Part shown: in pieces, positions 1-64,000 of the stretch | How positions within the stretch are numbered: position 1 is the first letter of the stretch | Layout of the letters: each line of letters starts with the position of its first letter | IMG/VR virus record: IMGVR_UViG_3300018878_000133 | Span: 1 to 64,000 of that record | Length of the DNA: 64,000 nucleotides | Reading direction: 5' to 3' (one strand) | From: a virus | Taxonomy: Duplodnaviria > Heunggongvirae > Uroviricota > Caudoviricetes | Notes under the pieces: model-generated | Told to the model about the DNA's origin: nothing | The model's database searches: none | Seen by the model: the letters and a program-made list of their open reading frames with translations, nothing else | Made by a program: the position numbers and the translations under genes

Positions 1-369
1 AAAGTTCGTGAGGCAGTTTATAATAAATATGACGGGCATTGTGCATATTGTGGTAAGAAAATTGAATATAAAGATATGCAAGTAGATCATCTTATTCCAG
101 TCCAAAGAGAACGGTTTGGTAGCTATACAGAAGAACAAATTGAGTGCTTTGAAAACTATATGCCTGCATGTCGTAGGGATAATCACTACAAACGTTCCCA
201 TTCATTAGAAGTATTTAGAAAAATGATTGAAGAAATACCAAGTAAGCTTTTTCGTGATAATTACATATATAAGGTTGGTTTAGACTATGGCTTAGTCGAG
301 GCTCATGAACATAAAATTAAATTTTATTTTGAGCAAGTAGAAGAATTAACTAAATCAGATAATAAATAA
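1..369 (+). CDS. HNH endonuclease (5'-truncated at window edge)
   Basis: Frame is open from nt 1. 'HCAYCGKK...DHLIPVQ...CRRDNHYKRSH' gives Cys pair, His-His and Asn/His spacing typical of HNH nucleases. Confidence 0.6.
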   Translation, partial: KVREAVYNKYDGHCAYCGKKIEYKDMQVDHLIPVQRERFGSYTEEQIECFENYMPACRRDNHYKRSHSLEVFRKMIEEIPSKLFRDNYIYKVGLDYGLVEAHEHKIKFYFEQVEELTKSDNK

Positions 370-414
370 ACGCTAAATTAATCGATAAGTTTTATTGAAA
401 GGAATAAATTATTT

Positions 415-2268
415 ATGAATATGTTCCGAGCGTTTATGGAACTGGATGCGCTTAATGAATCTTTTGGTGATCGTCAAGACCTCATAAATAAAATTGAAGC
501 TTCTGGCAGAAGCTATAATTTCGATAAATATTCTGATGCACAGTTATATAGAATGTGGCAAAGAATTCAGGATGAGGATAACCAAGAACGAGAGTATTAT
601 GAAATGACACGTGAACCTGAACAGGACGTAGAAGTTAGTTTTTGTGACTACTGCGGTTTAGAACTAAATCCATTAGGCCAGTGTCCAGAGTGTGATCTTG
701 GTGATCGATTAGATGAAGATGTTAAATACTGTTGGTTTGGATACTACTTAGACCGTAAAAATAATAAAAAGTTTATATATGCTTTCAAAGACAATACTTC
801 TCTTGATGCAGACGAAGCCGCAGATATGCTAGAAGATATGATTCCAGAGCCTTATACTAAGTTTGTATTTAGAGGAAGCATTGATAGTTTTCTTGCAGAA
901 AAAGAGGGTTACGCCTTAGTAGAAAACCTTTTAGAGTGGAAGTTAAGCGATGGTTCTTCTATTAGTAAAACTTCCGTAGCTACGAGTGCTCCATCTGCCA
1001 CTACTGCTAAGGCTGTATCTGCTACACAACAAGTACAAAAGCAAGCTGCTTCTGCTGGTAAATATATTGTAACGATAGTAGATGACGGTCATAAGCTAAG
1101 AGCGAGAGCTGACGATGGTGTGCACGGTGAAGCAAATGTAGCTTTTCCTAATAATCTAAGAAACCACGAAGGTCAGCAATATGAGGTAGAAATCCTAACT
1201 TGGAATGGAAAGAATTATCGTGCCTCAGGAGAAATTAATCCAGTAAATAGTGTATCTAATACACAAAATATAAATGAAAAAATTAATAAGGAGAATAACA
1301 AAATGAATTTTTTTGAGACCCTAGACGAGCTTAATAAGCTTTATGAAGCTACAAACGAAGAAGCGCTAGCAGACGAAGTTGCTGCTGAAGAAGAAATTCC
1401 TGTAGAAGATGTCGTTGATGATGAGGTCGTTAAAGAAGAGCCTGAAGTAGACGAGCCTAAGAAAGTTATTTTAGAGTGCTCTAAGTGCGGTGCTCTCGTA
1501 ATCAAGGATGAGTCCGATGTAAAAGCAGACGAAGAATCTGATTTAGTAAATGTTGATGAAGCTTGCGCTTTCTGTGAAGAAACTGCTGGTTATGCTATTG
1601 TAGGTGCTATGGTTCCTTATAAGGCAGCAGAAGAGATTGAAGAAGGCCTTTTTGGCAAGAAAATTGAAAAGACTGTTACTGCTGATAAGGTAAAAAAGGG
1701 AGATAAGATTTTAGCTGTAGGCGGTAGAAAAGAGCAGTATCCAGGTAGGGTTCAAAGCGTTTCAAATCGTGCTAGCGGTGGTGGTGTGGATATTTTCCAC
1801 AGTAATGGCAGCATGTCGCTTGCAAATGATACAGAAGTTCGTGTTTTAACTAAAGAATCTTTAGAAGAGGAAGTATCTCTTACTGAAGGTAAGCTTAAAG
1901 ATAGCCTAAAAAAGGTTGCTACTAGACTTGGCGCCGATGGTGCAACTGTTATAAGAGCCTTTGGTGAGCTAATTTCTAATATTTTACCTGAAAAACAGGG
2001 TGATGCTCTTTATGATGCTGTTGAGAATATGGAAAACAAAGCAACTCTCAAGGCACTTATGAATGGTAATGAAAAAGTTCTTAACACTCTTACTGTTGAG
2101 GATATTGATGAGCTAAAACAGGATATCGAAGAATACGCCAAAACCAAGGCCGCTAAGAAAGCTGGAAAAGCTGATGATAGTGAAAACCTTGATGAGATTT
2201 TAGATGTAAATTTAGATCTTGATGCTAGAGGTTTTGGCGGTAAAGGAAACGATGTTTCTGTTCTATAA
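415..2268 (+). CDS. hypothetical acidic protein with two CxxC...CxxC zinc-ribbon-like pairs
   Basis: 617-aa ORF with RBS-like AGGAATAAAT upstream. 'CDYCG...CPEC' and 'CSKCG...CAFCEE' motifs; very acidic; rho-independent terminator follows. Confidence 0.55.
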   Translation: MNMFRAFMELDALNESFGDRQDLINKIEASGRSYNFDKYSDAQLYRMWQRIQDEDNQEREYYEMTREPEQDVEVSFCDYCGLELNPLGQCPECDLGDRLDEDVKYCWFGYYLDRKNNKKFIYAFKDNTSLDADEAADMLEDMIPEPYTKFVFRGSIDSFLAEKEGYALVENLLEWKLSDGSSISKTSVATSAPSATTAKAVSATQQVQKQAASAGKYIVTIVDDGHKLRARADDGVHGEANVAFPNNLRNHEGQQYEVEILTWNGKNYRASGEINPVNSVSNTQNINEKINKENNKMNFFETLDELNKLYEATNEEALADEVAAEEEIPVEDVVDDEVVKEEPEVDEPKKVILECSKCGALVIKDESDVKADEESDLVNVDEACAFCEETAGYAIVGAMVPYKAAEEIEEGLFGKKIEKTVTADKVKKGDKILAVGGRKEQYPGRVQSVSNRASGGGVDIFHSNGSMSLANDTEVRVLTKESLEEEVSLTEGKLKDSLKKVATRLGADGATVIRAFGELISNILPEKQGDALYDAVENMENKATLKALMNGNEKVLNTLTVEDIDELKQDIEEYAKTKAAKKAGKADDSENLDEILDVNLDLDARGFGGKGNDVSVL

Positions 2269-2292
2269 TTTTTAATAAGATAAATTAATTAA

Positions 2293-2326
2293 TAAAGACT
2301 GGTTTTGTGCCAGTCTTTATTTTTTT
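2293..2326 (+). terminator. rho-independent terminator
   Basis: AAGACTGG-ttttgtg-CCAGTCTT hairpin followed by T7 run. Confidence 0.7.
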
Positions 2327-2408
2327 ACTAAATAATTAATTTTAGTATAAAACCGTTTAGTAAGCTATTGTATATTATAATAGAATGAAAAAATGAAGGA
2401 GTCTTATT

Positions 2409-2831
2409 ATGGCTAATTATATGTTTGTATTACGTCCTACTGAGAAAGTAATAAAGACAGTATGTCCTGAGTGTACTAAACGTGGTGAAGTTTTAAATAG
2501 CTGTCAAACATGTCACGGCTCAGCTATTAAAAAGTATAATTTTACTCAGTATTATGTACAAGATAAGCCTATTCAAATTACTAATATAGATCGTGACCCT
2601 AAAAATGGGGTTTTGCGTTATTGGGAAGGCGCTTGTGATTTTTTCTATGAAACAGTTTATCCTGAACTGAACAGATATGTGCCTGAAGTGCCTCATGGTA
2701 TTCATCTTTGTCATGATACTATGCTATCTGCAAAACAAGAGTGCGAGCGAATTAATAAATACCTTGCAAGCAAAAAGCTAAAGACTAGTAGCATTGTTGA
2801 GGATGATATGTCTCATATTATGAATTTTTGA
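2409..2831 (+). CDS. small Cys-rich (zinc-finger-like) protein
   Basis: 'CPECTKRGEVLNSCQTCHGS' four-Cys cluster near N-terminus; RBS GAAGGAG 8 nt upstream. Confidence 0.5.
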   Translation: MANYMFVLRPTEKVIKTVCPECTKRGEVLNSCQTCHGSAIKKYNFTQYYVQDKPIQITNIDRDPKNGVLRYWEGACDFFYETVYPELNRYVPEVPHGIHLCHDTMLSAKQECERINKYLASKKLKTSSIVEDDMSHIMNF

Positions 2832-3021
2832 GGAGACCTAATATTGGATATTACCTATTGTAATGAAGAATGTCCAATTGGGCAAGAAGCAAGAAACAGT
2901 TTTTTAGAAAGTAATAATTCTGCTTATGATGCCGTTATCGATTTTTGGCATTTTGTAGATAATTGCTCAAAAACTTGCAAGTATAAGCAGGTAGACACAG
3001 AAAATACTAAGGAGTAAATAT

Positions 3022-3552
3022 ATGAAAGTTTGTTGTATTAGTGCAAAAGCACAACATGGTAAAGATACTGCCGCTAGTATTATTAAAGATTACTTAGAAG
3101 CTAAAGGTAATAGAGTGCTGATTACTCATTATGCTGATCTTGTAAAGTTTGTATGTACAAACTTCTTTAACTGGGATGGCCAAAAAGATGAGAAAGGTCG
3201 AACGCTTCTTCAATATGTAGGAACAGATGTGATTTCTTCACAACAGCCATCTTATTGGGTAGATTTTATTGTTGATATCCTTAAGTTTTTTGAGAATGAG
3301 TGGGATTATGTTTTGATTCCTGATTGTCGTTATCCGATTGAATTTACCCAGGTTGAAAAGAATTTTCCTACTAAGCTTCTTAGAGTTGAACGTCCTAATT
3401 TTGAAAGCGGTTTAACAGAAAAGCAGAAACAGCACGTTTCTGAAACTTCTATGGATAATTATAATTTTGATGCGATTATTCATAATGATTCAACTTTAGA
3501 TACTTTTAGAGATAGATTAATCTGGTTTACTGATACTTTTTTGTTAAATTAA
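3022..3552 (+). CDS. P-loop kinase, deoxynucleoside monophosphate kinase-like (T4 gp1-like)
   Basis: 'SAKAQHGKDT' phosphate-binding loop and 'LIPDCRYPIE' resembling the 'GKDT'/'IVPDTRQDHE' motifs of phage dNMP kinases; RBS AAGGAG. Confidence 0.5.
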   Translation: MKVCCISAKAQHGKDTAASIIKDYLEAKGNRVLITHYADLVKFVCTNFFNWDGQKDEKGRTLLQYVGTDVISSQQPSYWVDFIVDILKFFENEWDYVLIPDCRYPIEFTQVEKNFPTKLLRVERPNFESGLTEKQKQHVSETSMDNYNFDAIIHNDSTLDTFRDRLIWFTDTFLLN

Positions 3553-3564
3553 AATAACAAGTCT

Positions 3565-3594
3565 TTGACTTGATTTTAATATATAATATAAATA
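3565..3594 (+). promoter_or_regulatory. sigma70-like promoter candidate (TTGACT ... TATAAT-like)
   Basis: TTGACT at 3565-3570 followed ~17-18 nt later by ATATAA/TATAAA; precedes SPFH gene. Confidence 0.35.
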
Positions 3595-3615
3595 ATTTTT
3601 AAGGAGTTATGAAAA

Positions 3616-4506
3616 ATGGCAATTGGATTTTTTGTAGGTATTTTGTTAGCGGTCTTGGCTATTGGCTGCGGCATTGGTGTTTATTACTGCTCAGAGAATG
3701 ACATTGCGGCTGGTAAGGTAATTTGTATTATTTTAACTGTTATCTTCTGTATTAGCTTTATTGCGGTACCGTTCTCGTTTCGTACTGTGAATTCTGGCGA
3801 GATCGCTGTAGTTAAAACTTTAGGTAAGATTACAGGTACTAGAGACGCAGGCACGAATTTTGACCTTTGGATGACCACTTCTTATTCAAAGTATGATACT
3901 AAGGTGCAGAATGTAGAAATTATTACTGCTGCTTATTCTAGTGATGCACAAACTATGGATGTAGCCATGACACTTCAGTACCGAGTCGTTCCTGATAAGG
4001 TAACTGATATTGCTACTCAGTATGGTACTCTTGAGGTACTACAGGGACGTATTCAGTCTATTGTTATTGAAAAAACTAAGGCTGTACTTTCCTCACATAA
4101 AGCTATGAATATTATTGCAAATAGAGCTGCTATCTCGCCTGAGGTAGAAGCAGCAGTCAAAGCAGCTGTTGACGAGGGCTACTTTATCAGTGTAGAAGCT
4201 GTAGTGCTTACTAATATCGATTTTTCTGATTCTTTTGAAAAAGCAGTAGAGGACAAGATGGTAGCCGAACAGGCAAAGCTTAAGGCTGATTATGATAATG
4301 AGACAAAGATTGCAAAGGCAGAGGCAGATGCAAAAGCTCTTAAAATTGCTGCTGAAGCAGAAGCAGCTGCTAATAAGCTTCTTACTCAATCTCTGACTGA
4401 CCAAGTACTTGAATCTAAATTTTACGAAAAGTGGGATGGCAAGCTTCCTCAGGTTATGGGTGAAGGTTCAGCTATCCTAGATATTAGAGACGAGATTGAA
4501 GAATAA
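3616..4506 (+). CDS. SPFH/band-7 (stomatin/prohibitin-like) membrane protein
   Basis: N-terminal TM helix, then 'RTVNSGEIAVVKTLGKI...DLWMTTSYSKYDTKVQNVEIITAAYSSDAQTMDVAMTLQYRV' typical of the SPFH domain; Ala/Glu/Lys coiled-coil C-terminus. Confidence 0.75.
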   Translation: MAIGFFVGILLAVLAIGCGIGVYYCSENDIAAGKVICIILTVIFCISFIAVPFSFRTVNSGEIAVVKTLGKITGTRDAGTNFDLWMTTSYSKYDTKVQNVEIITAAYSSDAQTMDVAMTLQYRVVPDKVTDIATQYGTLEVLQGRIQSIVIEKTKAVLSSHKAMNIIANRAAISPEVEAAVKAAVDEGYFISVEAVVLTNIDFSDSFEKAVEDKMVAEQAKLKADYDNETKIAKAEADAKALKIAAEAEAAANKLLTQSLTDQVLESKFYEKWDGKLPQVMGEGSAILDIRDEIEE

Positions 4507-4521
4507 CCTTTAAATAACTAA

Positions 4522-4556
4522 AAGCCTAGGGTTAAAATATCCTAGGCTTTTATTGT
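4522..4556 (+). terminator. rho-independent terminator
   Basis: AGCCTAGG-gttaaaatat-CCTAGGCT followed by TTTTATTG. Confidence 0.65.
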
Positions 4557-4592
4557 ATTATATATTGATAAATATTAGTTAGGAGGCGTTAC

Positions 4593-5087
4593 ATGTTAAA
4601 TACTTTGTTTTCAATGACAACTCTATATTTCTTTTTAATTAGTTTAACTAACGTTATTTTATCTAGTACAAAAAGTATCTGTACTGTCAGATATGGCAGA
4701 GGTATTAATGTACTAACCAATGTTATTGCTTATTCTTTTTATACAGTAGTAGTTAAACAGACTGCCAATCTCCCTTTAGAGATTACGGTTATTGCTACAG
4801 CCATTGCTAATGCTTTAGGCGTTTGGATTAGCTATGCTATTTTGGACTTAATTCAGAAAGATAGGTTGTGGAAGATTGAAGTTGTTGTTCCAAAACATTA
4901 CGAAGTAGTTATTCACGAAACGCTTATTCATATTCCGCATGACTATATTGAGGTAGGCCCTAAGACGCTATTTAATTTTTATTGTAGCACAAAAACGGAA
5001 ACTAAAGAAGTTATAGAGCAATGTAAAAAATATCATGGAAGATTTTTTGCTGTAGAGAATAAATATAAAGGATTTGAGAGAGAATGA
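4593..5087 (+). CDS. membrane protein, possible NfeD-like partner of the SPFH protein
   Basis: Several predicted TM helices in the N-terminal half and a beta-rich soluble C-terminus; adjacent to an SPFH gene as NfeD-type genes usually are. Assignment is inference only. Confidence 0.4.
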   Translation: MLNTLFSMTTLYFFLISLTNVILSSTKSICTVRYGRGINVLTNVIAYSFYTVVVKQTANLPLEITVIATAIANALGVWISYAILDLIQKDRLWKIEVVVPKHYEVVIHETLIHIPHDYIEVGPKTLFNFYCSTKTETKEVIEQCKKYHGRFFAVENKYKGFERE

Positions 5088-5449
5088 TTTATACTACCTA
5101 TTTTGCAAAACTTAAAAAATTACCTAAAGATATTATTACTTTTTCTATTTGTGGTAAGGCTCCAGCAGGTTATAAAGGCTTTCAGTATAAGAAGTTAGCG
5201 CCTAAGTATGATTTCTTTATGGAATGGAAACGCACTGGTGATAATGATTATTATATAAAATGTTTTAAAGAGCAGGTCTTAAACAAGTTAAATGCAGATG
5301 AGGTCATATCTGAAATGATAGATCCGCATTCTGGCGTTGATATAGCTCTTGTTTGTTATGAAAAGCCTAATGATTTCTGTCATAGGCATCTAGTAGCTGA
5401 ATGGCTTAGAGAGAATGGTTACAGGTGTGAAGAATTTATATATAATTAA
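5084..5449 (+). CDS. DUF488-family protein
   Basis: C-terminal 'DFCHRHLVAEWLRENGY' matches the conserved 'E..HNHA.VL.E.L' end of DUF488; ATGA overlap with upstream gene. Confidence 0.55.
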   Translation: MIYTTYFAKLKKLPKDIITFSICGKAPAGYKGFQYKKLAPKYDFFMEWKRTGDNDYYIKCFKEQVLNKLNADEVISEMIDPHSGVDIALVCYEKPNDFCHRHLVAEWLRENGYRCEEFIYN

Positions 5450-5460
5450 AGGAGTTTTAT

Positions 5461-6321
5461 ATGAGTAATATTATTGATGGTAAGGTTGTATCAAAAGCGG
5501 TTAAGGAGCGTGTAGCCGAAGAAGTTAAACAACTAAAAGAAAAAAGAGTTTATCCTTGTTTGGCTGTTATCTTAGTTGGTGAAGACCAAGCTTCGCAGGT
5601 ATATGTAAGAAATAAGCAAAAGGCTTGTGAGGAGACGGGTATTATTTCAAGACAGTTTAATTTACCTGCGGATATTGGCCAGGAAAAGCTTATTAGACTT
5701 ATCTACGACTTAAACATTGACGAAGCAATTGATGGTATTCTTGTGCAGCTCCCCCTCCCACCTGGTTATGACGAGAAAGCTGTTTTGAACGCAGTTAGTC
5801 CATACAAAGATGTAGATGCCTTTCACCCAAAAAATGTTGGTAAAATTATGATCGGCGAATATGATTTTCTTCCTTGTACCCCCGCAGGTGTTATGGAAAT
5901 GCTTGACTACTATAATATTGAAGTAGCTGGCAAAGAGTGTGTTGTTGTAGGTAGATCTAATATTGTCGGAAAGCCAATGAGCATGCTATTGCTTCACAAA
6001 GACGGCACTGTCACAACAGCGCATTCTAAAACTAATGACTTGACAGAAGTTTGTCGTCGGGCTGACATTCTTGTGGTTGCCGTCGGCAGTCCTGGGTTTA
6101 TTACAGCAGATATGGTTAAAGACGGCGCTGTCGTTATTGATGTCGGAATTAACCGTGTAGACGGCAAGCTCTGTGGTGATGTCGATTTTGAAAATGTTTC
6201 ACGCAAAACATCATGGATTACTCCGGTACCTGGTGGTGTCGGACCTATGACAATTGCAATGCTTATGCAGAATACCGTCATCGCAGCTAAAAATCAAAAT
6301 AAGTATAAGCTATATCTGTAA
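5461..6321 (+). CDS. folD: bifunctional 5,10-methylene-tetrahydrofolate dehydrogenase/cyclohydrolase
   Basis: Full-length match to the FolD fold: 'ILVGEDQASQVYVRNK', 'DGILVQLPLPPG', 'DVDAFHP.NVG', 'GRSNIVGKPMSMLL', 'PVPGGVGPMTIAML'. Local GC is higher than the surroundings. Confidence 0.9.
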   Translation: MSNIIDGKVVSKAVKERVAEEVKQLKEKRVYPCLAVILVGEDQASQVYVRNKQKACEETGIISRQFNLPADIGQEKLIRLIYDLNIDEAIDGILVQLPLPPGYDEKAVLNAVSPYKDVDAFHPKNVGKIMIGEYDFLPCTPAGVMEMLDYYNIEVAGKECVVVGRSNIVGKPMSMLLLHKDGTVTTAHSKTNDLTEVCRRADILVVAVGSPGFITADMVKDGAVVIDVGINRVDGKLCGDVDFENVSRKTSWITPVPGGVGPMTIAMLMQNTVIAAKNQNKYKLYL

Positions 6322-6366
6322 TTTAAAATTTCTTTTGCTAAATTTAATAGCAAAGGAGATTGTAGT

Positions 6367-6552
6367 ATGTTCAATATTAATAGCAAAACTGATAAAGTTA
6401 ATTTAGATTTTAATGTAAATAAACTTATTATAAAATTAAATAAAGATACATTAGTTGACACTAGCATAGAGCCAAAAGAAATAAAAAGCAACGACCAGGA
6501 GATTCAACCAGTAACTAAACGAGTAACTGAGCCTATGTTTGAAATTTATTAG
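6367..6552 (+). CDS. small hypothetical protein
   Basis: 61-aa ORF with RBS AAGGAG 8 nt upstream; followed by a terminator. Confidence 0.35.
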   Translation: MFNINSKTDKVNLDFNVNKLIIKLNKDTLVDTSIEPKEIKSNDQEIQPVTKRVTEPMFEIY

Positions 6553-6592
6553 GGTAGATTCATTATTGAGTCTACCCTATTTTTATTTTACA
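6551..6592 (+). terminator. rho-independent terminator
   Basis: GGGTAGA-ttcattattga-GTCTACCC followed by TATTTTTATTTT. Confidence 0.65.
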
Positions 6593-6606
6593 AAAGTTAA
6601 GAAAAC

Positions 6607-6618
6607 TGCTAAATTATA
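6607..6618 (+). promoter_or_regulatory. conserved TGCTAAATTATA promoter-like motif (copy 1)
   Basis: Exact 12-mer shared with 19023, 43365 and 44496; lies 33-44 nt upstream of a start codon. Confidence 0.45.
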
Positions 6619-6650
6619 TGATACTAAAATTTTACTAGGAGGGCTTGCGC

Positions 6651-7229
6651 TTGCTAAGTTATTGTACAAATTATCTCGCCACTATGCCGGATATAACTGT
6701 ATATATGAACTGTGATACCAGACTTGCAATAAATTTACGCATGTTTGACTTGGGCGAAAATGACGAGTTTATTTTTGCCATAAAAAATTACAGCTACATA
6801 GACTCGCCATACGTATTTTTATTTCGAGCTAGAAAAACAGACATAGACGAAAACGGCGAAGTCATCTTTAAGATTACTCCTGAAGCATCTAAACACCTAA
6901 AGCCAGGAGCTTTTTATAATTTTGCCGTTTTAATTAATGCTTTTGATCCTAAAGAAGAGACAGAGTATAAAAAGTTAACTGAAAACGGAAATATTCAAAT
7001 TGAATATGGTGCTCAAGATTTACTGATAAAACCTGAACCTGGCGAGTTCCAAGGGTCTATTATTGGAGTACGTTTAGAACTTTTGGACGATATTTCTTCA
7101 ATTGATCCTGATATATATAAATGCGAAGTGCTTGGTGTTAGACTAGAGTTACTGGACGAAATTTCTTCTGTACCTCCGGCTATAAACGAAATTATTAGTA
7201 TGCGTTTAGAGCCTCTAGAAAATAACTAA
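6651..7229 (+). CDS. hypothetical protein with internal tandem repeat (start uncertain, TTG)
   Basis: Track ORF starts at TTG 6645, only 1 nt after the AGGAGGG RBS; in-frame TTG at 6651 is better spaced. C-terminus carries a 3x repeat 'IIGVRLELLDDISSIDP / VLGVRLELLDEISSVPP / IISMRLEPLE'. Confidence 0.5.
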   Translation: MLSYCTNYLATMPDITVYMNCDTRLAINLRMFDLGENDEFIFAIKNYSYIDSPYVFLFRARKTDIDENGEVIFKITPEASKHLKPGAFYNFAVLINAFDPKEETEYKKLTENGNIQIEYGAQDLLIKPEPGEFQGSIIGVRLELLDDISSIDPDIYKCEVLGVRLELLDEISSVPPAINEIISMRLEPLENN

Positions 7230-7244
7230 GGAGGTACACTCTAA

Positions 7245-7541
7245 ATGATTGAATTACGCAAACCTACACAAAAGCCAGTTGTTGTTATACGAGCAGCTAC
7301 TGGCAATGAGCTATCAAACTATGAAAAACGTAAATTAGCTAACATAGAAGATAATGCTCAAGAAAATAAAATTGAGATTATTAAGGTTAATGACCAAAGA
7401 CTTGCAATAGACCCTCTTAATAAAGAGGTTCGTATCGATCTTGGAAATCTTGCTTTTAAAAATAAAGTTGGTCCGCAAGAACTTTCTGCTGATGAACTAT
7501 TTTTTATTAAGTGTGAGCTTGATGACCAAGATTTAGTATAA
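7245..7541 (+). CDS. hypothetical protein
   Basis: 98-aa ORF with strong RBS AAGGAGG. Confidence 0.5.
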   Translation: MIELRKPTQKPVVVIRAATGNELSNYEKRKLANIEDNAQENKIEIIKVNDQRLAIDPLNKEVRIDLGNLAFKNKVGPQELSADELFFIKCELDDQDLV

Positions 7542-7570
7542 ATACACTAATTTTAAGGAGAGAATGTATT

Positions 7571-7855
7571 ATGGCAACTTATAAAGTATGGCTTACTGTA
7601 AAAGATAGCTATGGTAACATTAAGGAAATTCCTGGTGATGAGATCCATGTTGATTTAGCTACTTTGACACCGGACGAAGTTACACAGATTGAAGAAGCCC
7701 TTCCTTTGGAAGACTACTTAAGAAAAGATGAGATGGTGGTAGAATTAGACCCTCATTTTGCAAAGGATGAAGCAGTCGAAGAGGCTGTTAAACAGACTGT
7801 AAAGTATGGAGACTTTAAGTTCAAGGATACCCAATTAAAAGGGGATGGTGAATAA
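7571..7855 (+). CDS. hypothetical protein
   Basis: 94-aa ORF with RBS AAGGAG; stop overlaps next start (TAATTATG). Confidence 0.5.
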   Translation: MATYKVWLTVKDSYGNIKEIPGDEIHVDLATLTPDEVTQIEEALPLEDYLRKDEMVVELDPHFAKDEAVEEAVKQTVKYGDFKFKDTQLKGDGE

Positions 7856-7857
7856 TT

Positions 7858-10800
7858 ATGTCTGAGCTTAATATTAGACGAGGTCTATCTACTGACCTTT
7901 TTATTGATGGGGAGCTTAACCCTAACATAGTTTTAGAAGAAGATTGTTGGTATCTTTGTACAGACACTGCAGAGCTCTTTTTAAGCGTTTTTGATAAAGA
8001 CGATAGTGGCCAAGAATTATTGACGCTAAAGCAGATTAATTATAGTAACAGTGATGGGATAGACTTAGCTGATTACTATAGTAAAGAAGAAATTGATACT
8101 ATAATTAATAATATCGAGCATCCAGCTAATCCTACAAAAGTAAGTGAATTAGAAAATGATGCTAATTACGCTACTGAGCAGCATGTTGAAGCTGCTGTTG
8201 CTGGGCTTACTCCTAAAGTTGAGCAGGTACAAACAAAACTCGAAAAAGAAGTTATTCCTACAGTTGAGCAACAGATTTTACCAACAGTTCAAAAAGTTGA
8301 AACAGAAATTATTCCAACAGTCCAAGAACTTACTGAAAAAGCTGCAACTCAAGAATGGGTAGCAAGTCAAAAATACTTACAAAATAAGTATGAAGTACTT
8401 CCTGTTGACGGAATGTTTGTTAGTTATAACAATAGCGAAGTTAGAGTGAATACTGAGCATGTAGACATCAATGCTCTGCCTCCTCAGAATGCCGGTGATG
8501 GTAGTTCAGATTCTTACTACTATATGACATTCCGAGCATATGCTCCAGAGAATGCTACAAGCGTTATTGAAGGCTCAAATGATAAGATGGATGCGGAGCA
8601 TAGTGCTCTTGCTACTGACAGTTTAGGCAGAAAATATACCACGATATGGTCGGCTATTGCCAACAAGAGTGGTGACAGCTGGTCAAAGTTTGGCGACAGA
8701 TCTACTATTGATAAATACCTTGGATTCTACTACAACTTCCACTGGTATGCTGATGATAAACTTATTAGTAAGGACAAAGTTCGTGTAATTCTTACCAATG
8801 ATACTTGTCACAACGATCTTGTGCCAGATGCTGTTGCTCGTCGTATTGATGAGAGAATAAGTACTGTTGCAGACATTGACCATAAGCACGATGACTTATA
8901 TGATATTAAAGGAACTGCTCAGGCTATTAAAGATGAACTTCTTAATGGCGCAGGTGAAGCTTATGATACTCTTAAAGAGCTTGGAAGCTTAATAGATAAT
9001 AATAAGGACGCTATTGAAGCTTTGACTACTATCGCTACAGGTAAGGCTGACGTAGATCATGAGCATACTGAATATGCAGTTGTTGAGCATAGTCATGCTA
9101 ACTATGCAACAACTGATCATTTACATGAAGATTATGCAAATAAAGTACATGGCCATGAAGAATATGCGACAATAGATCATGCTCATAATGAGTATATTAC
9201 AGAAGACACACTTGACAAAAAAGGCTATCTTACTGAACATCAAAGTTTAGAAGCTTATGCTAAAAAGGATGAGCTGTTTAGTAGAGACTATAACGATTTA
9301 AATAATAAGCCTGAGATTCCTAGTACCGAAGGTTTGGCTACAGAAGAATTCGTTAACACGGCTATCAATAATATAGAGCTTCCTGAGGCTGAACTTTATA
9401 AAGTTGATTTCAACGCTCCTGATTATGCCGAGGCAGTTGAAGCTTACAATAATGGAAAAGTATTAGTTTTAGTTAATGCGGCTCCAGACGTTAATAGCTA
9501 TGCCGTAATGAATTATGTAAGTGAAAAATATATTACATTTACAAAATTCTTAATGAGTAGAAGTGAAACCTACGGCGCATTTAATACTTATTATCTAAGT
9601 CCGGCTAATACCTGGGAAGTTTCAAAAGAAGTTAAACTTAATAAAGTTGAAATTACTGAGGATAACAAGCTCAACGTTGGTAAGCAAGAACTTGACGTCG
9701 CTACTAAGGAGTTTGTTACTCAGAAAATTGCTGAAGCTGAACTAGCTGACCAGGACGTCGACCTTAGCGCTTATTACACTAAGTCTGAAGTTGATGTACT
9801 TATCCCTGCAGTACCTACTAAAGTAAGTGAACTTGAGAATGATGCAAAATATGCTACTGAAGAATATGTAGATAATGCAATTAGTAATATTGAATATCCA
9901 ACAAAAGTAAGTGAATTAGAAAATGATGCAGGCTACATCACTGCTAAAGATATTCCTGAAGTTAATTTATCTAATTACTATAATAAATCTGAAACAGAAG
10001 CCTTAGTTAATGAAGTAATAAATGGAATTGATATTCCTGATACTTCTAGCTTTATTACTATGGAAGATGTTGAAGCTAAAGGTTATTTAACTGAGCATCA
10101 AAATCTTAGTGAATATGCCAAGAAGTCTGAAATTCCTAGTATTGAAGGACTCGCCTCGGAAGATTTTGTTAGAAGTGAAATTGCTAAAGCTGAGCTCAAT
10201 GGTGGCGAAGTAACTGAGGAAGAGCTTGATAATCTTCTTGCGAATTATTATAACAAGACTGAAGTTGATAATAAGTTCAAAGAGCTTGAAATTCCTTCTA
10301 TAGAAGGTCTCGCAACTGAAGAGTTTGTAAATAACGCTATTGCAGGTATTGAAATTCCTGAGACAGAACTATTTGTTGTTGATTTTGCTGCACCGGACTT
10401 TACTGCTGCAATTAATGCATATAACAATGGCAAATTCCTGGTTTTAGCTAATGCTGCTCCTGATGTAAATGGTTACGCAGTGATGAATTATGTCAGAAGT
10501 GACATGATTACATTTACAAAATTCTTAACAAGCAGAAGTGAAGCTTATGGTTCATTTAATACTTATTATTTACACAGTGATAATACCTGGGAAATTTCCA
10601 AAGAAGTTAAATTAAATAAAGTTGAAGCAAACGCTGACGGCGAAGTTAACGGTGAATTAACTAGTATCAGAATTGGTAAAGAGGTTTATAGCCTTCCAAA
10701 TACCGATGGGCTTGCTTCTGAGCAATATGTTAATGAACAGATTTTTGCACTTGAAATTCCAGAGGTTCCTACCAACGTAAGTGCATTTACTAATGATGCT

Positions 10801-11916
10801 GGATATCTTACTGAGCATCAAGATCTTAGCGAGTATGTTAAGAAGACAGAGCTGCCAGTTGTTGATGGTTTTGCAACAAAAGAAGAACTAAATAACGCAA
10901 TCGAGGCCATTGAACATCCAGTAGTGAACTTAGATAATTATGTTACTAAGGATGAGATTGAAGGTTTTATTAGCGAAGTTCCTGCTGAATACATAACTGA
11001 GGGCGAACTCGAATCTAAGGGTTATTTAACACAGCATCAAGATATTAGTCATTTAGCAACTAAGAAAGAAATTCCTGACGTGAGCAATTTCGCTCTAAAG
11101 TCTGATATTCCTGACGTTTCTAAGTTTATCTCAGAAATACCTAGTGAATATATTACAGAAGAAGAGCTTACAGCTAAAGGCTACTTAACTGAACATCAAT
11201 CACTTGAAGATTATTCAACTACTTCAGAAATAGCTAATGCAATTGCAACAGCTGTTGATGTTAAAGCTAATGATACTCCTTTTACAACTGCTAAATTTAT
11301 TAGTAACCCTATTGGAGATTTTAAAGTCGGCGATAATATAAAAGACCTTAAAATAGCAGAAATATTGGCTAAATTATTAGGGCTTACTGATGAACAGCCA
11401 GGACAAGAACCTGAAAATCCTGACGAGCCAGAAGGTATTATAGATAATTTAATAGCTAATGAATTACCTATGTATCAAATAGCTGCTGGTGGCCAACTTG
11501 AGGAAGTTGCTTTTAACTATAAAACGATGACTGTAGAAGAGTCAACAAAAGCTCCTGATACTGCTGGATTCTATCAAGTTATTGATGGTGATACTGTTAA
11601 TGAGTCTGGCTATCAACAATTTACAAGTTATGAAAATGAATTGTTTTATATGATTGCACTTCCAAACAGTCTTGATTTAAACTCAGATAAATTACAAGTT
11701 TCTGTAAAAATTTGGGACAACGGTTCTAAAGAATGGAAAAACACTTCCCCAGATTTTGCAAGTCAATTAACTTGTGATAAAGATCTAATTAGTGAAACAC
11801 TTGAGAGCTGCGGATTAGACGTCCCAACAGTTCCTAATGACTACACACTCTGGGTAAATCTTGATAGTGTAAATAATGGAGAGAAGTATAGATACATCAT
11901 TAAGGAGGTTATTTAA
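7858..11916 (+). CDS. large repeat-containing tail-fibre-like structural protein
   Basis: 1352 aa. Repeated 'KVSELENDA.YAT' and 'IPSIEGLATEEFVNNAI' motifs; an ~85-aa domain duplicated (aa ~510-600 and ~830-920); His-rich HxxxY repeat block. Confidence 0.7.
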   Translation: MSELNIRRGLSTDLFIDGELNPNIVLEEDCWYLCTDTAELFLSVFDKDDSGQELLTLKQINYSNSDGIDLADYYSKEEIDTIINNIEHPANPTKVSELENDANYATEQHVEAAVAGLTPKVEQVQTKLEKEVIPTVEQQILPTVQKVETEIIPTVQELTEKAATQEWVASQKYLQNKYEVLPVDGMFVSYNNSEVRVNTEHVDINALPPQNAGDGSSDSYYYMTFRAYAPENATSVIEGSNDKMDAEHSALATDSLGRKYTTIWSAIANKSGDSWSKFGDRSTIDKYLGFYYNFHWYADDKLISKDKVRVILTNDTCHNDLVPDAVARRIDERISTVADIDHKHDDLYDIKGTAQAIKDELLNGAGEAYDTLKELGSLIDNNKDAIEALTTIATGKADVDHEHTEYAVVEHSHANYATTDHLHEDYANKVHGHEEYATIDHAHNEYITEDTLDKKGYLTEHQSLEAYAKKDELFSRDYNDLNNKPEIPSTEGLATEEFVNTAINNIELPEAELYKVDFNAPDYAEAVEAYNNGKVLVLVNAAPDVNSYAVMNYVSEKYITFTKFLMSRSETYGAFNTYYLSPANTWEVSKEVKLNKVEITEDNKLNVGKQELDVATKEFVTQKIAEAELADQDVDLSAYYTKSEVDVLIPAVPTKVSELENDAKYATEEYVDNAISNIEYPTKVSELENDAGYITAKDIPEVNLSNYYNKSETEALVNEVINGIDIPDTSSFITMEDVEAKGYLTEHQNLSEYAKKSEIPSIEGLASEDFVRSEIAKAELNGGEVTEEELDNLLANYYNKTEVDNKFKELEIPSIEGLATEEFVNNAIAGIEIPETELFVVDFAAPDFTAAINAYNNGKFLVLANAAPDVNGYAVMNYVRSDMITFTKFLTSRSEAYGSFNTYYLHSDNTWEISKEVKLNKVEANADGEVNGELTSIRIGKEVYSLPNTDGLASEQYVNEQIFALEIPEVPTNVSAFTNDAGYLTEHQDLSEYVKKTELPVVDGFATKEELNNAIEAIEHPVVNLDNYVTKDEIEGFISEVPAEYITEGELESKGYLTQHQDISHLATKKEIPDVSNFALKSDIPDVSKFISEIPSEYITEEELTAKGYLTEHQSLEDYSTTSEIANAIATAVDVKANDTPFTTAKFISNPIGDFKVGDNIKDLKIAEILAKLLGLTDEQPGQEPENPDEPEGIIDNLIANELPMYQIAAGGQLEEVAFNYKTMTVEESTKAPDTAGFYQVIDGDTVNESGYQQFTSYENELFYMIALPNSLDLNSDKLQVSVKIWDNGSKEWKNTSPDFASQLTCDKDLISETLESCGLDVPTVPNDYTLWVNLDSVNNGEKYRYIIKEVI

Positions 11917-11918
11917 TA

Positions 11919-12473
11919 GTGGCAGGCTCGCAAATTGAACTACAGTATAAATATTCAGGTAAAGGTCCAGTAGATGCTAAATCATTAGTTAAAACCTATA
12001 ATGATTTGCTACTCTCTGAAACCTGGTATAATGATGCAGGTAAAGTATCTGCATATAATGGTATGATTGTAGCTGTTTGGCTAGATAGTGACTCAGCTAG
12101 AAACGGTATATATTTTTTACATGATAGTACTGTAACGAATATTTTAAAAGTACCTGATGTAACAAATGAAGCTAACTGGCATAAGCTTGGAGGTCTTAAC
12201 GACCTACCAGGCTTAGCCGAGCAAGTAGCAACAATTAAGACAAATCTTGAAACGCTTCAGTCTGAAGTAGATGAGCTACAAGATACCTCTACCGTTGTGG
12301 TAGATACAAAAGAGCAGTTGCCAGATAATGGTATTTCCGGAAGACTTTATGTTGTAACAGAAGAGGCTACTACTTATGTTTGGTACAATAATGAATATCT
12401 TCCTGTCGGCGACGGTGGTACAGATGATGCATCTGATATTGAAATTATTGACGGCGGCGGACCGTCAGCTTAA
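11919..12473 (+). CDS. hypothetical structural protein (GTG start)
   Basis: 184-aa ORF; AAGGAGG 9 nt upstream of GTG. Confidence 0.5.
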   Translation: MAGSQIELQYKYSGKGPVDAKSLVKTYNDLLLSETWYNDAGKVSAYNGMIVAVWLDSDSARNGIYFLHDSTVTNILKVPDVTNEANWHKLGGLNDLPGLAEQVATIKTNLETLQSEVDELQDTSTVVVDTKEQLPDNGISGRLYVVTEEATTYVWYNNEYLPVGDGGTDDASDIEIIDGGGPSA

Positions 12474-12537
12474 ATAAAGTTTTATAATTATCGAAAGATA
12501 ATAATAAATAAAAAATATTTTTTAGAGAGGTAAACAA

Positions 12538-13731
12538 ATGGCACAAAAGACATTGAATACTATTATTGTCTTGAGAAATGGCTCTAAAGAAGCATGGGAA
12601 GCTGATAACAGCTATCGCCTACAAGCTGGTGAAGTTGGTGTTGGCTACATGACTGTTGCTAAGACTATTGATGGTGAAACCAAAAATGTTCAGGTTCCAA
12701 TCATCAAAGTCGGTGACGGTTCAGACACTGCTTGGAAAGACCTTCCTCAAGCAGAAGGTGTTTTTGAGGAAGACCAGATCCTCACTTACAACTTCGGACG
12801 TCATACTACTTCCAACGGTTTCGTAAACGCTGGTGGTAAGGGTATGACAACTTCTGAATGGCTACTTGATGCTCTTTCAGAGACAAAAGATCCTGCTGTT
12901 GGTCAACCTTCATTTAGCATGATGGTGAAGACTCATAACGGTAAGTCTAATGGTACTGTTCTTGGTTATGGTATTGTAACTAACACAGGTACTGCTGAAA
13001 TCGGTAGTAAGATTAAGACAATTTCTTGGGATGGCACATTTAGCGCTGGTTCTTATGAATTTGGTTCTAAGATTGGTGACACAAAATATACTGACACTGC
13101 TACAGGTGTAACAGCTTCTTATGACGTTTCTTGTACTAAAGAAGGTACATTTACCGACGGCGTAGATGGTACTGTTACTCTTAATCCGCAGATTTCTATC
13201 AGTTCTACTTCTTCTGCAGAAGTCGCAAAGATTACAAACGTATGTACTTGGGGCGATTCTCCAAGAACTCCTGTTAATAATGTTGGTGCTATAGTTGATA
13301 GTAAGAGGATTAAAGGTAGTTCTTCTTCTAAAGAGATTACTTTCAGCATTACAGGTTTCCGTGAGGGCTTTTTCTTCGGTACTACTTCTGATGTGACTGC
13401 TACAGCTGATCTAGATAGTGCTACTATTAGAGGTCTTGCTAAGACTGGTGCTAAGTATGCAGCTGGTACAAAGAACATGACTGTTCCTGTTGGTGCTTCT
13501 ACTATTATACTTGCTTGTCCTGCAGGCTCTACTGGTGTAACTAAGGTTTATAATAATACTGTTAATGCAGACATGACTACTTCATTCACTAAGACTGAAG
13601 GTATTTCTGTTGGCGGTGCTGATGCTACTGCTACAAGTATTGGTGACTATGCAGAGAATTATAATGTTTGGACATTTACTCCTGCAGAAGCTTATGGCAC
13701 AGAGACTTCGCTCACTGTTACTTTAGGTTAA
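12538..13731 (+). CDS. tail fibre/receptor-binding protein with conserved N-terminal fibre motif
   Basis: 'IVLRNGSKEAWEADNSYRLQAGEVGV...IIKVGDGSDTAWKDLP' matches the shared N-terminal fibre motif; Gly/Thr/Ser-rich beta C-terminus. Confidence 0.65.
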   Translation: MAQKTLNTIIVLRNGSKEAWEADNSYRLQAGEVGVGYMTVAKTIDGETKNVQVPIIKVGDGSDTAWKDLPQAEGVFEEDQILTYNFGRHTTSNGFVNAGGKGMTTSEWLLDALSETKDPAVGQPSFSMMVKTHNGKSNGTVLGYGIVTNTGTAEIGSKIKTISWDGTFSAGSYEFGSKIGDTKYTDTATGVTASYDVSCTKEGTFTDGVDGTVTLNPQISISSTSSAEVAKITNVCTWGDSPRTPVNNVGAIVDSKRIKGSSSSKEITFSITGFREGFFFGTTSDVTATADLDSATIRGLAKTGAKYAAGTKNMTVPVGASTIILACPAGSTGVTKVYNNTVNADMTTSFTKTEGISVGGADATATSIGDYAENYNVWTFTPAEAYGTETSLTVTLG

Positions 13732-13745
13732 GGAGGAAATAAATA

Positions 13746-16559
13746 ATGGCGGAACTTTTAACTAGAATTCCTACAAATTTAACTGAGTATCCTAATAGCT
13801 TTAAAAGACAGGGTTGTTTCCCTCTAGAAGCTTATAGCGTATTCTATGCTACTGCTGATAAAACTGCTCTTGAGGCTGCTCAGGATTATGCGACCAAAAA
13901 TGCTATTGCATATGTAGGTCAAACACTTGCTGTTGTTACTACTAACGCAGAAGATGCTACTGTAGTAGATAACGTAACATTCTATATTATTGCCGACGCC
14001 GCTGGTACTCTTCAAGAAGTTGGTAAAGCTACTAACGGCGATGGTAAGAGCATCGTTCTTGATGAGAATGGTGTTTTAAGCTTAGCTGGCTTTGAGGCTG
14101 CTGCAGAATCAACTCTTCCACAGAAGCAGGCTGATGGTTCAATCAAGTGGGTTCCAATCGATTCTATTACAGAAGGCGATACTAACACTAAAACTGTAAT
14201 CGCTGCTGGTGATGAAGAGACTCATGTACTAATCGAGAAGGTACGTGATGATGATACAGATACTAATACCTATAAAATCTCTCTCGATCTTTCTGCCTAT
14301 GCTACTACTACTTCTGTAGAGACAGCTATTCAGGGCGTTAAAGATGAGTTTAATGGTAAGATTGGTGCAGCCGCTGAGGGTGACCAAAATGCAACAGGTC
14401 TTTATGCCGCTATTGCAGAAGCTGAGCAGAGAGCTAAAGACTATGCAGATTCTGCTGATGCTGACACTGTTTATGATGACACAGATGTTAAAGCTAGAAT
14501 CAAAGCTATCGAGGATGATTATCTAACTTCTGAAGATGCTTATGACGATACCGAACTTGCTGATCGTGTAACTGCTCTTGAAAAAGATATCGATGATGAA
14601 GCTAAAGCTCGTGAGCAGGCTGATGCTGATACTCTTAATTCTGCAAAGGGCTACACTGACGAACAGATCACTGGGCTTGACATAACCATTGAGAAGAAGA
14701 CTGTTAACGAAGTTGAATCTGACTATATCGTAATTAAGAATAGTGCAGGTACAGAGGTTGCTTCTGTAAATGCTGCTAAGTTCGTTAAAGACGGTATGCT
14801 TGATAGTGCTGCGTATGATAAGGATTCTAAGAAGCTTACTCTTACTTGGAACACTGATGCAGGTAAAAATGCTACTGAGATTGAGCTTAATGACCTTATC
14901 GATACCTACACTGGTGGTAACGGTATTACTGTTAGCACAGACGGTGAAATTGCAATTGATGAAGCTGTAGTTGCTACCGTTTCTGCTTTAAACGATGTTA
15001 AGGCTACTGCTGAAGCAGCACAGACTGCAGACGAAGTTACAAGTGCTATTGAAGAAGCTATTGAGGCTGAAAATCTTGGCCAATATGCAAAAGCTTCTGC
15101 CGTAGAAACAGAACTTGGCAAGAAAGTTGATAATACTACTTATGAACAGCATGTTGCTGACTATACTGCTGACAAGGCTACATTTGCTCTTAAAGCTGAT
15201 GTAAATGCTGACCTTGCTAAGAAAGTAGATGTAGACTCTTATACTACTGACAAGGCAACTTTTGCTGTCAAGTCTGACGTTGAAGGCCAGTTTGAATCTG
15301 TTGGAACACGCATTGGTGATGTTGAAACAGACCTTGCTGATAACTATTATGATAAGACTTCAGCTGATGATAAGTTTGCTACCATTGCAAACGCCGCAAC
15401 TAAAGACGAATTAGCAGGTGTTTCTCAGGTTGCTTCTAATGCTGCTACTAAGGCGGATAACTTAGAAGGTAAAATTAAAGAAATCACTGAGGTTGGCGGT
15501 GAACCTAACTCTATTGAGTACATCGCAGTTAATGGCACTAAGCTAACTCCTTCTGATGATGATAAAACAGTAAATATTGAGGTTCCTGTAATCTCAAACG
15601 TCAAAGTTTCTGACCTTAAAGATGGTCAAAGCTTTATTGACGCTGTTAATGAAAATGCTACCAATATCGGAACTCATGATTCAACTATTGCAGCGATTCA
15701 GCAAAGATTAAATAGTGATGAGACTGGACTAACTGTTCTTAACACTAGATTATCTGCTTTAGAGACTGAGGTCGGTGTTGTTGAATCTTCTAGAATCGAT
15801 TCTCTAGAGGGTATTATTAACGGTGACGGCACTGATAATAACAAGGGTCTTGCTGGTGTTGTTGCTGTTCATGGATCAGATATTGCTGGTCTTAAGACTA
15901 GAGACACTGAGCTCGCCAACCTTATTAAAGCAAACACTGATAAGTTTGATGGCTATTACACCAAAGACGAAGTCGATTCTGCAGTTCAGGGTGCTATTGA
16001 TGCAATTCCAGATGTAGACTTTGATCCTTATCTTGAGAAGGCAACATTTGAAGAGTTTAAGACAGCCAATCAGTCTGCTCTTGATCTTAAAGCAAATGCT
16101 GCTGACGTATATACTAAGGATGAGGCTGATGATACCTTCTTAACAGAAGCACAGGTTGACGCTCGTGTAAATGCTCTTATCGGTGGTGCAAATGCTGAAG
16201 ATACTATTACCAACGTTACAAACCTTATTGAGTTTGTAAACGATAATGCCAGCGATATTGCTCAGCTAGTAACTGATGTAGCTAATAATAAAGCTGCTCA
16301 TGAGGCTAATGCTTTAGCTATTGCTGCTAATACTGCTGCACATGAGAAGAATGCGGAAGATATTGCAGCACTTATTGCTTCTGTTGCGGCTAAAGAAGTT
16401 AAAGAATCTACTGAGATTTCTGTTGCTGCTATTGAAGGCGAAGGTGCTACTGGTGTTCAGCTTGGCATTAAAGAAGTTAATGTTAATAAGCTTGTTCAGA
16501 CTGAGGGCGATGAGCTTATTCTTAACGGTGGTTCTGCTACCGCAAAAGCTACTGAATGA
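13746..16559 (+). CDS. fibrous Ala/Asp/Thr-rich structural protein
   Basis: 937 aa, low complexity with internal repeats ('TYEQHVADYTADKATFALKADV' / 'SYTTDKATFAVKSDV'); AAGGAGG RBS. Confidence 0.65.
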   Translation: MAELLTRIPTNLTEYPNSFKRQGCFPLEAYSVFYATADKTALEAAQDYATKNAIAYVGQTLAVVTTNAEDATVVDNVTFYIIADAAGTLQEVGKATNGDGKSIVLDENGVLSLAGFEAAAESTLPQKQADGSIKWVPIDSITEGDTNTKTVIAAGDEETHVLIEKVRDDDTDTNTYKISLDLSAYATTTSVETAIQGVKDEFNGKIGAAAEGDQNATGLYAAIAEAEQRAKDYADSADADTVYDDTDVKARIKAIEDDYLTSEDAYDDTELADRVTALEKDIDDEAKAREQADADTLNSAKGYTDEQITGLDITIEKKTVNEVESDYIVIKNSAGTEVASVNAAKFVKDGMLDSAAYDKDSKKLTLTWNTDAGKNATEIELNDLIDTYTGGNGITVSTDGEIAIDEAVVATVSALNDVKATAEAAQTADEVTSAIEEAIEAENLGQYAKASAVETELGKKVDNTTYEQHVADYTADKATFALKADVNADLAKKVDVDSYTTDKATFAVKSDVEGQFESVGTRIGDVETDLADNYYDKTSADDKFATIANAATKDELAGVSQVASNAATKADNLEGKIKEITEVGGEPNSIEYIAVNGTKLTPSDDDKTVNIEVPVISNVKVSDLKDGQSFIDAVNENATNIGTHDSTIAAIQQRLNSDETGLTVLNTRLSALETEVGVVESSRIDSLEGIINGDGTDNNKGLAGVVAVHGSDIAGLKTRDTELANLIKANTDKFDGYYTKDEVDSAVQGAIDAIPDVDFDPYLEKATFEEFKTANQSALDLKANAADVYTKDEADDTFLTEAQVDARVNALIGGANAEDTITNVTNLIEFVNDNASDIAQLVTDVANNKAAHEANALAIAANTAAHEKNAEDIAALIASVAAKEVKESTEISVAAIEGEGATGVQLGIKEVNVNKLVQTEGDELILNGGSATAKATE

Positions 16560-16577
16560 AATAATAAGCTAAATTAA

Positions 16578-16612
16578 ATAGGTTACTTGGCATTAATTAT
16601 GCCAAGTAACCT
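16578..16612 (+). terminator. hairpin terminator candidate
   Basis: GGTTACTTGGCAT-taatt-ATGCCAAGTAACC; weak T-tract, so may be attenuating. Confidence 0.45.
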
Positions 16613-16660
16613 GCTAAAATAAATTAAATTTTATTAAATTTTTATAGGAGATAAATAATT

Positions 16661-18952
16661 ATGGCTGATGTAAAGAAATTACAAACTAGAATTGCTCTTA
16701 AGTATGATACTTATGATCACTGGCATGACGAGTCTAAGACTGACCTAGGAGCAAATCTCGTACTTTTAAAAGGTGAGCTCGGTATCTGTGCTATAGAAAA
16801 TAAGAGTGAAGGCGCGCAGACCGCTCCTACAACACTTTTTAAAATTGGTGATGGTACTACCCCTTTTAAGGATCTAAAATGGGCTTCCTCCCTCGCAGCT
16901 GATGTTTATAGTTGGGCTAAGGCTGCAAAGATTGACCGCTCTGGTAAAGTTCTTCGCTTCTTAGATGCTAAAGATAATATTATCGAGTCAGTTACCTTTG
17001 ATTATTATACTGAAGCAGATGTGAAGGCTATTACAAATGGTTTAGATTCCAGAATCGTTGCACTCGAAGGCAAATTCGATGGTGAAGATTCTGTTCAGGG
17101 TCAGATTGATGCTCTTGATGAACGTCTTGAAACCGCTGAAGGCACTATTACAAACCTAGGTAATGATAAACTCGATAAGAGTGTTTATAATGCTTACATC
17201 GCAGGTAAGGCAATGTCTGATGATGAGCTAAAGAGCTATGCAGACGGAAAAGCAAATGCTGCTCAGACTGCGGCCGAAGCAACTGCTGCTGGTGCGTTAG
17301 CTACTGCTAAGTCTGCACTTGAAGCTGCTGACTCTGCTCTTGGTGGTCGTATCGACGCTCTCGTAGGTAACAATGGTACTATTGCTACTGGCGACGCAGC
17401 GACTCTTGAGGCAGCTAAGGCTGATGCTGCTTCTAAGGCTAGTGCTGCAGAGTCTGCTGCAAAGTCTCACGCAGAGACTAAGGCTTCTGAAGCACAGGCT
17501 GCCGCTGAAGCGACTGCTGCTAGTGCACTTTCTAGCGCTGTTAATACTTTAAATACAAAAGATGCAGAGCTCGTTGCTGAGGATACCAGACTTGCTGGTC
17601 TTATCTCTAATAATGCTAATGCTATTGTAACTGAAAAGAGCGACAGAGAGACTGCTATCACTAATGTAACTGATGCTTATACTTCTGCTATTGCAACTGC
17701 TAAGGGTGAAGCTATTGAGGCCGCTAAAGGTGAGACTACCTCTCAGGTAAATGCTCTTGCAGAAACTGTTGCGGCAAATACTAAGGCTATTACTGATAAC
17801 AATTCAGCTGTTACTGCTGAGATTACTAGAGTTGAAGGTCTTGTAACTACTGAAAAGGGTCGTGCTGAAGCGGCTGAAGCAGCTCTTGACGAGCGTCTTG
17901 ATAAAGTTGAAGCATTCTTTGATCCAAAAGATGCTGAAGGTAACTCTGTTACTATTGACAAAGCTCTTGACACTTTAGTAGAGATTCAAAAATATATCAC
18001 TGATGATGACACCGCCGCCGGCAAAATGGTAGAGGATATTGCAGCCAATGCTGATGCTATCGAAGCACTTAGTGACCGTATGGATACAGCAGAGGATGAC
18101 ATTGATGCTCTTGAAGGTCGTGCAACCGCAGTTGAAGGCCGTGCAACTACTCTCGAAGGCAAAGTTGGTAGTCTTGAAACGCTAACTGCAGGTTTTGATG
18201 GTACTATTAAGGCTGCTGTAGAAGCTGCAGCTGCAAAGGGCCAGACTGGTATCGATAATGCTGCTCTTGCGCAGGCTGCAGCGGATGCTGCTCAGGATGA
18301 CGTTGATGCACTTGAAGACGTTGTTGATGGCGTAAAAACAACTGCTGAAGGGGCAGCTGCTGGCGTAACTGCTCTTGAAGGTCGTATGACTACAGCTGAG
18401 GGCAAGATCACTGCTCTTGAGACAGAGTCTGCAAAGCATGCTCTAAAGACAGATGTTGAGACCGAGCTTGGTAAGAAAGTTGACAAAGCTACTTACGAAA
18501 CAGATAAGAATGCCACAGAGCAGGCTCTTGGTAACGTTTATACTAAGACAGAAGCTGATGGTAAGTTTGGGCTAAAGACTGTTGTTGAGAAGAACGCATC
18601 CGATATTGCTGCTAATACTGGTAAAATTGGTGAGAATACTACAGCTATCGCTACCGAGAAATCTAGAGCTGAAGGTCAGGAGGCTGCTATTCGTAGTGAA
18701 TTTGCTGCTGCTGATACTCAGATTAACGCTAGAATCGATACAGCTGTAAATACTACAATTCCTGCTGCAGAGGCTGCTGCTAAAAAACATGCTGATGATC
18801 AGGTAAAAGCTCTTAAGGAAAATGAAGTTGCTGATAACACTGCTGCTATTTCTGCTGTAGATGGTCGTGTTACTGCCCTTGAGGATAGATTTGGTGGTTG
18901 GTTCATAATTGACTGCGGCACTGCTGATACTGTAATAGACGAAACAAAGTAA
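16661..18952 (+). CDS. fibre protein with N-terminal fibre motif and Ala-rich coiled-coil shaft
   Basis: 'IALKYDTYDHWHDESKTDLGANLVLLKGELGI...LFKIGDGTTPFKDLKW', then ~600 aa of Ala-rich heptad-like sequence. Confidence 0.65.
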   Translation: MADVKKLQTRIALKYDTYDHWHDESKTDLGANLVLLKGELGICAIENKSEGAQTAPTTLFKIGDGTTPFKDLKWASSLAADVYSWAKAAKIDRSGKVLRFLDAKDNIIESVTFDYYTEADVKAITNGLDSRIVALEGKFDGEDSVQGQIDALDERLETAEGTITNLGNDKLDKSVYNAYIAGKAMSDDELKSYADGKANAAQTAAEATAAGALATAKSALEAADSALGGRIDALVGNNGTIATGDAATLEAAKADAASKASAAESAAKSHAETKASEAQAAAEATAASALSSAVNTLNTKDAELVAEDTRLAGLISNNANAIVTEKSDRETAITNVTDAYTSAIATAKGEAIEAAKGETTSQVNALAETVAANTKAITDNNSAVTAEITRVEGLVTTEKGRAEAAEAALDERLDKVEAFFDPKDAEGNSVTIDKALDTLVEIQKYITDDDTAAGKMVEDIAANADAIEALSDRMDTAEDDIDALEGRATAVEGRATTLEGKVGSLETLTAGFDGTIKAAVEAAAAKGQTGIDNAALAQAAADAAQDDVDALEDVVDGVKTTAEGAAAGVTALEGRMTTAEGKITALETESAKHALKTDVETELGKKVDKATYETDKNATEQALGNVYTKTEADGKFGLKTVVEKNASDIAANTGKIGENTTAIATEKSRAEGQEAAIRSEFAAADTQINARIDTAVNTTIPAAEAAAKKHADDQVKALKENEVADNTAAISAVDGRVTALEDRFGGWFIIDCGTADTVIDETK

Positions 18953-18976
18953 TAATTAGATACTAATATATGTTTT

Positions 18977-19013
18977 AAGCAGGTGACCTTAAGGTCACCT
19001 GCTTAATTTTTTT
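18977..19013 (+). terminator. rho-independent terminator
   Basis: AAGCAGGTGACCTT-AAGGTCACCTGCTT perfect hairpin followed by T8. Confidence 0.8.
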
Positions 19014-19022
19014 TAATCTATT

Positions 19023-19034
19023 TGCTAAATTATA
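19023..19034 (+). promoter_or_regulatory. conserved TGCTAAATTATA promoter-like motif (copy 2)
   Basis: Immediately after the terminator, 35 nt upstream of the giant ORF's ATG. Confidence 0.45.
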
Positions 19035-19068
19035 CGAACAATAAAACAAGTAGATTGGAGTTAAGCTT

Positions 19069-22000
19069 ATGGCATATAATATCATAAGACATCGTAGAGG
19101 TACTACAGAGGAATGGCAAAAAATTAATTTAGTACCTGAAAACTGTGAACTTGTTATAGAAGAGTGCTTTGATGGGTCTCGTAAATGCAAAATAGGTAAT
19201 GGTAAGACTAAATTTTTAGATTTACCATATGTAGATGACACAACAAAAACTGAGCTACTTAAAAAAATAAATTTAACTGAAAAAACTTTTGACACTAAAG
19301 TATCTAAGATAAAGAGCACACAAGGTGCTTTGCTCGTAACGGTAGAGAATTTAGATGAGAAGCTCACAAAGGCTGAAGAAGCTTTATCCGACTCAATTTC
19401 ATCAAATGTTGAAGTACTTGAAGAAAAACTGGATAAACTCGCAGAATCGACAAGTTCCGATCTAGCTATGAGCATTGCGTCGCTAGATGAAAAGCTTGGT
19501 AAAGAGATAAGTAACAAAGCTACTGGCACAACTAAGCAACTTAAAGCTCTAGAACAAAACGTTAACGGATTAGTGGCTACTTTAGAAGAACACATTCATC
19601 CTGCAATCACAGAACTTGATGTTAAAATTCAGAGCAAAGCAGAAGAACTTGAAAATTTACATTCAGTTGAAGTTCAAAATTTATATAATGAACTGGCTAC
19701 AAAAGCTGCTGAGCTATCTAATAAAATAAATGACTGTATATCAACTGACAAAGCATTACGTAAACTTATTAATGATACAGATACAAAGCAGTCTAAAGAC
19801 CTGCAGGATGCTATTGCTAATTTTGAAATTCAGCTCACCATGGTCGATGATCAGCATAAAAATAAATTGTCTGAGCTTGTACAACAAATAGAGGACCTTA
19901 TAATAGCAGACGGCACATTAGGTCAAGAATTAAATAGCTTTAAACAGCAAAGTTCAGATAGTGTTAATAATATTCTAACTCAGATTAATTCTTTAAATGA
20001 ACAGCTGAGTAATGATGATGTGCTGCTTTTAAATAAAATTTATGAGGTAAGTAATATACTTACTGCAATTACCGCCAGCATACAGGCAGAATTAGATAAT
20101 TTAGAAAAAGATACTAATGATAGATTTACTAGAATTGCTGATGAAATTACAGTAGCTGATCAAGCTCAAAAGGCTTCTTATGAAAATTTATTAACAACAC
20201 TGCTTAATTATGTCACAAAAATCTATGCAGAGATTGCTGATCTCGTAGATGATGATATAATGATTTTAAACAAGGTATATGCAGTAGAAAATGTATTAAA
20301 TGCTAAAATTAACCAGACTAAAAATACTTTAGCTACCGAAATTGCATATGTTTCTGAGGCTCTTAATCAGACTGACAGTCGCTTAACAGATGAAATTGCA
20401 AAAGTAGACGCCAATTTAAATGCTTTATCAGATAAAGTTGATACTAAAATAGTTCAATCAATAACTAATATTGAGAACTCCGTAGCTAAAACAATTGAGG
20501 AAACAAAATCAGAGCTAACTGAAAATGTTGAATCACTTAGATCTACAACTAATCTAACCTTTATAGAAAAACAGGAAACGCTTGATTCTTTAGATAAACA
20601 AATAAAAGATACTCAAAATTCTATAAGCGCTGAAATAAGCGCAGTTACTAGTAGTATTAAAACGAACAAAGAAGAGCTAGAAAAAGAATTATATGAACTT
20701 GGTGAAGTTGTTGAAGCTAACACGACCAGAATAACTGAAACAAATACAGAGCTGGAATTACAGTCAAAACGTATAAATAACCTTATAGCACCTAAGCCGG
20801 GAGAGCTTACTAGAGATGAAGAGGTAATTGACATCAGACTCGGTTATAATGGTATAGATCACGCTTCTGCTGGTGATGCAGTTAGAGCTATTGGTGATGA
20901 CCTCGACGCTCTTAAAGCAAGTCTACCTAGCTATATTCCTTCTAACGCTGTTGATGGTTTGCTCTACGAAGACAATCAGCTATGGTTAACTTCTAAAGAT
21001 ATACCGGTTGGTGACCCAGTAACTATTACTGGAGGCACAGGTGGTGGTGGAAGCATCTCCACGGTTAGAGTAATAAATAATCTTCCTTCTACTTCATTTA
21101 CTATTTCAAAGGGTAATGAAGCATTGATTAATTTCACTTATACATCATTCGAAAATGAAGTACCTACTGGTGATGGTGTTTATTCTGTTGTTATAAATGA
21201 TAAAAAAATTGAGACTCTATCTGGTAGTATTCAACATGGAATAGCTAAGTCTTTGAATGTTGCAGATCATTTAAAAAATGGTTCAAATACTGTTAAGGTA
21301 ACTTGTACTGACCAGTATGGTTCTTTGAGAACTTTAGTATATACCATTTCACAGATTGAACTCCGTCTTGAATCTGCTTTTAATAGTACACAAATTTTTA
21401 ATGATGCTATTACATTCAGATATAAAGTATTTGGGCAGATAGAAAAGACTGCCTATATCTTAGTAGATGGCGCAGAGGTTTCTATTAAAAAACTTGGCGC
21501 AAGTGTTAGTGGTAATGAAATAACCTTGCTAATTCCGAAGCAAGCTCATGGATGCCATAAAATTACTGCTCATGTATCCGCAGTTGTTGGCGACAATACT
21601 GTTACTTCTAATATTCTTGAGTATGAGATTATTTGTATTGAGAATGATAACAATACTGCTATTATCACATCTGTGTATGACTTTGAGGAAGCTACTCAGG
21701 GTGACCTTGTATCAATTCCTTACATGGTTTATGACCCTGCTAAAATTAATAGTGATATCGAACTTATTGTGTACTCTCAGGTAGCTGGCGAATTAATTGA
21801 AATAGACAGAACATCTATTACTGTAGACCGTAGCCAGCAATTCTGGAATACGAGAAAATATCCAAATGGTATTGCAGTATTTGAAATTAGTTATACTTAT
21901 AATTTGTATGGTGTACAAACGACTATTACTAAATCACATACTGTGAGGGTGGCAGAGCTTGAGGTAGATGTATCACCTGAAGAGGACAGTATGCAGCTCT

Positions 22001-25000
22001 ACCTGTCTGCACAAGGTCGCTCAAATAATGAGCAAAATCCAGCCATTTGGGAATATACTCAAGCACCTGATGGTGACAAAACATATAACACGGTTACTAC
22101 TTCTTTTGAGGGTTTTAACTGGACATCTAACGGTTGGATTACTGATAATGCCGGTGATACCTGCTTAAGACTAAATGGTGATGCTAAAGCAATTATTAAC
22201 TTTAAACCTTTTGCTGAAGACTTTAAGGCTAATGGTAAAACCATTGAATTTGAGTTTGTTGTTCGTGATGTTAATGACCGCGATGCTGTTGTAATCGATT
22301 GTTTCGATGGTTCTAAAGGTTTCAGAGCAACCCCAGATACTGCTTTCTTAAAGAGCTCTGGTACAGAGGTTTCTTGCAGATATAAAGATGAGGAGCGTGT
22401 TAGAGTCGCTATAGCAGTAGAACATTCAGATACGACTTCTCGTTTTGTTTCTATATATCTTGACGGTATTCTTTCTGGAGTACAAAGATATGCAGACACT
22501 GATAGCTTTCAGCAGAATAACCCATTAACTATTAAACTGGGTTCAAATTTATGTGGACTTGATATTTATAATATTCGTATTTATAATAAAGCACTTTCAA
22601 CATCTGCCGCTTTAAATAACTATATTGCAGACCAGACTGTGCCTACTACAAGACTACAGCTTATGACGGATAATGATATATTAGACGAAAACGGTAAGGT
22701 TTCATATGATAGAGTAAAAGCTCTCGGGCAGATTCCTATTATTACTTTTACAGGCCCAATGCCTACGTATAAAGGTGATAAAAAGAAGAAGACTACACGT
22801 ATGAAGTTTGAGGACCCAACGCACCCAGAAATGAATTTTGACGTACTTTTGGACCAGATTGACGTACAAGGTACTTCTTCACAGTTCTATATTCGTAAAA
22901 ACTGGAAAGTAAAGCTTCCTGAAGCAAGGGCTCATATGCCTGGGGCCATTCCAGCAAAAGTATTTTGTGTTAAAGTAGATTACGCAGAAGCTACTGGTAC
23001 CCACAATACAGGAGTTGCTAATTACGTTGAAACTTTTTATGATAGAGAAGAAGTAATTCTCCCGCCGCAGAAAGATGATACTAGAGTACGTACAACGATT
23101 CAAGGTTTCCCAATTATTATCTTTGAAAAAGAGACTGAAGACTCTGAACCAGTGTTTTCATCTAAGGGTAACTTTAACTATGATAAAGATGCTGAAAATG
23201 CTTTTGGATTTACTGAAGAGTATAAAGACTACGGCGTAGAATGTTGGGAATTCTGTAATAACACTTCTGACACAGTAAACTTCGCCGGTGAGATCACAGC
23301 TGATTGGCTAGAAGACTTTGAACCGAGATATGTACCAGAATCTGCTAACTTTGAGCGTATTGAAGAACTAAAAGAAGTTGAAGAGCTCGCAGCAAGCGGA
23401 AAAGGTACAATGACATCCGCGCAAAGAAATGAGCTCGCTACTTTAATGTCTAACTGCATTGCTAACTTTAAAGAAATGCATGATTGGGTACTCAGTACAG
23501 CTACATATTCTCTTATAGATGGTAAAAAAGTAGCAATTACCCCTGCACCATTGACTGAACCTATAGTTTATGGTGAAACAACTTATACTGAGGACAATGA
23601 AGAGTATAGATTAGCTAAGTTTAAGTACGAATTTAAAAATTACTTCAACATGCATTATAGTAGCATGTATTATGTATTCACGTTCTTTGCGCTAATGACT
23701 GACCAGAGGGCTAAGAACCTATTCCTTACTCGTTGGAAAGAGGACGATGGTGTTTTTAGATGGTATCCATACTTCTATGATAACGACACAATTTTTGGTA
23801 TCAACAATGAAGGTGCTCTAGTTTTTGACTATTTTCACGAAGATACTGATCAACTCGGTTCTTCTAATGTATTTAATGGTCAGAATAGCGTACTTTGGAA
23901 CAACTTCAGACTCTGTTTTCCAAAAGAGATCGAGGATACTTATTCTGAACTAAGAAGTAGTGGAAAGCTAACCTATAATAAAATTATAGAACAATTCGTT
24001 ACTAATGGTTCTGATAAATGGAGTGCTGCCATCTATAACGCTGACGCAGATTATAAATACGTTTCTATGGCAAGAGAGCATGTTGCTCATAAGGATGAAG
24101 ACGGTAATGAAGTAACTGGTATAGATGCTTCTAACCTTTATCAAGTTCGTGGCCCTGGTGAGCACCATTTAAGATACTTTATTGATAACCGTATAAATTA
24201 CTGTGATAGCAAGTGGTATGCAGGAAACTACCCGAGTGATGATATTTTCTTACGAATTTATACTCCTAAGGCTGCTGACGATGCTACACAGGAAGAAATT
24301 GATCGTATCAACGCTTCTTTGGCTGTTGTACCTGCTAATCCTAATATTACTATAACACCCTTCTCAGATATGTATGCTGGCGTTCGTTATAAGTCTGGTA
24401 CACTTCAGCAACAAAGGTTAAAAGCAGGTGAATCTTACACATTTAAACCGCTAAATGAGAATGAAACATTCGGTGACACTGAGACCGCTATCTATGGTGC
24501 CAGCGAAATCTCTTCTCTTGGTGATTTGTCTGGTTTATATTGTGGTGTTATTAACCTAAGTAATGCTGCAAAATTAACAGAGCTAACTGTTGGTAATCCA
24601 GACTCTGCATATTATAATGATAACTTCCGTGAAATTTCAGTAGGCTCTAATAGGTTGTTGCGCTATATTGATTTAAGAAACTGCTCAGGCCTTGGTATTG
24701 CGGGTGAAAATCCGCAAAAGACTTTGGAGCTATCTGGATGTCCTAATATTGAGCATATTTACACTGAAGGTACTAACCTTACCTCAGTAGACCTGCCTAC
24801 TAGTGGCTATATTAAGACGCTTCATCTTCCTGCATCGATTAATACGCTAGTTATTAAAAATCAACATTATTTGTATCCACAGCGTGGAGAGAACGGTTCT
24901 GATGACTTCATAGACGGATTTTATGTAGAGGGTTACCAAAACATAAGAACTTTGTGTATAGAAAACTGTCCTAATTTGAATACAAATGAAATACTTGCAA

Positions 25001-26823
25001 ATTGCTGCGATAATACTGGCAAGTACACTGTTGAGCGTGTCCGTCTTACCGGTATCGAGTGGGGCACGGCAGAAATGCCTTTAGCTGATGCTAGTTTTAT
25101 CACATCTTTGTTTCCAGTATTTGATGAAGCAGGTAATCTTGTTAGTGGTATAAGAGGTATTGACGAAAAAAACAATCCTTTAGATGACGCTTATTTAGTT
25201 GGTACTTGCTATATTACAAAGCTCACAGGTGAGGAGTATACAGAAATTAAAGCTCATTATCCTTATCTTGATATTATATATGGTGAAATGACTTCAGATG
25301 TTATATTTATGGGTGCTGATGGTGAAACAGTACTACATCGTGAAACCATTATATCATATAATTCTGAGATAGTTGATTGTGAAGATCCGGTCTATTTAGG
25401 TGACGATGGCCAAGTGCCTGAAGGTATGATTGCTAAGCCTACTAAAGATTCTACTGAAGAGTTTAATTACGAGTGGATTGGTTGGACTAGAAAATTAGGT
25501 GAGGGTGTTCATGCGGATGCTTTACTTGGAGTTGCTGGTAATCGAATACTTTATCCTGCTTTTGAGGCAATTAGGCGTAGTTATCTTATAACATTTATAA
25601 ACCAAACTGCCCCAGAGGGAAACCAATTATTAGCTGAAATTTATGTTCCTTATGGTGAAGATGCAGACTACTTTGGCGCTGGCTATCCCACTCCGGTTGT
25701 ACCATCTTCTGATATATATGAGTTTACTGGTTGGCATCCAGCACCAGAAAAAATTGTTGGTCCGATGACTTGCTATGCACAATTTAAGGTATCAGAAAGC
25801 TCCTGGCATGTAGTAGACATTTATGATATTGGTGAATATTATGATTATAATGAAAAGCTACAAGTCGGGCATACGCTCAATCCAGATGGTACAATGGCTA
25901 TTATTAAATATAATAACTATCAAAATGCTGCTGTTACTGTACCAAAAAATATTGAGGTCGCTGGCATGCCTTATACTGTAATACGATTAGGTGGTTTTAA
26001 CGATCATGATGAATTGGAGTTGATTAATTTACCTGATTCTCTAGAAACAATTGATTCAAGGGCTTTCCAAGGCTGTGATACAATAAAAGAAATAACTATT
26101 CCAGTTAATGTTTCTACTATTAATGACGGCGCTTTTGCAGAATGCTTGAAGCTAACGAAAATTAATGTTGCAGAAGGCAATACTAAATTTGTAGTTAAAC
26201 AAAATTGTTTAATTGATAAACAAAGTAAAAAGTTACTTCAAGGTCTAACTAACGAGATTCCACAAGATGGTTCTGTAGTCAGTCTTGGTAGATATTGCTT
26301 TGCTAAAATGCCAATTACAGCTATTGAAATACCTAATGGTGTAAGTTCTATTGCTGACAATGCATTTAGTCATTGTGAGCAACTACAAAATGTTGTGTTG
26401 CCAAGTACACTAAAAGAATTACGTGATATTTGCTTTTCTTGGTGTTATAAGCTATCTGAAGTAGTCTTACCAGAAGGCTTAACTGACATAAGAACTTATG
26501 TATTTAATCAATGTATATTAGAAAGTGTTATAATCCCATCTACTGTAACCAACATCATGGAGAGAGCTTTTGGATATATGTCAACTTTGAAGAGTGTAAC
26601 TTTTAAAAATACTGAAAGTGGTGACAAGCAGCCTTTCTATATTCATCCAGGAGCCTTCATAAATTCTGGTAGCCAGGATAACCCTGTTATATTTAATTTC
26701 CCATGGACAGAAGAGCAACATTACAATTACTATTCTGGAGTAGACGATCAAGGCAGAGAAAAAGACCCAACATTTGGTGCAAGTAATTGTATTCTTAATT
26801 TTGAGTATGAGGAGGAAGCATAA
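19069..26823 (+). CDS. giant multidomain fibre/adhesin with CotH-like and BspA-type LRR regions
   Basis: 2584 aa. N-terminal 'IIRHRRGTTEEWQKINLVPENCELVIEE...CKIGNGKTKFLDLPY' fibre motif, then a ~500-aa coiled-coil. CotH-family-like block 'YVFTFFALMTDQRAKNLFLTRW...YPYFYDNDTIFGINNEGALVFDYFHED'. C-terminal repeats 'NDGAFAEC..L..I.I..G' of BspA/LRR_5 type. Confidence 0.75.
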   Translation: MAYNIIRHRRGTTEEWQKINLVPENCELVIEECFDGSRKCKIGNGKTKFLDLPYVDDTTKTELLKKINLTEKTFDTKVSKIKSTQGALLVTVENLDEKLTKAEEALSDSISSNVEVLEEKLDKLAESTSSDLAMSIASLDEKLGKEISNKATGTTKQLKALEQNVNGLVATLEEHIHPAITELDVKIQSKAEELENLHSVEVQNLYNELATKAAELSNKINDCISTDKALRKLINDTDTKQSKDLQDAIANFEIQLTMVDDQHKNKLSELVQQIEDLIIADGTLGQELNSFKQQSSDSVNNILTQINSLNEQLSNDDVLLLNKIYEVSNILTAITASIQAELDNLEKDTNDRFTRIADEITVADQAQKASYENLLTTLLNYVTKIYAEIADLVDDDIMILNKVYAVENVLNAKINQTKNTLATEIAYVSEALNQTDSRLTDEIAKVDANLNALSDKVDTKIVQSITNIENSVAKTIEETKSELTENVESLRSTTNLTFIEKQETLDSLDKQIKDTQNSISAEISAVTSSIKTNKEELEKELYELGEVVEANTTRITETNTELELQSKRINNLIAPKPGELTRDEEVIDIRLGYNGIDHASAGDAVRAIGDDLDALKASLPSYIPSNAVDGLLYEDNQLWLTSKDIPVGDPVTITGGTGGGGSISTVRVINNLPSTSFTISKGNEALINFTYTSFENEVPTGDGVYSVVINDKKIETLSGSIQHGIAKSLNVADHLKNGSNTVKVTCTDQYGSLRTLVYTISQIELRLESAFNSTQIFNDAITFRYKVFGQIEKTAYILVDGAEVSIKKLGASVSGNEITLLIPKQAHGCHKITAHVSAVVGDNTVTSNILEYEIICIENDNNTAIITSVYDFEEATQGDLVSIPYMVYDPAKINSDIELIVYSQVAGELIEIDRTSITVDRSQQFWNTRKYPNGIAVFEISYTYNLYGVQTTITKSHTVRVAELEVDVSPEEDSMQLYLSAQGRSNNEQNPAIWEYTQAPDGDKTYNTVTTSFEGFNWTSNGWITDNAGDTCLRLNGDAKAIINFKPFAEDFKANGKTIEFEFVVRDVNDRDAVVIDCFDGSKGFRATPDTAFLKSSGTEVSCRYKDEERVRVAIAVEHSDTTSRFVSIYLDGILSGVQRYADTDSFQQNNPLTIKLGSNLCGLDIYNIRIYNKALSTSAALNNYIADQTVPTTRLQLMTDNDILDENGKVSYDRVKALGQIPIITFTGPMPTYKGDKKKKTTRMKFEDPTHPEMNFDVLLDQIDVQGTSSQFYIRKNWKVKLPEARAHMPGAIPAKVFCVKVDYAEATGTHNTGVANYVETFYDREEVILPPQKDDTRVRTTIQGFPIIIFEKETEDSEPVFSSKGNFNYDKDAENAFGFTEEYKDYGVECWEFCNNTSDTVNFAGEITADWLEDFEPRYVPESANFERIEELKEVEELAASGKGTMTSAQRNELATLMSNCIANFKEMHDWVLSTATYSLIDGKKVAITPAPLTEPIVYGETTYTEDNEEYRLAKFKYEFKNYFNMHYSSMYYVFTFFALMTDQRAKNLFLTRWKEDDGVFRWYPYFYDNDTIFGINNEGALVFDYFHEDTDQLGSSNVFNGQNSVLWNNFRLCFPKEIEDTYSELRSSGKLTYNKIIEQFVTNGSDKWSAAIYNADADYKYVSMAREHVAHKDEDGNEVTGIDASNLYQVRGPGEHHLRYFIDNRINYCDSKWYAGNYPSDDIFLRIYTPKAADDATQEEIDRINASLAVVPANPNITITPFSDMYAGVRYKSGTLQQQRLKAGESYTFKPLNENETFGDTETAIYGASEISSLGDLSGLYCGVINLSNAAKLTELTVGNPDSAYYNDNFREISVGSNRLLRYIDLRNCSGLGIAGENPQKTLELSGCPNIEHIYTEGTNLTSVDLPTSGYIKTLHLPASINTLVIKNQHYLYPQRGENGSDDFIDGFYVEGYQNIRTLCIENCPNLNTNEILANCCDNTGKYTVERVRLTGIEWGTAEMPLADASFITSLFPVFDEAGNLVSGIRGIDEKNNPLDDAYLVGTCYITKLTGEEYTEIKAHYPYLDIIYGEMTSDVIFMGADGETVLHRETIISYNSEIVDCEDPVYLGDDGQVPEGMIAKPTKDSTEEFNYEWIGWTRKLGEGVHADALLGVAGNRILYPAFEAIRRSYLITFINQTAPEGNQLLAEIYVPYGEDADYFGAGYPTPVVPSSDIYEFTGWHPAPEKIVGPMTCYAQFKVSESSWHVVDIYDIGEYYDYNEKLQVGHTLNPDGTMAIIKYNNYQNAAVTVPKNIEVAGMPYTVIRLGGFNDHDELELINLPDSLETIDSRAFQGCDTIKEITIPVNVSTINDGAFAECLKLTKINVAEGNTKFVVKQNCLIDKQSKKLLQGLTNEIPQDGSVVSLGRYCFAKMPITAIEIPNGVSSIADNAFSHCEQLQNVVLPSTLKELRDICFSWCYKLSEVVLPEGLTDIRTYVFNQCILESVIIPSTVTNIMERAFGYMSTLKSVTFKNTESGDKQPFYIHPGAFINSGSQDNPVIFNFPWTEEQHYNYYSGVDDQGREKDPTFGASNCILNFEYEEEA

Positions 26824-27515
26824 TGTATAAAATTATACTTAATAATAAGGTTATTGATGTAGTAAAGATACCTCGCTTCTTTAGACTGATGTCTACAGGT
26901 CAAGTAAATCTTACGGATAAGTCTTCCGCTCATGGAATAGTCGGTTCTGATAATACAACTTTATATGCATTTGCTCCTCTGGCGCAGAGAAAGTCAGATA
27001 TAGTTACTATTGAAGAAATTTCTTCTGAAGAGTTTAATAGACTACAGAGTCTATTAAACTCTGGTCAGGAGCCTAGCGCTAATGAATCAGCCCTTGCCAA
27101 GGCCAAGCGTGAAGTTATAAAACGTCTTTCTAATACGTGTAAAAATAAAATTACTGCCGGTTTTTCTGTTACTTTATCTGATGGCGAATTGTGTAGTTTT
27201 AAATTAACTACAGAAGATCAAATTAACTTAATGGTAATTGAAGGTCAGTTAGTTGCGGGAGAAGAAACCTTTATATATCACGCTACTGATAAACCGTGTA
27301 AAATATTTTTACGTGAAGACATGCTTAAGATTGTAAAAACTTTCAGGGCACACGTTCTTTACCATACAACATATTTTAATGCCGCTAAACAGTATATAAA
27401 ATCTCTATCAGACATGGAAAAAGTAAATATGTTTTCTTATGGTACAGATATATCTGAATCGGTAGACAATATGGTAATTAAACAAATTCTTAAAAATGGA
27501 GGTAACTTTAATTAA
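26823..27515 (+). CDS. hypothetical protein
   Basis: 230-aa ORF; its start overlaps the giant gene's stop (TAATG). Confidence 0.5.
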   Translation: MYKIILNNKVIDVVKIPRFFRLMSTGQVNLTDKSSAHGIVGSDNTTLYAFAPLAQRKSDIVTIEEISSEEFNRLQSLLNSGQEPSANESALAKAKREVIKRLSNTCKNKITAGFSVTLSDGELCSFKLTTEDQINLMVIEGQLVAGEETFIYHATDKPCKIFLREDMLKIVKTFRAHVLYHTTYFNAAKQYIKSLSDMEKVNMFSYGTDISESVDNMVIKQILKNGGNFN

Positions 27516-27772
27516 TGAAAGCTAGAATAAGTAATCTACATAAGACCGAGGCAGAATGGCTAAAGTTATCTTCTTTTAAACCAGAAGCAGGGGAATTAAT
27601 TATATATGATCCTGACGACAAAATCAAGTATTCTCGTATTAAAGTCGGTGATGGCGCTAGAACTTTACAAGAATTAGATTTTTTTATAAAATCTACAACG
27701 GAAGATGTTTTATATGAACATCGTTACGATGAAGAGGTTGACGGTGGGCGAATAACCGGTTTACCTGACTAA
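27515..27772 (+). CDS. stand-alone N-terminal fibre domain (possible truncated fibre gene)
   Basis: 85-aa ORF consisting only of the shared motif 'ISNLHKTEAEWLKLSSFKPEAGELIIYD...IKVGDGARTLQELDF'; followed by terminator and a 300-nt gap. Confidence 0.4.
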   Translation: MKARISNLHKTEAEWLKLSSFKPEAGELIIYDPDDKIKYSRIKVGDGARTLQELDFFIKSTTEDVLYEHRYDEEVDGGRITGLPD

Positions 27773-27780
27773 ACAGTAAC

Positions 27781-27832
27781 AAGAGCTTTAAGATAGATTT
27801 ATTAAAAATTTCTCTTAAAGCTCTTTTATTTA
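27781..27832 (+). terminator. rho-independent terminator
   Basis: AAGAGCTTTAAGA-...-TCTTAAAGCTCTT hairpin followed by TTATTTAT. Confidence 0.65.
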
Positions 27833-28074
27833 TATGCTAAATTAAAAGAAGAAAGTAAATTATAAATAAAAAATTTAAGGGTATGTCTGAAAAGATGACT
27901 ATCCTCGTGTCCGAAAATTTGAAAAGATAATTTTAAAGGAGACTTATAATATGAATATAAGATCATTATCAAACTCGTTTGTTATTAAAGTCTAGCTTTA
28001 TTTTATCTAGTAGATAACTAACGGGTTTATTTTATTTATATAAAAAATGATAAAAAGGAGTTAAATATAATAGT

Positions 28075-29772
28075 ATGTCTGCAAAAAAGATTACAACGCG
28101 AATTCAAAATAAGCATGACTTAGAAGTAAATTGGCTTAACGCTACTAATTTTAAACCTCTTGCAGGTGAGATCGTCGTTTATGATACCGAAGTAGACGAA
28201 AATGGAAACGTCCTAGTTGATGCTGAAGGTAATCCAAAATTACCGAAGAATAAAGATGGCACATACAGCAGAACTGAGCCATATACCTATGAACGTATGA
28301 AGATTGGTGACGGTAGAACTCCAGTAAATAAGCTACCTTTTTTTGGTATTGAACAAAAGTCCGAGGAAAGGTATGCTCCAATGGAAGTTGGAGATACAAC
28401 AACTTATGGTATTAGATGGCTTGGCGCAGCATCTATTCCGGAAATAGAAAATCTTCCAATTGCCGAAGGTCTTGATATCTTTAAATGCGTAGATAATACT
28501 GGATATGAAGGAACCTTTAGTATTTGGTACTATGACGATATGGGACAAAGAATTTATCAAACATTTCCCGGAATCAATGGTGCCGTGGATGTCTCTGGAA
28601 TGGACTTTTACAGTTCTTGGCAGCAATTGTTAAAAGAAGATTCTTCTAATGCGTTTGGTTACATGGACCCTCCAGAAACGCTCGGTATTACTTCTATAGA
28701 GATTACTTGGATTGCAGATTGGGCAAAACCTTATTTAGAGATCTACAAAGAAGTACGTATTGAAGACCAATATGTATCCTTTGACTCTCAAAAGTTGACA
28801 GAAGAACAAAAAGCTCAGGCAAGAGAAAATATTGGTCTGCCGCCAGATATATTAGAGCCAGTTATTTTTTCAAAATGGATTGATGGTAATACAGACTATT
28901 CAGATAGTTCAGATGGTATAAAAATTACTGTTGATAGTATTGACACACCTATTTATACATATGCAGATCCAAGTATAGACGGTGCATGGGCTTATTGTTT
29001 TCGAGTAAATAATATAGACTTTGGCTATGTTTCAGGCCTTTATGATTTAATCTACTTCCCAGCTAATAAGAACAATCCTGCAACTTTTACATTAAGAGAT
29101 TTTATTAACTCATTTAGTGCTAGCAGCATTTTATCAGAAACCTCTGCTCCGTATACAATAACGATTACTTCTGACGCAGGAGAGTCTGGTGAAGGTTACA
29201 TCTATGCATATGCTGATAAGAAAAGATTGCGCATAGATACAGATAAGTCTTTAACTCACGATGGTCTTGCAGCGGACGCTAAAGTTGTTGGAGACACTAT
29301 TAATAACCTTGTATCCTGTGAGTATGAATTTGAAGAAACTTCTATTAGCACTATACAAGAAATTACACAAGAACATATTGACAATGGCTTATACTGGAGA
29401 AGGTTTGACGTTGGTGTGGATGATTTTGGTTGTGGTTTATATGGCGAAGACGGTAGCACCCTTAGTTTTGACTATACGGAAGAGCGCGTTGAATCAACTG
29501 ATTCATCTATTACACTAAAAGTAATATTACCCCAAGCAGCACTAGGTCAATTTATTATGATTGACTGGTGGAATGAAAGTGGTGAAGAAGTAAAAGATCC
29601 TTGTTTCCTTAATTCTAAGCCTAAAAATATAAAAATAGGTAATATAAATATTAATATAGCTACTGATGAAGATGTAATGGAAATTTTATCAACTGTGTGT
29701 AGTCTTGAGCCCGTAACAACATCAAACGGTGCTATTCTAACTGATAATAGTGGTGCTGTTTATACAATTTAA
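28075..29772 (+). CDS. tail fibre/receptor-binding protein with N-terminal fibre motif
   Basis: 'IQNKHDLEVNWLNATNFKPLAGEIVVYD...MKIGDGRTPVNKLPF'; 565 aa. Confidence 0.65.
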   Translation: MSAKKITTRIQNKHDLEVNWLNATNFKPLAGEIVVYDTEVDENGNVLVDAEGNPKLPKNKDGTYSRTEPYTYERMKIGDGRTPVNKLPFFGIEQKSEERYAPMEVGDTTTYGIRWLGAASIPEIENLPIAEGLDIFKCVDNTGYEGTFSIWYYDDMGQRIYQTFPGINGAVDVSGMDFYSSWQQLLKEDSSNAFGYMDPPETLGITSIEITWIADWAKPYLEIYKEVRIEDQYVSFDSQKLTEEQKAQARENIGLPPDILEPVIFSKWIDGNTDYSDSSDGIKITVDSIDTPIYTYADPSIDGAWAYCFRVNNIDFGYVSGLYDLIYFPANKNNPATFTLRDFINSFSASSILSETSAPYTITITSDAGESGEGYIYAYADKKRLRIDTDKSLTHDGLAADAKVVGDTINNLVSCEYEFEETSISTIQEITQEHIDNGLYWRRFDVGVDDFGCGLYGEDGSTLSFDYTEERVESTDSSITLKVILPQAALGQFIMIDWWNESGEEVKDPCFLNSKPKNIKIGNININIATDEDVMEILSTVCSLEPVTTSNGAILTDNSGAVYTI

Positions 29773-29799
29773 TATATTTAAAGAAAGGCAAACTTTAAA

Positions 29800-30597
29800 A
29801 TGATAGATGTTATTATTCCTGCTTACAACTGTGCTAGCACACTAGGCAGAACACTTAGTTCACTAGTAGCTCAAACAGATCAGGATTTTACTGTTACAGT
29901 CGTAGATGACTGCTCTACTGAAGATATTAAATCAATAGTAGATGATTACAATGCTAAATTAAATATAAGATATATTCGTAATGAAACAAATATCGGATGC
30001 GGTATGACTAGACAGGTAGGCATAGATAATACTGAACAGAATTTTATAACATTCTTAGATTCAGATGATATGTTTATGCCTTACGCAGTCGAAACTTTTA
30101 ATGAAGTTATCAAAGCTTATCCTGATATAGAATTTCTTCACACGCATTTTTATGAGCAATACACTTTACATGGAGATAATGTTCTAAGTTTACGGACTGA
30201 TAATTATACTGCGTGTCATGGAAAATTATATAATGTTTCATCACTAAAGAAATATAATATCAGAAATTCTCCTGAAGTCAGATGGGCTGATGATTCGTAT
30301 TTTAATTCAATGTGTAATGCATTTATGAAGATAAATACCATCAAGGTAGTGACTATGTTATGGACTTTTAATAAAAATTCTGTGCTTAGAAAAACTGACA
30401 GCGAAAGAGACAAAAAGCAGGATTCTGATTTTATAAATGCTATGTACCTATCTGCAAAATTTATTGCTGAGAATAATGGTGACATGACATATATTAAAAA
30501 AACTGTAGAAGAAATGCAAAACAAATATAAAAATTTAAAAGGTAAAGATTTAGCCTTATTAAATAAAATAATAAATTATACAAGGAGGAAGTCATAA
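29800..30597 (+). CDS. family-2 glycosyltransferase
   Basis: 'IDVIIPAYNCASTLGRTLSSLVAQTDQDFTVTVVDDCSTED' and a 'DSDD' DxD motif typical of GT-A/GT2. Confidence 0.8.
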   Translation: MIDVIIPAYNCASTLGRTLSSLVAQTDQDFTVTVVDDCSTEDIKSIVDDYNAKLNIRYIRNETNIGCGMTRQVGIDNTEQNFITFLDSDDMFMPYAVETFNEVIKAYPDIEFLHTHFYEQYTLHGDNVLSLRTDNYTACHGKLYNVSSLKKYNIRNSPEVRWADDSYFNSMCNAFMKINTIKVVTMLWTFNKNSVLRKTDSERDKKQDSDFINAMYLSAKFIAENNGDMTYIKKTVEEMQNKYKNLKGKDLALLNKIINYTRRKS

Positions 30598-31406
30598 TGG
30601 CTTACCAATACAAAAAATTAAGTGAAGTAGAAATGCACGAAAATCCGTCCTCTCCTAACATTCTTGTTGAAGAAGGCGGAGAAGTTGTAAGAGTTCCAGC
30701 ATCTAACTTAACCACTTCTGGTTCAAAAGTTCAGGCTGACTGGAATGAAACCAATGAAGACAGTCCAGCATTTATTTTAAATAAACCAGATCTAGGTTCA
30801 ATTGGCGGTGGTGACTCAGCGGGAAGCACTGTACTGTATCATGGAAGCTCTGCATCTATTTATGTTGATGAGAATCACTCACAGATTGCCGATTATGGTA
30901 ATATTTATAATGATTTTATAGCTGGTAATAGAGTTCTTGTGAAAAATGACAACAACGGCGCGGTCGTAGAACTTTTAGGTGTTTATTATACAGCTTCAAC
31001 TGGTTCTGAATATGTTAGTTTAGTAATGCTAGATAGAATGAGTCTAGAAGGTGGTTCGCCGGCTATAACTGTACATCAAAGTTCTACAACAACTTCTCTT
31101 AATACAATTGAACCGTCAAAAGTTAGCGCTGACACAGTAGTATATAATAGTAGTTCAGCCGCCAGTGGTACAAATTCTAATCTGTATATAGCATCTACAG
31201 GTGAACGTTGCTCAGCTGCTGTCGCACAAGCAGACCTCAATGCTAATAAACGTATATTAATACACTACTCTAGTGATGAATCTGGTTGGAATATTGCTAC
31301 TTATGCCGTAATTGGTTCATATACTGGCAGTGACGGTTATTTACGTTTAATATTAGTTGAGCCGGCTGGCACTTCACTTAGAACACTTACATTCTATGCC
31401 AACTAA
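30597..31406 (+). CDS. hypothetical structural protein
   Basis: 269-aa ORF, start overlaps GT2 stop; Ser/Gly/Thr-rich. Confidence 0.5.
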   Translation: MAYQYKKLSEVEMHENPSSPNILVEEGGEVVRVPASNLTTSGSKVQADWNETNEDSPAFILNKPDLGSIGGGDSAGSTVLYHGSSASIYVDENHSQIADYGNIYNDFIAGNRVLVKNDNNGAVVELLGVYYTASTGSEYVSLVMLDRMSLEGGSPAITVHQSSTTTSLNTIEPSKVSADTVVYNSSSAASGTNSNLYIASTGERCSAAVAQADLNANKRILIHYSSDESGWNIATYAVIGSYTGSDGYLRLILVEPAGTSLRTLTFYAN

Positions 31407-31419
31407 GGGGTAAATTATT

Positions 31420-32736
31420 ATGGCAAACAACAACTTAATCACAGTTGATGTTTTAGCTTCTGTATTAGGAGCATTTAAAGAGTCATTACAAAAAAATGAC
31501 TCTTTAAATGCTGTTACGGAATCTCAGGATAGTGACGTTCCTGTTCTATTTATTACTGGTTCTATACCGGATTCGAAGAACTATGTTAATGGTGAACTTG
31601 AATATACCTCTAAAACATTAACTTTTAAAGCTTATACAAAAATTAAACTACAAGGAACCTCTACACTAGCGCTTCCAAAAAAGAATTTTACTTTTAAATT
31701 GTTTAGTGATGAGTGGCGTACAATGCCGCTAAGCATTAATTTTAGAAATTGGGGTTCATCTAACATCTTTACTCTTAAGGCAGACTATAACGATATTCTA
31801 CATGCTAGAAACATAGTATGTTCTAATTTATGGAGCAAGGTAGTTGCCAGCAGACATGATTATGATTCATTGCCAGAAGAACTTAGAAATAGCCCAAATA
31901 ATGGTGCTATTGATGGTTTTCCTGTAAAAGTTTATATTAACAATGAATATGTCGGTTTGTATGGCTTAGTTACTAATAAGAATGCCAAACTTTTCGGTAT
32001 GAATGAAAATAATCCTAAGCATACTGTACTTCAGGCTGAATTTAATGATAATGGTAATAGTTCCGTACAAAAAAATCCATGTAACTTTAATACTGTATGG
32101 AATGGTGAAGATACTTATTGGAGTGTTGAAGTCGGTAATGACGTAACAAATATTAAAAATAAATTTCAGACTTTATATGAAAATGTGCATGGTGGTTATG
32201 TTAACAACGTTTCTGATGCTATTACACGTAGTCTTGATAAACAGAGCCTGATAGACTATTACATACTTCAGGACGTCATTCTAGGTACAGATGGCTTAGC
32301 CAAGAACATGCTTCTTGTTACGTATGACTTAGATAAATGGTATTTAAGTGCTTATGATCTCGACGCTACTTTTGACTTATCTTGGGAGGGAGAATTGCTT
32401 AACTCAAGTAGAGTATCATTATTTGGCGACGACGGACGTCCTGCAATTAACAATCCTTACCTAAACCATTATAGTATACTTCCTAGCATTATTGGCAACT
32501 TTTATTCCAATGATTATATTGAGAGATACGCAGAGTTGAGAGAGTCAGTTTTAAGCTATAGTTCAATAATGTACGAGTTTGAAAAATATATTAATAGTTA
32601 TGGTGGCGAAGATGAGGCTATAAAAGATACTATTGCCAATCCGGATATTCCTTTAGTGACCACAAACACTTTAAGCTATTTAAGAACGTTTGTTAAAGAG
32701 CATCTTGAGTACTTAGATTCTAAATATCTTAATTAA
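31420..32736 (+). CDS. CotH-like domain protein
   Basis: 'LIDYYILQDVILGTDGLAKNMLLVTYDLDKWYLSAYDLDATFDLSW' resembles the CotH family core (...DY.......D....N...........W....WDLD.SFG). Confidence 0.5.
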   Translation: MANNNLITVDVLASVLGAFKESLQKNDSLNAVTESQDSDVPVLFITGSIPDSKNYVNGELEYTSKTLTFKAYTKIKLQGTSTLALPKKNFTFKLFSDEWRTMPLSINFRNWGSSNIFTLKADYNDILHARNIVCSNLWSKVVASRHDYDSLPEELRNSPNNGAIDGFPVKVYINNEYVGLYGLVTNKNAKLFGMNENNPKHTVLQAEFNDNGNSSVQKNPCNFNTVWNGEDTYWSVEVGNDVTNIKNKFQTLYENVHGGYVNNVSDAITRSLDKQSLIDYYILQDVILGTDGLAKNMLLVTYDLDKWYLSAYDLDATFDLSWEGELLNSSRVSLFGDDGRPAINNPYLNHYSILPSIIGNFYSNDYIERYAELRESVLSYSSIMYEFEKYINSYGGEDEAIKDTIANPDIPLVTTNTLSYLRTFVKEHLEYLDSKYLN

Positions 32737-32750
32737 GAAAGGTGAATTGA

Positions 32751-34346
32751 ATGGCTAAATATTTAAAAACAGAAGAAGGTTATAAAAACGCTTCTGATAT
32801 ATGTTACTCTAAAGAAGAGACTGATAATAAATTCCTCACCGCCGAAAAGGTTGATAATGCTATTTTAAGTACTACATTATTTACATACACTGTCAGTAAT
32901 ATTGAAGGCGCTACATACGGCTTTGCTTTGAATGACAATGGTTATTATGAGTCTCAGAATAAGGGTAAAGCTGGTTCTTATGCTATTTGTAGAGTAGATA
33001 TTGATGTACCAGAAAAGTGTGACGTTGTATTTGATGTAATTAATTATGCTGAGGCTAATTATGACTATGCCGTATTTGGTACTATAGACAAAGAGTTGGT
33101 GCGGAATGCCGCCAATACGACAACCAATGTAAAAGAGACACTAAAAGGTAAATCAAGTGCATCAGTAATCAATGTTATTTATTCTAATGTATCAGCTGGA
33201 AGTCATTTTATAGAAATTAAATTTATAAAAGATGGTAGTGGTAATAATAATAATGATTCAGCGCAATTTAAACTAATAGATAATAATTCAGAATTACAAA
33301 AAATTCTTCGTAATACACTAAAAGTAGATACAGCTGGTAATAGTTTTGTTAGTGGAAAAATCTATACCGGCACGACAACTACTTCTTCTAATAATCAGCT
33401 ATTAAACAGAAGTGAAGTACAATCATTAGTAAGTACGTCAGTGAGCTCTGCAGTAAGCTCTGCATCAACTAAGCTACAAAGCGCTATTGATAAGAAACTC
33501 GATGGTACGATTGCTGAACTAGTATACACTAGTGAACCTTACGGTAACACAGCAAGGTTCACGGTTAACAGCGCAGACGATGAAATAACTTTGGTGAATA
33601 ATACTAATGGTGATGTATATTACTATGGCGTAGATATAAACGGGAATGAGTTTATTAACTGTAGTTTCGGTTGTCATGCGGGTGAAAGAACAACTACTAC
33701 ACTTAATGAGCTTTACTATTACCATAATGGTAGCTATATGTCAAATCCTTATGGGCCATTTTATCTAGGTTTTAATCTAGATTATTCTATGGGTGATGAA
33801 GGCACTGTTAGCTTCTATGCATCAAGCAAGCACTTAGAAGCCAAAGACTTAATTACTCTCCCCGTATTACAAGAAAAACAGTATACTGTTATATCAAAAT
33901 CAGACATTAACGAACAGAAGACTTATAATATTACTTTGACTGAAACGAATGTTAAAACTGGCATTTTTTGTACTGCTGCTAATTCTGAGGCACATTTATA
34001 TATTACTTTGAAAACGGCTGACGGTAGGTTATTTGCAAATGATCCTAGTTTTGCTGATATATCAGTCTATCTAACATATGAAGGTAATAAACAGAATGTT
34101 TTAGACTGTGGCATTCTAGATAACTTAACAGGAACTGAAGCTGAAAAATTAGCCAGTATTGTAGGGTGTACTCTGGAAATACATGAATATGGTTTTAATG
34201 ATGGAAGTGACTGCGGTGTTAGCAGAATAGAATATATAAATTCACCAGAAATAAAAGCAACAAAGCAGACACTATTAGAGATGGAAATTGAGTGGGAAGA
34301 CGAAAATGAGGGAACTAGCATTTTCAAACTGATTGGGGTTGAATAA
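32751..34346 (+). CDS. hypothetical structural protein
   Basis: 531-aa ORF with RBS AAGGTG. Confidence 0.5.
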   Translation: MAKYLKTEEGYKNASDICYSKEETDNKFLTAEKVDNAILSTTLFTYTVSNIEGATYGFALNDNGYYESQNKGKAGSYAICRVDIDVPEKCDVVFDVINYAEANYDYAVFGTIDKELVRNAANTTTNVKETLKGKSSASVINVIYSNVSAGSHFIEIKFIKDGSGNNNNDSAQFKLIDNNSELQKILRNTLKVDTAGNSFVSGKIYTGTTTTSSNNQLLNRSEVQSLVSTSVSSAVSSASTKLQSAIDKKLDGTIAELVYTSEPYGNTARFTVNSADDEITLVNNTNGDVYYYGVDINGNEFINCSFGCHAGERTTTTLNELYYYHNGSYMSNPYGPFYLGFNLDYSMGDEGTVSFYASSKHLEAKDLITLPVLQEKQYTVISKSDINEQKTYNITLTETNVKTGIFCTAANSEAHLYITLKTADGRLFANDPSFADISVYLTYEGNKQNVLDCGILDNLTGTEAEKLASIVGCTLEIHEYGFNDGSDCGVSRIEYINSPEIKATKQTLLEMEIEWEDENEGTSIFKLIGVE

Positions 34347-34980
34347 TATGTCAAAACCAAGAACAATAAAAATAAATGGTCAGCCAGTAAAGTCTGTTAA
34401 GATAAATGGTAAATTATGGTTTTCTTCTGGACCTACCAAGATCAATACTCCGCATTTACCTCATACTACATTTAGTTACTGTGACAGTTATATAGATGTT
34501 CGTGCCTACCTTGCGGACTACAATGATACTACTGTAAGAATAACTGGCGAATATGAACAGATAGCAAGTGGTACATATGCTATTTATATTGAACCTCTAG
34601 AAGGCTATTGCTGGCGCGATGGAAGCACAGATAGAATAGTGCTTACTTGGGAAATTTTACCTAGACAGGCATCCTACATTACTGTTCGTTACCAAATGCA
34701 AACAAATGACTATGGCGATTGGGATGAGGGATCACTAGTTACTGTGAGTGGTTCGTATTGGATAGACGCCTACGATGAATACGGTCATCTTAGTACATCA
34801 GATTATCTACCTATAAATAATGTATACGGTGATTATTCTTATGAAAATGAATATATCGATATTAGCGGTCATTATGAAGATATTTATTATTCATTTGAAA
34901 TAGAAATACCAGTTATTGATGATAATTATCCAGATACTGTCTATAGTGAAGATAATGGAAATTTAATTTTCTATAGATAA
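34333..34980 (+). CDS. hypothetical protein
   Basis: 215-aa ORF overlapping upstream stop; Tyr/Asp-rich. Confidence 0.45.
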   Translation: MGLNNMSKPRTIKINGQPVKSVKINGKLWFSSGPTKINTPHLPHTTFSYCDSYIDVRAYLADYNDTTVRITGEYEQIASGTYAIYIEPLEGYCWRDGSTDRIVLTWEILPRQASYITVRYQMQTNDYGDWDEGSLVTVSGSYWIDAYDEYGHLSTSDYLPINNVYGDYSYENEYIDISGHYEDIYYSFEIEIPVIDDNYPDTVYSEDNGNLIFYR

Positions 34981-35012
34981 ATAAAAATTTAAATATAAAG
35001 GAGAAGAATACT

Positions 35013-35993
35013 ATGACTAATTTACCTATCAGCGGTGAATTTAAAATCACTGCAATATTTGGTCAGCAAGGAAAATATTGGGCTAATAGTCACAAAGGCC
35101 TTGATATTGTCTGCTCAAATAGAACAATTTACGCCACATGTGATGGTACCGTTCGCAACGTAGCTTTTGACGAGGGTGGCTGGGGACAGTACGTCTCAGT
35201 TGGTGATGAAGCTGGAAACAGACACATTTTTTGTCATCTAGTAAAAGGTAGTGTTAAGGTAAAGAAAGGACAGAAAGTATCTAGAACTACTGTTTTAGGC
35301 ACCATGGGTACTACAGGCAATAGTACCGGTGTGCATCTTCATTATCAAATTAATAATGCAAATAACACAGCTATTGACCCGACACCTTATTTAGGTATTC
35401 CTAATGTTAAAGGCGCATATAATAGCGATAATTACCATATTAGAGATTTATTTAAAGACGACAAAAAGATAGCTTCGTGGGCAAAAGATGCAGTTTACAG
35501 TCTTAAAGAGTCTAAGATTATGAATGGCAATACTGATGGTACTTTTAATCCAACCAATAATATTACCAGACAGGAAATGGCTGTGCTTGTTAACAACGTT
35601 TGTAATGTTAAAAAATATAAATTCACAGCACAGGCTGATAGTGCAAAGTACTTAGACGATAAGAAAATAGCTTCATGGGCAAAAGACGCTGTTTATAGCT
35701 TAAAGAAAAAGAAACTAATGAATGGTGATGGCTCTAACTTTAACCCTACAGCTAATATTACTCGTCAAGAGGCTGCTGTTTTGATAAATAATATTTATGC
35801 AAAGTCAAGCACAGCTTCAACAGCTAAATTCCTAGACGACGCTTTAATTGCTAAGTGGGCAAAAACTGCTGTATATAATCTTAAAAAAGCTGGTATCATG
35901 TCAGGTAAAGGTGCAAACAGATTTGATCCTAAAGGTTATTTAACCAGACAGGAAGCAGCCATGCTTATAAGCAATCTTATCAAAAAGAAATAA
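35013..35993 (+). CDS. M23 peptidase fused to three SLH (S-layer homology) repeats
   Basis: M23 motifs 'HKGLDIV...DGTV...' and 'GTTGNSTGVHLHYQI'; three C-terminal repeats 'DDKKIASWAKDAVYSLK...MNG..DG.FNPT.NITRQE.AVL' of SLH type. Confidence 0.8.
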   Translation: MTNLPISGEFKITAIFGQQGKYWANSHKGLDIVCSNRTIYATCDGTVRNVAFDEGGWGQYVSVGDEAGNRHIFCHLVKGSVKVKKGQKVSRTTVLGTMGTTGNSTGVHLHYQINNANNTAIDPTPYLGIPNVKGAYNSDNYHIRDLFKDDKKIASWAKDAVYSLKESKIMNGNTDGTFNPTNNITRQEMAVLVNNVCNVKKYKFTAQADSAKYLDDKKIASWAKDAVYSLKKKKLMNGDGSNFNPTANITRQEAAVLINNIYAKSSTASTAKFLDDALIAKWAKTAVYNLKKAGIMSGKGANRFDPKGYLTRQEAAMLISNLIKKK

Positions 35994-36031
35994 GTTTTTA
36001 AAATTAAATAACAGAAAGGGGCGAGTAGCCT

Positions 36032-37006
36032 ATGTCTTTTAAGTTGGCTTTATCTGCTGGGCATTATTTGTATACTGCAGGTAAAAGATGCTTAAAGTCT
36101 CTAGACGTGACTGAAACTAGAGAGTGGTGGCTAAATGATCGTATTGCCGATAGGCTTGAGCTCCTTTTGTCTGACTATGAAGGTATAGAGATATTAAGAT
36201 TAGATGATACTTCTGGCAAGAAAGAAATTTCTCTTTCTAAACGCGCCTCAAAATCAGACATGTGGAATGCGGATTTATATCTTGCAATACATCATAATGC
36301 TGGGATTAAAGGAGGTACTGGAGGCGGTATAGTTGCTTATTGCTATAGCGGCACAGTACCTCAAAATACTATTGATTGGCAAAAATCTTTTTATAATGAA
36401 TTAATACGATTAACTGGTCTAAAAGGTAATCGGGCCAACGGATGTGCTAGAGCGAACTTATTTGAATGCCGAGAACCTAAGGCAGACTCAGTTTTACTTG
36501 AGCTTGGCTTTATGGATAGTAAAACAGATGTTCCTATAATTTTAACTCAAGAATATGCTAATAAATGTGCTCAAGCTTGCTGTAATGTAATTGTTAAAAA
36601 AGCTAAATTAAGTAAGAAGGCATATACTGTAAGTAAGATAGATACCTATAAAGTTATTGCTAATTTAAATAAATATTCAAGTGCTGTAGACGCTATTAAG
36701 CAGATTAATAGTAAGGGTACTTATAAAACAGGCACATATTATTTATTTAATAAATATCCAAATGGTATAAGTGGAATGTACAATATTACCACTGATAGAA
36801 CAGGTAATACAGCAGGCGCTTGGATTAACCCAGCAGAAAATAAAATTAATAATAAGCTTTATAGAGTTAGAAAGTCTAAAAATGACGCAAAAACTCAAAA
36901 AGGTGCATACTCAAATTTAGAGAATGCAAAAGCTGCTTGTAAAAAAGCAGGTAAAGGTTATCATGTATTTGATTCTGACTATACAATAGTTTATTCAAAT
37001 ACTTAA
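36032..37006 (+). CDS. N-acetylmuramoyl-L-alanine amidase (Amidase_3-type endolysin) with C-terminal binding domain
   Basis: 'LAIHHNAG', 'ELGFMDSKTD' and the Glu/His spacing characteristic of Amidase_3; sits just upstream of small membrane ORFs. Confidence 0.75.
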   Translation: MSFKLALSAGHYLYTAGKRCLKSLDVTETREWWLNDRIADRLELLLSDYEGIEILRLDDTSGKKEISLSKRASKSDMWNADLYLAIHHNAGIKGGTGGGIVAYCYSGTVPQNTIDWQKSFYNELIRLTGLKGNRANGCARANLFECREPKADSVLLELGFMDSKTDVPIILTQEYANKCAQACCNVIVKKAKLSKKAYTVSKIDTYKVIANLNKYSSAVDAIKQINSKGTYKTGTYYLFNKYPNGISGMYNITTDRTGNTAGAWINPAENKINNKLYRVRKSKNDAKTQKGAYSNLENAKAACKKAGKGYHVFDSDYTIVYSNT

Positions 37007-37034
37007 TATAACTTAAAGTAAAGGAGAATCTTAA

Positions 37035-37439
37035 ATGCAATTAGATTGGTTAGACATTTTGTACAAAGTTTTTGAAGTAGCAATTATTCCGATTCTCGGT
37101 GCAGCTACTGTTTATTTAGTAACCCTTATTAAAGCTAAAAAGCAGGAACTGCTTGAGAAAGCAAAAAACGACACAACTAAGAAGTATATTGAATTACTTG
37201 ATAAAACAGTTACTGAGTGTGTTATTGCTACAAACCAGACATTTGTAGAGGCTTTGAAGAAGGAAGGATCCTTTGATATTGAAGCACAGAAAAAAGCTTT
37301 TCAGCTTACCTATGATGCTGTTTTAGACATCTTAACAGATGATGCACAGATTTATTTAAATGAAGCTGTTAAAGACCTTAAGGCGTATATTACAACTAAG
37401 ATTGAATCTGAGGTTGTTGTTGTAAAGCAGGCTGCTTAA
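37035..37439 (+). CDS. single-TM protein, holin/lysis-accessory candidate
   Basis: 134 aa; hydrophobic helix 'VFEVAIIPILGAATVYLVTLI' then a charged tail; adjacent to the endolysin. Confidence 0.4.
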   Translation: MQLDWLDILYKVFEVAIIPILGAATVYLVTLIKAKKQELLEKAKNDTTKKYIELLDKTVTECVIATNQTFVEALKKEGSFDIEAQKKAFQLTYDAVLDILTDDAQIYLNEAVKDLKAYITTKIESEVVVVKQAA

Positions 37440-37458
37440 GCTTAGGAGGTAATACCTA

Positions 37459-37683
37459 ATGACAAATAAACCAAAGAAAAATGTAAAAGTATCTAATATA
37501 TTATTAGTAGTTATTTGTACTATGATAACATTATATACAATAGCTGCTTTTGTACTACAATTTTTTACGAGTGTTGAAATTTCTTCTACACTAACAACTA
37601 GCTTTTTCTCATTTTGGGCTGGCGAATTGTTAATGCTTTGTGGTATAAAAATTAGTAAAGTTATAAAAGATCGTGATGAATAA
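37459..37683 (+). CDS. two-TM small membrane protein, holin candidate
   Basis: 74 aa; two hydrophobic helices and a charged C-terminus 'KVIKDRDE'. Confidence 0.45.
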   Translation: MTNKPKKNVKVSNILLVVICTMITLYTIAAFVLQFFTSVEISSTLTTSFFSFWAGELLMLCGIKISKVIKDRDE

Positions 37684-37731
37684 AAGTAAAGGCAACTAAA
37701 AATATAAATAAATTTAGAGAGGTAAAATTGT

Positions 37732-38043
37732 ATGCAACGAGTATATGGTGAGTTCGATATTACTGGAACAACCTCTGAAAATGTTGTTCAAGCAATAAGA
37801 GAACATGAAGTAAGTCTTGAACTAAACAAGGTGCCTGAAAATTTTGTACTTAGAAAATTAGGTATTAAAGTAGACGCTGCTTGCGAAGTTGAAGTAAATG
37901 GCAGAGACTTTTCTATTAATGCTAAAGAACCTTTAGAATTTGGCTATGATAGTATTAAAGTGAATAGTCTGGTATTTAAAACGACTGGAATAAATGCAGT
38001 TGTTAGATACATGTATTTTAGAGAGGATAAGGTGTATCAATAA
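37732..38043 (+). CDS. hypothetical protein
   Basis: 103-aa ORF; start-stop overlap with next gene (TAATG). Confidence 0.4.
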   Translation: MQRVYGEFDITGTTSENVVQAIREHEVSLELNKVPENFVLRKLGIKVDAACEVEVNGRDFSINAKEPLEFGYDSIKVNSLVFKTTGINAVVRYMYFREDKVYQ

Positions 38044-38771
38044 TGAGTATGTACGACCTTCCTTTCTTCCCTGTTGCTGGTGGTATAGGAGACACCGGCA
38101 AAGACGGTATTTCTCCTACAATTACAGTTACAGATACTGATGGTGGGCATAGATTAACTATCGTAGATGCTGTTGGTTCAAAAACTGTAGATATTTTAGA
38201 CGGTGCTGATGGCATTGATGGTCAGCAAGGCGCTGCTGGCAAAAACGGAATAAATGCCATAATCACAGGTGCTACCGCATCTGTTGATAATACTTCTGGA
38301 ACACCTAAAGTCTCTGTGGCTTTAGGTGGTACTGAAAGTGCTAGAACTTTTGAATTCTCTTTTACAGGGTTAAAAGGTGCTAAGGGTGACCAAGGTCCTC
38401 AAGGAGCTAGTATCCAAGGAGAAAAGGGTGATACAGGTGATAATGGTTTAACACCGTTTATTAATGATGCAGGCAACTGGCAAATAGGTGATAATGATAC
38501 CGGCATAAAAGCTGCTGGAACTGCTGGTAAAGACGGCATAGGTATTAAATCAATATCTATAACTGATACTGATGAGCTTTTGATTACCTACACTAATAAT
38601 GACGAAGTTAATCTTGGTAAAATTGTTGGCAATGATGGTGTACAAGGCCCTGCTGGACCTCAAGGAGAACCTGGCCAACGTGGTGAAACTGGCCCTGCTT
38701 ATGTATTAACTGAAAGTGATAAAGCTGAAATTATTGCTGCTGTTGTTGCAGAAATTAATTCACAAGCTTAG
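38043..38771 (+). CDS. collagen-like (Gly-X-Y) repeat fibre protein
   Basis: Multiple G-x-x runs: 'GADGIDGQQGAAGKNG', 'GAKGDQGPQGASIQGEKGDTGDNG', 'GNDGVQGPAGPQGEPGQRGETGP'. Confidence 0.7.
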   Translation: MSMYDLPFFPVAGGIGDTGKDGISPTITVTDTDGGHRLTIVDAVGSKTVDILDGADGIDGQQGAAGKNGINAIITGATASVDNTSGTPKVSVALGGTESARTFEFSFTGLKGAKGDQGPQGASIQGEKGDTGDNGLTPFINDAGNWQIGDNDTGIKAAGTAGKDGIGIKSISITDTDELLITYTNNDEVNLGKIVGNDGVQGPAGPQGEPGQRGETGPAYVLTESDKAEIIAAVVAEINSQA

Positions 38772-38797
38772 ATTTAATTGAAAGGCATTTGATATAA

Positions 38798-39517
38798 ATG
38801 ATTAAATTTAGAAGAGGAAAAACTGCTACCTGGTATAAACAAAAGACGCCATTAGAAGATGGTCAGCCAGGCTATGATAAAGATACACATAAAATAAAAA
38901 TTGGTGATGGAAAATCTTCTTGGAGCACGCTGCCAAGTGCCAGTGGTCTTTCTGCAGAAGAAATTTTATCGTCCGAGGTAGAGGCTAAAAACCGTCGCAC
39001 AAAATTATTAAATATACTAGTTAATCCAGTGGCGGCTCTATTAAAGAGAGAAAGCCCGGCAGTTATTACTTACGGAACAGATGCGCCCGACGAGAAAACC
39101 GTCGGGCAAATCTATTTACAGCATTATGATGCTGAACCTGAAGTTGATTATGTAGTAGAATCTGGTGTCGGTAATGGTTGGGTGTACCAAAAATGGTCTT
39201 CAGGCATAGCAAAATGTTCTATGTCTTTAGTTGTTACTACAACTGTTCAAACCGAGTTAGGTGAATCATTATTTAAAAATTCTACTGAAATACCTAGGAT
39301 TAAATATCCATTTAATTTTATAAGCACAGCTGAATTAAAGACTCCAGCTGAAGTTGCTACAGTACAAAGTCCAGACGGTCTTGTATGGTTAGCTACGGCT
39401 AAAAACGGTACAAATACATTAAAAGAATCAGCATCTTATTATATAGTAAGCTCAAATAAGCAAGATAATAGTGCTAATTATAAAATATCAATAAGTGTTA
39501 CTGGTTTTTGGAGATAA
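38798..39517 (+). CDS. tail fibre protein with N-terminal fibre motif
   Basis: 'MIKFRRGKTATWYKQKTPLEDGQPGYD...IKIGDGKSSWSTLP'. Confidence 0.6.
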   Translation: MIKFRRGKTATWYKQKTPLEDGQPGYDKDTHKIKIGDGKSSWSTLPSASGLSAEEILSSEVEAKNRRTKLLNILVNPVAALLKRESPAVITYGTDAPDEKTVGQIYLQHYDAEPEVDYVVESGVGNGWVYQKWSSGIAKCSMSLVVTTTVQTELGESLFKNSTEIPRIKYPFNFISTAELKTPAEVATVQSPDGLVWLATAKNGTNTLKESASYYIVSSNKQDNSANYKISISVTGFWR

Positions 39518-39541
39518 TAAAATTTAAGTGGAGTAAGTTAA

Positions 39542-40588
39542 ATGACAAAATCAATAAGAATAGGTCATGCGTCGCTTAGTGAAAATCGTACAGCTTATGG
39601 TGAAGCTGGCGACCAGGGCTATTATGATGAGTATGGCCGCCACAACGAAGAAGTTAGAATACAAAAGTATTCAGAAAAAACTATAAAAACATCAAACTTT
39701 CACACTGTACTAAGACCAAAAGATTCTGCTGTAGCGGAAAAGTCTGTTATTGCTTGTGAACAGGGTTGTAATAATAATTGTGTAGGGTATTCGCAGAATG
39801 ACCGCCTTTCACTTTATAATGAAGCAGAAAAAGTTGGTTTCGACCTCTCTAAGATAACAGTTAATTGTAACACAGACTGTTCAGCATTTATGGCTGTATG
39901 CGCGATAGCTGCCGGTGTCAATGTGTCTAAAAGTGTAACTACCACATCTATGGTAAAAGCTTTTAAGGATAGTAATAAGTATAATGTTATAACTGACACT
40001 AGTTATTTTAGCGATATTAGTAAACTTGCTCGTGGCGATATATTAGTTAAGCATGGTCACACCATAATGGTTTTAGGAGATGAGGGATCTTCAGCAGATC
40101 CTAGTGTTCCAGGCCCAGAAGTTACTAGTACAATTAGCTTTTCTGGTTTAAAATTAAACGCAAATCTAACTAAAATAACAACATCTTCAATAAGTCTAGC
40201 ATTAGATATTATTAAAATAGAGAATGATGAAGTAGTAGATTCAGTTGATAACACTGAGTATAATTGGTCCTATTTATTAAGTCCAATTACAGCTAAAACT
40301 GAACCATCAGCTGTATCTTTGAGTATGAAAAGTAATAATATAACAATTAATAATGGAATATCTAAAGATTCTACATATAAATTAATAATAAAAGCAACAA
40401 AAAAGTCAGATTCTACAGTATACACTTCGCCAAATATTATTTTTACTACAAAGACAAGTTTTGTGCAGTCTACTAAAACACAAAAGTTTGGTACTGGCAA
40501 TTTTAATAATATAAAAAAATGTAATATGCTTATTAATATAAAAGACTCTTTTAAGCCTACTATTTTATATCATAAGGAGGAGCTATAA
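39542..40588 (+). CDS. hypothetical protein, possible Cys/His peptidase-like N-domain
   Basis: 'NCNTDCSAFMAVCA' ... 'ILVKHGHTIMVLG' gives a Cys-then-His arrangement like NlpC/P60/CHAP enzymes; the family is not confidently recognised. Confidence 0.4.
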   Translation: MTKSIRIGHASLSENRTAYGEAGDQGYYDEYGRHNEEVRIQKYSEKTIKTSNFHTVLRPKDSAVAEKSVIACEQGCNNNCVGYSQNDRLSLYNEAEKVGFDLSKITVNCNTDCSAFMAVCAIAAGVNVSKSVTTTSMVKAFKDSNKYNVITDTSYFSDISKLARGDILVKHGHTIMVLGDEGSSADPSVPGPEVTSTISFSGLKLNANLTKITTSSISLALDIIKIENDEVVDSVDNTEYNWSYLLSPITAKTEPSAVSLSMKSNNITINNGISKDSTYKLIIKATKKSDSTVYTSPNIIFTTKTSFVQSTKTQKFGTGNFNNIKKCNMLINIKDSFKPTILYHKEEL

Positions 40589-40591
40589 GAA

Positions 40592-43363
40592 TTGGCAACA
40601 CTAATAATAGGTGATTTTACAGCTGCACAGATGCACAAACAACACAGAAGAAATGATGAGCTTTATCACGAATTTTCCTACCTTACTGATGATTCTGGTG
40701 AGCTTTCTTGGTTAACAACTAATGCAAAAAATACTATATCATCATTATCCACAAATATTAATAACGTTGTTATAATGATAGGCTTTAATGATTGTGTATA
40801 TAGTTGTATTTGGGATAGTGCTTATAAATTAACTGATATTACTGAAAAGTATATAAATGCAATTAATGACTTAAAAGCTCAGTATCCTAATTTAAAATTT
40901 TATGTTTGCTCTGTTATTCCTGTAGACAGTGATTATCCGCATTCAGAATGCTCAGGCGGAGCTATTTCTAAAAGCAAATTAAATGAGAAAATAGACTCAT
41001 TTAATACGGAAATAAATACAGCAATAACCGACGGCAAATGTAATGTAGCAGGTTTTATAGACTGTAATAAGTATCTAAAAGAGATGAATTTTAGCACTTT
41101 TGACGGTAAACGTTACACAAGAGATGCTATTGTAGCACTAAAAAATTATATTGGATGTTATGTCGATGTATTTACCTCATTTGGTAATTTAACTAGCTTA
41201 GATGGCCCGAGATTTGACTTAAATGAATATCTTGTGTCTGGCAAACTTGTGCCTATTCCACCAAAGGAAGCTGAGCAAGACATCTATAATTATTATGCCA
41301 GCAATAAACAAACTGCTCATGAGGGCACAGGCTCTTGCCCGGCTGGAAAACTAGGTAAAAACCCACATAACCCGCATGATAAAGAGAGTTGGTTTGTACT
41401 TCCAAACTGTAATGCGTATGCTTGGGGTAGATTTGCTGAAATTTATGCAGGACTAACTGGTGATAGTGAACTTGAAAAAAATCCAATAACAGGCGAAGGT
41501 AAATTTTCGTTTATTAATAATAGCCAGGTACTTCCAGGTAAATGGGTTGATATAGCAAAAGGAGAGGGTTATACAGTTTCTTTTGAACCAGAAGTTGGGG
41601 CGGCTGCTTGCTGGCATAAAAACGACCTTGGCGAAGGTCATATAGCCATTGTTGAATATGTATCAGAAGATCGAAATACTATTATAACATCTGAAAGTGC
41701 ATGGTCAAATAACTATAGTTCATGGATTGGTTATGACCCAAATAACAATTCAAAATGGGGACATTTTTTTGTTGCGGAGCGTCACCGAGGTACTAATGGT
41801 CAATGGAATGATCTCGCGCCCAACCATAGATTTGATGGTTTTATTTATCAACCTACAAATAATAGAATAGTCGTTAATAAGTCAGAAGAAACTACAGATG
41901 ATACACCACAACAAGTTGTATTAGATACTGTAGCTAAATCTGATGTCACATGTTCTAATGTAGATTTGCGCAGCTATCCTGAAAAAATGACAAAAAATGC
42001 TTTATATATTTGGCAATATTTATGTGGAAAAGGTTGGTCACCTTCAGCAGTTGCTGGAGTGCTTGGTAATATGGAAGTTGAATCTGGTATGAACCCAGGT
42101 AGAGGCGAAGATGGAGGTAGTGGTTTTGGGCTAGTACAGTGGACACCGGCAAATGATACTTTAATACCTTGGTGTAATAAAAATGGTTTAGATTATACAG
42201 ATATTAATGCACAGTTAGATCGAATTATATATGAAAAAGATACTAATATAGAATATAAAAAAGGTGTCGTTGGAAGAGAATTTGGAATTAAAACGTTTGA
42301 TGAATTTGCAACTAGTGATAAAGACCCTTATACTTTGGGGTGTGCTTGGGCTTTTGATTATGAGCGTTCAGGAGTAGCTATTTGGGGATTTCATCGTAAT
42401 ATAAAAAATGCTAATGTACTGCCTCCACATAGTGGTACTAATTCAGATGGAAGTAAATGGCGACGTACCTATTGTGCTAAAAAAGATTATGATTCAAACT
42501 GTGAAACAACTTGTGAAGCTTATGAGAGCTGTTACAAAAATAGATTCGGAGAAACACGCTGCAATCAGCGAAAAGAAGAAAACAGAGATGTCTTATGTGA
42601 TGAAAGAGGAGGAGCTGCAGAAAGATGGTATGAACGCTTTTCTGGAAAATCTTTTACTGCTAAAAAAGATTTTCTAGCTACAAATCTTATATTGACCAAG
42701 CAAACGCCCACCACAATTAACGCTGCATTTATAACGTTATTTGGAACATCTGGTAGTTGTAGACTTATAAATAATAAGAATGCTTTAGAAATCAATCCGA
42801 CAATAATGATGTCAGACCCTATAGACAATATTAGTATTGGTACTTTTAAATGCGCTAATTTAGTTCCAAATACTGAATATACTATGCTTGTAAGTGTTAA
42901 AAACGACAGCTCTGGAGAAGAAGTATTACTCTCACAAGTATTTACAACTGAGCAGAGCCGCCCAGTACCAGTTAAAACAGCAGAACTTATCACTACGGAT
43001 AACAAAATGCCTTATAACTCTTTTCAATTAAAAACTTCTAAAATTTCAGACTGGGGCTATTGGAAAGTGCATGGTAAGAAAGATACTGAGCTGAAGCAAA
43101 GTTATGGATATACTATCAAGTTAATAGTAAATGGCACTGTAAAAAAAGAAAAAAAATTAAAATCATTAAATAAACCTTTAGATTTCAACATAACTGAATA
43201 TTTTGAATATATACCAAAAATAGGAGATAATATTCAGATAGGTATTCGTACTTGGACGGTAGATAATAATGGCACCATTGTTTATGATAGCCAAGTGGTA
43301 ACAACGTCTAATCCTATTTGTATGTTAACAAAACCTATAGTAACTTATTTAAATACAAATTAA
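40592..43363 (+). CDS. tail-associated multidomain cell-wall hydrolase (SGNH-like N-term, CHAP, phage tail-lysozyme-like domain)
   Basis: TTG start 10 nt after AAGGAGG. 'IIGDF...MIGFNDC' is SGNH-like. CHAP signature 'NCNAYAWGR...GEGHIAIVEYVSEDRNTIITSESAWS'. 'AGVLGNMEVESGMNPGRGEDGGSGFGLVQWT' is tail-lysozyme-like. Confidence 0.7.
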   Translation: MATLIIGDFTAAQMHKQHRRNDELYHEFSYLTDDSGELSWLTTNAKNTISSLSTNINNVVIMIGFNDCVYSCIWDSAYKLTDITEKYINAINDLKAQYPNLKFYVCSVIPVDSDYPHSECSGGAISKSKLNEKIDSFNTEINTAITDGKCNVAGFIDCNKYLKEMNFSTFDGKRYTRDAIVALKNYIGCYVDVFTSFGNLTSLDGPRFDLNEYLVSGKLVPIPPKEAEQDIYNYYASNKQTAHEGTGSCPAGKLGKNPHNPHDKESWFVLPNCNAYAWGRFAEIYAGLTGDSELEKNPITGEGKFSFINNSQVLPGKWVDIAKGEGYTVSFEPEVGAAACWHKNDLGEGHIAIVEYVSEDRNTIITSESAWSNNYSSWIGYDPNNNSKWGHFFVAERHRGTNGQWNDLAPNHRFDGFIYQPTNNRIVVNKSEETTDDTPQQVVLDTVAKSDVTCSNVDLRSYPEKMTKNALYIWQYLCGKGWSPSAVAGVLGNMEVESGMNPGRGEDGGSGFGLVQWTPANDTLIPWCNKNGLDYTDINAQLDRIIYEKDTNIEYKKGVVGREFGIKTFDEFATSDKDPYTLGCAWAFDYERSGVAIWGFHRNIKNANVLPPHSGTNSDGSKWRRTYCAKKDYDSNCETTCEAYESCYKNRFGETRCNQRKEENRDVLCDERGGAAERWYERFSGKSFTAKKDFLATNLILTKQTPTTINAAFITLFGTSGSCRLINNKNALEINPTIMMSDPIDNISIGTFKCANLVPNTEYTMLVSVKNDSSGEEVLLSQVFTTEQSRPVPVKTAELITTDNKMPYNSFQLKTSKISDWGYWKVHGKKDTELKQSYGYTIKLIVNGTVKKEKKLKSLNKPLDFNITEYFEYIPKIGDNIQIGIRTWTVDNNGTIVYDSQVVTTSNPICMLTKPIVTYLNTN

Positions 43364-43364
43364 T

Positions 43365-43376
43365 TGCTAAATTATA
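43365..43376 (+). promoter_or_regulatory. conserved TGCTAAATTATA promoter-like motif (copy 3)
   Basis: Exact 12-mer 37 nt upstream of the 43413 ATG. Confidence 0.45.
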
Positions 43377-43412
43377 TATGAAATAAGATTTCTTTGAAAG
43401 GACTTTATATAA

Positions 43413-44432
43413 ATGGCAAAAGAATTAAAAAATACTATTGTAATTGAAAATTCTACTGGTACTGAAGAAACCTTTAATATAAATGCTGTTGAGGCAGAGC
43501 TAGCTCATACAGCTAATAAGTTAACATCTAAGTTAACTCTTACAAAAGTCAATCTTACCGGTGAGGAAAGTTCAATAGAATTTGATGGCTCTTCTAATCA
43601 AAGTTTAAAAGTTGTTCCAGCAGGTGGAGGTAGTTTTAAGGGTAGAATAACAGTTCCTAATATAGGCGACACTGTTACAGATCAAAAGTCGGTTTTGAAT
43701 TGGTATGATATTAAAAATAAAGTTGTCGATGGCGCGGTAGAAGAATTAGCAAAAACTTCTATTTCTTACAGCTGGGATGGCTCTAATTTAAGCGCAGCTA
43801 CTGATATACCGCAAAGTGCTTTTAATAAAATTCATAGTATAAGTATAATTACCGGTAACGAAAACAACTTAAAAAAGTTTTCAGCTTATAATAAAGTAAA
43901 TAAAAAATTTTCTACTTACTTATATATAAGCAGTGGTACTGGAAATATTTATTTTGGTACTTATGACGAGACAGAACCTTTAAAATTAGCAACTAATGCT
44001 ACACATATAGTTAATGAATTAAATGAGTCAGAGAGTTATGATTATGCGGAAATTGTGAAATTAGCAGAAGAACTCGATAACTTAGATGGAAAAATTGAAG
44101 AAATTAATGACTCAATTAATAACTCTTCTGAAGGTTTACTTGCTCGTCTTGATGCAATACAGCCTATAGTAACTGAATTAAATAGAACAAAAGTGCCAAA
44201 TATTATAACAGACCTTGATAACATTCTAAAAGGTTCTACAAAGGTTCCTAACACTGAATTAGCAGACCTTGCTACAAAAGCAGTATCGGATACGGAAGGT
44301 AAGCCTATTCATTATAATTATTATCGATCTACTTATAAAACTGATCGTACAAATTCTATTTATTTTAGAACGGCTGCCCCAACAGATTCTGATGGTACTG
44401 AAGGGGATATATGGATTGTGTACAATAGTTAA
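43413..44432 (+). CDS. hypothetical structural protein
   Basis: 339-aa ORF; followed by a terminator. Confidence 0.5.
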   Translation: MAKELKNTIVIENSTGTEETFNINAVEAELAHTANKLTSKLTLTKVNLTGEESSIEFDGSSNQSLKVVPAGGGSFKGRITVPNIGDTVTDQKSVLNWYDIKNKVVDGAVEELAKTSISYSWDGSNLSAATDIPQSAFNKIHSISIITGNENNLKKFSAYNKVNKKFSTYLYISSGTGNIYFGTYDETEPLKLATNATHIVNELNESESYDYAEIVKLAEELDNLDGKIEEINDSINNSSEGLLARLDAIQPIVTELNRTKVPNIITDLDNILKGSTKVPNTELADLATKAVSDTEGKPIHYNYYRSTYKTDRTNSIYFRTAAPTDSDGTEGDIWIVYNS

Positions 44433-44439
44433 CACATAA

Positions 44440-44482
44440 ATAAAAATAGCCTTAGTATTTTTTAGCTAAGGCTATTTTTATT
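44440..44482 (+). terminator. rho-independent terminator
   Basis: AATAGCCTTAG-tattttt-TAGCTAAGGCTATT followed by TTTATTT. Confidence 0.7.
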
Positions 44483-44495
44483 TACTAAAAGTATT

Positions 44496-44507
44496 TGCTA
44501 AATTATA
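44496..44507 (+). promoter_or_regulatory. conserved TGCTAAATTATA promoter-like motif (copy 4)
   Basis: Exact 12-mer 28 nt upstream of the 44535 ATG, right after the terminator. Confidence 0.45.
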
Positions 44508-44534
44508 TAGACTTATACTATAAGGAGACTAGAG

Positions 44535-44906
44535 ATGTCAACTAAAATAATTAAACTAAATCGTGGCGATTCTTACATATTTAATATAGATATAACAGAA
44601 AATAATTCAACTGTAAAGCACTTATTAGGTACTAATGAGGCTGTATACTTTGCTTTATTATATCCAAATCAAAGATTTGAAGAGGCTATTGTTTTAAAAG
44701 GTTACAGTTTAGATGATCAAAATCCAGAAACAGGCAAAATTTCTATTAAAATAGAGCCAAATGATACCAGAGCTTTAACACCAGGAGTATATTATTATAC
44801 TGTTAAACTTCAACGAGGCGGCACCTTGGAAGTTGTTGATGACTTTGATGATGCAGAAGAAGTTAGAACTTTAATAGAAAGAACAAAATTTATCATAAAT
44901 GAATAA
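44535..44906 (+). CDS. hypothetical protein
   Basis: 123-aa ORF with RBS AAGGAG. Confidence 0.5.
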   Translation: MSTKIIKLNRGDSYIFNIDITENNSTVKHLLGTNEAVYFALLYPNQRFEEAIVLKGYSLDDQNPETGKISIKIEPNDTRALTPGVYYYTVKLQRGGTLEVVDDFDDAEEVRTLIERTKFIINE

Positions 44907-45090
44907 AATAACTGAAAAATTTATCGTATAATAAATTAAAAAATAATAAAAGTATATTATATATAATAATATAATTAATTATTATAATATATTTATAATA
45001 TATTTTTTATTTGCACAGCAAAATTTTTTAGTTATTGTTGTGCAAAATTTAAAACTTAATACTGTATAATATGATGTAATTAATTTAGAG

Positions 45091-45113
45091 CCAATACTTA
45101 TTTCTTAATGCTG
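45091..45113 (+). repeat. repeat family 'TAGAGCCAAT(A/G)CTTATTTCTTA' copy 1
   Basis: Other copies at 45163-45184, 47378-47399 and 48438-48458; copies 1 and 4 are followed ~30-35 nt later by TTGGCCTTTAT. Confidence 0.55.
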
Positions 45114-45162
45114 GTATAACAGGATACATAAAAGTAGTGTAGTTTGGCCTTTATTATTTATT

Positions 45163-45184
45163 GAGTCTATGCTTATTTCTTACT
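45163..45184 (+). repeat. repeat family copy 2 (TGAGTCTATGCTTATTTCTTA)
   Basis: Near-identical 15-nt core ATGCTTATTTCTTA. Confidence 0.5.
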
Positions 45185-45354
45185 ATCAAGCCATATATTT
45201 TTGATTAACAGAAGCTAGACCAAAATGTACGAGCACAACATTTAAAGAAACTGTACTTATTTCTAAACAATTTTATGGGAAAATTATTTAGTCAGTTCTA
45301 AATATTGTGCTCGTTTTAATTTAAATAATAATAAAAATTAAGGAGAATAGTATT

Positions 45355-47352
45355 ATGCAAATTAACGAAACTTTGAAGTCTATTTTAAGAACTCGTCATT
45401 ATTTAGTTATTGATGATAGTGATTTGGCTACAAATAATTCAGCTTATTTAAACGCATATTTGTTAGCTAATTTCGGTATTATTGTAGATAAGCCTAGTTT
45501 TCTTACTAAGACTATGGTTAATCAGATTGACGAGGAATTTCATTTGAATGTTCCTAAGTCTTTTTATGAGAATCCTCAGGATACTAAATATTTTACTTGT
45601 GAAGAGCTTTTGATTGAGCAGATTGTTTCTTATTTTGCATATGGCTCGGACCTTGGTAGAATTGAAATTTTTAAGAAAGATCTTCCTGAATATGTTGTAG
45701 GTGATGAGCTTAAACTTAGAACCTTCTATATTATAAATAATGAAGAAGCTCGTAAAACTCTATACGATATTACGGATGCTTATTGTGCTTACACTCGTCC
45801 GTTTTCGTGTGATGAATTAGCTGAATTTCTTACTTTGTTTACTAATGGTTTTTATGATGGGTCAGAGGAAATTAAGTGTAAAGACAATGTTTTTGCGCTC
45901 CTTCCTACAGATAAAAGATTTGCTAGATTCTTAGATAAAAAAGATATTGTAAAGCTTTCTGTTCAAAGATTTGGAGATAAAGCACAATTCAAGAATTGCA
46001 AAAAGAATCCTTATGCTTGGAAAGAATTACAGATGCATTTCAGTGAAATTGCTTCTTATATTCCTTATGTAAAACATTGTCCTATGTCTAAGAAACAGGC
46101 AAAGTATTTTAATAAAATCGTTTCTCTTGGCAACCTAAAATTACCCAAAGAAACTAATGTGCAGTCCCCTGATAGAGCGGCTCTTAAAATGCTTTCCGAT
46201 GGTGATATTGTTGCTGCGGCTGATATTTATGCTTCTAATGGTTCTATGTTAGAACGTCGCATTAAGATGCTTCTTTCAAGAGCAAATCCTCAGGAAGCTG
46301 TTGAAATTCTTAATATGATTCCTGCATCTAATCCTGTAGTTCTTTATCAGCTTCTTGCAACTCTTTCAGCAGATGATACTGAAGCAAGAACCTTTACTTA
46401 CTTCCATAATAATAAAGTAAAAACTCACAAGGAAACTGACTATGAAGCTAAATGGCGAAAGTCTAGACTTAACGAAAATACACGTAAGTTCCTTGCTTCT
46501 GTTTGTCTTGATAAGATTAAAGAATATTACAAGTCTTTGCCTTCTCTTGGTAAGATTTATGTAGCTGATAATTTCTATAAGTTAGGTATGCCTACTAATA
46601 CTTCTGCTAGCGGTAAGGGTATTGATGTACTTCCTATTGGAAGCCGTATACCTTGTACTGGAAATAATATTAGAACTTTTGTACATTGGAAGAAAGCTTT
46701 TGATATTGATTCTTCTCTTATCGTTGTAGATAAAGATGATAATTTGTCTACTATGGGCTGGTTCAATTATGGTGCAAAATCTTTTGGAAATGATATCCTG
46801 TTCTCCGGTGATATTACTGGTCCTAATGGTGCAGAGTACTTTGATATTAACCTCGACTCTCTTGCCAAAAAAGGTTATAAGTATGTAGTTCAGACTTTCC
46901 ATGGTTACTGCAGTGAACTTAACAGTGGTGAGATTTATGCTGGTTACCAGAATAAAGAAAATCTTAATACTAAAGCTTGGGATCCTAAGAACATTGAGAT
47001 GCAGTTTAAGGTTTATGGTGATTCTCGTGCTTGCGTAGCTTTTGCTATTGACATTCAGAATCGAGAAGTAGTCATTCTTAATCAGATTCTTGACAGTGAT
47101 GATAGAGTAATTAGACCTGAAGGTTTTAAGACTATCGAAAAATACTTACAGGCTAATTATCTTGACGTTAATATTGGTATGATTGCCGAGTGTCGTGGCG
47201 AGCTTGCGGATAATCCTATGGATGCAAACGTTGTATTTGATGATACTTATGCTCCAGTCATTTCTGAAGACTCTGATGATATCGACCCTGTAAAGCAGAC
47301 CATTATCAGAAGTTATGAATTAGAAAAATTAGTAGCTTTTGTTAATAATTAA
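45355..47352 (+). CDS. hypothetical 665-aa protein
   Basis: Long ORF with RBS AAGGAG; no family recognised by eye. First gene after the AT-rich region and immediately upstream of the tRNA island. Confidence 0.5.
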   Translation: MQINETLKSILRTRHYLVIDDSDLATNNSAYLNAYLLANFGIIVDKPSFLTKTMVNQIDEEFHLNVPKSFYENPQDTKYFTCEELLIEQIVSYFAYGSDLGRIEIFKKDLPEYVVGDELKLRTFYIINNEEARKTLYDITDAYCAYTRPFSCDELAEFLTLFTNGFYDGSEEIKCKDNVFALLPTDKRFARFLDKKDIVKLSVQRFGDKAQFKNCKKNPYAWKELQMHFSEIASYIPYVKHCPMSKKQAKYFNKIVSLGNLKLPKETNVQSPDRAALKMLSDGDIVAAADIYASNGSMLERRIKMLLSRANPQEAVEILNMIPASNPVVLYQLLATLSADDTEARTFTYFHNNKVKTHKETDYEAKWRKSRLNENTRKFLASVCLDKIKEYYKSLPSLGKIYVADNFYKLGMPTNTSASGKGIDVLPIGSRIPCTGNNIRTFVHWKKAFDIDSSLIVVDKDDNLSTMGWFNYGAKSFGNDILFSGDITGPNGAEYFDINLDSLAKKGYKYVVQTFHGYCSELNSGEIYAGYQNKENLNTKAWDPKNIEMQFKVYGDSRACVAFAIDIQNREVVILNQILDSDDRVIRPEGFKTIEKYLQANYLDVNIGMIAECRGELADNPMDANVVFDDTYAPVISEDSDDIDPVKQTIIRSYELEKLVAFVNN

Positions 47353-47377
47353 TATATTTTATTGTAATATATTTATA

Positions 47378-47399
47378 GAGACTATGCTTATTTCTTAAC
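47378..47399 (+). repeat. repeat family copy 3 (TAGAGACTATGCTTATTTCTTA)
   Basis: Same core motif, directly upstream of the permuted tRNA-like element. Confidence 0.5.
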
Positions 47400-47408
47400 G
47401 CCTTTTAA

Positions 47409-47480
47409 GCGGGTGGTCGTTGGTTCGAATCCAACCATTTCATCTGTTAGGTGAAATGTAGCTCAGCGGTAGAGCACCTT
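47409..47480 (+). ncRNA. permuted tRNA-like element (T-arm + 3' acceptor strand joined by a 5-nt loop to 5' acceptor strand + D-arm)
   Basis: 'GTTGG-TTCGAAT-CCAAC CATTTCATC tgtta GGTGAAATG TAGC-TCAGCGGTA-GAGC'. GGTGAAA pairs with TTTCATC (one G-U) across a closing loop; no anticodon arm. Confidence 0.4.
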
Positions 47481-47569
47481 TTAGCTAGTCCAAATATTTT
47501 TAATAATTTATTAAATTATTAATTTAATAAGTGCTAAATTTATAAAGAACACATTGTATAATAAAATAC

Positions 47570-48230
47570 GTTAGGTGCCACGAAGCGTTGGTTTAGGCTG
47601 TGATTTAAGGTCAACGCCTAACTCTAGCGAAGAAGCAGCAGTGGTAAATGGAGTGTGATGAACAGCCTTAAATTGGTTTGTAAGTGTTGAAAACCTTTCA
47701 ATGAGATAAGTAATGCTTATGAGATTGATAAAAAACTTAAAAAAATAAATTCGGTTGAACTCCGATATGTCTATGAGGATGCACTGTGGAATAGATGATT
47801 AGTTGGATGCTCCGTAAGGGTCATTACAAGGTCATTTCCTCATAGATGAACCGCCCGCAGGCCATTAACTAGCATAGGCCGTTCCGTTTTATTATTGGCG
47901 GATGATTAAGGACAGTAGGGACAACTTCGCCTGCCGAGAGAATGAAGCTCGCTCAGGTAAAAGCCATAAGCTATCTGGTAACAGAACGTGGAATTAATGA
48001 TGAGAGATAAGTTGTCAGATAATCAGTGGGAAAGATTATCATTTATTCCGTAGTGAGTATAAAGCCATATTAGAATACGCTACAACGTACAACTTTGGAA
48101 ACGGACGCCTGTACAGCGTGACCCAAAGGTAGCAGAGTTTAGGCATAATAGTTTAATGGTAGAACACGGCCGAGTGTTGGGCTGGGTGGCGGTTCAATTC
48201 CGAATGTTGCCGACCAAAAAGAAAAACTCT
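47570..48230 (+). ncRNA. ORF-free GC-elevated structured segment (candidate large ncRNA/intron-like element)
   Basis: ~660 nt with no ORF >=60 aa in any frame. TGTATAAT promoter at 47565; long-range inverted repeats (GCGTTG...CAACGC; TCTATGAGGA...TCCTCATAGA); contains a tRNA-like 5' half (GGCATAATAGTTTAATGGTAGAAC) near its end. Confidence 0.35.
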
Positions 48231-48437
48231 TAAAAGTATTTAGATATGAAAAAGCAAGGTAAACGAATTAGATGCTGGTCACAAGAGTTAATGATAGAAG
48301 AAAGACCGTTGGAAGTGGTTGCAAACGCGAAGCCAACCCTTGCTCCTAAAGGTGAGAGTCCTTTAGCGGAAAAAATATTTTTAAAATTTTTTTAAAACAC
48401 TATAAATTTTAAGTAATTAGATTGTATAATATAACGC

Positions 48438-48458
48438 ATAGAGCCAATGCTTATTTCT
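48438..48458 (+). repeat. repeat family copy 4 (TAGAGCCAATGCTTATTTCT)
   Basis: Preceded by TTGTATAAT (48422-48430) and followed by TTGGCCTTTAT. Confidence 0.5.
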
Positions 48459-48505
48459 GCTGAATAGCGATCATCTTTTAAATGAATTTAGCTTGGCCTT
48501 TATAT

Positions 48506-48644
48506 GCGGGATTGGCGGAATAGGCAGACGCAAGGGACTTGCTTGATGACATAGTGTCTATCTAGTAGGGGCAGTACCTACATCAAGTACCAAAAATCCC
48601 TCGGTAGTGATACCGTATCGGTTCAAGTCCGATATCCCGCACCA
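48506..48644 (+). tRNA. tRNA-Leu-like gene with ~52-nt insertion in the anticodon loop
   Basis: Acceptor GCGGGAT/ATCCCGC + ACCA; Leu-type D-arm TGGCGGAATAGGCAGACGC; long variable hairpin CGGTAGTGATACCG; T-arm ATCGG-TTCAAGT-CCGAT. Anticodon stem AGGGA/TCCCT encloses 59 nt, including a 7-bp hairpin CTTGATG...CATCAAG. Confidence 0.5.
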
Positions 48645-48727
48645 GACCTTTATGTTTTTCAGTTTCTGTTGAATGGGTTAAATAGAAACGACCGTTTTGC
48701 TAGTTTTAAGTGCATAAACTAGTTTAT

Positions 48728-48804
48728 GGACCATTAGCTCAGTTGGTTAGAGCTCCCGGCTCATAACCGGTCGGTCCTAGGTTCGAGTCCTAGATGGTCC
48801 ACCA
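48728..48804 (+). tRNA. tRNA-Met (anticodon CAT)
   Basis: GGACCAT-TA-GCTC-AGTTGGTTA-GAGC...CTCATAA...CTAGG-TTCGAGT-CCTAG-ATGGTCC-A-CCA; clean cloverleaf. Confidence 0.85.
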
Positions 48805-48809
48805 TATAT

Positions 48810-48897
48810 ACGCCATTAGCTCAGCGGTGAGGGCACTGGTCTTATACACCACGGTAATCTTCGGGATTGCGAGGTTCGACTCCTCGATGGCGTACCA
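48810..48897 (+). tRNA. type-II (long variable arm) tRNA with apparent TAT anticodon
   Basis: Acceptor ACGCCAT/ATGGCGT, D-arm GCTC-AGCGGTGA-GGGC, anticodon arm CTGGT-CTTATAC-ACCAC, 17-nt variable hairpin with TTCG loop, T-arm CGAGG-TTCGACT-CCTCG, ACCA. Confidence 0.55.
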
Positions 48898-48965
48898 AAG
48901 AGTGAGAATTTAGAGGTAACGATGTAGCACACTCTTCTATGAAAAAAGCAACCTTCGTTACATAT

Positions 48966-49117
48966 GGCGCGTTGGTCAAGCGGTTAAGACACCGCCCTTT
49001 CGTTAGATTAGCCAAAAGGTAAGGCAGGCCACTAGAGATAGAGGTTATGTGTCAGTTCGAGTCTGACATCTAGCACCAACGGCGGTATCACGGGTTCGAT
49101 TCCCGTACGCGTCACCA
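48966..49117 (+). tRNA. tRNA-Glu-like gene (anticodon-loop CTTTC..AC) interrupted by a 77-nt tRNA-shaped insertion
   Basis: Outer gene GGCGCGT-TG-GTCAAGCGGTTAAGAC-A-CCGCC-[..]-GGCGG-TATCA-CGGGT-TCGATTC-CCGTA-CGCGTCA-CCA. Insert 49012-49088 has its own acceptor GTTAGAT/ATCTAGC, D-arm GCC-AAAAGGTAA-GGC, T-arm GTCAG-TTCGAGT-CTGAC and terminal ACCA. Confidence 0.5.
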
Positions 49118-49270
49118 CAGGGGTTATAATTAGTGGATAAGGTTCCCCAGCAGAAAAATGCCCATTCCATAGGATAGTAACCTTAATTTATAGAAGTAGT
49201 TTATTCATATGGTCACAGTGCCGCGGGCAAGGTTTAAATGAAAATATAAATTAAAATAACTTTTATTTAT

Positions 49271-49347
49271 TGGGCAGTAGCCAAGTCGGTAAGGCAACGG
49301 ACTTTGACTCCGTCATTTCGCTGGTTCGAGTCCAGCCTGCCCAGCCA
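49271..49347 (+). tRNA. tRNA-Gln (anticodon TTG)
   Basis: TGGGCAG-TA-GCC-AAGTCGGTAA-GGC-A-ACGGA-CTTTGAC-TCCGT...GCTGG-TTCGAGT-CCAGC-CTGCCCA-G-CCA. Confidence 0.8.
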
Positions 49348-49354
49348 AAATTGT

Positions 49355-49444
49355 GGAGGAGTACTCAAGCTGGTCGAAGAGGACGCACTGCTAACGCGTT
49401 AGGCCCGAAAGGGTGCGGGAGTTCGAATCTCCCCTCCTCCGCCA
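49355..49444 (+). tRNA. tRNA-Ser (anticodon GCT)
   Basis: GGAGGAG...CTGCTAA loop, long variable arm TAGGCCCGAAAGGGTG, T-arm GGGAG-TTCGAAT-CTCCC, CTCCTCC-G-CCA. Confidence 0.8.
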
Positions 49445-49467
49445 AATTATTTATTTAGAGGTACTTT

Positions 49468-49638
49468 ATGAAGGTAAAGTTACAGTGCCCAGAATGTAAT
49501 CACGAATGGGAATCTAATTATTGGAAATGGATCTTGAAAGCTCCTTTTCATGAATTTGTGTTTTTCCGAATGAAAGACTATAGAAGAACAAAATGTCCTA
49601 AATGTGGTAAAAAGTCTTGGATAGCACGAACTAGATAA
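49468..49638 (+). CDS. small zinc-ribbon protein (56 aa)
   Basis: MKVKLQCPECNHEWESNYWKWILKAPFHEFVFFRMKDYRRTKCPKCGKKSWIARTR; RBS AGAGGT 6 nt upstream. Below the 60-aa cutoff of the ORF track. Confidence 0.45.
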   Translation: MKVKLQCPECNHEWESNYWKWILKAPFHEFVFFRMKDYRRTKCPKCGKKSWIARTR

Positions 49639-49640
49639 TA

Positions 49641-49715
49641 TCTGCGTAATAGTTTAACTGGTAAAACACCTGACCTAATCTGTTGGGAGACACGGTTCGA
49701 GTCCGTAAGCGTAGT
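49641..49715 (+). ncRNA. tRNA-like element with good D- and T-arms but unpaired acceptor ends
   Basis: TAGTTTAACTGGTAAAAC D-arm, CTGAC-CTAATCT-GTTGG, ACGG-TTCGAGT-CCGT; 5' TGCGTAA and 3' AGCGTAG do not pair. Confidence 0.35.
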
Positions 49716-49926
49716 GCTATATAGTATTTTAATAAGTTCCCACTGGGTGGACTGGGGCGGGAATATCGTTGGACGTGAGAATCAGCTAATCGTCACCAGG
49801 GAGTAGAGTAGCCGTGCCCCTGTATTGATACTGGTAGTGCTTTATTGATAAAAGATAAACGTATTGTTAAAGGATGCTACACTGGTAATCTGGTGAACAA
49901 TGTAAGTAGTCCACGGTGAATTTTAT

Positions 49927-50000
49927 AGGTCGTTGGTGTAACGGTAGCATGACTGGCTCCAACCCAGTTGGTCAGGGTTCAAATCCTTGGCGGCCTGCCA
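49927..50000 (+). tRNA. tRNA-Trp (anticodon CCA)
   Basis: AGGTCGT/GCGGCCT acceptor (2 G-U), ACTGG-CTCCAAC-CCAGT, CAGGG-TTCAAAT-CCTTG, G-CCA. Confidence 0.75.
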
Positions 50001-50346
50001 TTAATATAATCTTTCTGAGGCGGCAGAGTACACTTAAGAGACGAAGCAATGCCAAAGGGCCCCCGAACTGTGGTGGAAGAAGTAAAGGCTGAAAAAATGA
50101 TCGGTACCACGAGAGATTCCCGCTGACTTGTGTTACAGTGGTGAGACTGAACGCCGACCTTCACAAGAGGTACCTAACGGGTTAGTAAGCAAGAATCGGG
50201 TCCAGGATGAGGAGTGGCTACGCAGACCAACTTAGTAATTTATCATACCATGCACGTCCCCGTATGGAGAGTGCTAAATACATGGTCGTAAGTGAAAATA
50301 GTGTCTAGGCGTAGAGTAAGAAAGCTTATATTATTTTTTAACTATA

Positions 50347-50420
50347 TATGCGGAGATAGTTTAATTGGATAGAACGCCGGCCTTTTGGTCGGAAGTATAG
50401 GTTCAAATCCTACAACCGTA
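50347..50420 (+). ncRNA. tRNA-like element with 6-nt 'anticodon' loop and unpaired acceptor
   Basis: GCGGAGA-TA-GTTT-AATTGGATA-GAAC-G-CCGGC-CTTTTG-GTCGG...ATAGG-TTCAAAT-CCTAC-AACCGTA; 5'/3' ends not complementary. Confidence 0.35.
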
Positions 50421-50736
50421 ACATAAGGACATCCTTCCTGATATTTAAAAATCACACAAATGGATCGAAGCTTAACGTAATCGGAGCGTACGGTGTTAGT
50501 CACACAAATCTTAAACGTATGACTGGTTTCTATGAAGGGTAAAGAGATAAAGGTTTCCCTTAATCTGGACCGACCAGAGTAGATGTGATACTACATAAAC
50601 AAAAGCCTAACCTGATTTGATTTATGTCAGTCAAGGGGTCGACTCAACTGCAGAACGAGTTACTCATAAATCTTTTTCTTTATAAAATAAATTCTTAAAT
50701 AAATTCTTGATGCTCTGCTGCGACATAAAGATGTTT

Positions 50737-50760
50737 TGTACTGTATAATATTAGTACAGT
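50737..50760 (+). promoter_or_regulatory. extended -10 promoter (TGTATAAT) embedded in a palindrome
   Basis: GTACTG-TATAATAT-TAGTACAG: inverted repeat flanking the -10 element, ~45 nt upstream of the 50803 ATG. Confidence 0.5.
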
Positions 50761-50802
50761 CAATAAAATTCTAATATCTTTATGTATCGAAGGGAGTAAA
50801 TA

Positions 50803-51567
50803 ATGAGTATTATTTTTAAGATGCTGAAGTATCTGAAAAACTACAGTAATCTTATAAAAACGTGCACAATTATTGCACTTGTGATTATAGTAGCTATACA
50901 AGCTATTAGTTTTACTAGTCACAGATCTTCATATAAAGAAGAAGTATCGGTATTACAAACAGAACTTGATTCTTTAAGAAAACAAAATGAAGAGTTAGAA
51001 ACAAAAGTGTCTGAGCAAGAAGAGACACTTGTTGAGAATGAGAAAGTCCTTCTTGACAAGGACGCACAAATCCAAGAGCTTAAAAAAGAATTACAGGAAA
51101 CTAAGAAGGTCGTTTCACAACAGAAGCAGATAGTTTCAAATTCTTTTAAGGCTGATGGTAATTATAACCAGGCTACTAAGGTATGGAAATCATTAAAAGC
51201 TTTAGGTCTTAATGATTACGTGTGTGCAGGTATCATGGGTAATATTATGGCAGAAGTTGGTGGTCAAACGCTTGATATTTCAAGATGGCCTCAGTATAGT
51301 CAAAAAACTTATTATGGTATTTGTCAGTGGGCTGGCAGTAGGAAACAAAGACTTCTAAATGATTTTGGCACAACACTTGAAGACCAGATAAGGTTTTTAT
51401 CTGTTGAATTGTTTGAAGTAATTCCGAAAGGCAATTCTTTCTATAATATGCAAGATGAAAAAGAAGCAGCATTGTATTTTGCAAAATATTATGAGAGATG
51501 TGGGTCTGGATCTTATGGCGTGAGACAACAAAATGCTACAAAAGCATTACAGTATTTCGTGAAGTAA
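50803..51567 (+). CDS. membrane-anchored coiled-coil protein with phage tail-lysozyme-like domain
   Basis: N-terminal TM helix (CTIIALVIIVAIQAI), Glu/Lys/Leu coiled coil, then 'CAGIMGNIMAEVGGQ...YGICQWAGSRKQ' paralogous to the domain in the 40592 ORF; RBS AAGGGAG. Confidence 0.6.
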   Translation: MSIIFKMLKYLKNYSNLIKTCTIIALVIIVAIQAISFTSHRSSYKEEVSVLQTELDSLRKQNEELETKVSEQEETLVENEKVLLDKDAQIQELKKELQETKKVVSQQKQIVSNSFKADGNYNQATKVWKSLKALGLNDYVCAGIMGNIMAEVGGQTLDISRWPQYSQKTYYGICQWAGSRKQRLLNDFGTTLEDQIRFLSVELFEVIPKGNSFYNMQDEKEAALYFAKYYERCGSGSYGVRQQNATKALQYFVK

Positions 51568-51964
51568 GAAAAAGACAGATATGTTTAACAAGTATTAAAA
51601 ATAGTAAAACATATTTAAGAATGAGTGTCAAGCTAAGAATTTAATTTATAAGAATATTATAGCCAGCTATCTATGAGTTGGCTATATTACATAAATTAAT
51701 TTACAGAAAAAATAAGATTTTTATAAAATATTTAAATTTTTTACTGTATAATATTACATGGTAATTTTTACCATTGTTTTGTGAATAGCTTTATTAATCA
51801 TATGCATTCCCCTTTCAATGATACATATGATACAAAGCAACAAAGTCCAAACGGTGAAAGCCCGACAAGACTTGAGAGAAAGAGCTTGGCAATTTTTAAA
51901 ATTCTAATTTAGATTATACGCTAAATTAGATATAGAATAAAAATAATTTAAGGAGATATTAGCT

Positions 51965-52082
51965 ATGAAAAAGTCAGTTAATTTTAATTATAATTCACTA
52001 ATTAAAACAGCTGGCGGAGCTATGCCTAAATTTGATTATTCAAGACCACCAGAGTGGCGTCATTGGTTATTCAGTGAGTAAA
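51965..52082 (+). CDS. small hypothetical protein (38 aa)
   Basis: RBS AAGGAG; terminated by the hairpin at 52101. Confidence 0.3.
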
Positions 52083-52100
52083 AATACTCGATAATCTAGT

Positions 52101-52141
52101 GACGCTTATAATGATTAAATTCATTTAAGCGTCATTTTTTA
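52101..52141 (+). terminator. rho-independent terminator
   Basis: GACGCTTA-...-TAAGCGTC followed by ATTTTTT. Confidence 0.65.
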
Positions 52142-52212
52142 TGCTTAAAATATTTATAAAATTTGTTAAAATATATAAATTCGTATCGTATAATAAATAT
52201 GTAATTAAATAT

Positions 52213-52290
52213 GAAGTGAAAAGGGACTCATAAGGCTGACAAAAAGTGTAGGCACTGAGGTTAGTTCGACTCTAACTCACTTCCACAAGG
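52213..52290 (+). ncRNA. D-arm-less tRNA-like element
   Basis: Acceptor GAAGTGA/TCACTTC, T-arm GTTAG-TTCGACT-CTAAC, internal 'CTCATAA' (Met-anticodon-loop-like) but no D-arm or anticodon stem. Confidence 0.3.
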
Positions 52291-52468
52291 TTAAGAGATA
52301 AGCCAAGATGTTTTTGCAAGAACGTCAAAATCTCCTGAGAGACGCGAAACTCCGAAAGTACAACACACTACAATGTATGGACGAAAAAGCCTTCAATGGT
52401 ATTCTGCAAGAAGTAAAATACAGAATCAGACTTATTCATTAGTGTGATGTAGATAAGTCATTTAATAT

Positions 52469-52551
52469 GCGGGCGTGGTGGAATGGCAGACACGATAGAT
52501 TTAGGATCTATTGCCAAAAGCGTGCAGGTTCAAGTCCTGTCGCCCGCACCA
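52469..52551 (+). tRNA. tRNA-Leu (anticodon TAG)
   Basis: GCGGGCG...ATAGA-TTTAGGA-TCTAT, variable arm TGCCAAAAGCGT, GCAGG-TTCAAGT-CCTGT-CGCCCGC-A-CCA. Confidence 0.8.
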
Positions 52552-52726
52552 AATGGTACCATTAACCGAAAGTCCAGACCGTTAAAGGAGTCGGCGAACG
52601 GGAAAGATATAATAATAAATCAAACTCCCGCCTGGCACGCGGACGGAATCTTTCTAGAAAGTCAAGGCCTCATGAACCTTGTGTCCGCAACCAAAAACAA
52701 TGCGGTATAGTTACCGCTTTATATAT

Positions 52727-52802
52727 GCGCCATTAGCTCAGTAGGAAGAGCAAAGCACTTTTAATGCTTAGGTCCCGCGTTCGAGCCGCGGATGGCGCAC
52801 CA
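52727..52802 (+). tRNA. tRNA-Lys (anticodon TTT)
   Basis: GCGCCAT-TA-GCTC-AGTAGGAA-GAGC-A-AAGCA-CTTTTAA-TGCTT-AGGTC-CCGCG-TTCGAGC-CGCGG-ATGGCGC-A-CCA. Confidence 0.85.
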
Positions 52803-52812
52803 AACCTAATAT

Positions 52813-52910
52813 CACGATATAGCTTATGTGGTAAAGCATCCGAATCCCAGGAAAAAGACCAAGATTGATTTCTTGAAGATAAGTAGGTTCAAGTCCTGCT
52901 GTCGTGTCCA
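52813..52910 (+). ncRNA. over-long tRNA-like element (~97 nt) without a canonical anticodon arm
   Basis: Acceptor CACGATA/TGTCGTG + T-CCA, D-arm GCTT-ATGTGGT-AAGC, T-arm GTAGG-TTCAAGT-CCTGC. The 44-nt central region forms CAAGA-TTGATT-TCTTG instead of a 5+7+5 anticodon arm. Confidence 0.35.
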
Positions 52911-53240
52911 AGAGGTTGAGCCCCTCTGTACAAGGCTACCACGTGTTCCTACGAAAGTGGAGAGTTTTGAAAGTGATTTATCTATAAAACTTTCCCCCTT
53001 ATAGTTCTTACTGCTTGTTCATCTAAGTTTGGGGTCAATAACTTAATCTAAAGTGTAAGTAGCGGAATTAATTTACTTCCGAAAATAGGATAAGGAAACC
53101 GGTCCTGTAAATTAATTTTTTAGATGAGTATACAAGAAGTCAAAGTAAGGGACCGTAATCTCTACTGATTAACCTTAGTATACATGTGGGTTATACAGTT
53201 TCGTTGGTGCAACTCCAACCTCATCTGTTTTATTTTATAT

Positions 53241-53326
53241 GGAAAGATATACCGTAAGTGGTAGCGGGGCAGACTGTAAATCTGTTGCCTCAGGCTCGGG
53301 TGGTTCGACTCCATCTCTTTCCACCA
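53241..53326 (+). tRNA. tRNA-Tyr (anticodon GTA)
   Basis: GGAAAGA...GCAGA-CTGTAAA-TCTGT, long variable arm, GGTGG-TTCGACT-CCATC-TCTTTCC-A-CCA. Confidence 0.75.
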
Positions 53327-53434
53327 CGTTGCCGTTTGTAGCAAATAGTCGTTGGGTCAGAGGTAGTAATCAGCCGGCTTAGATTATTATCGTAACGAGA
53401 TTCGCGGTTGAGGGACCTTAACTTCGCCAAAAAT

Positions 53435-53510
53435 CTAGGTGTAATTCAGTTGGTAGAATGCTTGATTTGGGATCAAGATGCCGCAGGTTCGAGTCCTGTC
53501 ACTTAGACCA
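53435..53510 (+). tRNA. tRNA-Pro (anticodon TGG)
   Basis: CTAGGTG-TA-ATTC-AGTTGGTA-GAAT-G-CTTGA-TTTGGGA-TCAAG...GCAGG-TTCGAGT-CCTGT-CACTTAG-A-CCA. Confidence 0.8.
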
Positions 53511-53773
53511 GAAGGGCAGAGAGCAAATGTCCGCCAGCCCTAGTGCTTAAATGAAAGTAATTACTAAGTAAATCTTGCTGCGCATATAGATTGAAAACGT
53601 TATTAGTAGTTGAAAGCAGGTCAAGAGAGGCGAGATGTGTGGTTCTAGGGAATCCTTAACCTATTTATATGTACAGTGCCTACGAGTCAGTAAAGAAGCC
53701 GCAATTAGTGGTAGCCCAGTGTGTGGAGTGACTTTTAGCTGTGAGAGCTATCGGGGTCAACACTGTATAACAT

Positions 53774-53850
53774 GCAGCACTGGTGTTTAATGGCTAGCAT
53801 CTCTGCCTTCCAAGCAGATGGTACGAGTTCGAGTCTCGTGTGTTGCTCCA
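53774..53850 (+). tRNA. tRNA-Gly (anticodon TCC)
   Basis: GCAGCAC...TCTGC-CTTCCAA-GCAGA...ACGAG-TTCGAGT-CTCGT-GTGTTGC-T-CCA. Confidence 0.8.
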
Positions 53851-54081
53851 CTTGTAGGTAGCTCCTACTGATTTGAGCGGTTTGCTTGCCCTCAAAAAGA
53901 ATGAAAATGACATAACAGAATAGGTTTTAGTGACGTAATCAGCTGTAATGACGTGCTACTGGCATTATGCGAGACCTTAAAAATTTAACGGTTCGACCGT
54001 TAAGGAAACTACGGTAGTCTGGTATGAAAGGCTATGAACCTGGATGGAATTTATTCTATTATGTAAAAGTATTATTTATAC

Positions 54082-54168
54082 GCACTTGTGGCGAAATTGG
54101 CAAACGCGCTATCTTGAGGGGGTAGTGATCGAAAGGTCTTGTGGGTTCGAGTCCCACCAGGTGCACCA
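54082..54168 (+). tRNA. tRNA-Leu (anticodon GAG)
   Basis: GCACTTG-TG-GCG-AAATTGGCAAA-CGC-G-CTATC-TTGAGGG-GGTAG, variable arm TGATCGAAAGGTCT, GTGGG-TTCGAGT-CCCAC-CAGGTGC-A-CCA. Confidence 0.75.
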
Positions 54169-54202
54169 TAATTTATACTAAAGAAACAATGGAGAATTAA
54201 AA

Positions 54203-54535
54203 ATGGCTATTAAGTATATTACTATTCCAGAAAAGAAAATGACTGTAGGTATTTTGGAAAATACAGAATTTGATGCAGTTCTTGCTATTCAAAAGAAATT
54301 AGAAGGTACTTCACTTGGTTGTACTTGGACTAGCTACTTAATGCCAACAAGTTTTAAGTCTTCTACTGTATGTCATCCTGATGATGAGTTCGATGTTGAG
54401 GTTGGTAAACAGGTAGTTAAAGATAAACTATTGAAAAACTACTATAAGAGTCTCGATAAGAAGTTTAATCAGTTTGAGCAGGATGTTAAAAAGCTCTATG
54501 ATAACTTATTTGTAGACGAAAAGTCGGAGCTTTAA
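54203..54535 (+). CDS. hypothetical protein
   Basis: 110-aa ORF between tRNAs; RBS GGAG 8 nt upstream. Confidence 0.45.
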   Translation: MAIKYITIPEKKMTVGILENTEFDAVLAIQKKLEGTSLGCTWTSYLMPTSFKSSTVCHPDDEFDVEVGKQVVKDKLLKNYYKSLDKKFNQFEQDVKKLYDNLFVDEKSEL

Positions 54536-54647
54536 AATACATAAACCTACTATTGTATGGGTGGTAAATAGCGGTAAGTATATATCGACATAGCCGGTTG
54601 AAAGTATACCGGATATACCAAATAGGTGAGAAGCCTTTTAAATATAT

Positions 54648-54736
54648 GGAGAGGTACCGAAGTGGTTATAACGGAACGGTCTTGAAAACCGTCGACCCGA
54701 AAGGGTCCGTGGGTTCGAATCCCACCCTCTCCGCCA
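54648..54736 (+). tRNA. tRNA-Ser (anticodon TGA)
   Basis: GGAGAGG-TA-CCG-AAGTGGTTATAA-CGG-A-ACGGT-CTTGAAA-ACCGT, variable arm CGACCCGAAAGGGTCCG, TGGG-TTCGAAT-CCCA-CCTCTCC-G-CCA. Confidence 0.85.
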
Positions 54737-54762
54737 CGATTAAATTTAAGGGAGTTGTTTTT

Positions 54763-54888
54763 ATGACTAGAGACGCACAGTATTTTGAAAATCGTATTGC
54801 ACTTTTGTCAGGTCGTGATCGAGATAATAACAGCATTATTAAAAAGCTTCAGAGACAGCTTCGTAAAGAGTTAGCGAAAAATAAATAA
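54763..54888 (+). CDS. small basic protein (41 aa)
   Basis: MTRDAQYFENRIALLSGRDRDNNSIIKKLQRQLRKELAKNK; AAGGGAG RBS 8 nt upstream. The 5' part of track ORF 54598..54888 is actually tRNA-Ser. Confidence 0.35.
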   Translation: MTRDAQYFENRIALLSGRDRDNNSIIKKLQRQLRKELAKNK

Positions 54889-54904
54889 TTTAGTTTATTT
54901 TATT

Positions 54905-54916
54905 AGCTAAATTATA
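54905..54916 (+). promoter_or_regulatory. AGCTAAATTATA (one-mismatch copy of the TGCTAAATTATA motif)
   Basis: 11/12 identity to the late-gene motif; ~70 nt upstream of tRNA-Asn. Confidence 0.3.
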
Positions 54917-54986
54917 TTGCAGCATAAAACAATGTCAATGAAGTTTTAGACAACCGGTGCTTGCACTGCTTGTATTTTTGTAATTG

Positions 54987-55062
54987 ATTTTATATTCCTC
55001 GTTAGTCCAGTAGGTAGAACGGCGGACTGTTAATCCGTATGTCGGTGGTTCGAGTCCACCAC
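54987..55062 (+). tRNA. tRNA-Asn (anticodon GTT)
   Basis: TCCTCGT-TA-GTCC-AGTAGGTA-GAAC-G-GCGGA-CTGTTAA-TCCGT-ATGTC-GGTGG-TTCGAGT-CCACC-ACGAGGA-G-CCA. Confidence 0.85.
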
Positions 55063-55630
55063 GAGGAGCCAGGTGGGTTTCGTAGAGTTACCGTTGAATA
55101 ACTATGTGCTTGTCGTTTTAAGAAACGAGTGGGTATAAAGCCCCACAAATATCAAATAGTAAGGGCACATGCGAGCTATGAAACCAGAAGTTAAGTAGTG
55201 AAGGAAGCATGGGTGTGGCTGGTTACCGCTTTATCAAAAATCATAGTGTTAACTATGTGAGGTAAAGATGTCTATGTGGTGATATCTACTGTGAACTGTT
55301 GTGCGAGTTCACCTATTTGATAGGGCTGGTTGAAAGACCCTGGTCCATCGAGTAAGGGAACATATCCCTTAACAAAATCCTTAATGGTCATTGTGCTGAC
55401 AATGTGGTAATCTGAAACATAGAATTTTGGTGTAAAGACTAAAATGTTTGGGCAAACGATAAATGCTCCCAAATTTGCTTATTAAGGAATAAGATAGTTG
55501 GCAGACAACGATAAAATCAGTTATAGCCTGTACCCTTGAGAAACTCGTATCAGGTAATTTATATTACTGTGGATAAGCAGGCAAGTAGTGAAATAAAAGG
55601 GTAAGAGAATAAACTACATTATAAAATATA
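55063..55630 (+). ncRNA. ORF-free GC-elevated segment (candidate structured RNA)
   Basis: ~570 nt between tRNA-Asn and tRNA-Met-like. No plus-strand ORF >=60 aa; only a 66-aa minus-strand ORF of doubtful reality. Many G/C-rich local hairpins (e.g. GGGTATAAAGCCCCAC). Confidence 0.3.
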
Positions 55631-55631
55631 T

Positions 55632-55706
55632 CGCGGGGTAGAGCAGAGGTAGCTCACTGTCCTCATAAGTCAGGTGTCGAAGGTTCGAATCCTTCCCCCG
55701 CCTCCA
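55632..55706 (+). tRNA. tRNA-Met-like (anticodon CAT) with C1xC72 and one anticodon-stem mismatch
   Basis: CGCGGGG-TA-GAGC-AGAGGTA-GCTC-A-CTGTC-CTCATAA-GTCAG-GTGTC-GAAGG-TTCGAAT-CCTTC-CCCCGCC-T-CCA. Confidence 0.6.
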
Positions 55707-55850
55707 AAGGTTCGCTTGTACCTTGCCAACACAAGTACGCACGGCTCAGCGGTAAATGAGCGTAACGGCAGTTCGCAGGAAGTTATGCGAACTAAGCGTT
55801 GGTACTACAGCAATGTGATACAAAGCATCGGCAATGCACTGTAGCTATAT

Positions 55851-55936
55851 GGCAAATTGGTGTAAGGTAGCATAAGACAGAATGCCCTATCAACGGGATT
55901 GGATTGTCAGGAACTAGTTCGAGTCTAGTATTTGTC
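55851..55936 (+). tRNA. tRNA-like gene with ~16-nt insertion in the anticodon loop
   Basis: Acceptor GGCAAAT/ATTTGTC (no CCA), T-arm ACTAG-TTCGAGT-CTAGT; anticodon stem GACAG/TTGTC encloses a 23-nt loop containing the mini-hairpin GCCC-TATCAAC-GGG. Confidence 0.4.
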
Positions 55937-56168
55937 TTTTAAGCTTCTTTGTTATAGCATTAATGCGCATTATCTATGCAATCCAAGGCTACGGTAATCG
56001 ACCTATAACAGAAGACAAATTGATGCATCAATCGTTTCACCAAGGTGTGAGCGGGTCAACATTCCAAGAGTAAGAACTTTGGTTGAGGAATGAGAGGTTT
56101 AATATAGATAGGATGAACAGTTAGCAACGCTTGAGGTAACCTTAAAAAACTCAGCCATGCTACCATAT

Positions 56169-56313
56169 GGCTCCGTAGTTCAGATGGTTAGAACGCCTGC
56201 CTGTGCTTTATTAGTTTAATAGTAAAACACTCTTATAAAGAGATGCTAGTGCAAGACTAGTATAAGGCTCCACACGCAGGAGGTCGTCGGTTCGATCCCG
56301 ATCGGAGTCGCCA
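56169..56313 (+). tRNA. tRNA (anticodon-loop remnants CTGTG..AC or CT..CACAC: His/Val-like) interrupted by a 68-nt tRNA-shaped insertion
   Basis: Outer gene GGCTCCG-TA-GTTC-AGATGGTTA-GAAC-G-CCTGC-[75-nt loop]-GCAGG-AGGTC-GTCGG-TTCGATC-CCGAT-CGGAGTC-G-CCA. Insert carries acceptor-like CTTTAT/ATAAGG, D-arm-like GTTT-AATAGTA-AAAC and T-arm-like CTAGT-GCAAG-ACTAG. Confidence 0.5.
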
Positions 56314-56522
56314 AAGGTCTACTGTTAGGTATTTTCATACGACCTTATACAAATAAACATTTAGAAAATATGCGGGAGCTTAGAGGTACGGTAGACTTAT
56401 CTACGAAGCGTTTTGACCCGGTTAAAACTCGAAACGAATCGTGTTTATAAGAAGCAATCATGAGCTCTTTTTAATCATGGTGTAGGCGAGGGTTGAGACC
56501 TGCATAACAGTCCCTCTTATAT

Positions 56523-56595
56523 GCTGGTTTAGCTCAGTTGGTAGAGCAGCTCACTTGTAATGAGCAGGTCGGGGGTTCAAGTCCGTCAACCAGCT
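56523..56595 (+). tRNA. tRNA-Thr (anticodon TGT), no encoded CCA
   Basis: GCTGGTT-TA-GCTC-AGTTGGTA-GAGC-A-GCTCA-CTTGTAA-TGAGC-AGGTC-GGGGG-TTCAAGT-CCGTC-AACCAGC-T. Confidence 0.7.
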
Positions 56596-56665
56596 GACTC
56601 ACAATGGACATACCTTCACGTGGTGTGAGTTGTTAATTAAACTGAATTGTCCAATAAATAAGTAA

Positions 56666-56705
56666 CCTAGTTAGTAATGCAGCTGCTACTAAGTTACTAA
56701 CTAGG
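56666..56705 (+). promoter_or_regulatory. large imperfect palindrome overlapping RBS/start region of the GIY-YIG gene
   Basis: CCTAGTTAGTAA-tGCAGCTGCtactaag-TTACTAACTAGG; 12-bp perfect arms around the palindromic GCAGCTGC core. Confidence 0.5.
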
Positions 56706-56713
56706 TGATTCTT

Positions 56714-57385
56714 ATGGCTTATATTTATAAAATTACAAATAATCTTAATGGCAAGGCTTACATAGGTCAAACACTTTATTCATTAGAAAAAAGGTTTGCA
56801 GAGCATTTAAAAGACAGCGCTAGAACTGGTCACAGTAAAAGACCTCTGTACAAAGCTATGTTAAAGTATGGTTATTCAGCTTTTACTATAGAAGTTGTTG
56901 AAGAACTAGCTGATGATCCAGAGCTTTTAAATGACCGAGAAATTTATTGGATTACGAAATTTCATACTTTTTGTAAAGATCCGCTTGGTCCTGGTTATAA
57001 CGCTACTTTGGGTGGCGGAAGCAAGATGCTTTATGATAGACGCGCGATTATTCAGTATTTACGTAATAATAATTGTGTTAAGGATGCTGCAGAAGTTTTT
57101 AAGTGCACAAAAGACACAATTATCGATATTGCTAAAGCTGCTAATATTCAAGTTAAGTCTAGCCCGGATTTAGTAAAAGAGCTTTATAGTAAACCAATAA
57201 ATATTTATGATTTAAAAAATAATTTAATTCATAGTGTTACTAATTCTTATGAAGCTGAGCAGTGGATTCGAGATAGTGGTATTTCTGATGCTAAAGGCGG
57301 CGCAATTAGAGCTCACATTCTAGAGGTTTGCAAAGGTAAACGAAAAACTGCTTATGGCTTTATATGGAGATACTTGAAAGATTAA
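56714..57385 (+). CDS. GIY-YIG homing endonuclease (free-standing, seg-like)
   Basis: 'YIYKITNNLNGKAYIGQT...RFAEH' GIY-YIG catalytic motif at the N-terminus and a basic C-terminal DNA-binding region. Track ORF starts at GTG 56705; the ATG at 56714 is preferred. Confidence 0.8.
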   Translation: MAYIYKITNNLNGKAYIGQTLYSLEKRFAEHLKDSARTGHSKRPLYKAMLKYGYSAFTIEVVEELADDPELLNDREIYWITKFHTFCKDPLGPGYNATLGGGSKMLYDRRAIIQYLRNNNCVKDAAEVFKCTKDTIIDIAKAANIQVKSSPDLVKELYSKPINIYDLKNNLIHSVTNSYEAEQWIRDSGISDAKGGAIRAHILEVCKGKRKTAYGFIWRYLKD

Positions 57386-57444
57386 TTTGTTGAATATGAC
57401 TGGCGTTAATGCTTAGGTAGCGAGGCGAAAAGTGATAGCTAAAG

Positions 57445-57497
57445 AACTTGCGGTGTACAGTTTCCTAACCGGCCGAGTCAGTCATATTTATATATGC
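57445..57497 (+). ncRNA. tRNA minihelix-like element (acceptor stem + T-arm only)
   Basis: TGCCCGT-tatggcgttga-GTGGG-TTCGAAT-CCTAC-CGCGGGCA-CC. Confidence 0.3.
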
Positions 57498-57613
57498 CCG
57501 TTATGGCGTTGAGTGGGTTCGAATCCTACCGCGGGCACCGAGTGCTGTTAACAAGCACAAAGATTTGCAAATGTGTTTTAGTTCTGGACGTAATTAACCC
57601 AGGGCTAAGATAT

Positions 57614-57689
57614 GGGCCCATAGCTCAATTGGGAGAGCACTAGTCCTGCAAACTAGAGGTCGCGAGTTCGACCCTCGCTGGGTCCACCA
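57614..57689 (+). tRNA. tRNA-Ala (anticodon TGC)
   Basis: GGGCCCA-TA-GCTC-AATTGGGA-GAGC-A-CTAGT-CCTGCAA-ACTAG-AGGTC-GCGAG-TTCGACC-CTCGC-TGGGTCC-A-CCA. Confidence 0.85.
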
Positions 57690-57738
57690 AAAGGTTTTTA
57701 AATATTTTTTAAAATTAAATTAAAATTTTAAAAAACAT

Positions 57739-57750
57739 ATTGTATAATAT
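57739..57750 (+). promoter_or_regulatory. extended -10 promoter TTGTATAATATA
   Basis: TGn-TATAAT consensus; starts an ORF-free unit that ends at the 58451 terminator. Confidence 0.5.
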
Positions 57751-58450
57751 AATATCAACAATTTGTACCTTGAAAGATAAATATAATTACTAACTCAGTG
57801 CTAAACACAAGACACGCTTCTTGTGCTGAGAATGCAACTAAGCGAAAGCTGAACAATGTGTGATGGTAACATAAGAGGGATACCTCGGAAACCGCGCTAC
57901 TTATATATGCGAGTATATGAGTTAAGGGTAGGACCCGAAACATATGTTGTATGTGCTGATGTTATAGCAAGTAATGGTAGGAAGAGTCTCGTGAGAGTAA
58001 TAGAAAGCTTGGTTAATAGCTGAGCCGAATCCAAGTTAGGGTTTAGTTGGTGACTGTATTACACCTTGGAAATGCCAATAATCTCATTTGTCGTGAACCA
58101 TAGAAATGTGGGTATAAGAGATTCAAGTAACCTCCTAGTAGCCGAAGACAATTAACAAAGAATTAATGCTAGTATATAATTAGGAATACTGATATTAATT
58201 TTTTCTGAATAGACGGTGAGGGGTGCAGGTAATCAATCCTGTCATAGTTTATGTAGTCCAGGGCTTGGCCGTTAACCAAGTACCCAGATTTCGTGGCAAG
58301 AAGTTAGGGGTCGCTCCCCGAAGCTCAGACTTGTCATCTATGTGACCGAATGTACTTGAATATAACAAGTGGTAAGGCGAAGGCCTAGGAATGTATTATA
58401 TTTATCTTTGAATGTATAAGGTGTACCTCCTTTGTTTATTTTGCAAGGAT
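57751..58450 (+). ncRNA. candidate long non-coding RNA (promoter-to-terminator unit without ORF)
   Basis: ~700 nt, GC noticeably higher than flanking DNA, bounded by the TTGTATAAT promoter and a strong intrinsic terminator. No plus-strand ORF >=60 aa. Confidence 0.35.
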
Positions 58451-58492
58451 TTTTTTTAAGAAAGTTACTTAGATATAAGTAACTTTCTTTTT
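58451..58492 (+). terminator. rho-independent terminator
   Basis: AAGAAAGTTACTTA-gata-TAAGTAACTTTCTT perfect 14-bp hairpin followed by T8. Confidence 0.8.
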
Positions 58493-58579
58493 TTTATTGT
58501 ATGATATTATAGTAAAAGTTTATGATCAAGTAATGATGAATTGGAATATCTTTATCGATTATGTATGGGAGAATTTAAA

Positions 58580-59131
58580 ATGAAAAAACCATTAGTTGTT
58601 AATTTAACAGGAGCTCCAGGTGCTGGAAAAAGCACTGGTGCAGCAACTATTTTTGCAGAGCTTAAAAAAGCTGGTGTTAATGCAGAACTTGTAACAGAAT
58701 TTGCTAAAGATAAGACCTGGGAGCATAATATTATGGCTCTAGGTTGTCAAGAATATGTGTTTGGTAAACAGTCTTATAGATTACGTAGATGCCGAGATGA
58801 TGTCGATGTGATTGTGACTGATAGCCCGCTTCCTCTTAGTATTATTTATAATACTAATCCTGCAATAACTGAGTCTTATCCAAGGTTAGTCATGGATGTT
58901 TATAATACATATGAAAATATTAATTTCTTTATTAACAGAGTTAAACCTTACAACCCTAAAGGCCGAAATCAGACAGAAGAAGAAAGTGATCGTATAAGTG
59001 TCCGCATTAAAGATTTATATAAAGGTCTTGGTATTGATTATTTTGAAATTAACGGCGATAATGAAGGTTATGACTATGCAGTTAAGACTGTATTAAGCAT
59101 ACTAGCAGGAGGTATAAAATATGAGTACTAA
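58580..59131 (+). CDS. P-loop NTPase (NadR/AAA_28-like kinase fold)
   Basis: Walker A 'LTGAPGAGKSTGAA'; Walker-B-like 'VDVIVTDSPL'; RBS GGGAGAA 7 nt upstream of the ATG at 58580. The track ORF begins earlier at 58541. Confidence 0.55.
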   Translation: MKKPLVVNLTGAPGAGKSTGAATIFAELKKAGVNAELVTEFAKDKTWEHNIMALGCQEYVFGKQSYRLRRCRDDVDVIVTDSPLPLSIIYNTNPAITESYPRLVMDVYNTYENINFFINRVKPYNPKGRNQTEEESDRISVRIKDLYKGLGIDYFEINGDNEGYDYAVKTVLSILAGGIKYEY

Positions 59132-59975
59132 AGATGCACTTGGTGATAGAATGAAAGAATTCTATGAAAATAGGAGTAAACATTATCTACCTAGACGAGT
59201 TCCTGTAATCATTAGACTTGACGGCAAAGCTTTCCACACCTTCACTAAAGGTCTTAAGAGGCCTTATGACGAGATTTTCCACAATACTATGAATGCGACT
59301 ATGAAGTATCTCTGTGAGAATATCCAGGGTTGTAAGCTTGGTTATACACAGTCAGACGAAATCACTCTTCTTCTCACAGACTATGACACTCTTGATACCG
59401 ATGCTTGGTTTGGTTATAATGTGCAGAAAATGTGCAGCGTGTCAGCAAGCATGGCAACAATGGTTTTCAATAAGTATCTTAGAGAATTAATTGATAATTA
59501 TTTACAGTCTGATGTATGGGTAAACCATTATTGGGAAGAAGATGTTGAGAAATATGCTAATACATTAAAGAAGGCTATTGACAATGGTGCAATGTTTGAT
59601 TCTCGCTGTTTTAACATTCCTAAAGAAGAAGTTACCAACTGCTTCATCTGGCGTCAGCAGGATGCTACTCGCAACGCAATTCAGATGCTTGGTCAGTGCA
59701 ACTTCTCTCATAAGGAACTACACGGTAAGTCTTGCAATGACATTCAAGATATGTTAATGACTCAGAGAGGTATCAATTTTAATGATATGCCTACTGAGTT
59801 TAAACGTGGTGTCTGCTGTAATCGTGTAGAAAAAGAAGATATTTGTATTGATTTTAAAACAAAAGAAGAGACTCGCTGTATGAGAAGTGAATGGGTAATC
59901 GATAAAGAAATTCCCATTTTTACTCAAGATAGATACTACATTGAACGGTGGGTTTACTCAGAAGGAGATAAATAA
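59121..59975 (+). CDS. Thg1-like protein (tRNA-His guanylyltransferase / 3'-5' nucleotidyltransferase family)
   Basis: 'VPVIIRLDGKAFHTFTKGL..PYDE.F...M' and 'GYTQSDEITLLL' match the Thg1 palm-domain signatures (V.RIDG..FH.F...F.KP.D; GESDEYSF). Confidence 0.7.
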   Translation: MSTKDALGDRMKEFYENRSKHYLPRRVPVIIRLDGKAFHTFTKGLKRPYDEIFHNTMNATMKYLCENIQGCKLGYTQSDEITLLLTDYDTLDTDAWFGYNVQKMCSVSASMATMVFNKYLRELIDNYLQSDVWVNHYWEEDVEKYANTLKKAIDNGAMFDSRCFNIPKEEVTNCFIWRQQDATRNAIQMLGQCNFSHKELHGKSCNDIQDMLMTQRGINFNDMPTEFKRGVCCNRVEKEDICIDFKTKEETRCMRSEWVIDKEIPIFTQDRYYIERWVYSEGDK

Positions 59976-60767
59976 ATGCCTAAGCTTTTTGTTGTTTCTG
60001 ATATTCACAGTTTCTTAGAACCACTTAAAAATGCTTTAGACAGAGCAGGTTTTGACCCTAATAACGAAGAACACTGGCTGATTTCGTGCGGCGATTGCTT
60101 TGATAGGGGTCCTAATAGTATTGAATTGTTGCACTATTTAATGTCGCTTGAGCGAAAGATTCTAGTAAAAGGTAATCATGACCTACTTTTTGACGATCTT
60201 TGCGCAAGATGTTTTCCATATAGCCACGATAAGTCTAATGGCACTGTAAGAACTGTTCAAGACCTCGGTGGAAGTCCTCTTCCGGCGGATTTTGCTAAGT
60301 GCTGTGATACAGCTTTGAATAAAACGGCAGCGTATCGCGACCTACTTGTAAACTATTTTGAAACTGAAAAGTATATTTTTGTTCATAGTTGGATTCCTAC
60401 TATTACTCATTATGATAAAGGTGCTAGTAAGCCTTGGCACCAGGTTGGAAAATACTACGAATACAATGAGAACTGGCGTAATGCTTCCGAGGTAGAGTGG
60501 GAAGAAGCTATGTGGGGTAATCCTTTCTGGAAAGCACAAGACGGTATGAACAAAACCGGTAAGACAATCGTATTCGGACATTGGCATTGTTCTTTAGGTC
60601 ATTTATGCGATAGTCAAGGTGAGCTATCAGAGTTTGGTGATGATGCCAAGTGGGATCCGTACTTTAACGAATCTCAAGGAATCATCGGCATTGATCGCTG
60701 TACTGCACATACTGGTGAAGTTAACGTACTAGTTTTAGATGATAATTTTATTGGAGGCGATAATTAA
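59976..60767 (+). CDS. calcineurin-like metallophosphoesterase
   Basis: 'VVSDIHS', 'CGDCFDRGPNS', 'VKGNHDLLF', 'GHWH' match MPP motifs I-V (DxH, GDxxDRG, GNHD/E, GH). Confidence 0.75.
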   Translation: MPKLFVVSDIHSFLEPLKNALDRAGFDPNNEEHWLISCGDCFDRGPNSIELLHYLMSLERKILVKGNHDLLFDDLCARCFPYSHDKSNGTVRTVQDLGGSPLPADFAKCCDTALNKTAAYRDLLVNYFETEKYIFVHSWIPTITHYDKGASKPWHQVGKYYEYNENWRNASEVEWEEAMWGNPFWKAQDGMNKTGKTIVFGHWHCSLGHLCDSQGELSEFGDDAKWDPYFNESQGIIGIDRCTAHTGEVNVLVLDDNFIGGDN

Positions 60768-61101
60768 CATGGTTGCTTTTAGTAAAGAAGTTTTTATCGA
60801 GACTTTAAATAAGATTAAAGACGGCTATAAACGCCGTTCAAAGTTTGAAAAAGCTGTAACTGAAGTTTGTGATTCGTTTTTTATTTGTAATGTAGGGCAG
60901 GAGTGGCTAGACCAGCTAATAAAAGTTCTTGAGTTCGGCATGAATGATTTGCCTAATAGAAAATATGGTTCAGTAATTAGTTGGTGGCTTTGGGAAAATG
61001 TTGATAAGAAGATCTGGTGTGAAGCTGATGGAGTAAAATATGAAAAAGACCTCACTACTCCTGAAGCTTTATACGATTATTTAGTAGAAAAAGCTGGTTA
61101 A
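60739..61101 (+). CDS. hypothetical protein
   Basis: 120-aa ORF overlapping the upstream gene's end; followed by a terminator. Confidence 0.4.
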   Translation: MIILLEAIINMVAFSKEVFIETLNKIKDGYKRRSKFEKAVTEVCDSFFICNVGQEWLDQLIKVLEFGMNDLPNRKYGSVISWWLWENVDKKIWCEADGVKYEKDLTTPEALYDYLVEKAG

Positions 61102-61127
61102 TTTTTATAACCAGCTTTATTTTTTCA
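61092..61127 (+). terminator. rho-independent terminator
   Basis: AGCTGGTTA-atttt-TATAACCAGCT followed by TTATTTTTT. Confidence 0.7.
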
Positions 61128-61174
61128 TTCTTTATAGTGTATTATATTATAGAATAACTTATTGAGGTGTTAGT

Positions 61175-61615
61175 ATGGCAAACAAATATGCTTGGTCGCG
61201 AAGAAGTGACGATGAAATTTGGCGGGGTGGACCGTGTGACTCGATACGAGAGTGTGTAGAGGAAGCTCAATGGGAAGAATATAAGTTAGAAGATACTTTC
61301 GCTCTTGGTCTTATTGAAAACTATGAGGTCAATTATGACTTTGCTCAAGATATTGTCGAAAGACTTTGTGAAGATGCTTGGGATGAAGTCGGTGAAGCTT
61401 CTGACGGTTGGCTTGACAGCGCTAAAAGAGAACAGTTAGATCTTTTAAATGAACGAATCGCACCTATTGTTAAAGAATGGCTGAAAGAGATAGGAGAACA
61501 GCCTAGCTTTTATAAGGTGTTGCCTTTTGAAGAGTGTACTCTCAAGGAAGCCTTAGATATTCATAATGAAAAAGTAGCAAACATGTCAAGAGGCGGCAAA
61601 ATAGAAAATCAATAA
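61175..61615 (+). CDS. hypothetical acidic protein
   Basis: 146-aa ORF with RBS GAGGTG. Confidence 0.45.
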   Translation: MANKYAWSRRSDDEIWRGGPCDSIRECVEEAQWEEYKLEDTFALGLIENYEVNYDFAQDIVERLCEDAWDEVGEASDGWLDSAKREQLDLLNERIAPIVKEWLKEIGEQPSFYKVLPFEECTLKEALDIHNEKVANMSRGGKIENQ

Positions 61616-61656
61616 TACATAATAAAATAAATTAAATATAAGGAAGGTATTTAAAA

Positions 61657-61932
61657 ATGTTTATTCTTAGTGGTGGTAAAGGTATTGGTAAAACTAAAAC
61701 TTTGATTGAGCGAGTAAAAGCTGAAGATGGTATTCTTATTTGTGAGGATACGACTGCTATGCGAGAGCGTGCATATGGTTATGGTATTACTGGACTTAAT
61801 TTAATGTCTTATGACGAATTGTATGCGTGCCCGATTGAGAGCTATGATAAACCTATTTACATTCATGATATTAATAAGTTTATTAAATGTGGTTTCCATG
61901 AAGTTAAAGGATATAGTGTTTGTAATGAATAA
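61657..61932 (+). CDS. small protein with Walker-A-like 'SGGKGIGKT'
   Basis: 91-aa ORF; RBS AAGGAAGG. Confidence 0.4.
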   Translation: MFILSGGKGIGKTKTLIERVKAEDGILICEDTTAMRERAYGYGITGLNLMSYDELYACPIESYDKPIYIHDINKFIKCGFHEVKGYSVCNE

Positions 61933-62155
61933 TAAAAATTATTTATATGCAGTGCGTGATGCTTCGACAGGTAAGCTCGTAAGAGATATTACCAACCCTG
62001 GACATAAGTTTTGGGAAAAGCGTGGAAATTGCCAGAAAGCAATTGATGAGTATAATGATAAATTATCTGGTAATGGTTCTATGCGTTATTTTAGAACTAA
62101 ATACGAAGGCCCATTGGAGCTTGTTACTTTTGAGCTTGTTGAAGTAAAAGAATAA
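61925..62155 (+). CDS. hypothetical protein (start ATG 61925 preferred over overlapping 61811 start)
   Basis: Track ORF 61811..62155 overlaps the previous gene. The internal ATG ('MNNKNYLYAV...') abuts the upstream stop (TAATGAATAA). Confidence 0.4.
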   Translation: MNNKNYLYAVRDASTGKLVRDITNPGHKFWEKRGNCQKAIDEYNDKLSGNGSMRYFRTKYEGPLELVTFELVEVKE

Positions 62156-62164
62156 TGGTTTTAA

Positions 62165-62202
62165 AGAAAGTTGGTTAATTATGCCAACTTTCTTTTTATT
62201 TT
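62165..62202 (+). terminator. rho-independent terminator
   Basis: AAAGTTGGTTAATTATGCCAACTTT hairpin followed by CTTTTTATTTT. Confidence 0.7.
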
Positions 62203-62245
62203 GTTGTATTATATATTATTGATATAAAAATTGGAGGACTTTATT

Positions 62246-62410
62246 ATGAAAAAGGAAGCATCTATTGATAGAAGAATGTTTAAAAAATCACCTGAAGAAC
62301 TTGAACTCTACATGTATTTCAAAAAACGTGGCTTCAAGCTTGAGAACAAAAAGGGAAAGGGCTCTTATGAGCGCCGTCCTAAGCATATTTGGAGGTTTTT
62401 AAATGACTGA
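62246..62410 (+). CDS. small basic protein (54 aa), translationally coupled to downstream NTase
   Basis: RBS TTGGAGG 7 nt upstream; stop TGA overlaps the next ATG (ATGACTGA). Confidence 0.4.
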   Translation: MKKEASIDRRMFKKSPEELELYMYFKKRGFKLENKKGKGSYERRPKHIWRFLND

Positions 62411-63197
62411 AAGAGAACTTAAGATTTGTGAAAGACTAAAGCACGATTATAATTATGTGAAAAATCAAGGATATGAAGTTTTTGGCATATTTTTGCAAGG
62501 CTCACAGAATTATCAGTTGGATTATGAAGGCAGTGATATCGATACAAAGTGCATTGTTCTGCCTTCCGCTGAAGACCTTATTTTAAATAAGCAGCCTACA
62601 AGTACTACTCTTATATTAGAAGACAATTCACACATTGATTTAAAAGATATTAGACTTATGTGGCAATGTTTTAAGAAGCAGAACGTAAACTACCTTGAGA
62701 TTTTATTTACTGAGTTCTTTTACGTACCGCGCGACTACTTTTATTTTTGGCTCGAGATGCTTAGAATTAATGAGGATATCGCACACATTGATAATTATGC
62801 TGCTGTAAATTGTATCGTCGGTATGATCTTAGAGAAGAACGCTGCTTTGTGTCATCCTTATCCTACGTTAAAAGACAAGATTGATAAGTATGGATATGAT
62901 AATAAACAGCTTCACCATATTATTAGATGTAGAGAATTTCTTGACAGATACATTGATGGTGTATTATACAAAGATTGTCTAATTCCATACGACCGTGAAT
63001 ACTTAATTAGTGTAAAAGCTAATTATAGATATGATTTAGATCAAGCAAAAGCTATTGCAAAAGAAGCTGTTGACTATGCTAAAGCTAGAAAGCAGGCTTA
63101 TATAGATACTAATGAACGTAAGGTAGCTGAAGATACTTGTAACAGAATGGACTGTATTTTAGTAGATATCCTAACTAAATACTGGACGGAGAATTAA
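62403..63197 (+). CDS. Pol-beta-superfamily nucleotidyltransferase with helical C-terminal domain
   Basis: 'FGIFLQGSQNYQLDYEGSDIDTKCIV' matches the GS-x(9-13)-[DE]h[DE]h NTase active-site signature. Confidence 0.6.
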   Translation: MTERELKICERLKHDYNYVKNQGYEVFGIFLQGSQNYQLDYEGSDIDTKCIVLPSAEDLILNKQPTSTTLILEDNSHIDLKDIRLMWQCFKKQNVNYLEILFTEFFYVPRDYFYFWLEMLRINEDIAHIDNYAAVNCIVGMILEKNAALCHPYPTLKDKIDKYGYDNKQLHHIIRCREFLDRYIDGVLYKDCLIPYDREYLISVKANYRYDLDQAKAIAKEAVDYAKARKQAYIDTNERKVAEDTCNRMDCILVDILTKYWTEN

Positions 63198-63198
63198 T

Positions 63199-63465
63199 AT
63201 GAATTGTTGTGTATGTGGTAGAGCTGGTAGTGATGTTGAAGAACATAAAAATACTTTAACAAATCAAATGGCTCCATATTGTTTAGATTGCTTATGGAGT
63301 GGTCGCGAGCCTTATAAAGATTTAGTTGATTTTGGTTGGGACTTTGGCTGGTTTAATAAAACATATCAGCAAAAAGTGATTATCCCAACGTTAACTTTTA
63401 ATAATAAAACTGTACAGCAATTTAATGAAGAAGTAAGAAAGAAACGAGCTGAAAAATATAATTAA
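63199..63465 (+). CDS. small Cys-containing protein
   Basis: 'MNCCVCGRAGS...CLDCLW' putative metal-binding; 88 aa. Confidence 0.4.
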   Translation: MNCCVCGRAGSDVEEHKNTLTNQMAPYCLDCLWSGREPYKDLVDFGWDFGWFNKTYQQKVIIPTLTFNNKTVQQFNEEVRKKRAEKYN

Positions 63466-63475
63466 GGAGGTACAT

Positions 63476-64000
63476 ATGTCTGTTTTTGTAATGATGGTAG
63501 GTTTACCTGGAAGTGGTAAAAGTACTTTTATTGAACGTAATTATCCTAATTATAGCGTACATAGTAGCGATGCTATTAGAGAAGAACTGTCTGGCGATGT
63601 AAATAACCAAAATATTAATAAGCAGGTGTTTGAACTCCTGCACAAGCGCGTAAAAGAAGACCTTTCTGACGGAAAGAACGTAGTATATGATGCAACTAAT
63701 ATCAGTTGGAAGCGTCGTAAGGCATTTTTACAAGAATTAACTAATATAGATTGTTTTAAGCGATGTATTATTATGGCTACTCCTTTTGAATTATGCGTTC
63801 AAAGAAATCAGGAGCGATCTCGTGTGGTGCCTTACCATGTACTTGAACGTATGTATAAGAGCTTTGATATCCCATGGTACAATGAAGGTTGGAATATGAT
63901 TGAAATTGCTTATGCAAATGCAGAAGCTATGAGCAAATATGGCGATTGGAGCCATTTTGTTACTGACCATTTCGATTTTAATCAGGAAAGTAAATGGCAT
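63476..64000 (+). CDS. polynucleotide-kinase-like P-loop kinase (T4 Pnk kinase-domain-like), 3'-truncated by window
   Basis: RBS AAGGAGG. 'MMVGLPGSGKSTFIE' Walker A; '...SRVVPYHVLERMYKSF' parallels T4 Pnk '...KAVPIDVLRSMYKSM'. No stop before nt 64000. Confidence 0.6.
   Translation, partial: MSVFVMMVGLPGSGKSTFIERNYPNYSVHSSDAIREELSGDVNNQNINKQVFELLHKRVKEDLSDGKNVVYDATNISWKRRKAFLQELTNIDCFKRCIIMATPFELCVQRNQERSRVVPYHVLERMYKSFDIPWYNEGWNMIEIAYANAEAMSKYGDWSHFVTDHFDFNQESKWH

What the first reader, a model, noticed from the sequence alone, without database searches (positions are those of the whole stretch)
47352..58540. An ~11-kb tRNA island that is mostly non-coding and mixes canonical and aberrant tRNA-shaped genes
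Cloverleafs can be read by eye for Met, Gln, Ser×2, Trp, Leu×2, Lys, Tyr, Pro, Gly, Asn, Thr, Ala, a second Met-like, and a type-II tRNA with apparent TAT anticodon. These genes total only ~1.4 kb. Eight further elements have perfect T- and D-arms but abnormal topology: insertions in the anticodon loop, permuted order, missing arms, or unpaired acceptor ends. Three ORF-free, GC-elevated stretches of 570–740 nt are also present. Phage tRNA arrays are usually compact, so >7 kb of structured, ORF-free DNA suggests many uncharacterised RNAs (introns, decoys, tRNA-derived regulators) or an actively decaying and rearranging array.
Basis: seen in the sequence. Interest (0 to 1): 0.85.

Follow-up and report, generated by a model that had tools for sequence, protein, structure and literature searches.

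The report
Phage tRNA island packed with unknown RNAs
An 11-kb stretch of a 220-kb gut phage is about 80% non-coding and carries normal tRNAs, a known cage-forming RNA (ROOL), several conserved RNAs that match no catalogued family, and three tRNA genes each split by a small tRNA-shaped insert that related phages lack.

Summary
ARAGORN finds 18 tRNA genes in 47352-58540, plus four with anticodon-region insertions. Called genes cover only about 18-20% of the span.

One of the long ORF-free stretches is a full-length ROOL RNA (57770-58406). The "permuted" element is YrlA-like but scores below the family threshold.

The rest is not explained by Rfam. At least five elements are conserved in other phages:
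- Motif 1 (47568-47678): 28 distinct copies, with covarying helices.
- LR1, an embedded tRNA-like unit and LR2 (47679-48400): three to five homologues.
- Motif 2 (55526-55618): a pseudoknot with 21 distinct copies, usually just upstream of a tRNA.
- tRNA-like B (52813-52910) and a T-arm element (52223-52285).

The most surprising result concerns tRNA-Leu(UAA), tRNA-Glu(UUC) and tRNA-Asp(GUC). Each is interrupted inside the anticodon loop by a unit that starts with G, is closed by a 7-bp acceptor-like helix, and ends exactly in NCCA. Related phages carry the same tRNAs uninterrupted.

Best reading: a multi-promoter RNA island whose products are released by tRNA end-processing enzymes. About 4.5 kb of spacer has no detected homologue, and its status is open.

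The parts
47391..47510 (+). YrlA-like (Y-RNA-like) element: T-arm, then a connecting hairpin, then a D-arm
   Evidence: Rfam RF02553 covers the whole model (1-114) at 39 bits, E about 1e-5, but the gathering score is 69. T-arm at 47419-47435.
47554..47562 (+). Promoter-like TTGTATAAT box, first of a repeated family. Others at 48422, 50741, 51744, 52186, 57740 and 58497.
   Evidence: Repeat families D6, D11 and D12; positions listed. Function as promoters is inferred.
47568..47678 (+). Motif 1: small RNA with closing stem P1, stem P2 (UGCYAC/GURGUA), a variable hairpin, and a conserved 3' strand UAAAUGGAGUnnGAUGAACAGCC
   Evidence: Own covariance model R1 scores 86.8 bits. 28 distinct copies in phage contigs, with four covarying pairs in P1 and one in P2. 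No Rfam match.
47679..48128 (+). LR1: about 450-nt conserved non-coding RNA
   Evidence: 77-82% identical to L145 and L150. Invariant blocks alternate with swapped hairpins that keep pairing. No Rfam match.
48129..48236 (+). tRNA-like A (48142-48212, followed by GACCA), enclosed by an invariant outer stem AGAGUUU (48134-48140) / AAACUCU (48224-48230)
   Evidence: tRNA model scores 24.8 bits, below the threshold of 29. Conserved in L145, L150, L167 and L180 with compensatory changes in the D and anticodon-like stems.
48237..48400 (+). LR2: conserved structured segment ending in an AT-rich tract
   Evidence: Conserved in L145, L150, L180 and L181 with compensatory pairs. The 49-aa ORF inside it is not conserved. 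No Rfam match.
48506..48644 (+). tRNA-Leu(UAA) interrupted between U34 and A35
   Evidence: ARAGORN intron mode. Uninterrupted orthologues in L145, L139, L170 and L180.
48541..48592 (+). Insert 1 (52 nt): 7-bp acceptor-like helix, 5-bp T-arm-like stem with loop GGCAGUA, then A-CCA
   Evidence: A homologous insert sits in L127 tRNA-Leu(UAA).
48728..48804 (+). tRNA-Met(CAU)
48810..48897 (+). Type-II tRNA with UAU anticodon and a 5-bp variable arm
48966..49117 (+). tRNA-Glu(UUC) interrupted between C36 and A37
   Evidence: Uninterrupted orthologue at L180 9357-9431. Removing the insert gives tRNA-Glu(UUC).
49002..49078 (+). Insert 2 (77 nt): cloverleaf with 7-bp acceptor, canonical T-arm, aberrant 8-nt anticodon-like loop, then A-CCA
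49271..49347 (+). tRNA-Gln(UUG)
49355..49444 (+). tRNA-Ser(GCU)
49468..49638 (+). Possible 56-aa zinc-ribbon ORF
   Evidence: Pfam DUF7836 at 27.2 bits. Not called by the public gene caller.
49642..49715 (+). Degenerate tRNA-like element with a mismatched acceptor stem and no CCA
   Evidence: ARAGORN. Rfam tRNA at 25.4 bits, below 29.
49927..50000 (+). tRNA-Trp(CCA)
50349..50422 (+). Degenerate tRNA-like element with a 6-nt anticodon loop
50803..51567 (+). Gene: 254-aa protein with a phage tail lysozyme domain
51965..52081 (+). Gene: 38-aa protein
52223..52285 (+). Conserved T-arm element at the start of a conserved leader (52223-52451) upstream of tRNA-Leu(UAG)
   Evidence: 87% identical to L170, with a covarying T-stem. 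The leader also matches L180 and L150.
52469..52551 (+). tRNA-Leu(UAG)
52727..52802 (+). tRNA-Lys(UUU)
52813..52910 (+). tRNA-like B: acceptor, D and T arms, then UCCA. The anticodon arm is replaced by a 3-bp stem with loop GAAUCCCA plus a long extra hairpin.
   Evidence: Rfam tRNA at 35 bits. Homologue in L145 with a covarying 3-bp stem.
53241..53326 (+). tRNA-Tyr(GUA)
53435..53510 (+). tRNA-Pro(UGG)
53513..53677 (+). Conserved spacer segment downstream of tRNA-Pro
   Evidence: 77% identical to L142
53774..53850 (+). tRNA-Gly(UCC)
54082..54168 (+). tRNA-Leu(GAG)
54203..54535 (+). Gene: 110-aa protein of unknown function
54648..54736 (+). tRNA-Ser(UGA)
54763..54888 (+). Gene: 41-aa protein
54996..55071 (+). 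tRNA-Asn(GUU)
55322..55368 (+). DUF3800-XI RNA motif
   Evidence: Rfam RF02975 at 40.1 bits against a gathering score of 37.8. The same motif lies next to the tRNA array in L010.
55526..55618 (+). Motif 2: pseudoknotted RNA with P1 (N)CCUG/CAGG(N'), P2 UACCCUU/AAGGGUA and a covarying P3. It ends 14 nt before tRNA-Met.
   Evidence: 21 distinct copies aligned. P1 has two and P3 four covarying pairs, and 95.7% of cells are paired. No Rfam match.
55632..55706 (+). tRNA-Met(CAU), second copy
56169..56313 (+). tRNA-Asp(GUC) interrupted between U35 and C36 (ARAGORN mis-calls it His)
   Evidence: Uninterrupted orthologue in L171 with loop CUGUCAC. Removing the insert gives tRNA-Asp(GUC).
56205..56272 (+). 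Insert 3 (68 nt): AT-rich cloverleaf-like unit with a 7-bp acceptor helix and a 3-nt loop on the anticodon-like stem, then U-CCA
56523..56595 (+). tRNA-Thr(UGU)
56714..57385 (+). Gene: GIY-YIG homing endonuclease (223 aa)
57496..57540 (+). Acceptor plus T-arm minihelix ending in ACCG
57614..57689 (+). tRNA-Ala(UGC)
57770..58406 (+). ROOL RNA, with its own TTGTATAAT box at 57740
   Evidence: Rfam RF03087 at 286.2 bits (gathering score 99.1), model positions 1-574 of 574
58458..58489 (+). Intrinsic-terminator-like hairpin (14 bp) followed by a T run, closing the island

Best explanation
The span is the RNA island of a roughly 220-kb jumbo phage, probably infecting gut Clostridia. I read it as several + strand transcription units, each starting at a repeated TTGTATAAT box. 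Each unit would give a long precursor in which tRNAs and tRNA-like minihelices act as punctuation. RNase P cuts at each acceptor helix, and 3' trimming stops at the encoded CCA. The products would be:
- about 16 ordinary tRNAs;
- the ROOL RNA;
- a Y-RNA-like RNA;
- small stable RNAs (motif 1, motif 2, tRNA-like B);
- a large RNA of about 830 nt (motif 1, LR1, an embedded tRNA-like unit and LR2), laid out like GOLLD, which can carry tRNAs in its linker.

Three heavily used tRNAs (Leu-UAA, Glu-UUC, Asp-GUC) each carry one complete tRNA-like unit in the anticodon loop. The unit has a +1 G, a 7-bp acceptor helix, a T-arm and NCCA. These units are discrete gain-or-loss elements. Because they look like ideal RNase P substrates, they are most likely cut out of the precursor at their 5' side.

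Shown: the element inventory, conservation and covariation, the exact insert boundaries, and the empty sites in relatives.

Inferred: promoter use, RNase P cleavage, release of the spacers as RNAs, and every function.
For: Inventory:
- tRNAs and inserts.
- ROOL.
- YrlA-like element.
- Only five called genes in the span.
- Repeated promoter-like boxes and a closing terminator.

Motif 1:
- 28 distinct copies with covarying P1 and P2.
- One to four copies per island, lying 1-11 nt from tRNA ends.
- Co-occurs with ROOL, RAGATH-16/36 and skipping-rope RNAs.

Motif 2:
- 21 distinct copies with a covarying pseudoknot. In most, a tRNA-like 5' start (GUCAGGUGGCG...) follows within about 10 nt.

Large RNA:
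- LR1, tRNA-like A and LR2 are syntenic in L145, L150 and L180, with compensatory changes.

Inserts:
- All three begin with G and end in NCCA directly after a 7-8-bp helix.
- Removing them restores canonical Leu, Glu and Asp tRNAs.
- Orthologues at 87-95% exon identity lack them.
- The same design occurs in L127 Leu(UAA), L163 Leu(UAA) at the same U34|A35 site, and L163 Ala.

Context:
- Asp, Glu and UUA codons are among the most used by the phage.
- RNA end-repair genes flank the island: Thg1-like, a P-loop kinase-like protein, a metallophosphoesterase and an AAA_33-HD protein.
- A YrlA RNA with a 7-bp acceptor-like stem is cleaved by RNase P and receives CCA (PMC4201824).
- ROOL and GOLLD lie near phage tRNA islands, and tRNAs occur in the GOLLD linker (PMC12286853).
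Against: - No expression or end-mapping data were available, so no transcript, cleavage site or product has been observed.
- About 4.5 kb of spacer has no homologue in the roughly 2.5 Mb of related phage DNA I collected.
- Folding energies of those spacers are no more extreme than coding controls, so they may be plain leader or spacer sequence.
- LR1 rests on three sequences, and most of its helices are invariant, which says nothing about structure.
- The YrlA-like hit is below the family threshold, and no Ro60/TROVE gene is detectable next to it.
- If RNase P cuts the inserts, the host tRNAs are severed. No RNA ligase gene was found in the window to rejoin them.
Confidence: 0.6

Rival explanations
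1. The three inserts are true introns. The tRNA-like unit is excised by RNase P on the 5' side and by an RNase Z-type cut after CCA on the 3' side. That leaves a 3'-OH and a 5'-phosphate held together by the tRNA body, and an ATP-dependent RNA ligase seals them into functional Leu, Glu and Asp tRNAs.
For: - Precise G...NCCA boundaries, and canonical 7-nt anticodon loops after removal.
- The exons are intact and 87-95% identical to uninterrupted orthologues.
- These are the island's only Leu(UAA), Glu and Asp genes, and they read very frequent codons.
- RNA-repair genes lie next to the island, and a Tpt1 homologue occurs in relative L163, which also carries such inserts.
- From my own knowledge, not tested here: Thermotoga RNase Z cuts directly after an encoded CCA, and T4 Rnl1 seals nicked anticodon loops.
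Against: - No RNA ligase gene was seen in the 64-kb window.
- No enzyme is known to cut after CCA in Clostridia.
- Insert positions differ (32/33, 34/35, 35/36, 36/37), which fits insertion at breaks as well as it fits splicing.
- There are no RNA data.
Confidence: 0.22
2. The inserts are selfish or accidental insertions that disable the tRNAs. One possible origin is a mature CCA-ended tRNA-like RNA ligated into a nuclease-cut anticodon loop and copied back into DNA. On this view most long spacers are non-functional filler in a fast-rearranging array.
For: - Presence or absence differs between close relatives.
- The unit boundaries coincide with mature RNA ends, +1 G to CCA.
- Related inserts sit at different positions of the same loop in different phages.
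- A GIY-YIG homing endonuclease lies inside the island.
- Most spacers have no homologues and unremarkable folding energies.
- Relatives have compact arrays.
Against: - The interrupted tRNAs show no secondary decay.
- The same phage sequence is fixed in at least 16 assemblies.
- The insert design recurs in at least three phage lineages.
- Spacer G+C of 0.38-0.45 is above both coding (about 0.33) and promoter-type intergenic DNA (0.12-0.27).
- Several spacers are conserved at 71-87% across phages whose other spacer DNA gives no detectable match.
Confidence: 0.15
3. The apparent oddities are assembly or annotation artefacts of a metagenomic contig.
For: The window comes from an uncultured phage. 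ARAGORN mis-called two of the interrupted tRNAs, reporting SeC and His instead of Glu and Asp.
Against: - The 11.3-kb span is 100% identical in a 220,267-bp ENA contig and in independent ENA, JGI and Logan assemblies.
- Rfam and ARAGORN agree on the tRNAs.
Confidence: 0.01

Closest known systems
Phage and prophage tRNA islands carrying ROOL or GOLLD RNAs (Weinberg et al. 2017; Kretsch et al. 2025, PMC12286853)
   Same: A full-length ROOL lies next to a tRNA array in a phage of low-G+C Firmicutes. A second large RNA has a tRNA-like unit embedded in a linker, as described for GOLLD.
   Different: The island is far more expanded: 22 tRNA genes spread over 11 kb, against 6-12 tRNAs in 0.8-2.5 kb in relatives. 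LR1/LR2 do not match the GOLLD or ROOL models.
Bacterial Y RNAs, YrlA/YrlB (Chen et al. 2014, PMC4201824)
   Same: Element 47391-47510 has the T-arm, hairpin, D-arm order of YrlA. Motif 1 has paired 5' and 3' ends and an ACGAAG sequence near its 5' end, resembling the GNCGAAG motif. Y RNAs are also known in phages.
   Different: The score of 39 bits is below the gathering score of 69. No Ro60/TROVE gene lies adjacent. Motif 1 has YACGAAG, not GNCGAAG.
Group I intron of bacterial tRNA-Leu(UAA) (own knowledge: inserted between U34 and A35)
   Same: Same tRNA and the same U34|A35 site for the window's Leu insert and for L163's.
   Different: The insert is 52 nt, has no group I core, gives no Rfam hit and ends in CCA rather than G. 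It cannot self-splice as a group I intron.
Archaeal and eukaryotic protein-spliced tRNA introns (PMC4090602, listed)
   Same: A short insert in the anticodon loop whose removal restores a canonical tRNA.
   Different: The positions are 34/35, 35/36 and 36/37, not 37/38. By inspection no bulge-helix-bulge motif is present. The insert is itself a tRNA-like unit with CCA. No splicing endonuclease is known in bacteria or phages.
tRNA-like units cut from longer RNAs by RNase P and RNase Z (MALAT1 mascRNA; own knowledge), and RNase P cleavage of M. smegmatis YrlA
   Same: A tRNA-shaped module embedded in a larger RNA that serves as a processing signal.
   Different: Here the module sits inside another tRNA's anticodon loop and carries a genomically encoded CCA.
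Theta (HDV-like) ribozymes beside phage tRNAs (PMC10879173)
   Same: Motifs 1 and 2 are compact conserved RNAs lying within a few nucleotides of phage tRNA genes.
   Different: In motif 2 the 3' strand of P2 lies inside the P3 loop. That is not the HDV nested double-pseudoknot order. There is no HDV-family Rfam hit. Self-cleavage was not tested.

Membership tests
ROOL RNA (RF03087) | Score at or above the curated gathering score over the full covariance model | tested here: met
   286.2 bits against 99.1; model positions 1-574 of 574; 57770-58406
ROOL RNA (RF03087) | Phage or prophage context near a tRNA island | tested here: met
   80 nt downstream of tRNA-Ala in a phage window
tRNA (RF00005) | Cloverleaf scoring above 29 bits with a 7-nt anticodon loop | tested here: met
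   16 canonical genes at 32-67 bits. 49642-49715 and 48142-48212 fall below threshold, and 50349-50422 has a 6-nt loop.
YrlA / bacterial Y RNA (RF02553) | Score at or above the gathering score of 69 bits | tested here: not met
   39 bits, E about 1e-5, full model length
YrlA / bacterial Y RNA (RF02553) | Encoded within about 4 kb of a Ro60 (TROVE) gene on the same strand | tested here: not met
   The adjacent 665-aa ORF has no Pfam or PDB-sequence match to Ro60. The rest of the 220-kb genome was not searched.
YrlA / bacterial Y RNA (RF02553) | T stem-loop, then an acceptor-like hairpin, then a D stem-loop | tested here: met
   T-arm at 47419-47435, D-arm-like GUAGCUCAGCGGUAGAGCAC at about 47450-47475
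DUF3800-XI RNA (RF02975) | Score at or above the gathering score | tested here: met
   40.1 against 37.8, a marginal pass
DUF3800-XI RNA (RF02975) | Association with a DUF3800 gene | not tested
   No such gene appeared among the proteins scanned, but the scan was not exhaustive.
Group I intron | Conserved catalytic core (P3-P9), more than 200 nt, terminal G | tested here: not met
   The inserts are 52, 77 and 68 nt, end in CCA and give no Rfam intron hit.
Archaeal/eukaryotic tRNA intron | Position 37/38 and a bulge-helix-bulge motif at the exon-intron junctions | tested here: not met
   Positions are 34/35, 36/37 and 35/36. No bulge-helix-bulge motif was seen by inspection of the folds.
GOLLD RNA (RF01998) | Match to the conserved 3' domain model | tested here: not met
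   No hit at E up to 10 over 47540-48520
HDV-like / theta ribozyme | Nested double pseudoknot in the order P1-P2-P3-P1'-P4-P2', with a catalytic C in J4/2 | tested here: not met
   The helix order of motif 2 differs, with P2' inside the P3 loop. No Rfam HDV-family hit. I do not know whether Rfam contains a theta-specific model.
RNase P substrate (minihelix rule; own knowledge) | 7-bp acceptor helix stacked on a 5-bp T-stem, followed by a single-stranded NCCA | tested here: met
   Met at sequence level for all three inserts. Actual cleavage cannot be tested with these tools.

The most novel reading that the evidence does not exclude
The tRNA-shaped, CCA-ended inserts are a new kind of tRNA intron. 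The tRNA end-processing enzymes themselves (RNase P at the 5' side, an RNase Z-like cut after CCA) would excise them, and an RNA ligase would rejoin the exons. This would be the first protein-dependent tRNA splicing in a bacterial virus. Alternatively, the inserts are genomic fossils of RNA-level ligation of mature RNAs into nuclease-cut anticodon loops. Alongside them, the island would encode at least three RNA classes without Rfam entries (motif 1, motif 2, and the roughly 830-nt LR1/LR2 RNA). The large RNA could be a third cage-type 'ornate' RNA next to ROOL.
Probability: 0.22. Interest if true: 0.9.

Novelty: new variant of a known kind. Interest (0 to 1): 0.72.

Why it matters
ROOL and GOLLD still have no known function. 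Their one consistent clue is that they sit next to phage tRNA islands. This island places ROOL beside a Y-RNA-like element, at least three further conserved RNAs and RNA-repair genes. That gives a defined set of co-occurring parts to test together.

Motif 1 and motif 2 are widespread: dozens of copies in phage contigs, with motif 1 also in MAG contigs from animal guts. They are short enough for direct biochemistry.

The interrupted tRNAs come with natural 'empty site' controls. If they are spliced, they would reveal a new route of tRNA maturation. If they are not, they would record RNA-level damage and repair in the contest between phage tRNAs and host anticodon nucleases.

Tried and rejected
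1. Anchoring relatives on the Thg1-like gene gave 80 loci. Almost none has tRNAs near that gene, and there is almost no DNA similarity to the island. Synteny is not kept.
2. The upstream 665-aa protein gave no relatives in the viral collection and no Ro60/TROVE signal. It does not support a Y RNA-Ro60 pair.
3. Folding-energy z-scores as evidence of structure: ROOL scores -3.3, but one coding control scores -3.8. The measure is not discriminating.
4. Close relatives found through the identical 110-aa protein are all 100% identical, so they are useless for covariation. More distant homologues of that protein lie in different contexts.
5. L149, found with an 18-nt LR1 pattern, is a chance match. 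Most of the 43 loci from the first degenerate motif 2 pattern were also chance; only L087, L088 and L111 were real.
6. LR1 has only two homologues in all collections scanned.
7. ARAGORN's SeC(UCA) and His(GUG) calls were rejected in favour of Glu(UUC) and Asp(GUC).
8. An HDV-like fold for motif 2 and a GOLLD identity for LR1/LR2 were rejected.
9. The inserts have no sequence copies elsewhere in the window or the loci, so a multicopy mobile element is not supported.
10. Literature searches found no description of tRNA-like inserts in phage tRNA anticodon loops. The library is incomplete, and motifs 1 and 2 could be among the 8,495 unnamed candidates of PMC10690425.

Full report
**What the window is**

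The window carries phage genes. Upstream of the island are tail lysozyme, CHAP, amidase and an SLH-domain M23 peptidase. Downstream are a P-loop AAA_28 protein, a Thg1-like protein and a metallophosphoesterase.

The island is 100% identical over 11.3 kb to a 220,267-bp ENA contig and to fragments from independent ENA, JGI and Logan assemblies. It is therefore a real jumbo-phage sequence seen many times, not an assembly artefact. No close relative exists in the GenBank phage collection.

Contigs that share its non-coding motifs are binned with Clostridia, Christensenellaceae and Eubacteriales from sheep, goat, rabbit, mouse and human gut.

**Checking the observation**

ARAGORN finds 18 tRNA genes, all on the + strand. 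With introns allowed it finds four more. Rfam finds 20 tRNA hits, a ROOL RNA and a DUF3800-XI motif at gathering thresholds. At relaxed thresholds it also finds a YrlA-like element.

Public gene calls on the identical contig list only five genes inside the span, totalling 2.0 kb.

Extra T-arm-like hairpins outside recognised tRNAs are at 47419, 49051, 52260, 55913 and 57513. The type-II tRNA with a UAU anticodon and the two degenerate cloverleafs are as described.

Relatives found through the Thg1-like gene have compact arrays of 6-12 tRNAs in 0.8-2.5 kb, with no inserts. The expansion here is therefore unusual.

**What is already known**

The stretch 57770-58406 is a complete ROOL RNA (286 bits, full model). 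It has its own TTGTATAAT box and a strong terminator. ROOL and GOLLD are known to lie near tRNA islands in phages, to form RNA-only cages, and to have no known function (PMC12286853).

The 'permuted' element at 47391-47510 has the T-arm, hairpin, D-arm order that defines the tRNA-like module of YrlA Y RNAs (PMC4201824). However, it scores 39 bits against a threshold of 69, and no Ro60 gene is detectable beside it. I call it YrlA-like, not YrlA.

**Motif 1 (47568-47678)**

A 35-nt match to L015 led to a 19-nt pattern that hit 26 viral contigs. The aligned copies share:
- a closing stem P1;
- a second stem P2 (UGCYAC/GURGUA);
- a variable hairpin;
- a 19-nt invariant 3' strand.

P1 has compensatory changes at four of its five pairs, and P2 at one of six. 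Overall 98% of cells are paired, against 20-43% when the 3' partners are slid.

A covariance model finds one copy in the window and one to four per island elsewhere, often 1-11 nt from a tRNA end. It occurs alongside ROOL, RAGATH-16/36 and skipping-rope RNAs. Rfam has no match.

**LR1, tRNA-like A and LR2 (47679-48400)**

This block is conserved at 77-82% in L145 and L150, and partly in L180, L181 and L167. The pattern is long invariant blocks separated by hairpins of different sequence and length that still pair. The only ORF inside it is not conserved.

tRNA-like A is enclosed by an invariant 7-bp outer stem and is followed by GACCA. Its internal stems covary.

Together with motif 1, the block runs from a promoter-like box to an AT-rich tract, about 830 nt in all. 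The layout recalls GOLLD, but neither GOLLD nor any other Rfam family matches. With only three full homologues, the LR1 fold is provisional.

**Motif 2 (55526-55618)**

An 86-nt match to L015 was first thought to be isolated. A second pattern then found 34 viral stretches.

Twenty-one distinct copies support a pseudoknot:
- P1, (N)CCUG/CAGG(N'), with two covarying pairs;
- P2, UACCCUU/AAGGGUA, invariant apart from two wobble-compatible changes;
- P3, with four covarying pairs.

Overall 95.7% of cells are paired, against 33-53% when slid. In most copies a tRNA-like 5' start (GUCAGGUGGCG...) follows within about 10 nt. In the window, tRNA-Met starts 14 nt after the motif. There is no Rfam match. 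The helix order is not that of HDV-like theta ribozymes.

**Other conserved pieces**

- tRNA-like B (52813-52910) has a homologue in L145 with the same GAAUCCCA loop and a covarying 3-bp stem.
- The T-arm element and leader at 52223-52451 match L170, L180 and L150.
- The segment 53513-53677 matches L142.

**The interrupted tRNAs**

Comparison with relatives fixes the insert boundaries:
- L145, L139, L170 and L180 carry tRNA-Leu(UAA) with the loop CUUAAAA. The window has 52 extra nucleotides between U34 and A35.
- L180 carries an uninterrupted tRNA-Glu(UUC) at the syntenic place. The window has 77 extra nucleotides between C36 and A37.
- L171 carries an uninterrupted tRNA with the loop CUGUCAC. 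The window gene is therefore tRNA-Asp(GUC) with 68 extra nucleotides between U35 and C36, not tRNA-His.

Removing the units in silico gives canonical Leu, Glu and Asp tRNAs.

Each unit begins with G, is closed by a 7-bp acceptor-like helix with a T-arm or T-arm-like stem stacked on it, and ends exactly in NCCA. None has a normal anticodon loop.

The same design occurs in L127 tRNA-Leu(UAA), with a homologous T-like loop GGCAGYA but at position 32/33. It also occurs in L163 tRNA-Leu(UAA), again at U34|A35, and in L163 tRNA-Ala.

Of 24 distinct intron predictions in 2.5 Mb of phage DNA, six have this helix-plus-NCCA ending.

These three tRNAs are the island's only genes for their anticodons. They read codon families used at 73, 74 and 25 per thousand.

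**How it most likely works**

An acceptor helix stacked on a T-stem and followed by NCCA is the minimal substrate of bacterial RNase P (established enzymology, my own knowledge). A YrlA RNA with such a stem is cut by RNase P and receives CCA.

I therefore read the island as a set of long precursors punctuated by tRNAs and tRNA-like minihelices. The spacer RNAs would be released by RNase P and by 3' trimming. The inserts would be cut at their first G.

What happens next cannot be decided here. Either the tRNA halves are rejoined, making the inserts a new kind of intron, or they stay severed, making the inserts disabling or a source of halves. Arguments for rejoining are the intact exons, the heavy codon demand and the adjacent RNA-repair genes. 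Arguments against are that no ligase gene is in view and that insert positions vary.

**Limits**

- No expression data were available.
- About 4.5 kb of spacer has no homologue in the DNA I collected, and its folding energy is unremarkable.
- Its raised G+C (0.38-0.45) and lack of ORFs are suggestive only.
- Motifs 1 and 2 might be among the thousands of unnamed candidates from large screens of IMG/VR.

Noticed in passing
window 58541-60767, and about 63476 onward (L151 19274-20218): An RNA end-repair-like gene set lies directly downstream of the island: a P-loop AAA_28 protein, a Thg1-like 3'-5' polymerase, a metallophosphoesterase and, slightly further on, a KTI12/AAA_33 kinase fused to an HD domain. 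No RNA ligase was seen in the window.
   Followed up: partly
window 48810-48897: A well-formed type-II tRNA (long variable arm) with a UAU anticodon lies 5 nt after tRNA-Met. AUA is used at 18 per thousand codons. Its amino-acid identity is unknown, and a long-arm Ile-type tRNA would be unusual.
   Followed up: partly
L144 3377-3847; L163 16559-16957; L165 4424-5686; L173 1958-3222: Related phages have a second family of aberrant tRNA-like genes. The anticodon arm is replaced by a hairpin followed by a conserved ACWGCAAUUUU-like sequence. It is distinct from the NCCA-ended inserts and absent from the window.
   Followed up: no
L159 12674-14323 and L161 3500-5149; L163 7364-7891 and 17341-18897; L144 4035-4412: Phages that share the 110-aa island protein encode a faint TROVE (Ro60-like) 549-aa protein, a Tpt1 RNA 2'-phosphotransferase and a DUF2828 protein near gene-free gaps. 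A DUF2828 homologue also follows the motif 1 and tRNA-like cluster in L144.
   Followed up: partly
L145 1922-2050 (- strand) and L150 2524-2660 (- strand): Between LR1 and tRNA-like A, both relatives have an extra module of about 90 nt containing GGUGAAAUUCCCUGGC. The window lacks it.
   Followed up: no
L179 1483-2052 (- strand): ARAGORN predicts a tRNA-Thr with a 490-nt insert at position 37 in a MAG contig that also carries motif 1. This could be a genuine group I intron.
   Followed up: no
window 56714-57385: A free-standing GIY-YIG homing endonuclease gene sits between tRNA-Thr and tRNA-Ala. This could contribute to rearrangement of the array.
   Followed up: no
window 47375-47395 and 48438-48458: The first 21 nt after two promoter-like boxes are 90% identical (AUAGAGnCnAUGCUUAUUUCU). 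One copy starts the YrlA-like RNA, the other starts the leader of the interrupted tRNA-Leu. This may be a shared 5' leader element.
   Followed up: no
window 35013-35993: An M23 peptidase with three S-layer-homology domains suggests a host with an S-layer. This fits the Clostridia assignment of related contigs.
   Followed up: no
window 45355-47352: The 665-aa protein just upstream of the island has no Pfam or PDB-sequence match and only a weak PHROG hit of unknown function.
   Followed up: partly

What the first reader, a model, noticed from the sequence alone, without database searches (positions are those of the whole stretch)
47409..47480. Circularly permuted tRNA-like element (T-arm and 3' acceptor strand precede 5' acceptor strand and D-arm)
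GTTGG-TTCGAAT-CCAAC-CATTTCATC is followed by a 5-nt connector (tgtta) and then GGTGAAATG-TAGC-TCAGCGGTA-GAGC. GGTGAAA pairs with TTTCATC across the connector, giving a closed acceptor stem with T- and D-arms but no anticodon arm. This permuted topology is what bacterial Y RNAs (YrlA-type) show in their tRNA-like domain. It is flanked by direct repeats CCTTTTAAGC / CCTTTTAGC, which alternatively fits a tandem-duplicated tRNA with its outer halves deleted. A similar T-arm hairpin plus '(A/C)TCATCTGTT' recurs at 53196-53230, directly 5' of tRNA-Tyr.
Basis: partly seen in the sequence, partly recalled or inferred. Interest (0 to 1): 0.6.

Follow-up and report, generated by a model that had tools for sequence, protein, structure and literature searches.

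The report
tRNA-mimic small RNA with new partner
This phage small RNA folds in its middle like a tRNA opened at the anticodon end, as bacterial Y RNAs do. It belongs to a large family of small RNAs, absent from Rfam 15, that sit next to one uncharacterised protein gene in gut bacteria and several phage groups, which suggests an RNA-protein partnership possibly tied to tRNA handling.

Summary
Window 47380-47490 (+) encodes a structured RNA with a T arm, a closed acceptor-like hairpin, U8A9 and a D arm, closed by a short stem: a cloverleaf open at the anticodon side.

- Rfam's YrlA model is the only family that hits it (39 bits, below the gathering score of 69; E=4.7e-5 for the window).
- Twenty-five distinct homologues keep the fold: 97.5% of cells paired, 26 of 29 pairs with double changes, and a covarying 15:48 Levitt pair.
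- It is not a canonical YrlA. The Ro60-binding CGAA motif is absent and no TROVE protein was found in the window.
- The tRNA-like domain is an insert in a modular cassette: a 7-bp stem with one bulged base, an invariant UUAUUUCU, a variable insert, and the closing strand.
- The cassette recurs four more times in the window and in dozens of related loci.
- Cassettes lie beside a ~660-aa protein (helical N-terminus, TerD-like C-terminus; here 45355-47352) in jumbo phages, Firmicute MAGs and the cultured phages Weasels2, RcXuper and RpAliso.

Best reading (inferred): a Y-RNA-like RNP with a non-Ro60 partner, possibly linked to tRNA handling. The direct repeats and the 53196 hairpin are incidental.

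The parts
47363..47370 (+). Promoter-like TGTAATAT (TG plus a -10 hexamer), 7-10 nt upstream of the conserved AGAG start of the RNA.
   Evidence: Read from the sequence. The same TGTATAAT-type box precedes the orthologous cassettes in L001, L010 and L013, and precedes cassettes 45090 and 48443. The strict -35/-10 scan did not list it, so it is inferred, not shown.
47380..47490 (+). The whole tRNA-like cassette RNA: P1, UUAUUUCU, mini-hairpin, P2, V, T arm, AS hairpin, U8A9, D arm, P2', P1'.
   Evidence: Model R1 scores it at 127 bits. Rfam YrlA scores 39 bits over 47391-47510. Covariation is documented. The MFE fold reproduces P1, the T arm, the AS hairpin and the D arm.
47380..47387 (+). P1 5' strand: GACTA, bulged T, then GC.
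   Evidence: It pairs with 47484-47490. P1 is 100% paired in 25 copies and 6 of its 7 pairs show double changes. The same helix covaries across 84 cassettes.
47388..47395 (+). UUAUUUCU, the family's hallmark single-stranded motif, nearly invariant across copies. It is the presumed recognition site.
   Evidence: It is conserved in all 84 distinct cassettes of related phages (the census was seeded on this motif), in Firmicute MAG leaders and, as CUUACUUC or CAUMCUUCU, in Weasels2, RcXuper and RpAliso.
47400..47410 (+). Mini-hairpin GC-CUUUUAA-GC with an anticodon-loop-like 7-nt loop (CUNNNAA in most copies).
   Evidence: The two pairs are 89% paired and both covary. Loop variants are listed.
47411..47413 (+). 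P2 5' strand (GGG), the top of the 'anticodon stem' that closes the four-way junction. Its partner is CCT at 47477-47479.
   Evidence: All 3 pairs covary. P2 gives 68 of 75 pairs against 37 of 75 for the alternative hairpin.
47414..47435 (+). Variable-loop equivalent TGGTC (C48 at 47418) and T arm GTTGG-TTCGAAT-CCAAC.
   Evidence: The T stem is 100% paired and 4 of 5 pairs covary. T loops are UUCGA(A/G/U)U in 21 of 25 copies. The Levitt pair G15:C48 switches to A15:U48 in 2 copies.
47436..47458 (+). Acceptor-like (AS) hairpin, 9 bp with a 5-nt loop, coaxial with the T stem.
   Evidence: All 8 modelled pairs covary, and the sequence is unrelated between loci. N73-CCA follows the 7-nt 3' strand in 7 of 25 copies, though not in the window copy, which has U-CUG.
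47459..47476 (+). U8 A9, D arm GCTC-AGCGGTA-GAGC (A14, G15, G18, G19, A21) and A26.
   Evidence: UA is present in 24 of 25 copies and A14 in 25 of 25. The D stem is 99% paired.
47477..47490 (+). P2 3' strand CCT, U-rich joiner TTTA, and P1 3' strand GC-TAGTC.
45090..45297 (+). Three tandem cassettes without a tRNA-like insert (45090-45148, 45165-45220, 45249-45297), lying between a TGTATAAT box (45064-45071) and the start codon of ORF 45355.
   Evidence: Model R1 scores them at 29.6-32.3 bits. The same trio sits at the same place in most related phage loci whose upstream sequence is held.
45355..47352 (+). The 665-aa protein that co-occurs with the cassettes: an N-terminal helical domain and a C-terminal TerD-like beta domain. 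It is the candidate RNA partner.
48443..48497 (+). A fifth cassette with a short insert, behind its own TGTATAAT box, ending 8 nt before an insert-bearing tRNA at 48506-48641.
   Evidence: Model R1 scores it at 32.2 bits. Orthologues are in L001, L011, L015, L017 and L019.

Best explanation
Shown:
- 47380-47490 is a genuine, conserved, structured small RNA.
- Its apical part is a tRNA-shaped domain: T arm, closed acceptor-like hairpin, U8A9, D arm and a 15:48 tertiary pair. A 3-bp 'anticodon-stem' stub closes the junction.
- This domain is inserted into a modular scaffold shared by many other small RNAs. The scaffold is a 7-bp stem P1 with one bulged base, the near-invariant loop sequence UUAUUUCU, a variable insert, then A and the closing strand.
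- Scaffold RNAs co-occur, on the same strand and usually within 400 nt, with one protein family of about 660 aa. That protein has a helical N-terminal domain and a TerD-like C-terminal domain, and here it is ORF 45355-47352.
- The co-occurrence holds in jumbo phages, other mobile elements, Firmicute genomes and phages of Rhodococcus, Rhodobacter and Ruegeria.

Inferred:
- The P1/UUAUUUCU module is the binding site of that protein.
- The RNA works like a Y RNA. One module holds the protein. The variable module, here a tRNA mimic, either presents the particle to enzymes that recognise the tRNA elbow and acceptor (RNase P, CCA-adding enzyme, TruB-type modifiers, exonucleases) or competes with tRNAs for them.
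- The genomic setting suggests tRNA or RNA maintenance during infection. That setting includes tRNA arrays, Thg1-like, kinase/phosphoesterase, RNA ligase and CCA-adding-type nucleotidyltransferase genes.
- The partner is not Ro60, so this is an analogue of the Ro60-YrlA system and not a member of it.
For: Structure:
- Rfam YrlA hits only here: E=1.3e-6 in the local scan and 4.7e-5 for the whole window.
- 25 distinct copies are 97.5% paired, 26 of 29 pairs show double changes, no shuffle of 500 reached this, and slid controls gave 28-41%.
- P2 is confirmed against a competing hairpin.
- U8A9, A14, G18G19 and the T loop are conserved, and the Levitt pair switches from G:C to A:U in 2 copies.

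Modularity:
- 84 distinct cassettes share P1 and UUAUUUCU, with inserts of 12-116 nt. P1 covaries throughout: GCCAA/UUGGC, GUCUA/UAGAC, AACUG/CAGUU, GACCA/UGGUC and others.
- At the orthologous site, some phages carry a short insert in place of the tRNA-like one (L012, L014, L021).

Linkage to the protein:
- Most of 50 ORF-homologue loci have at least one cassette within 400 nt upstream on the same strand. The few without have cassettes just downstream, further upstream, or no held upstream sequence. Background hits on the other strand or inside the ORF are rare.
- All model hits in 27 distant loci (37-53% protein identity) flank the ORF.
- Reverse test: of 35 IMG/VR loci found by the RNA motif alone, 22 have a full cassette and 14 of those hold the ORF on the same strand, mostly directly adjacent. 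None of the 13 chance hits does.
- Cultured phages show the same pairing. Weasels2 has 4 cassettes, one tRNA-like at 64.8 bits, in the unannotated gap after gp266. RcXuper and RpAliso have 4 cassettes, one or two tRNA-like, before the homologue.

sRNA-like features:
- The phage cassettes have their own promoter-like boxes.
- In MAGs the transcript would start with stem P0 (GUAAGUAC...GUACUUAC) and end in a U run, so its ends are paired as in Y RNAs.
- Extra cassette arrays lie away from the ORF in the same genome (L055 and L070).

RNA-repair context:
- The window carries AAA_28, Thg1 and Metallophos genes and a nucleotidyltransferase.
- L023 has a kinase-phosphoesterase-Rnl1 fusion next to the ORF.
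- tRNA nucleotidyltransferase genes lie beside the homologue in RcXuper and RpAliso, and a nucleotidyltransferase gene lies nearby in XacN1.
Against: - No experiment or expression data exist here. Protein-RNA binding is inferred from co-occurrence only.
- The protein has no recognised RNA-binding domain, and TerD domains are known as Ca2+-binding modules.
- In bacterial MAG loci a single cassette sits inside a terminator-like hairpin between the promoter and the ORF. That fits a purely cis-acting attenuator equally well.
- The 3' end of the phage RNA is undefined, and no canonical terminator was found.
- Some related phages lack the tRNA-like copy (L005, L019), so the tRNA-like module is dispensable.
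- The rest of the ~220-kb genome could not be read, so a Ro60 gene elsewhere is not excluded.
Confidence: 0.5

Rival explanations
1. The cassette is mainly a cis-acting leader, either an attenuator or a riboswitch. It forms, or is part of, a terminator hairpin upstream of the ~660-aa gene and controls read-through in response to the protein itself or to a ligand. On this reading the phage copies, including the tRNA-like one, are derived variants of this regulatory element.
For: In Firmicute MAG loci the order is promoter, then P0-P1-UUAUUUC...-P1'-P0' plus a run of 6-8 U, then 30-120 nt, then SD-ATG, with no second promoter visible. The L040 leader folds at z=-3.4 as one long hairpin followed by U's. 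In most loci a cassette lies within 400 nt of the start codon.
Against: Cassettes also lie downstream of the ORF (window 47380, L026, L036, Weasels2) and 1-1.5 kb away in front of tRNA genes (48443; L015 7153/7231). They also form tandem arrays at a different place in the same genome (L070 against L055). Phage copies have their own promoter-like boxes. A 75-nt tRNA-shaped insert with conserved tertiary pairs has no role in a simple attenuator. The two readings are not exclusive: an autoregulatory site would also imply that the protein binds the RNA.
Confidence: 0.25
2. It is an ordinary YrlA-type Y RNA that serves a canonical Ro60 (TROVE) protein encoded elsewhere in the ~220-kb phage genome or in the host.
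For: The Rfam YrlA model is the only family that hits it, and it also hits the copies in L001, L003, L024 and RcXuper. Phage Ro60/Y RNA pairs are known in mycobacteriophages, CcrColossus, phage G and Thermus phage phiLo (PMC4201824, PMC12135203). Only 64 kb of the genome could be inspected.
Against: Scores of 26-41 bits are far below the gathering score of 69, and they come from the tRNA-like core only. The Ro60-binding stem columns of the model are unpaired or deleted in the alignment. No GNCGAAN0-1G / CGAA motif is present. The scaffold is shared with dozens of non-tRNA-like cassettes. No TROVE hit was found in the 21 largest ORFs of the window. Linkage is to a different protein across phyla. 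Published YrlA genes lie within 4 kb of Ro60 on the same strand (PMC4201824).
Confidence: 0.07
3. The tRNA-like domain is a processing signal. RNase P or RNase Z cuts at the tRNA mimic to define the 3' end of the upstream mRNA or to release neighbouring RNAs, like the tRNA punctuation of mitochondrial transcripts or the MALAT1 mascRNA. On this reading it has no role of its own.
For: The element starts 28 nt after the stop codon of ORF 45355-47352 and lies at the head of a tRNA and ncRNA region. M. smegmatis YrlA is cut by RNase P (PMC4201824). 7 of 25 copies keep N73-CCA in the AS loop.
Against: The acceptor end is closed by a loop of variable length (3-8 nt in most copies, 31 nt of extra stem and loop in L015a) and variable sequence. 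The domain sits inside the conserved P1/UUAUUUCU scaffold, which exists without any tRNA mimic. In other genomes the tRNA-like cassette lies upstream of the ORF or among other cassettes (L024, L038, L044, L048, RcXuper), so its position relative to the mRNA is not conserved.
Confidence: 0.08
4. It is a circularly permuted tRNA gene, or a decaying remnant of two tandem tRNA copies. Either it is matured into a working tRNA, or it does nothing.
For: The 3' half precedes the 5' half. The window copy is flanked by CCTTTTAAGC and CCTTTTAGC. 7 of 25 copies have N73-CCA joined within 1-4 nt to position -1/+1, as at the junction of two tandem tRNA genes. This is a plausible evolutionary origin.
Against: There is no anticodon arm. 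P2 is 3 bp and continues into P1 without a loop. ARAGORN and the Rfam tRNA model do not call a tRNA here; the only overlap is a weak hit at 47363-47443, 20.4 bits, E 0.38. The direct repeat is not conserved. Twenty-five diverged copies keep every helix by compensatory change, which a remnant would not. The same scaffold carries unrelated inserts.
Confidence: 0.02

Closest known systems
YrlA-type bacterial and phage Y RNAs (Rfam RF02553) with Ro60/Rsr
   Same: The module order is the same: closing stem, V region, T arm, closed acceptor-like stem-loop, D arm, closing stem. The T and D loops are near-invariant and the 15:48 Levitt pair covaries. The RNA gene lies next to, and on the same strand as, a large protein gene with a helical-repeat domain. 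Sibling RNAs share the protein-side module but lack the tRNA mimic, as YrlB does relative to YrlA. The system occurs in phages with tRNA and RNA-repair genes.
Two-piece (circularly permuted) tmRNA genes, e.g. alpha_tmRNA and tmRNA_permuted
   Same: The gene order is T arm, 3' acceptor strand (with CCA in some copies), intervening loop, then 5' acceptor strand. There is no anticodon arm. RcXuper carries a true permuted tmRNA about 50 nt upstream of its tRNA-like cassette.
   Different: ARAGORN and Rfam found no tmRNA in the window. There is a full D arm in place of the reduced D loop. Read from the sequence, there is no G3:U70 and the ~110-nt RNA has no room for a tag-peptide frame or pseudoknots.
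Permuted tRNA genes of Cyanidioschyzon merolae, other algae and some archaea
   Same: The 3' half of a cloverleaf is encoded upstream of the 5' half, with the acceptor ends joined by a short linker.
   Different: Those genes keep a complete anticodon arm and are matured through a circular intermediate by the splicing endonuclease (from established knowledge, not tested here). This RNA has no anticodon arm, and its open end is a conserved protein-type module shared with non-tRNA RNAs.
Protein-gene leader RNAs that bind their own product, such as ribosomal-protein leaders, and terminator-embedded riboswitches
   Same: In Firmicute genomes one cassette lies between the promoter and the start codon inside a hairpin followed by a U run.
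   Different: The phage copies stand alone, lie downstream or far from the gene, form arrays and carry large functional-looking inserts. No Rfam family matches the leader.

Membership tests
YrlA / bacterial Y RNA (RF02553) | Score at or above Rfam's gathering threshold (69 bits). | tested here: not met
   The window copy scores 39 bits. Related copies score 26-41 bits.
YrlA / bacterial Y RNA (RF02553) | tRNA-like domain: near-invariant T and D stem-loops with an acceptor-like stem-loop between them. | tested here: met
   The T stem is 100% paired, the D stem 99% and the AS stem 95.5%, and all covary.
YrlA / bacterial Y RNA (RF02553) | Compensatory changes at the 15:48 Levitt pair (Chen et al. 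2014, PMC4201824). | tested here: met
   G:C in 23 copies and A:U in 2 copies.
YrlA / bacterial Y RNA (RF02553) | GNCGAAN0-1G (CGAA) motif near the 5' end, the presumed Ro60 contact (PMC4201824, PMC12135203). | tested here: not met
   The 5' module reads AGAG-GACUA-U-GC-UUAUUUCU in all copies. The Rfam alignment leaves the outer stems unpaired or deleted.
YrlA / bacterial Y RNA (RF02553) | Encoded within about 4 kb of a Ro60/TROVE gene on the same strand. | tested here: not met
   There is no TROVE hit among the 21 largest ORFs of the 64-kb window. The adjacent ORF is not TROVE. The remaining ~156 kb of the genome was not readable.
YrlA / bacterial Y RNA (RF02553) | Physical binding to Ro60; RNase P cleavage, CCA addition, pseudouridine-55 and dihydrouridine modification. 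| not testable with these tools
   These need biochemistry.
Permuted tRNA gene | A complete anticodon arm reconstituted from the two gene ends. | tested here: not met
   P2 is a 3-5 bp stub that runs into P1. There is no loop carrying an anticodon.
Permuted tRNA gene | 3' half upstream of 5' half, with the acceptor strands complementary across a linker. | tested here: met
Two-piece tmRNA | Detected by ARAGORN or the Rfam tmRNA models; tag reading frame; G3:U70. | tested here: not met
   Searches give no tmRNA in the window. Pair 3:70 is A:U in the window copy.
New 'UUAUUUCU cassette' RNA family (defined here) | A 7-bp P1 with one bulged base after pair 5 (no bulge in a minority), a C-G closing pair, UUAUUUC(U) immediately 3', and an A before the 3' strand. 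| tested here: met
   Window 47380-47395 with 47483-47490. The family comprises 84 distinct copies.
New 'UUAUUUCU cassette' RNA family (defined here) | Lies on the same strand next to a homologue of the ~660-aa helical/TerD-like protein. | tested here: met
   The window cassette starts 28 nt after the stop codon of ORF 45355-47352.
TROVE/Ro60 (for ORF 45355-47352) | TROVE HEAT-repeat ring plus a vWA domain. | tested here: not met

The most novel reading that the evidence does not exclude
The window element is the tRNA-mimic member of a previously uncatalogued ribonucleoprotein system. The system would consist of a family of modular small RNAs (P1 stem plus UUAUUUCU plus an exchangeable apical domain) that bind a ~660-aa helical/TerD-like protein. 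It would be a functional analogue of Ro60-Y RNA that arose independently or diverged beyond recognition. It is spread through gut and rumen Firmicutes and through phages of Firmicutes, Actinobacteria and Alphaproteobacteria, and it would be used in tRNA/RNA surveillance or repair, or in countering host attacks on tRNA.
Probability: 0.45. Interest if true: 0.85.

Novelty: new variant of a known kind. Interest (0 to 1): 0.75.

Why it matters
- Y RNAs with a tRNA-like module are so far tied to a single protein, Ro60. Why such a particle needs a tRNA mimic is still unclear.
- A second protein family, unrelated by every test run here, has its own set of modular RNAs, and one class of them again carries a permuted tRNA mimic. 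This would show that 'protein handle plus tRNA decoy' is a recurrent design. It would also give an independent system in which to ask what the mimic recruits.
- The analysis assigns a first functional lead (an RNA partner) to a large protein family without annotation. That family has 1203 clusters at 50% identity and is distantly related to the NCBIfam 'MXAN_6230/SCO0854 RING domain' proteins.
- It defines an RNA motif absent from Rfam 15.
- The system is present in the cultured phages Rhodococcus phage Weasels2, Rhodobacter phage RcXuper and Ruegeria phage RpAliso, so it can be tested directly.

Tried and rejected
Searches that found nothing:
- blastn of the locus against GenBank phages found no match.
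- Protein-seeded and flank-pattern scans of IMG/VR found nothing.
- A profile of the protein family against PDB sequences found nothing.
- PADLOC gave no defence-system hit.
- Literature searches for permuted tRNA in phage, SCO0854/MXAN_6230, and TerD with RNA motifs returned nothing relevant.

Searches that failed technically:
- The genome scan with alignment A2 failed because no stretch was conserved enough. It was rerun with A3.

Tests of the adjacent protein as a Ro60:
- Foldseek against the PDB found nothing significant for the full model.
- hhalign against human Ro60 was negative.

Structural ideas rejected:
- The MAFFT alignment A1 mis-registers the AS stem. RNAalifold on it found only the T arm, the D arm and P2. 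This was solved by giving the structure by hand and re-aligning with the covariance model.
- I rejected a 5-bp anticodon-arm-like hairpin CGCCU/GGGUG, as in the MFE fold, in place of P2. It gives only 37 of 75 pairs across the family.
- I rejected the direct repeats as duplication scars, because they are not conserved.
- I rejected the 53196-53230 hairpin as a second copy. No model hits it, its loop is UGCAACU, and L001 has a different hairpin at the same place before tRNA-Tyr.
- I rejected complementarity of UUAUUUCU to the ORF's ribosome-binding region, which is inconsistent between loci on inspection.
Full report
**1. What is there.**
The window is part of a ~220-kb uncultivated jumbo phage. 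The exact protein of ORF 45355-47352 lies on 13 contigs, the longest 220,378 bp. The window carries tail and lysis genes, including an SLH-domain endolysin that points to a Firmicute-type host. After 47.4 kb comes a long, almost ORF-free stretch holding about 20 tRNA genes, a ROOL RNA and a DUF3800-XI RNA.

The flagged bases read exactly as described:
- T arm GTTGG/TTCGAAT/CCAAC, 47419-35.
- Directly abutting it, a 9-bp hairpin CATTTCATC-TGTTA-GGTGAAATG, 47436-58.
- TA at 47459-60.
- D arm GCTC/AGCGGTA/GAGC, 47461-75.

Otherwise the description is right.

**2. Is it more than chance?**
Against all 4227 Rfam families, the only non-tRNA match in this region is YrlA ('Y RNA-like', RF02553) at 47391-47510. 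It scores 39 bits, E=1.3e-6 for the local scan and 4.7e-5 for the whole window, and hits nowhere else in the window. That is below Rfam's gathering score of 69. In the alignment only the tRNA-like core matches, and the columns of the Ro60-binding stems are unpaired or deleted.

**3. Conservation.**
The upstream ORF has hundreds of close homologues. Fetching their contigs showed the element at the same place, just after the stop codon, in most related phages.
- The T stem and the acceptor-like (AS) hairpin differ completely in sequence between loci, yet always pair.
- A covariance model built from 16 copies (R1) scores them at 86-136 bits. The next best hit in 288 kb is a tandem tRNA junction at 45 bits.
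- On 25 distinct copies aligned to the model, 97.5% of cells are standard pairs and 26 of 29 pairs show double (compensatory) changes. None of 500 shuffles reached these values. Sliding the partners by 1-3 columns drops pairing to 28-41%.
- A 3-bp stem P2 (GGG 47411-13 with CCU 47477-79) closes the junction. It covaries as CGG/CCG, CAG/CUG, CGU/ACG, UGC/GCA and UUU/AAA. It is favoured at 68 of 75 pairs against 37 of 75 for the hairpin that the single-sequence MFE fold prefers.
- tRNA tertiary positions are kept: U8A9 in 24 of 25 copies, A14 in 25 of 25, G18G19, and the T loop UUCGA(A/G/U)U in 21 of 25.
- The 15:48 Levitt pair is G:C in 23 copies and A:U in 2. This is the argument Chen et al. 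2014 used for YrlA (PMC4201824).

The RNA is therefore a real tRNA-shaped domain, closed at the acceptor end and open at the anticodon side.

**4. The larger unit.**
The motif ATGCTTATTTCT occurs exactly three times in the window. Repeat analysis and a pairing-aware scan then defined a cassette:

(A/U)GA | 5 nt | bulged U | RC | UUAUUUCU | insert of 12-116 nt | A | GY | 5 nt complementary | C

- Across 84 distinct copies, the 7-bp stem P1 is always paired while its sequence changes freely. Examples are GCCAA/UUGGC, GUCUA/UAGAC, AACUG/CAGUU, GACCA/UGGUC and GCCCG/CGGGC, and the sixth pair switches between G-C and A-U.
- The loop sequence UUAUUUCU is near-invariant across copies.
- The window has five cassettes: three in tandem between a TGTATAAT box and the start codon of ORF 45355 (45090-45148, 45165-45220, 45249-45297), the tRNA-like one (47380-47490), and one at 48443-48497 just before a tRNA.
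- The tRNA-like domain is thus an insert in a modular scaffold. At the orthologous site some phages carry a short or different insert (L012, L014, L021) or no cassette (L005, L019).

**5. Linkage to one protein family.**
The 665-aa ORF has no Pfam hit, and its PHROG family has no known function. It has 1203 homologous clusters at 50% identity.

An AlphaFold2 model (pLDDT 87, pTM 0.87) shows a helical N-terminal part and a beta-rich C-terminal domain.
- NCBIfam gives a partial, sub-threshold hit to 'MXAN_6230/SCO0854 family RING domain-containing protein' (E 1e-24).

The protein is not a Ro60:
- No TROVE hit was found in 58 family members.
- hhalign against human Ro60 gave probability 0.13%. 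I supplied that sequence from memory and confirmed it as the full-length human RO60 chain 9nen_A in the PDB copy.
- Foldseek against the PDB found nothing.

Cassettes nevertheless follow this gene:
- In 27 loci holding homologues of only 37-53% identity (another phage, a mobile element, Firmicute MAGs), every R1 hit at E<0.01 is on the ORF's strand. Nearly all lie within about 1 kb of the ORF, and the furthest are 1.2-2 kb away. Nine of the hits are tRNA-like copies.
- A pairing-aware census of 50 loci finds at least one cassette within 400 nt upstream in most of them, with few background hits.
- The reverse experiment gives the same answer. Scanning IMG/VR with the RNA motif alone gave 35 loci. 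Of these, 22 have a full cassette and 14 of those hold the ORF on the same strand, mostly directly adjacent. The 13 loci without P1 pairing, about the number expected by chance, have none.
- Very distant homologues in cultured phages repeat the pattern with a drifted motif. Rhodococcus phage Weasels2 has four cassettes (CUUACUUC), the third tRNA-like (R1 64.8 bits), in the unannotated 389-nt gap after gp266. Rhodobacter phage RcXuper and Ruegeria phage RpAliso have four cassettes (CAUMCUUCU), one or two tRNA-like, before the homologue. In both, a tRNA nucleotidyltransferase gene follows.

**6. Architecture in bacteria.**
In MAG loci a TTGACA/TATAAT promoter is followed by GUAAGUAC-GAGA-[cassette]-CGGU-GUACUUAC-UUUUUUU, then 30-120 nt, then the SD-ATG. 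The L040 example folds as one long hairpin at z=-3.4. This can be read in two ways. It may be a discrete small RNA with paired 5' and 3' ends and a U tail, which is the Y-RNA outline. It may instead be an attenuator in the gene's leader.

**7. How it most likely works.**
Shown:
- A conserved tRNA-shaped domain.
- A shared scaffold with a near-invariant single-stranded motif.
- Tight linkage of the scaffold to one protein family across phyla.

Inferred:
- The P1/UUAUUUCU module is the protein's binding site, and the apical insert is an exchangeable effector module.
- In this RNA the insert mimics the tRNA elbow and acceptor. It could present the particle to, or compete for, RNase P, CCA-adding enzyme, modification enzymes or exonucleases, as proposed for YrlA/Ro60 (PMC4201824, PMC12135203).

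The context fits tRNA or RNA maintenance:
- The window carries tRNA arrays, AAA_28, Thg1-like and phosphoesterase genes, and a nucleotidyltransferase.
- L023 has a kinase-phosphoesterase-Rnl1 fusion next to the homologue.
- CCA-enzyme-type genes lie next to the homologue in RcXuper and RpAliso, and a nucleotidyltransferase lies nearby in XacN1.

I put about 0.97 on 'real conserved tRNA-like RNA', about 0.85 on 'functionally coupled to the ~660-aa protein', about 0.5 on 'direct RNP', and about 0.3 on the specific tethering or decoy role.

**8. Rivals.**
- A purely cis-acting leader or riboswitch fits the bacterial loci. It does not explain downstream copies, remote arrays in the same genome (L055 and L070), own promoter-like boxes, or the tRNA insert.
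- A canonical YrlA serving a Ro60 encoded elsewhere fails the motif, score and neighbourhood tests. It cannot be fully excluded, because about 156 kb of the genome was not readable.
- A processing signal does not fit the variable position of the tRNA-like cassette relative to the ORF.
- A permuted tRNA gene is excluded by the missing anticodon arm.
- A dead remnant is excluded by the covariation.
- As an origin, capture of the junction of two tandem tRNA copies is plausible. In 7 of 25 copies, N73-CCA follows the 7-nt 3' acceptor strand and is joined within 1-4 nt to position +1.

**9. Known or new.**
Rfam 15 has no family for the generic cassette. Permissive scans of the L040 leader, the L024 array, window 47000-48800 and the whole window gave only the sub-threshold YrlA hits on tRNA-like copies. 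The literature searches found phage Ro60/Y RNA work but nothing on this scaffold or protein. I therefore file it as a new variant of a known kind: a Y-RNA-like tRNA mimic with a different handle and a different protein. Absence from the libraries searched is not proof that nobody has described it.

**10.
The direct repeats at 47401-10 and 47477-85 exist, but they reflect conserved flanks that differ in other phages. The hairpin at 53203-53219 has a non-T-loop sequence, is not hit by any model, and has a different counterpart before tRNA-Tyr in L001. Neither belongs to the feature.

Noticed in passing
window 48506-48641, 48966-49114, 52813-52907, 56169-56310; also L001 19588-19793 and 20314-20455: Several tRNA-model hits carry insertions of about 25-135 nt inside the tRNA (shown to be in the anticodon loop for 48506-48641: 56 nt after CUU, forming its own hairpin). 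They are too short for group I introns, and ARAGORN did not call them. They look like intron-like inserts in phage tRNA genes.
   Followed up: no
window about 47570-48140: An ORF-free stretch of about 570 nt sits behind its own TGTATAAT box and begins GUUAGGUGCCACGAAGC. The same GGUGCCACGAAGC start is conserved at the equivalent place in L001, L007, L008 and L011 (in L005 as GGUGCCACGAUG), and is repeated in L018 at about 18395-18590. No Rfam family hits it. It is a candidate large structured RNA.
   Followed up: partly
window 57770-58406 and 55322-55368: A full-length ROOL RNA (286 bits) lies at the end of the tRNA array, and a DUF3800-XI RNA (40 bits) lies within it. L001 has ROOL at the same relative place.
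   Followed up: no
window 58541-60767 and 62403-63197: An operon-like set encodes an AAA_28 NTPase, a Thg1-like 3'-5' polymerase and a calcineurin-like phosphoesterase, with a nucleotidyltransferase (PHROG 388) further on. It looks like a tRNA-end repair toolkit just after the RNA region, and it is also seen in L019.
   Followed up: partly
L005, L006, L021 (contig ends about 140-160 nt before cassette 1); window 44930-45010: Independent assemblies of related ~180-215-kb phages break at the same spot, in the extremely AT-rich tract just upstream of the three tandem cassettes. This may be a genome end or a coverage gap.
   Followed up: no
window 53196-53240; L001 about 18500: A hairpin GTTGG-UGCAACU-CCAAC (AAGG-UGCAAAU-CCUU in L001) lies immediately before tRNA-Tyr, at the end of a ~320-nt ORF-free stretch (52910-53230). 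It may be the 3' end of another structured RNA. It is unrelated to the cassette family.
   Followed up: partly
L086 (Rhodobacter phage RcXuper) 1386-1802: An unannotated two-piece (permuted) alphaproteobacterial tmRNA gene (106-108 bits) lies directly upstream of the phage's tRNA-like cassette and the protein homologue.
   Followed up: no
window 56705-57385; L005 9172-11467; L021 4543-7728: GIY-YIG and HNH homing-endonuclease genes are interspersed in the tRNA/ncRNA region, which suggests active shuffling of this region between phages.
   Followed up: no
window 48142-48212: A weak tRNA-model hit (24.8 bits, below threshold) follows the 47570-48140 RNA directly. It may be a degenerate tRNA or a tRNA-like 3' end of that RNA.
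   Followed up: no

What the first reader, a model, noticed from the sequence alone, without database searches (positions are those of the whole stretch)
47570..48230. 660-nt ORF-free, GC-elevated segment with long-range inverted repeats (candidate ribozyme or intron-like RNA)
The segment is preceded by TGCTAAATTTATA and TTGTATAAT promoter-like elements. It has no ORF >=60 aa in any frame and is visibly more GC-rich than surrounding coding DNA. It contains nested long-range complementarities (GCGTTG...CAACGC; ATTTAAGG...CCTTAAAT; TCTATGAGGA...TCCTCATAGA). Its 3' end bears a tRNA 5'-half-like sequence. Two further units (55063-55630 and 57751-58450) share these properties; the latter is bounded by a promoter and a strong terminator.
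Basis: seen in the sequence. Interest (0 to 1): 0.6.

Follow-up and report, generated by a model that had tools for sequence, protein, structure and literature searches.

The report
Three new phage structured RNAs
The flagged gene-free stretch is not one RNA or an intron but three separate, strongly conserved folded RNAs in the tRNA island of a large uncultivated gut or rumen phage; none is in the RNA family catalogue, and the largest carries a built-in tRNA look-alike and a loop that probably lets two copies stick together.

Summary
In detail: 47570-48230 has no ORF above 35 aa, is 42% G+C against 34-36% in the neighbouring genes, and follows a promoter-like element that is conserved in relatives. 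The interpretation of one ribozyme or intron-like RNA does not hold.

Related phage contigs show three independent plus-strand RNA modules that occur apart, in other orders and in tandem:
- M1, 47569-47672.
- M2, 47751-48040.
- M3, 48045-48372.

Each has strong covariation support, with 92-94% of cells paired and 0 of 500 shuffles reaching the observed covariation score. None matches any Rfam 15 family, including group I/II introns, RNase P, tmRNA, HEARO, GOLLD and ROOL.

M3 is about 330 nt. It has a closing helix, a GUAC/GUAC pseudoknot, an embedded tRNA-like domain (48142-48212) and a T-arm-like hairpin. One loop holds a 6-nt or longer palindrome in 31 of 34 homologues, in nine forms, which suggests kissing-loop self-association as seen in OLE and GOLLD.

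Unit 55063-55630 contains a DUF3800-XI motif.

Function is unknown. The closest analogues are GOLLD and ROOL.

The parts
47532..47562 (+). Promoter-like element: TGCTAAATTTATA, then 9 nt, then TTGTATAAT. It ends about 7 nt before M1.
   Evidence: Read directly. The same two motifs precede M1 in L002, L004, L019 and L119. An exact TATAAT lies within 48 nt upstream of M1 in 12 of 28 copies, against 4.4% of control windows. The generic scan is not significant. Function is inferred.
47569..47672 (+). M1, a structured RNA module of about 105 nt. Closing helix P1 is 47569-75 / 47666-72. Invariant helix P2 (UGCCAC/GUGGUA, with an invariant G-U) is 47576-81 / 47641-46. It also has a CGAAGC junction, a variable inserted hairpin domain at 47587-47636, and a conserved 19-nt internal loop AAUGGAGUGUGAUGAACAG at 47647-47665.
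   Evidence: A 23-specified-base pattern gave 25 exact hits in IMG/VR. An HMM finds it in 39 of 119 fetched loci, some in tandem. P1 covaries: score 0.284 against 0.070 in shuffles, 0 of 500. No Rfam match.
47673..47750 (+). AU-rich spacer (23% G+C) with one local hairpin.
   Evidence: Not conserved. L002, L004 and L019 have an unrelated 50-60-nt hairpin between M1 and M3 instead. G+C.
47751..48040 (+). M2, a structured RNA module of about 290 nt. That helix is crossed by a long-range helix ACUGU/ACAGU, which makes a pseudoknot. It also has a long-range helix GACAACUU/AAGUUGUC and a terminal hairpin with the invariant loop AGUGGGAAA.
   Evidence: Seven distinct homologues: L054, L094, L035, L119, L115, L117 and the window. 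43 pairs are 92.7% paired. 23 pairs have changes on both sides. 0 of 500 shuffles reach the score, and slid controls give 32-42%. No Rfam match.
48045..48372 (+). M3, an ornate structured RNA of about 330 nt, closed by helix P1 (48045-50 / 48367-72).
   Evidence: An HMM finds it in 60 of 119 fetched loci and in 4 MAG contigs. 54 pairs in 10 helices are 94.3% paired. 37 pairs have changes on both sides. 0 of 500 shuffles reach the score, and slid controls give 34-44%. No Rfam family other than tRNA was found in 17 further M3 loci.
48051..48066 (+). Invariant single-stranded segment UAGUGAGUAUAAAGCC of M3.
   Evidence: Invariant or nearly so in 22 of 22 aligned homologues.
48087..48114 (+). Two GUAC tetramers (48087-90 and 48111-14, the second in a hairpin loop) that probably pair as a pseudoknot.
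   Evidence: Conserved in 21 of 22 aligned homologues. L092 has GGCC at both sites. That is a single covariation event, and a contact between two molecules cannot be excluded.
48142..48212 (+). tRNA-like domain embedded in M3, sitting on helix P5 (48134-40 / 48224-30). The D- and T-arms are canonical, the anticodon loop is not, and the domain is followed by GACCA.
   Evidence: Rfam tRNA 24.8 bits against a gathering score of 29, and no ARAGORN call. In homologues the sequence varies freely. ARAGORN calls it a tRNA in 13 of 38. It passes the Rfam score in L059 (46.6 bits), L063 (45.2) and L058 (34.1). P5 covaries.
48319..48324 (+). Self-complementary hexamer UUGCAA in an 8-nt hairpin loop of M3, a candidate symmetric kissing-loop contact.
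   Evidence: A perfect palindrome of 6 nt or more sits at the same place in 31 of 34 homologues. Nine types occur: UUGCAA, AUGCAU, UGCGCA, CUGCAG, CUGCGCAG, UGUACA, GCUAGC, CGCGCG, GGCGCC. Mean length is 6.1 nt against 3.2 in shuffles. PMC12286853 uses the same argument for OLE L9.3 and GOLLD L21a.
48346..48366 (+). T-arm-like hairpin of M3: a 7-bp stem and the 7-nt loop UGAGAGU (consensus UGAAAGU), directly next to the 3' strand of P1.
   Evidence: 99.4% paired, and 4 of 7 pairs have compensatory changes. The G-C closing pair and the U1/A5 loop positions resemble a T-loop. That resemblance is my reading and was not tested.
48246..48395 (+). A 49-aa ORF that lies inside M3 and is not a gene.
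   Evidence: In 30 homologues the equivalent frame has a median length of 9 aa, and only 3 reach 40 aa. Substitutions preserve helices, not residues. No Pfam hit.

Best explanation
The flagged segment is part of a string of three separate non-coding RNA genes or modules, M1, M2 and M3. They are read left to right from a phage promoter-like element at 47532-47562. They sit at the start of the 11-kb tRNA and non-coding-RNA island of an uncultivated phage of about 220 kb from a gut or rumen sample.

Shown:
- Each module is a self-contained, conserved fold closed by its own helices.
- The modules occur independently of one another in other phages.
- None matches a catalogued RNA family.
- The ORFs inside them are not conserved.

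Inferred:
- The three are made as one precursor and cut apart by the tRNA-processing machinery, because M3 sits in tRNA arrays with tRNA-like spacing.
- M1 is a promoter-proximal leader module whose conserved 19-nt internal loop binds a protein or a ligand.
- M3 has a tRNA-minihelix-like end (P1 plus the T-arm-like hairpin) capping a pseudoknotted body. It carries a covalently attached tRNA-like domain and pairs with a second copy of itself through a palindromic loop.
- M3 would therefore work as a self-associating RNA particle that presents a tRNA mimic. The likely role is phage takeover or protection of the translation and tRNA machinery, as is suspected for GOLLD and ROOL.

The biochemical function is not known.
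For: - Modularity. Relatives conserve 47380-47670 and 48044-48260 but not the middle. L002, L004 and L019 have M1 and M3 only 50-60 nt apart. L010 and L012 have a tmRNA and several tRNAs between them. L117 has the order M2, M1, M3 spread over 4.5 kb. M1 occurs in tandem in L049, L051, L052 and L055.
- Structure. Covariation counts for M1, M3 and M2 all give 0 of 500 shuffles reaching the score. They pair 92-94% of cells, against 26-53% for slid controls.
- Strand. M1 P2 has an invariant G-U, and many G-U pairs occur in M2 and M3.
- Not catalogued. Rfam searches of the window, of relatives and of 17 further loci find nothing. GenBank phages give no match. No paper in the library describes these RNAs; full-text hits to the motif strings were in unrelated papers.
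- Processing context. In 6 loci a tRNA ends 3-9 nt before M3 P1. In 19 of 38 loci the next tRNA starts 7-14 nt after it, always on the same strand.
- Self-association. The loop palindrome covaries, and the same argument has precedent for OLE and GOLLD.
- M1 follows an exact TATAAT ten times more often than control windows do.
Against: - There are no expression or RNA-end data, so the transcript boundaries, co-transcription and processing are all inferred.
- The single-sequence folding energy is not better than shuffles.
- M2 rests on only 7 distinct sequences.
- The window's own M1 closing helix is weak: 4 of 7 positions pair.
- The palindromic loop could have a role other than dimerisation. 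The sequences are related, so the nine palindrome types are the real count of events, not the 31 sequences.
- The GUAC/GUAC pairing rests on one double change.
- A published catalogue of 10,006 candidate phage RNAs (PMC10690425) could not be searched by sequence and may already list parts of these modules.
Confidence: 0.8

Rival explanations
1. One reading: 47570-48230 is one large RNA, either a self-splicing intron or another ribozyme.
For: The stretch is long, ORF-free and G+C-rich, with inverted repeats. It lies among tRNA genes, some of which do carry insertions.
Against: No group I or II intron, RNase P or known self-cleaving ribozyme model hits at E <= 10. The three parts have independent distributions and their own closing helices. 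The flanks are not halves of a gene. Where M2 is missing, another hairpin sits in its place, which is not a clean excision. The conserved RNA continues to 48372, beyond the stated end.
Confidence: 0.03
2. M3 is a very divergent member of a known large tRNA-associated RNA family (tmRNA, GOLLD or ROOL) that the Rfam models fail to recognise.
For: M3 shares their habitat in phage tRNA islands. Like tmRNA, its paired 5' and 3' ends sit next to a T-arm-like hairpin and enclose a pseudoknotted body. Like some GOLLD RNAs, it has an internal tRNA. It shows palindromic loop covariation, as GOLLD L21a does.
Against: No tmRNA, GOLLD or ROOL hit at E <= 10 on the window, nor at gathering scores in about 20 M3 loci. 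L010 and L012 carry a bona fide tmRNA as well as M3, and the window carries a bona fide ROOL as well as M3. There is no conserved tag reading frame, and no CCA after P1. M3 is 330 nt, against about 580 for ROOL and over 800 for GOLLD.
Confidence: 0.07
3. M1 is a cis-acting regulatory leader, either a riboswitch or a protein-binding attenuator, that controls whatever lies downstream. It is not a stand-alone RNA.
For: M1 has about 35 invariant nucleotides around an internal loop plus a variable peripheral stem, which is the typical anatomy of a ligand-binding RNA. It lies just after -10-like elements. In L036, L038, L041, L048 and L049 it sits 40-60 nt before a ribosome-binding site and a start codon. 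Tandem copies occur.
Against: No expression platform (terminator or anti-RBS helix) is conserved after P1. In many loci the next feature is a tRNA or another RNA, not an ORF. No candidate ligand or protein is in view.
Confidence: 0.25
4. The region encodes small proteins, for example the 49-aa ORF at 48246-48395, and the conservation is at the protein level.
For: An ATG, GTG or TTG followed by AAAAAG is conserved at 48246 in 30 of 30 homologues. A short MKK[QR]C-type peptide could be read from it.
Against: The frame stops after a median of 9 codons, and only 3 of 30 reach 40 aa. Substitutions are compensatory in helices and change the encoded residues, for example GESPL against DVISM. No Shine-Dalgarno sequence was noted upstream by eye. 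No ORF above 35 aa lies in M1 or M2.
Confidence: 0.02
5. The modules are decaying remnants of tRNA genes or mobile elements and have no function of their own.
For: tRNA islands are recombination hot spots. A homing endonuclease gene lies in the island. The modules are shuffled between phages.
Against: There are long runs of invariant nucleotides and dozens of compensatory pair changes across divergent phages whose neighbouring protein is only 50-80% identical. This indicates purifying selection on the folds.
Confidence: 0.03

Closest known systems
GOLLD RNA (Rfam RF01998)
   Same: It is a large, elaborately folded RNA of unknown function encoded by phages and prophages next to tRNA islands. 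tRNAs are sometimes embedded in an internal linker. Symmetric kissing loops are detected as palindrome-to-palindrome covariation, and it forms RNA-only homo-oligomers (PMC12286853).
   Different: There is no sequence or model similarity. M3 is about 330 nt, against over 800 nt. The helices, the closing P1 with its T-arm-like hairpin, and the invariant UAGUGAGUAUAAAGCC segment have no described GOLLD counterpart. Oligomerisation of M3 is only inferred.
ROOL RNA (Rfam RF03087)
   Same: It has the same habitat: it was first found in rumen metagenomes and occurs in phages near tRNA islands. It has multiple junctions and pseudoknots and assembles by kissing loops (PMC5737381, PMC12286853). A true ROOL lies 9.4 kb downstream in this same island.
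   Different: The ROOL model does not hit M1, M2 or M3. BLAST finds no similarity between the window's ROOL and the flagged segment 47565-48145, which holds M1, M2 and the first 100 nt of M3, and the M3 HMM does not hit the ROOL region. M3 is shorter, and ROOL has no embedded tRNA-like domain.
tmRNA (Rfam RF00023 and relatives)
   Same: In both, the 5' and 3' ends pair next to a T-arm-type hairpin and enclose a pseudoknotted body. Both are encoded in phage tRNA islands.
   Different: M3 has no encoded CCA, no conserved tag ORF, and no hit from ARAGORN or Rfam. M3 coexists with a genuine tmRNA in L010 and L012. M3 also has a complete second tRNA-like cloverleaf inside it.
Stable RNAs C and D of the phage T4 tRNA gene cluster (from my own knowledge, not checked here)
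   Same: They are non-tRNA stable RNAs of unknown function, encoded inside a phage tRNA cluster and matured from the same precursors as the tRNAs.
   Different: They are much smaller, about 120-140 nt, and no sequence relation was tested. T4-like phages gave no match in GenBank phage searches.
YrlA / bacterial Y RNA (Rfam RF02553)
   Same: It is an RNA that combines a long stem formed by its ends with a tRNA-like domain. A YrlA-like RNA (39 bits, below the gathering score of 69) lies immediately upstream at 47391-47510.
   Different: M1, M2 and M3 do not hit the YrlA model. No Ro60 or TROVE protein was found: the adjacent 665-aa protein has no Pfam, PDB-sequence or PDB-fold match.

Membership tests
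Group I intron | Conserved catalytic core (P3-P9 with the guanosine site in P7), detectable with the Rfam Intron_gpI model. | tested here: not met
   No hit at E <= 10 in 47300-48750.
Group I / group II intron | Interrupts a host gene whose exons are contiguous in intron-less relatives. | tested here: not met
   The flanks are independent RNAs with their own closing helices. Relatives that lack M2 have an unrelated hairpin at that place, and M2 occurs alone elsewhere.
Group II intron | Domain V/VI and usually a reverse-transcriptase ORF. | tested here: not met
   No Rfam hit. No ORF above 35 aa.
RNase P RNA | Universally conserved regions CR-I to CR-V forming P4, detectable with the Rfam RNase P models. 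| tested here: not met
   No hit at E <= 10. The GGUGAGAGUCC string in M3 is a hairpin loop with a covarying stem, not a P4 strand.
tmRNA | A tRNA-like domain made from the 5' and 3' ends, with a T-arm and a 3' CCA. | tested here: inconclusive
   P1 and an adjacent T-arm-like hairpin are present and covary. No CCA follows P1. ARAGORN and Rfam make no call.
tmRNA | An internal tag-peptide reading frame ending in a stop codon. | tested here: not met
   No conserved frame. Median 9 codons from the only conserved start-like triplet.
GOLLD RNA | The conserved 3' domain recognised by Rfam RF01998. | tested here: not met
   No hit at E <= 10 on the window or at gathering scores on about 20 M3 loci.
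GOLLD RNA | Location in a phage or prophage tRNA island, an optional embedded tRNA, and covarying symmetric kissing loops. | tested here: met
   for context, for the embedded tRNA-like domain, for the palindromic loop. These are resemblances of kind, not proof of homology.
ROOL RNA | [quoted passage not shown] | tested here: not met
Not met for 47570-48372.
HEARO / OMEGA guide RNA | A match to the HEARO model and an adjacent IscB, IsrB or TnpB gene. | tested here: not met
   No Rfam hit. The neighbours are RNAs, a 665-aa protein with no Pfam domain and a lysozyme-like protein.
tRNA (embedded domain 48142-48212) | A cloverleaf scoring above the Rfam gathering score, with a 7-nt anticodon loop. 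| tested here: not met
   24.8 bits against 29, no ARAGORN call, and an anticodon loop of 8-9 nt. Some homologues do pass: L059, L063 and L058.
Known self-cleaving ribozymes (hammerhead, twister, twister-sister, pistol, hatchet, HDV-like, hairpin) | A match to the family's Rfam covariance model. | tested here: not met
   No hit at E <= 10. Catalysis itself cannot be tested with these tools.

The most novel reading that the evidence does not exclude
M3 defines a new class of phage-encoded, self-assembling RNA. It would be a 330-nt pseudoknotted particle that forms dimers or larger assemblies through an HIV-DIS-like palindromic kissing loop and displays a covalently tethered tRNA mimic. It would be unrelated in sequence and fold to GOLLD and ROOL but convergent with them. 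M1 and M2 would be two further uncatalogued structured RNA classes, and M1 could be a new ligand- or protein-sensing leader.
Probability: 0.45. Interest if true: 0.8.

Novelty: new variant of a known kind. Interest (0 to 1): 0.66.

Why it matters
Large, intricately folded bacterial and phage RNAs are few, and nearly every one has turned out to do unusual chemistry or, in recent cryo-EM work, to build RNA-only assemblies. This region offers three well-supported new folds in one transcription unit, next to a ROOL RNA and a Y-RNA-like RNA.

M3 is small enough (330 nt) for easy synthesis and structural work. It has a built-in, testable prediction: self-association through a loop palindrome that evolution has swapped at least nine times. 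Its covalently attached tRNA mimic and its tRNA-like placement in arrays link it to GOLLD. It could help to explain why large phages surround their tRNA genes with big RNAs. One idea is decoys or shields against host nucleases that target tRNAs. Another is scaffolds for tRNA processing.

There is also a practical point. Gene callers annotate a false 49-aa protein inside M3.

Tried and rejected
1. Single-sequence folding of 47565-48145 on both strands gave z-scores of -0.94 and -0.18, which is uninformative.
3. GenBank phages have no DNA match to the region or to a consensus-like M3.
4. A single-protein pattern scan of IMG/VR for the neighbouring 665-aa protein found nothing. It worked only with an alignment.
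5. I tested whether the 665-aa protein next to the YrlA-like RNA is a Ro60 or TROVE protein. It has no Pfam hit and no PDB sequence hit. The AlphaFold model (pLDDT 70) has no PDB fold match at E <= 0.001. The idea is dropped.
6. Short string similarities suggested a fragmented RNase P RNA across M1, M2 and M3 (GGUGCCA, AGAUGAA, ACAGAAC, GAAAGUCC). I rejected this because the modules are distributed independently, M1 is often tandem, Rfam is negative, and the GAAAGUCC string is a hairpin loop.
7. Hammerhead-like and kink-turn or C/D-box-like readings of M1 (GAUGA and CGAAG): by inspection the required nucleotides are not conserved or are in the wrong register.
8. No complement of 10 nt or more to the conserved single-stranded segments was found within the island, so trans base-pairing is not supported.
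9. The literature gave no paper describing these RNAs. Full-text searches for the motif strings hit only unrelated papers. The supplements of the 10,006-candidate catalogue are not held, so prior listing cannot be excluded.
10. A covariance model of M3 was not built, because a model of about 330 positions looked too long for the tool's calibration limit. HMMs and regular expressions were used instead.
Full report
**Setting.** The window is part of a metagenomic contig of about 220 kb (ENA ERZ27248370 k141_4000472). It carries phage genes: lysozymes, an amidase, very large structural ORFs, and a homing endonuclease. From about 47.36 kb to 58.4 kb, all on the + strand, lies an island with 18 ARAGORN tRNAs and further Rfam tRNA hits. 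The island also holds a ROOL RNA (57770-58406, 286 bits) and a DUF3800-XI motif (55322-55368). The flagged segment sits at the left edge of this island. It follows a 665-aa protein of unknown function and a Y-RNA-like RNA (47391-47510, YrlA model, 39 bits, below the gathering score).

**Check of the observation.**
- The segment has no ORF longer than 35 aa.
- It is 42.1% G+C, against 33.8% for the gene upstream and 35.9% for the window.
They are conserved upstream of the homologous RNA in relatives, although a generic sigma-70 scan is not above chance.
- All three inverted repeats exist. Only TCTATGAGGA/TCCTCATAGA proves to be a conserved helix.
- Folding energy is not better than shuffled sequence, z = -0.94.

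**Known families are excluded.** cmscan against all 4227 Rfam 15 families at E <= 10 over 47300-48750 returned only four things: the YrlA-like hit, weak tRNA hits (including 48142-48212 at 24.8 bits), a tRNA with a 56-nt insertion, and noise. There was no group I or II intron, RNase P, tmRNA, HEARO, GOLLD, ROOL or self-cleaving ribozyme. The same holds for relatives that lack the middle part, for L004, L010 and L012, and for 17 further loci, where all 117 hits are tRNAs.

**Relatives were found.**
- The upstream 665-aa protein has 623 homologues. An alignment of 20 of them (A1) retrieved 18 metagenome loci and 11 IMG/VR loci. Exact-protein look-ups added closer contigs, L115-L120.
- nhmmer with the window region showed that relatives conserve 47380-47670 and 48044-48260 but not the roughly 375 nt between them.
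- In L002, L004 and L019 the two conserved parts are 50-60 nt apart, joined by an unrelated hairpin.
- In L010 and L012 they are more than 3 kb apart, with a genuine tmRNA and several tRNAs in between.
- The middle part has its own homologues in L054, L094, L035, L115, L117 and L119. In L094, L035 and L117 these are not in the window's order.
- The segment is therefore three modules: M1, M2 and M3.

**M1 (47569-47672).**
- A pattern with 23 specified bases taken from its 3' half found 25 IMG/VR stretches. An HMM finds M1 in 39 of the 119 fetched loci, sometimes two or three in a row.
- Anatomy: a closing helix NNNN-AGG/CCU-NNNN, stacked on an invariant helix UGCCAC/GUGGUA with an invariant G-U. 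Then come a CGAAG(C) junction, a variable inserted domain of 40-130 nt, and an almost invariant 19-nt internal loop AAUGGARYGNGAURAACAG.
- The closing helix covaries: score 0.284 against 0.070 in shuffles, 0 of 500, with slid registers at 26-53% paired.
- An exact TATAAT lies within 48 nt upstream in 12 of 28 copies, against 4.4% of control windows. M1 therefore tends to start transcripts.
- Downstream it is followed by tRNAs, other RNAs or, in some phages, an ORF with a ribosome-binding site.

**M2 (47751-48040).** Seven distinct sequences are available.
- 43 pairs in 7 helices are 92.7% paired. 23 pairs have changes on both sides. 0 of 500 shuffles reach the covariation score, and slid controls give 32-42%.
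It crosses a perfectly covarying long-range helix, which makes a pseudoknot.

**M3 (48045-48372).**
- A 16-base pattern plus an HMM found M3 in 60 of the 119 fetched loci.
- A longer gapped pattern found it in 4 MAG contigs labelled Ruminococcus (rumen), Oscillospiraceae, Acetatifactor and Paludibacteraceae. These point to gut and rumen Bacillota and Bacteroidota samples. The contigs may be mis-binned phages.
- On 22 diverse sequences, 54 pairs in 10 helices are 94.3% paired. 37 pairs have changes on both sides. 0 of 500 shuffles reach the score, and slid controls give 34-44%.
- Features in order:
  1. P1, made by the two ends.
  2. The invariant segment UAGUGAGUAUAAAGCC.
  3. A helix UGCCAC/GUGGCA.
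  4. Two GUAC tetramers, one of them in a hairpin loop. Both become GGCC in L092, so they probably form a pseudoknot.
  5. Helix P5, carrying a tRNA-like cloverleaf whose sequence varies freely between phages.
  6. Three more covarying helices.
  7. A 7-bp hairpin with a T-loop-like heptaloop, directly next to the 3' strand of P1.
It contains the 49-aa ORF 48246-48395, which is not conserved: median 9 codons in 30 homologues.

**Two further properties of M3.**
- It behaves like a tRNA gene in arrays. In 6 loci a tRNA ends 3-9 nt before P1. In 19 of 38 loci the next tRNA starts 7-14 nt after P1, on the same strand.
- The 7-8-nt loop at 48318-48325 holds a perfect palindrome of 6 nt or more at the same position in 31 of 34 homologues. 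Nine different palindromes occur, and the mean length is 6.1 nt against 3.2 in shuffles. Adjacent nucleotides in one loop cannot pair with each other. Covariation that preserves self-complementarity therefore points to pairing between two molecules. The cryo-EM study of OLE, ROOL and GOLLD used this same argument to support their symmetric kissing loops (PMC12286853). The loop (purine, six-base palindrome, purine) also resembles the HIV-1 dimerisation loop. That comparison is from my own knowledge.

**Mechanism.**
- Shown: there are three independent, conserved folds on the + strand. They are not protein-coding and are not in Rfam.
- Inferred: they are transcribed from the conserved promoter-like element and separated by tRNA-processing enzymes. 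M1 is a leader module with a binding pocket. M3 is a self-associating particle that displays a tRNA mimic.
- Speculative, by analogy with GOLLD and ROOL and from the surrounding genes: a role in manipulating or protecting the translation and tRNA machinery. The surrounding genes include a tRNA-His guanylyltransferase-like gene at 59121-59975, and relatives carry a tmRNA.

**Comparison with known systems.** The nearest systems in kind are GOLLD and ROOL: phage tRNA-island RNAs with kissing-loop assemblies, and in GOLLD sometimes an internal tRNA. M3 fails their model-based membership test and coexists with ROOL in this window. tmRNA shares the topology of paired ends next to a T-arm, but M3 lacks CCA and a tag frame and coexists with a true tmRNA in L010 and L012.

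**Novelty.**
- No Rfam family and no GenBank phage matches these RNAs.
- No paper in the searchable library describes them. Full-text hits to the motif strings were in unrelated papers.
- A 2023 catalogue of 10,006 candidate phage RNAs could not be checked by sequence.
- I rate the finding as a new variant of a known kind: large structured RNAs of phage tRNA islands.

**Dead ends.** The 665-aa neighbour is not recognisably Ro60. Several motif-level resemblances were considered and rejected: RNase P, hammerhead, kink-turn, SRP and the 23S GTPase centre. The SRP and 23S resemblances were dropped because the shared GAAGCAGC string is not conserved among M1 copies.

Noticed in passing
window 47375-47510: A Y-RNA-like RNA (Rfam YrlA, 39 bits against a gathering score of 69, E = 1e-6) with a permuted T-arm/D-arm tRNA-like domain. 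It lies directly after the 665-aa protein gene. The synteny is conserved in L002, L004, L010, L012, L019, L115, L117, L119 and L120. The protein shows no Ro60/TROVE signal in Pfam or PDB sequences, and its AlphaFold model has no PDB fold match.
   Followed up: partly
window 45160-45190, 47375-47395, 48438-48500: The 5' stem strand of the Y-like RNA (GAGnCnATGCTTATTTCT) occurs three times. The copy at 48438-48500 looks like a short stem-loop version without a tRNA-like domain, and it follows a TTGTATAAT element.
   Followed up: no
window 48506-48641, 48966-49114, 52813-52907, 56169-56310: These tRNA genes have insertions estimated at about 25-80 nt. The first looks like tRNA-Leu(UAA) with a 56-nt insertion in the anticodon loop, at the site where cyanobacterial tRNA-Leu carries a group I intron. 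The insertion is far too short to be a group I intron. ARAGORN misses these genes.
   Followed up: no
It has a promoter-like site at 57720-57748 and a 14-bp terminator with a T8 tail at 58458-58489. L115 has a homologue at 21128-21767.
   Followed up: yes
Its first 250 nt are conserved in L115 (19801-20017) and in L117/L118 (18073-18324), so they are probably another RNA module. A DUF3800-XI motif hit follows at 55322-55368 (40.1 bits against a gathering score of 37.8). The rest, 55370-55630, had no homologue among the fetched loci.
   Followed up: partly
window 59121-59975, 56705-57385, 58541-59131: Genes flanking or inside the RNA island: a tRNA-His guanylyltransferase (Thg1-like, PHROG E = 2e-95), a GIY-YIG homing endonuclease and a thymidylate kinase. 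In my reading of one homologue (L103), the tRNA-like domain embedded in M3 seems to have an extra unpaired position above its acceptor stem. This is reminiscent of the -1 position of tRNA-His. It is an untested idea.
   Followed up: no
window 50349-50422: ARAGORN reports a tRNA of undetermined identity with a two-base anticodon (tt). Rfam scores the same place at only 32 bits.
   Followed up: no
L010 7720-8163, L012 13561-14010: Relatives carry a genuine tmRNA (72 and 58 bits) between M1 and M3. The 64-kb window has none.
   Followed up: no
L117 / L118 / L120 about 12270-12830: In these relatives a two-gene cassette is inserted right after the Y-like RNA. It is an 85-aa ORF plus a 100-aa YafQ/ParE-type toxin. 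This shows how the island acquires cargo.
   Followed up: no
L058 1371-1651: A short M3 variant (281 nt) lacks the whole GUAC pseudoknot arm. Its helix P2 is capped instead by a palindromic loop UUGGCCAA. This hints that the GUAC elements may also mediate contacts between molecules.
   Followed up: no
window 48246-48266 and M3 homologues: The triplet at the start of the spurious ORF is ATG, GTG or TTG in 30 of 30 homologues. It is followed by AAAAAG, so a 6-7-codon frame (MKK[QR]C..) recurs. This is most likely a by-product of conserved RNA sequence, but it was not tested.
   Followed up: partly
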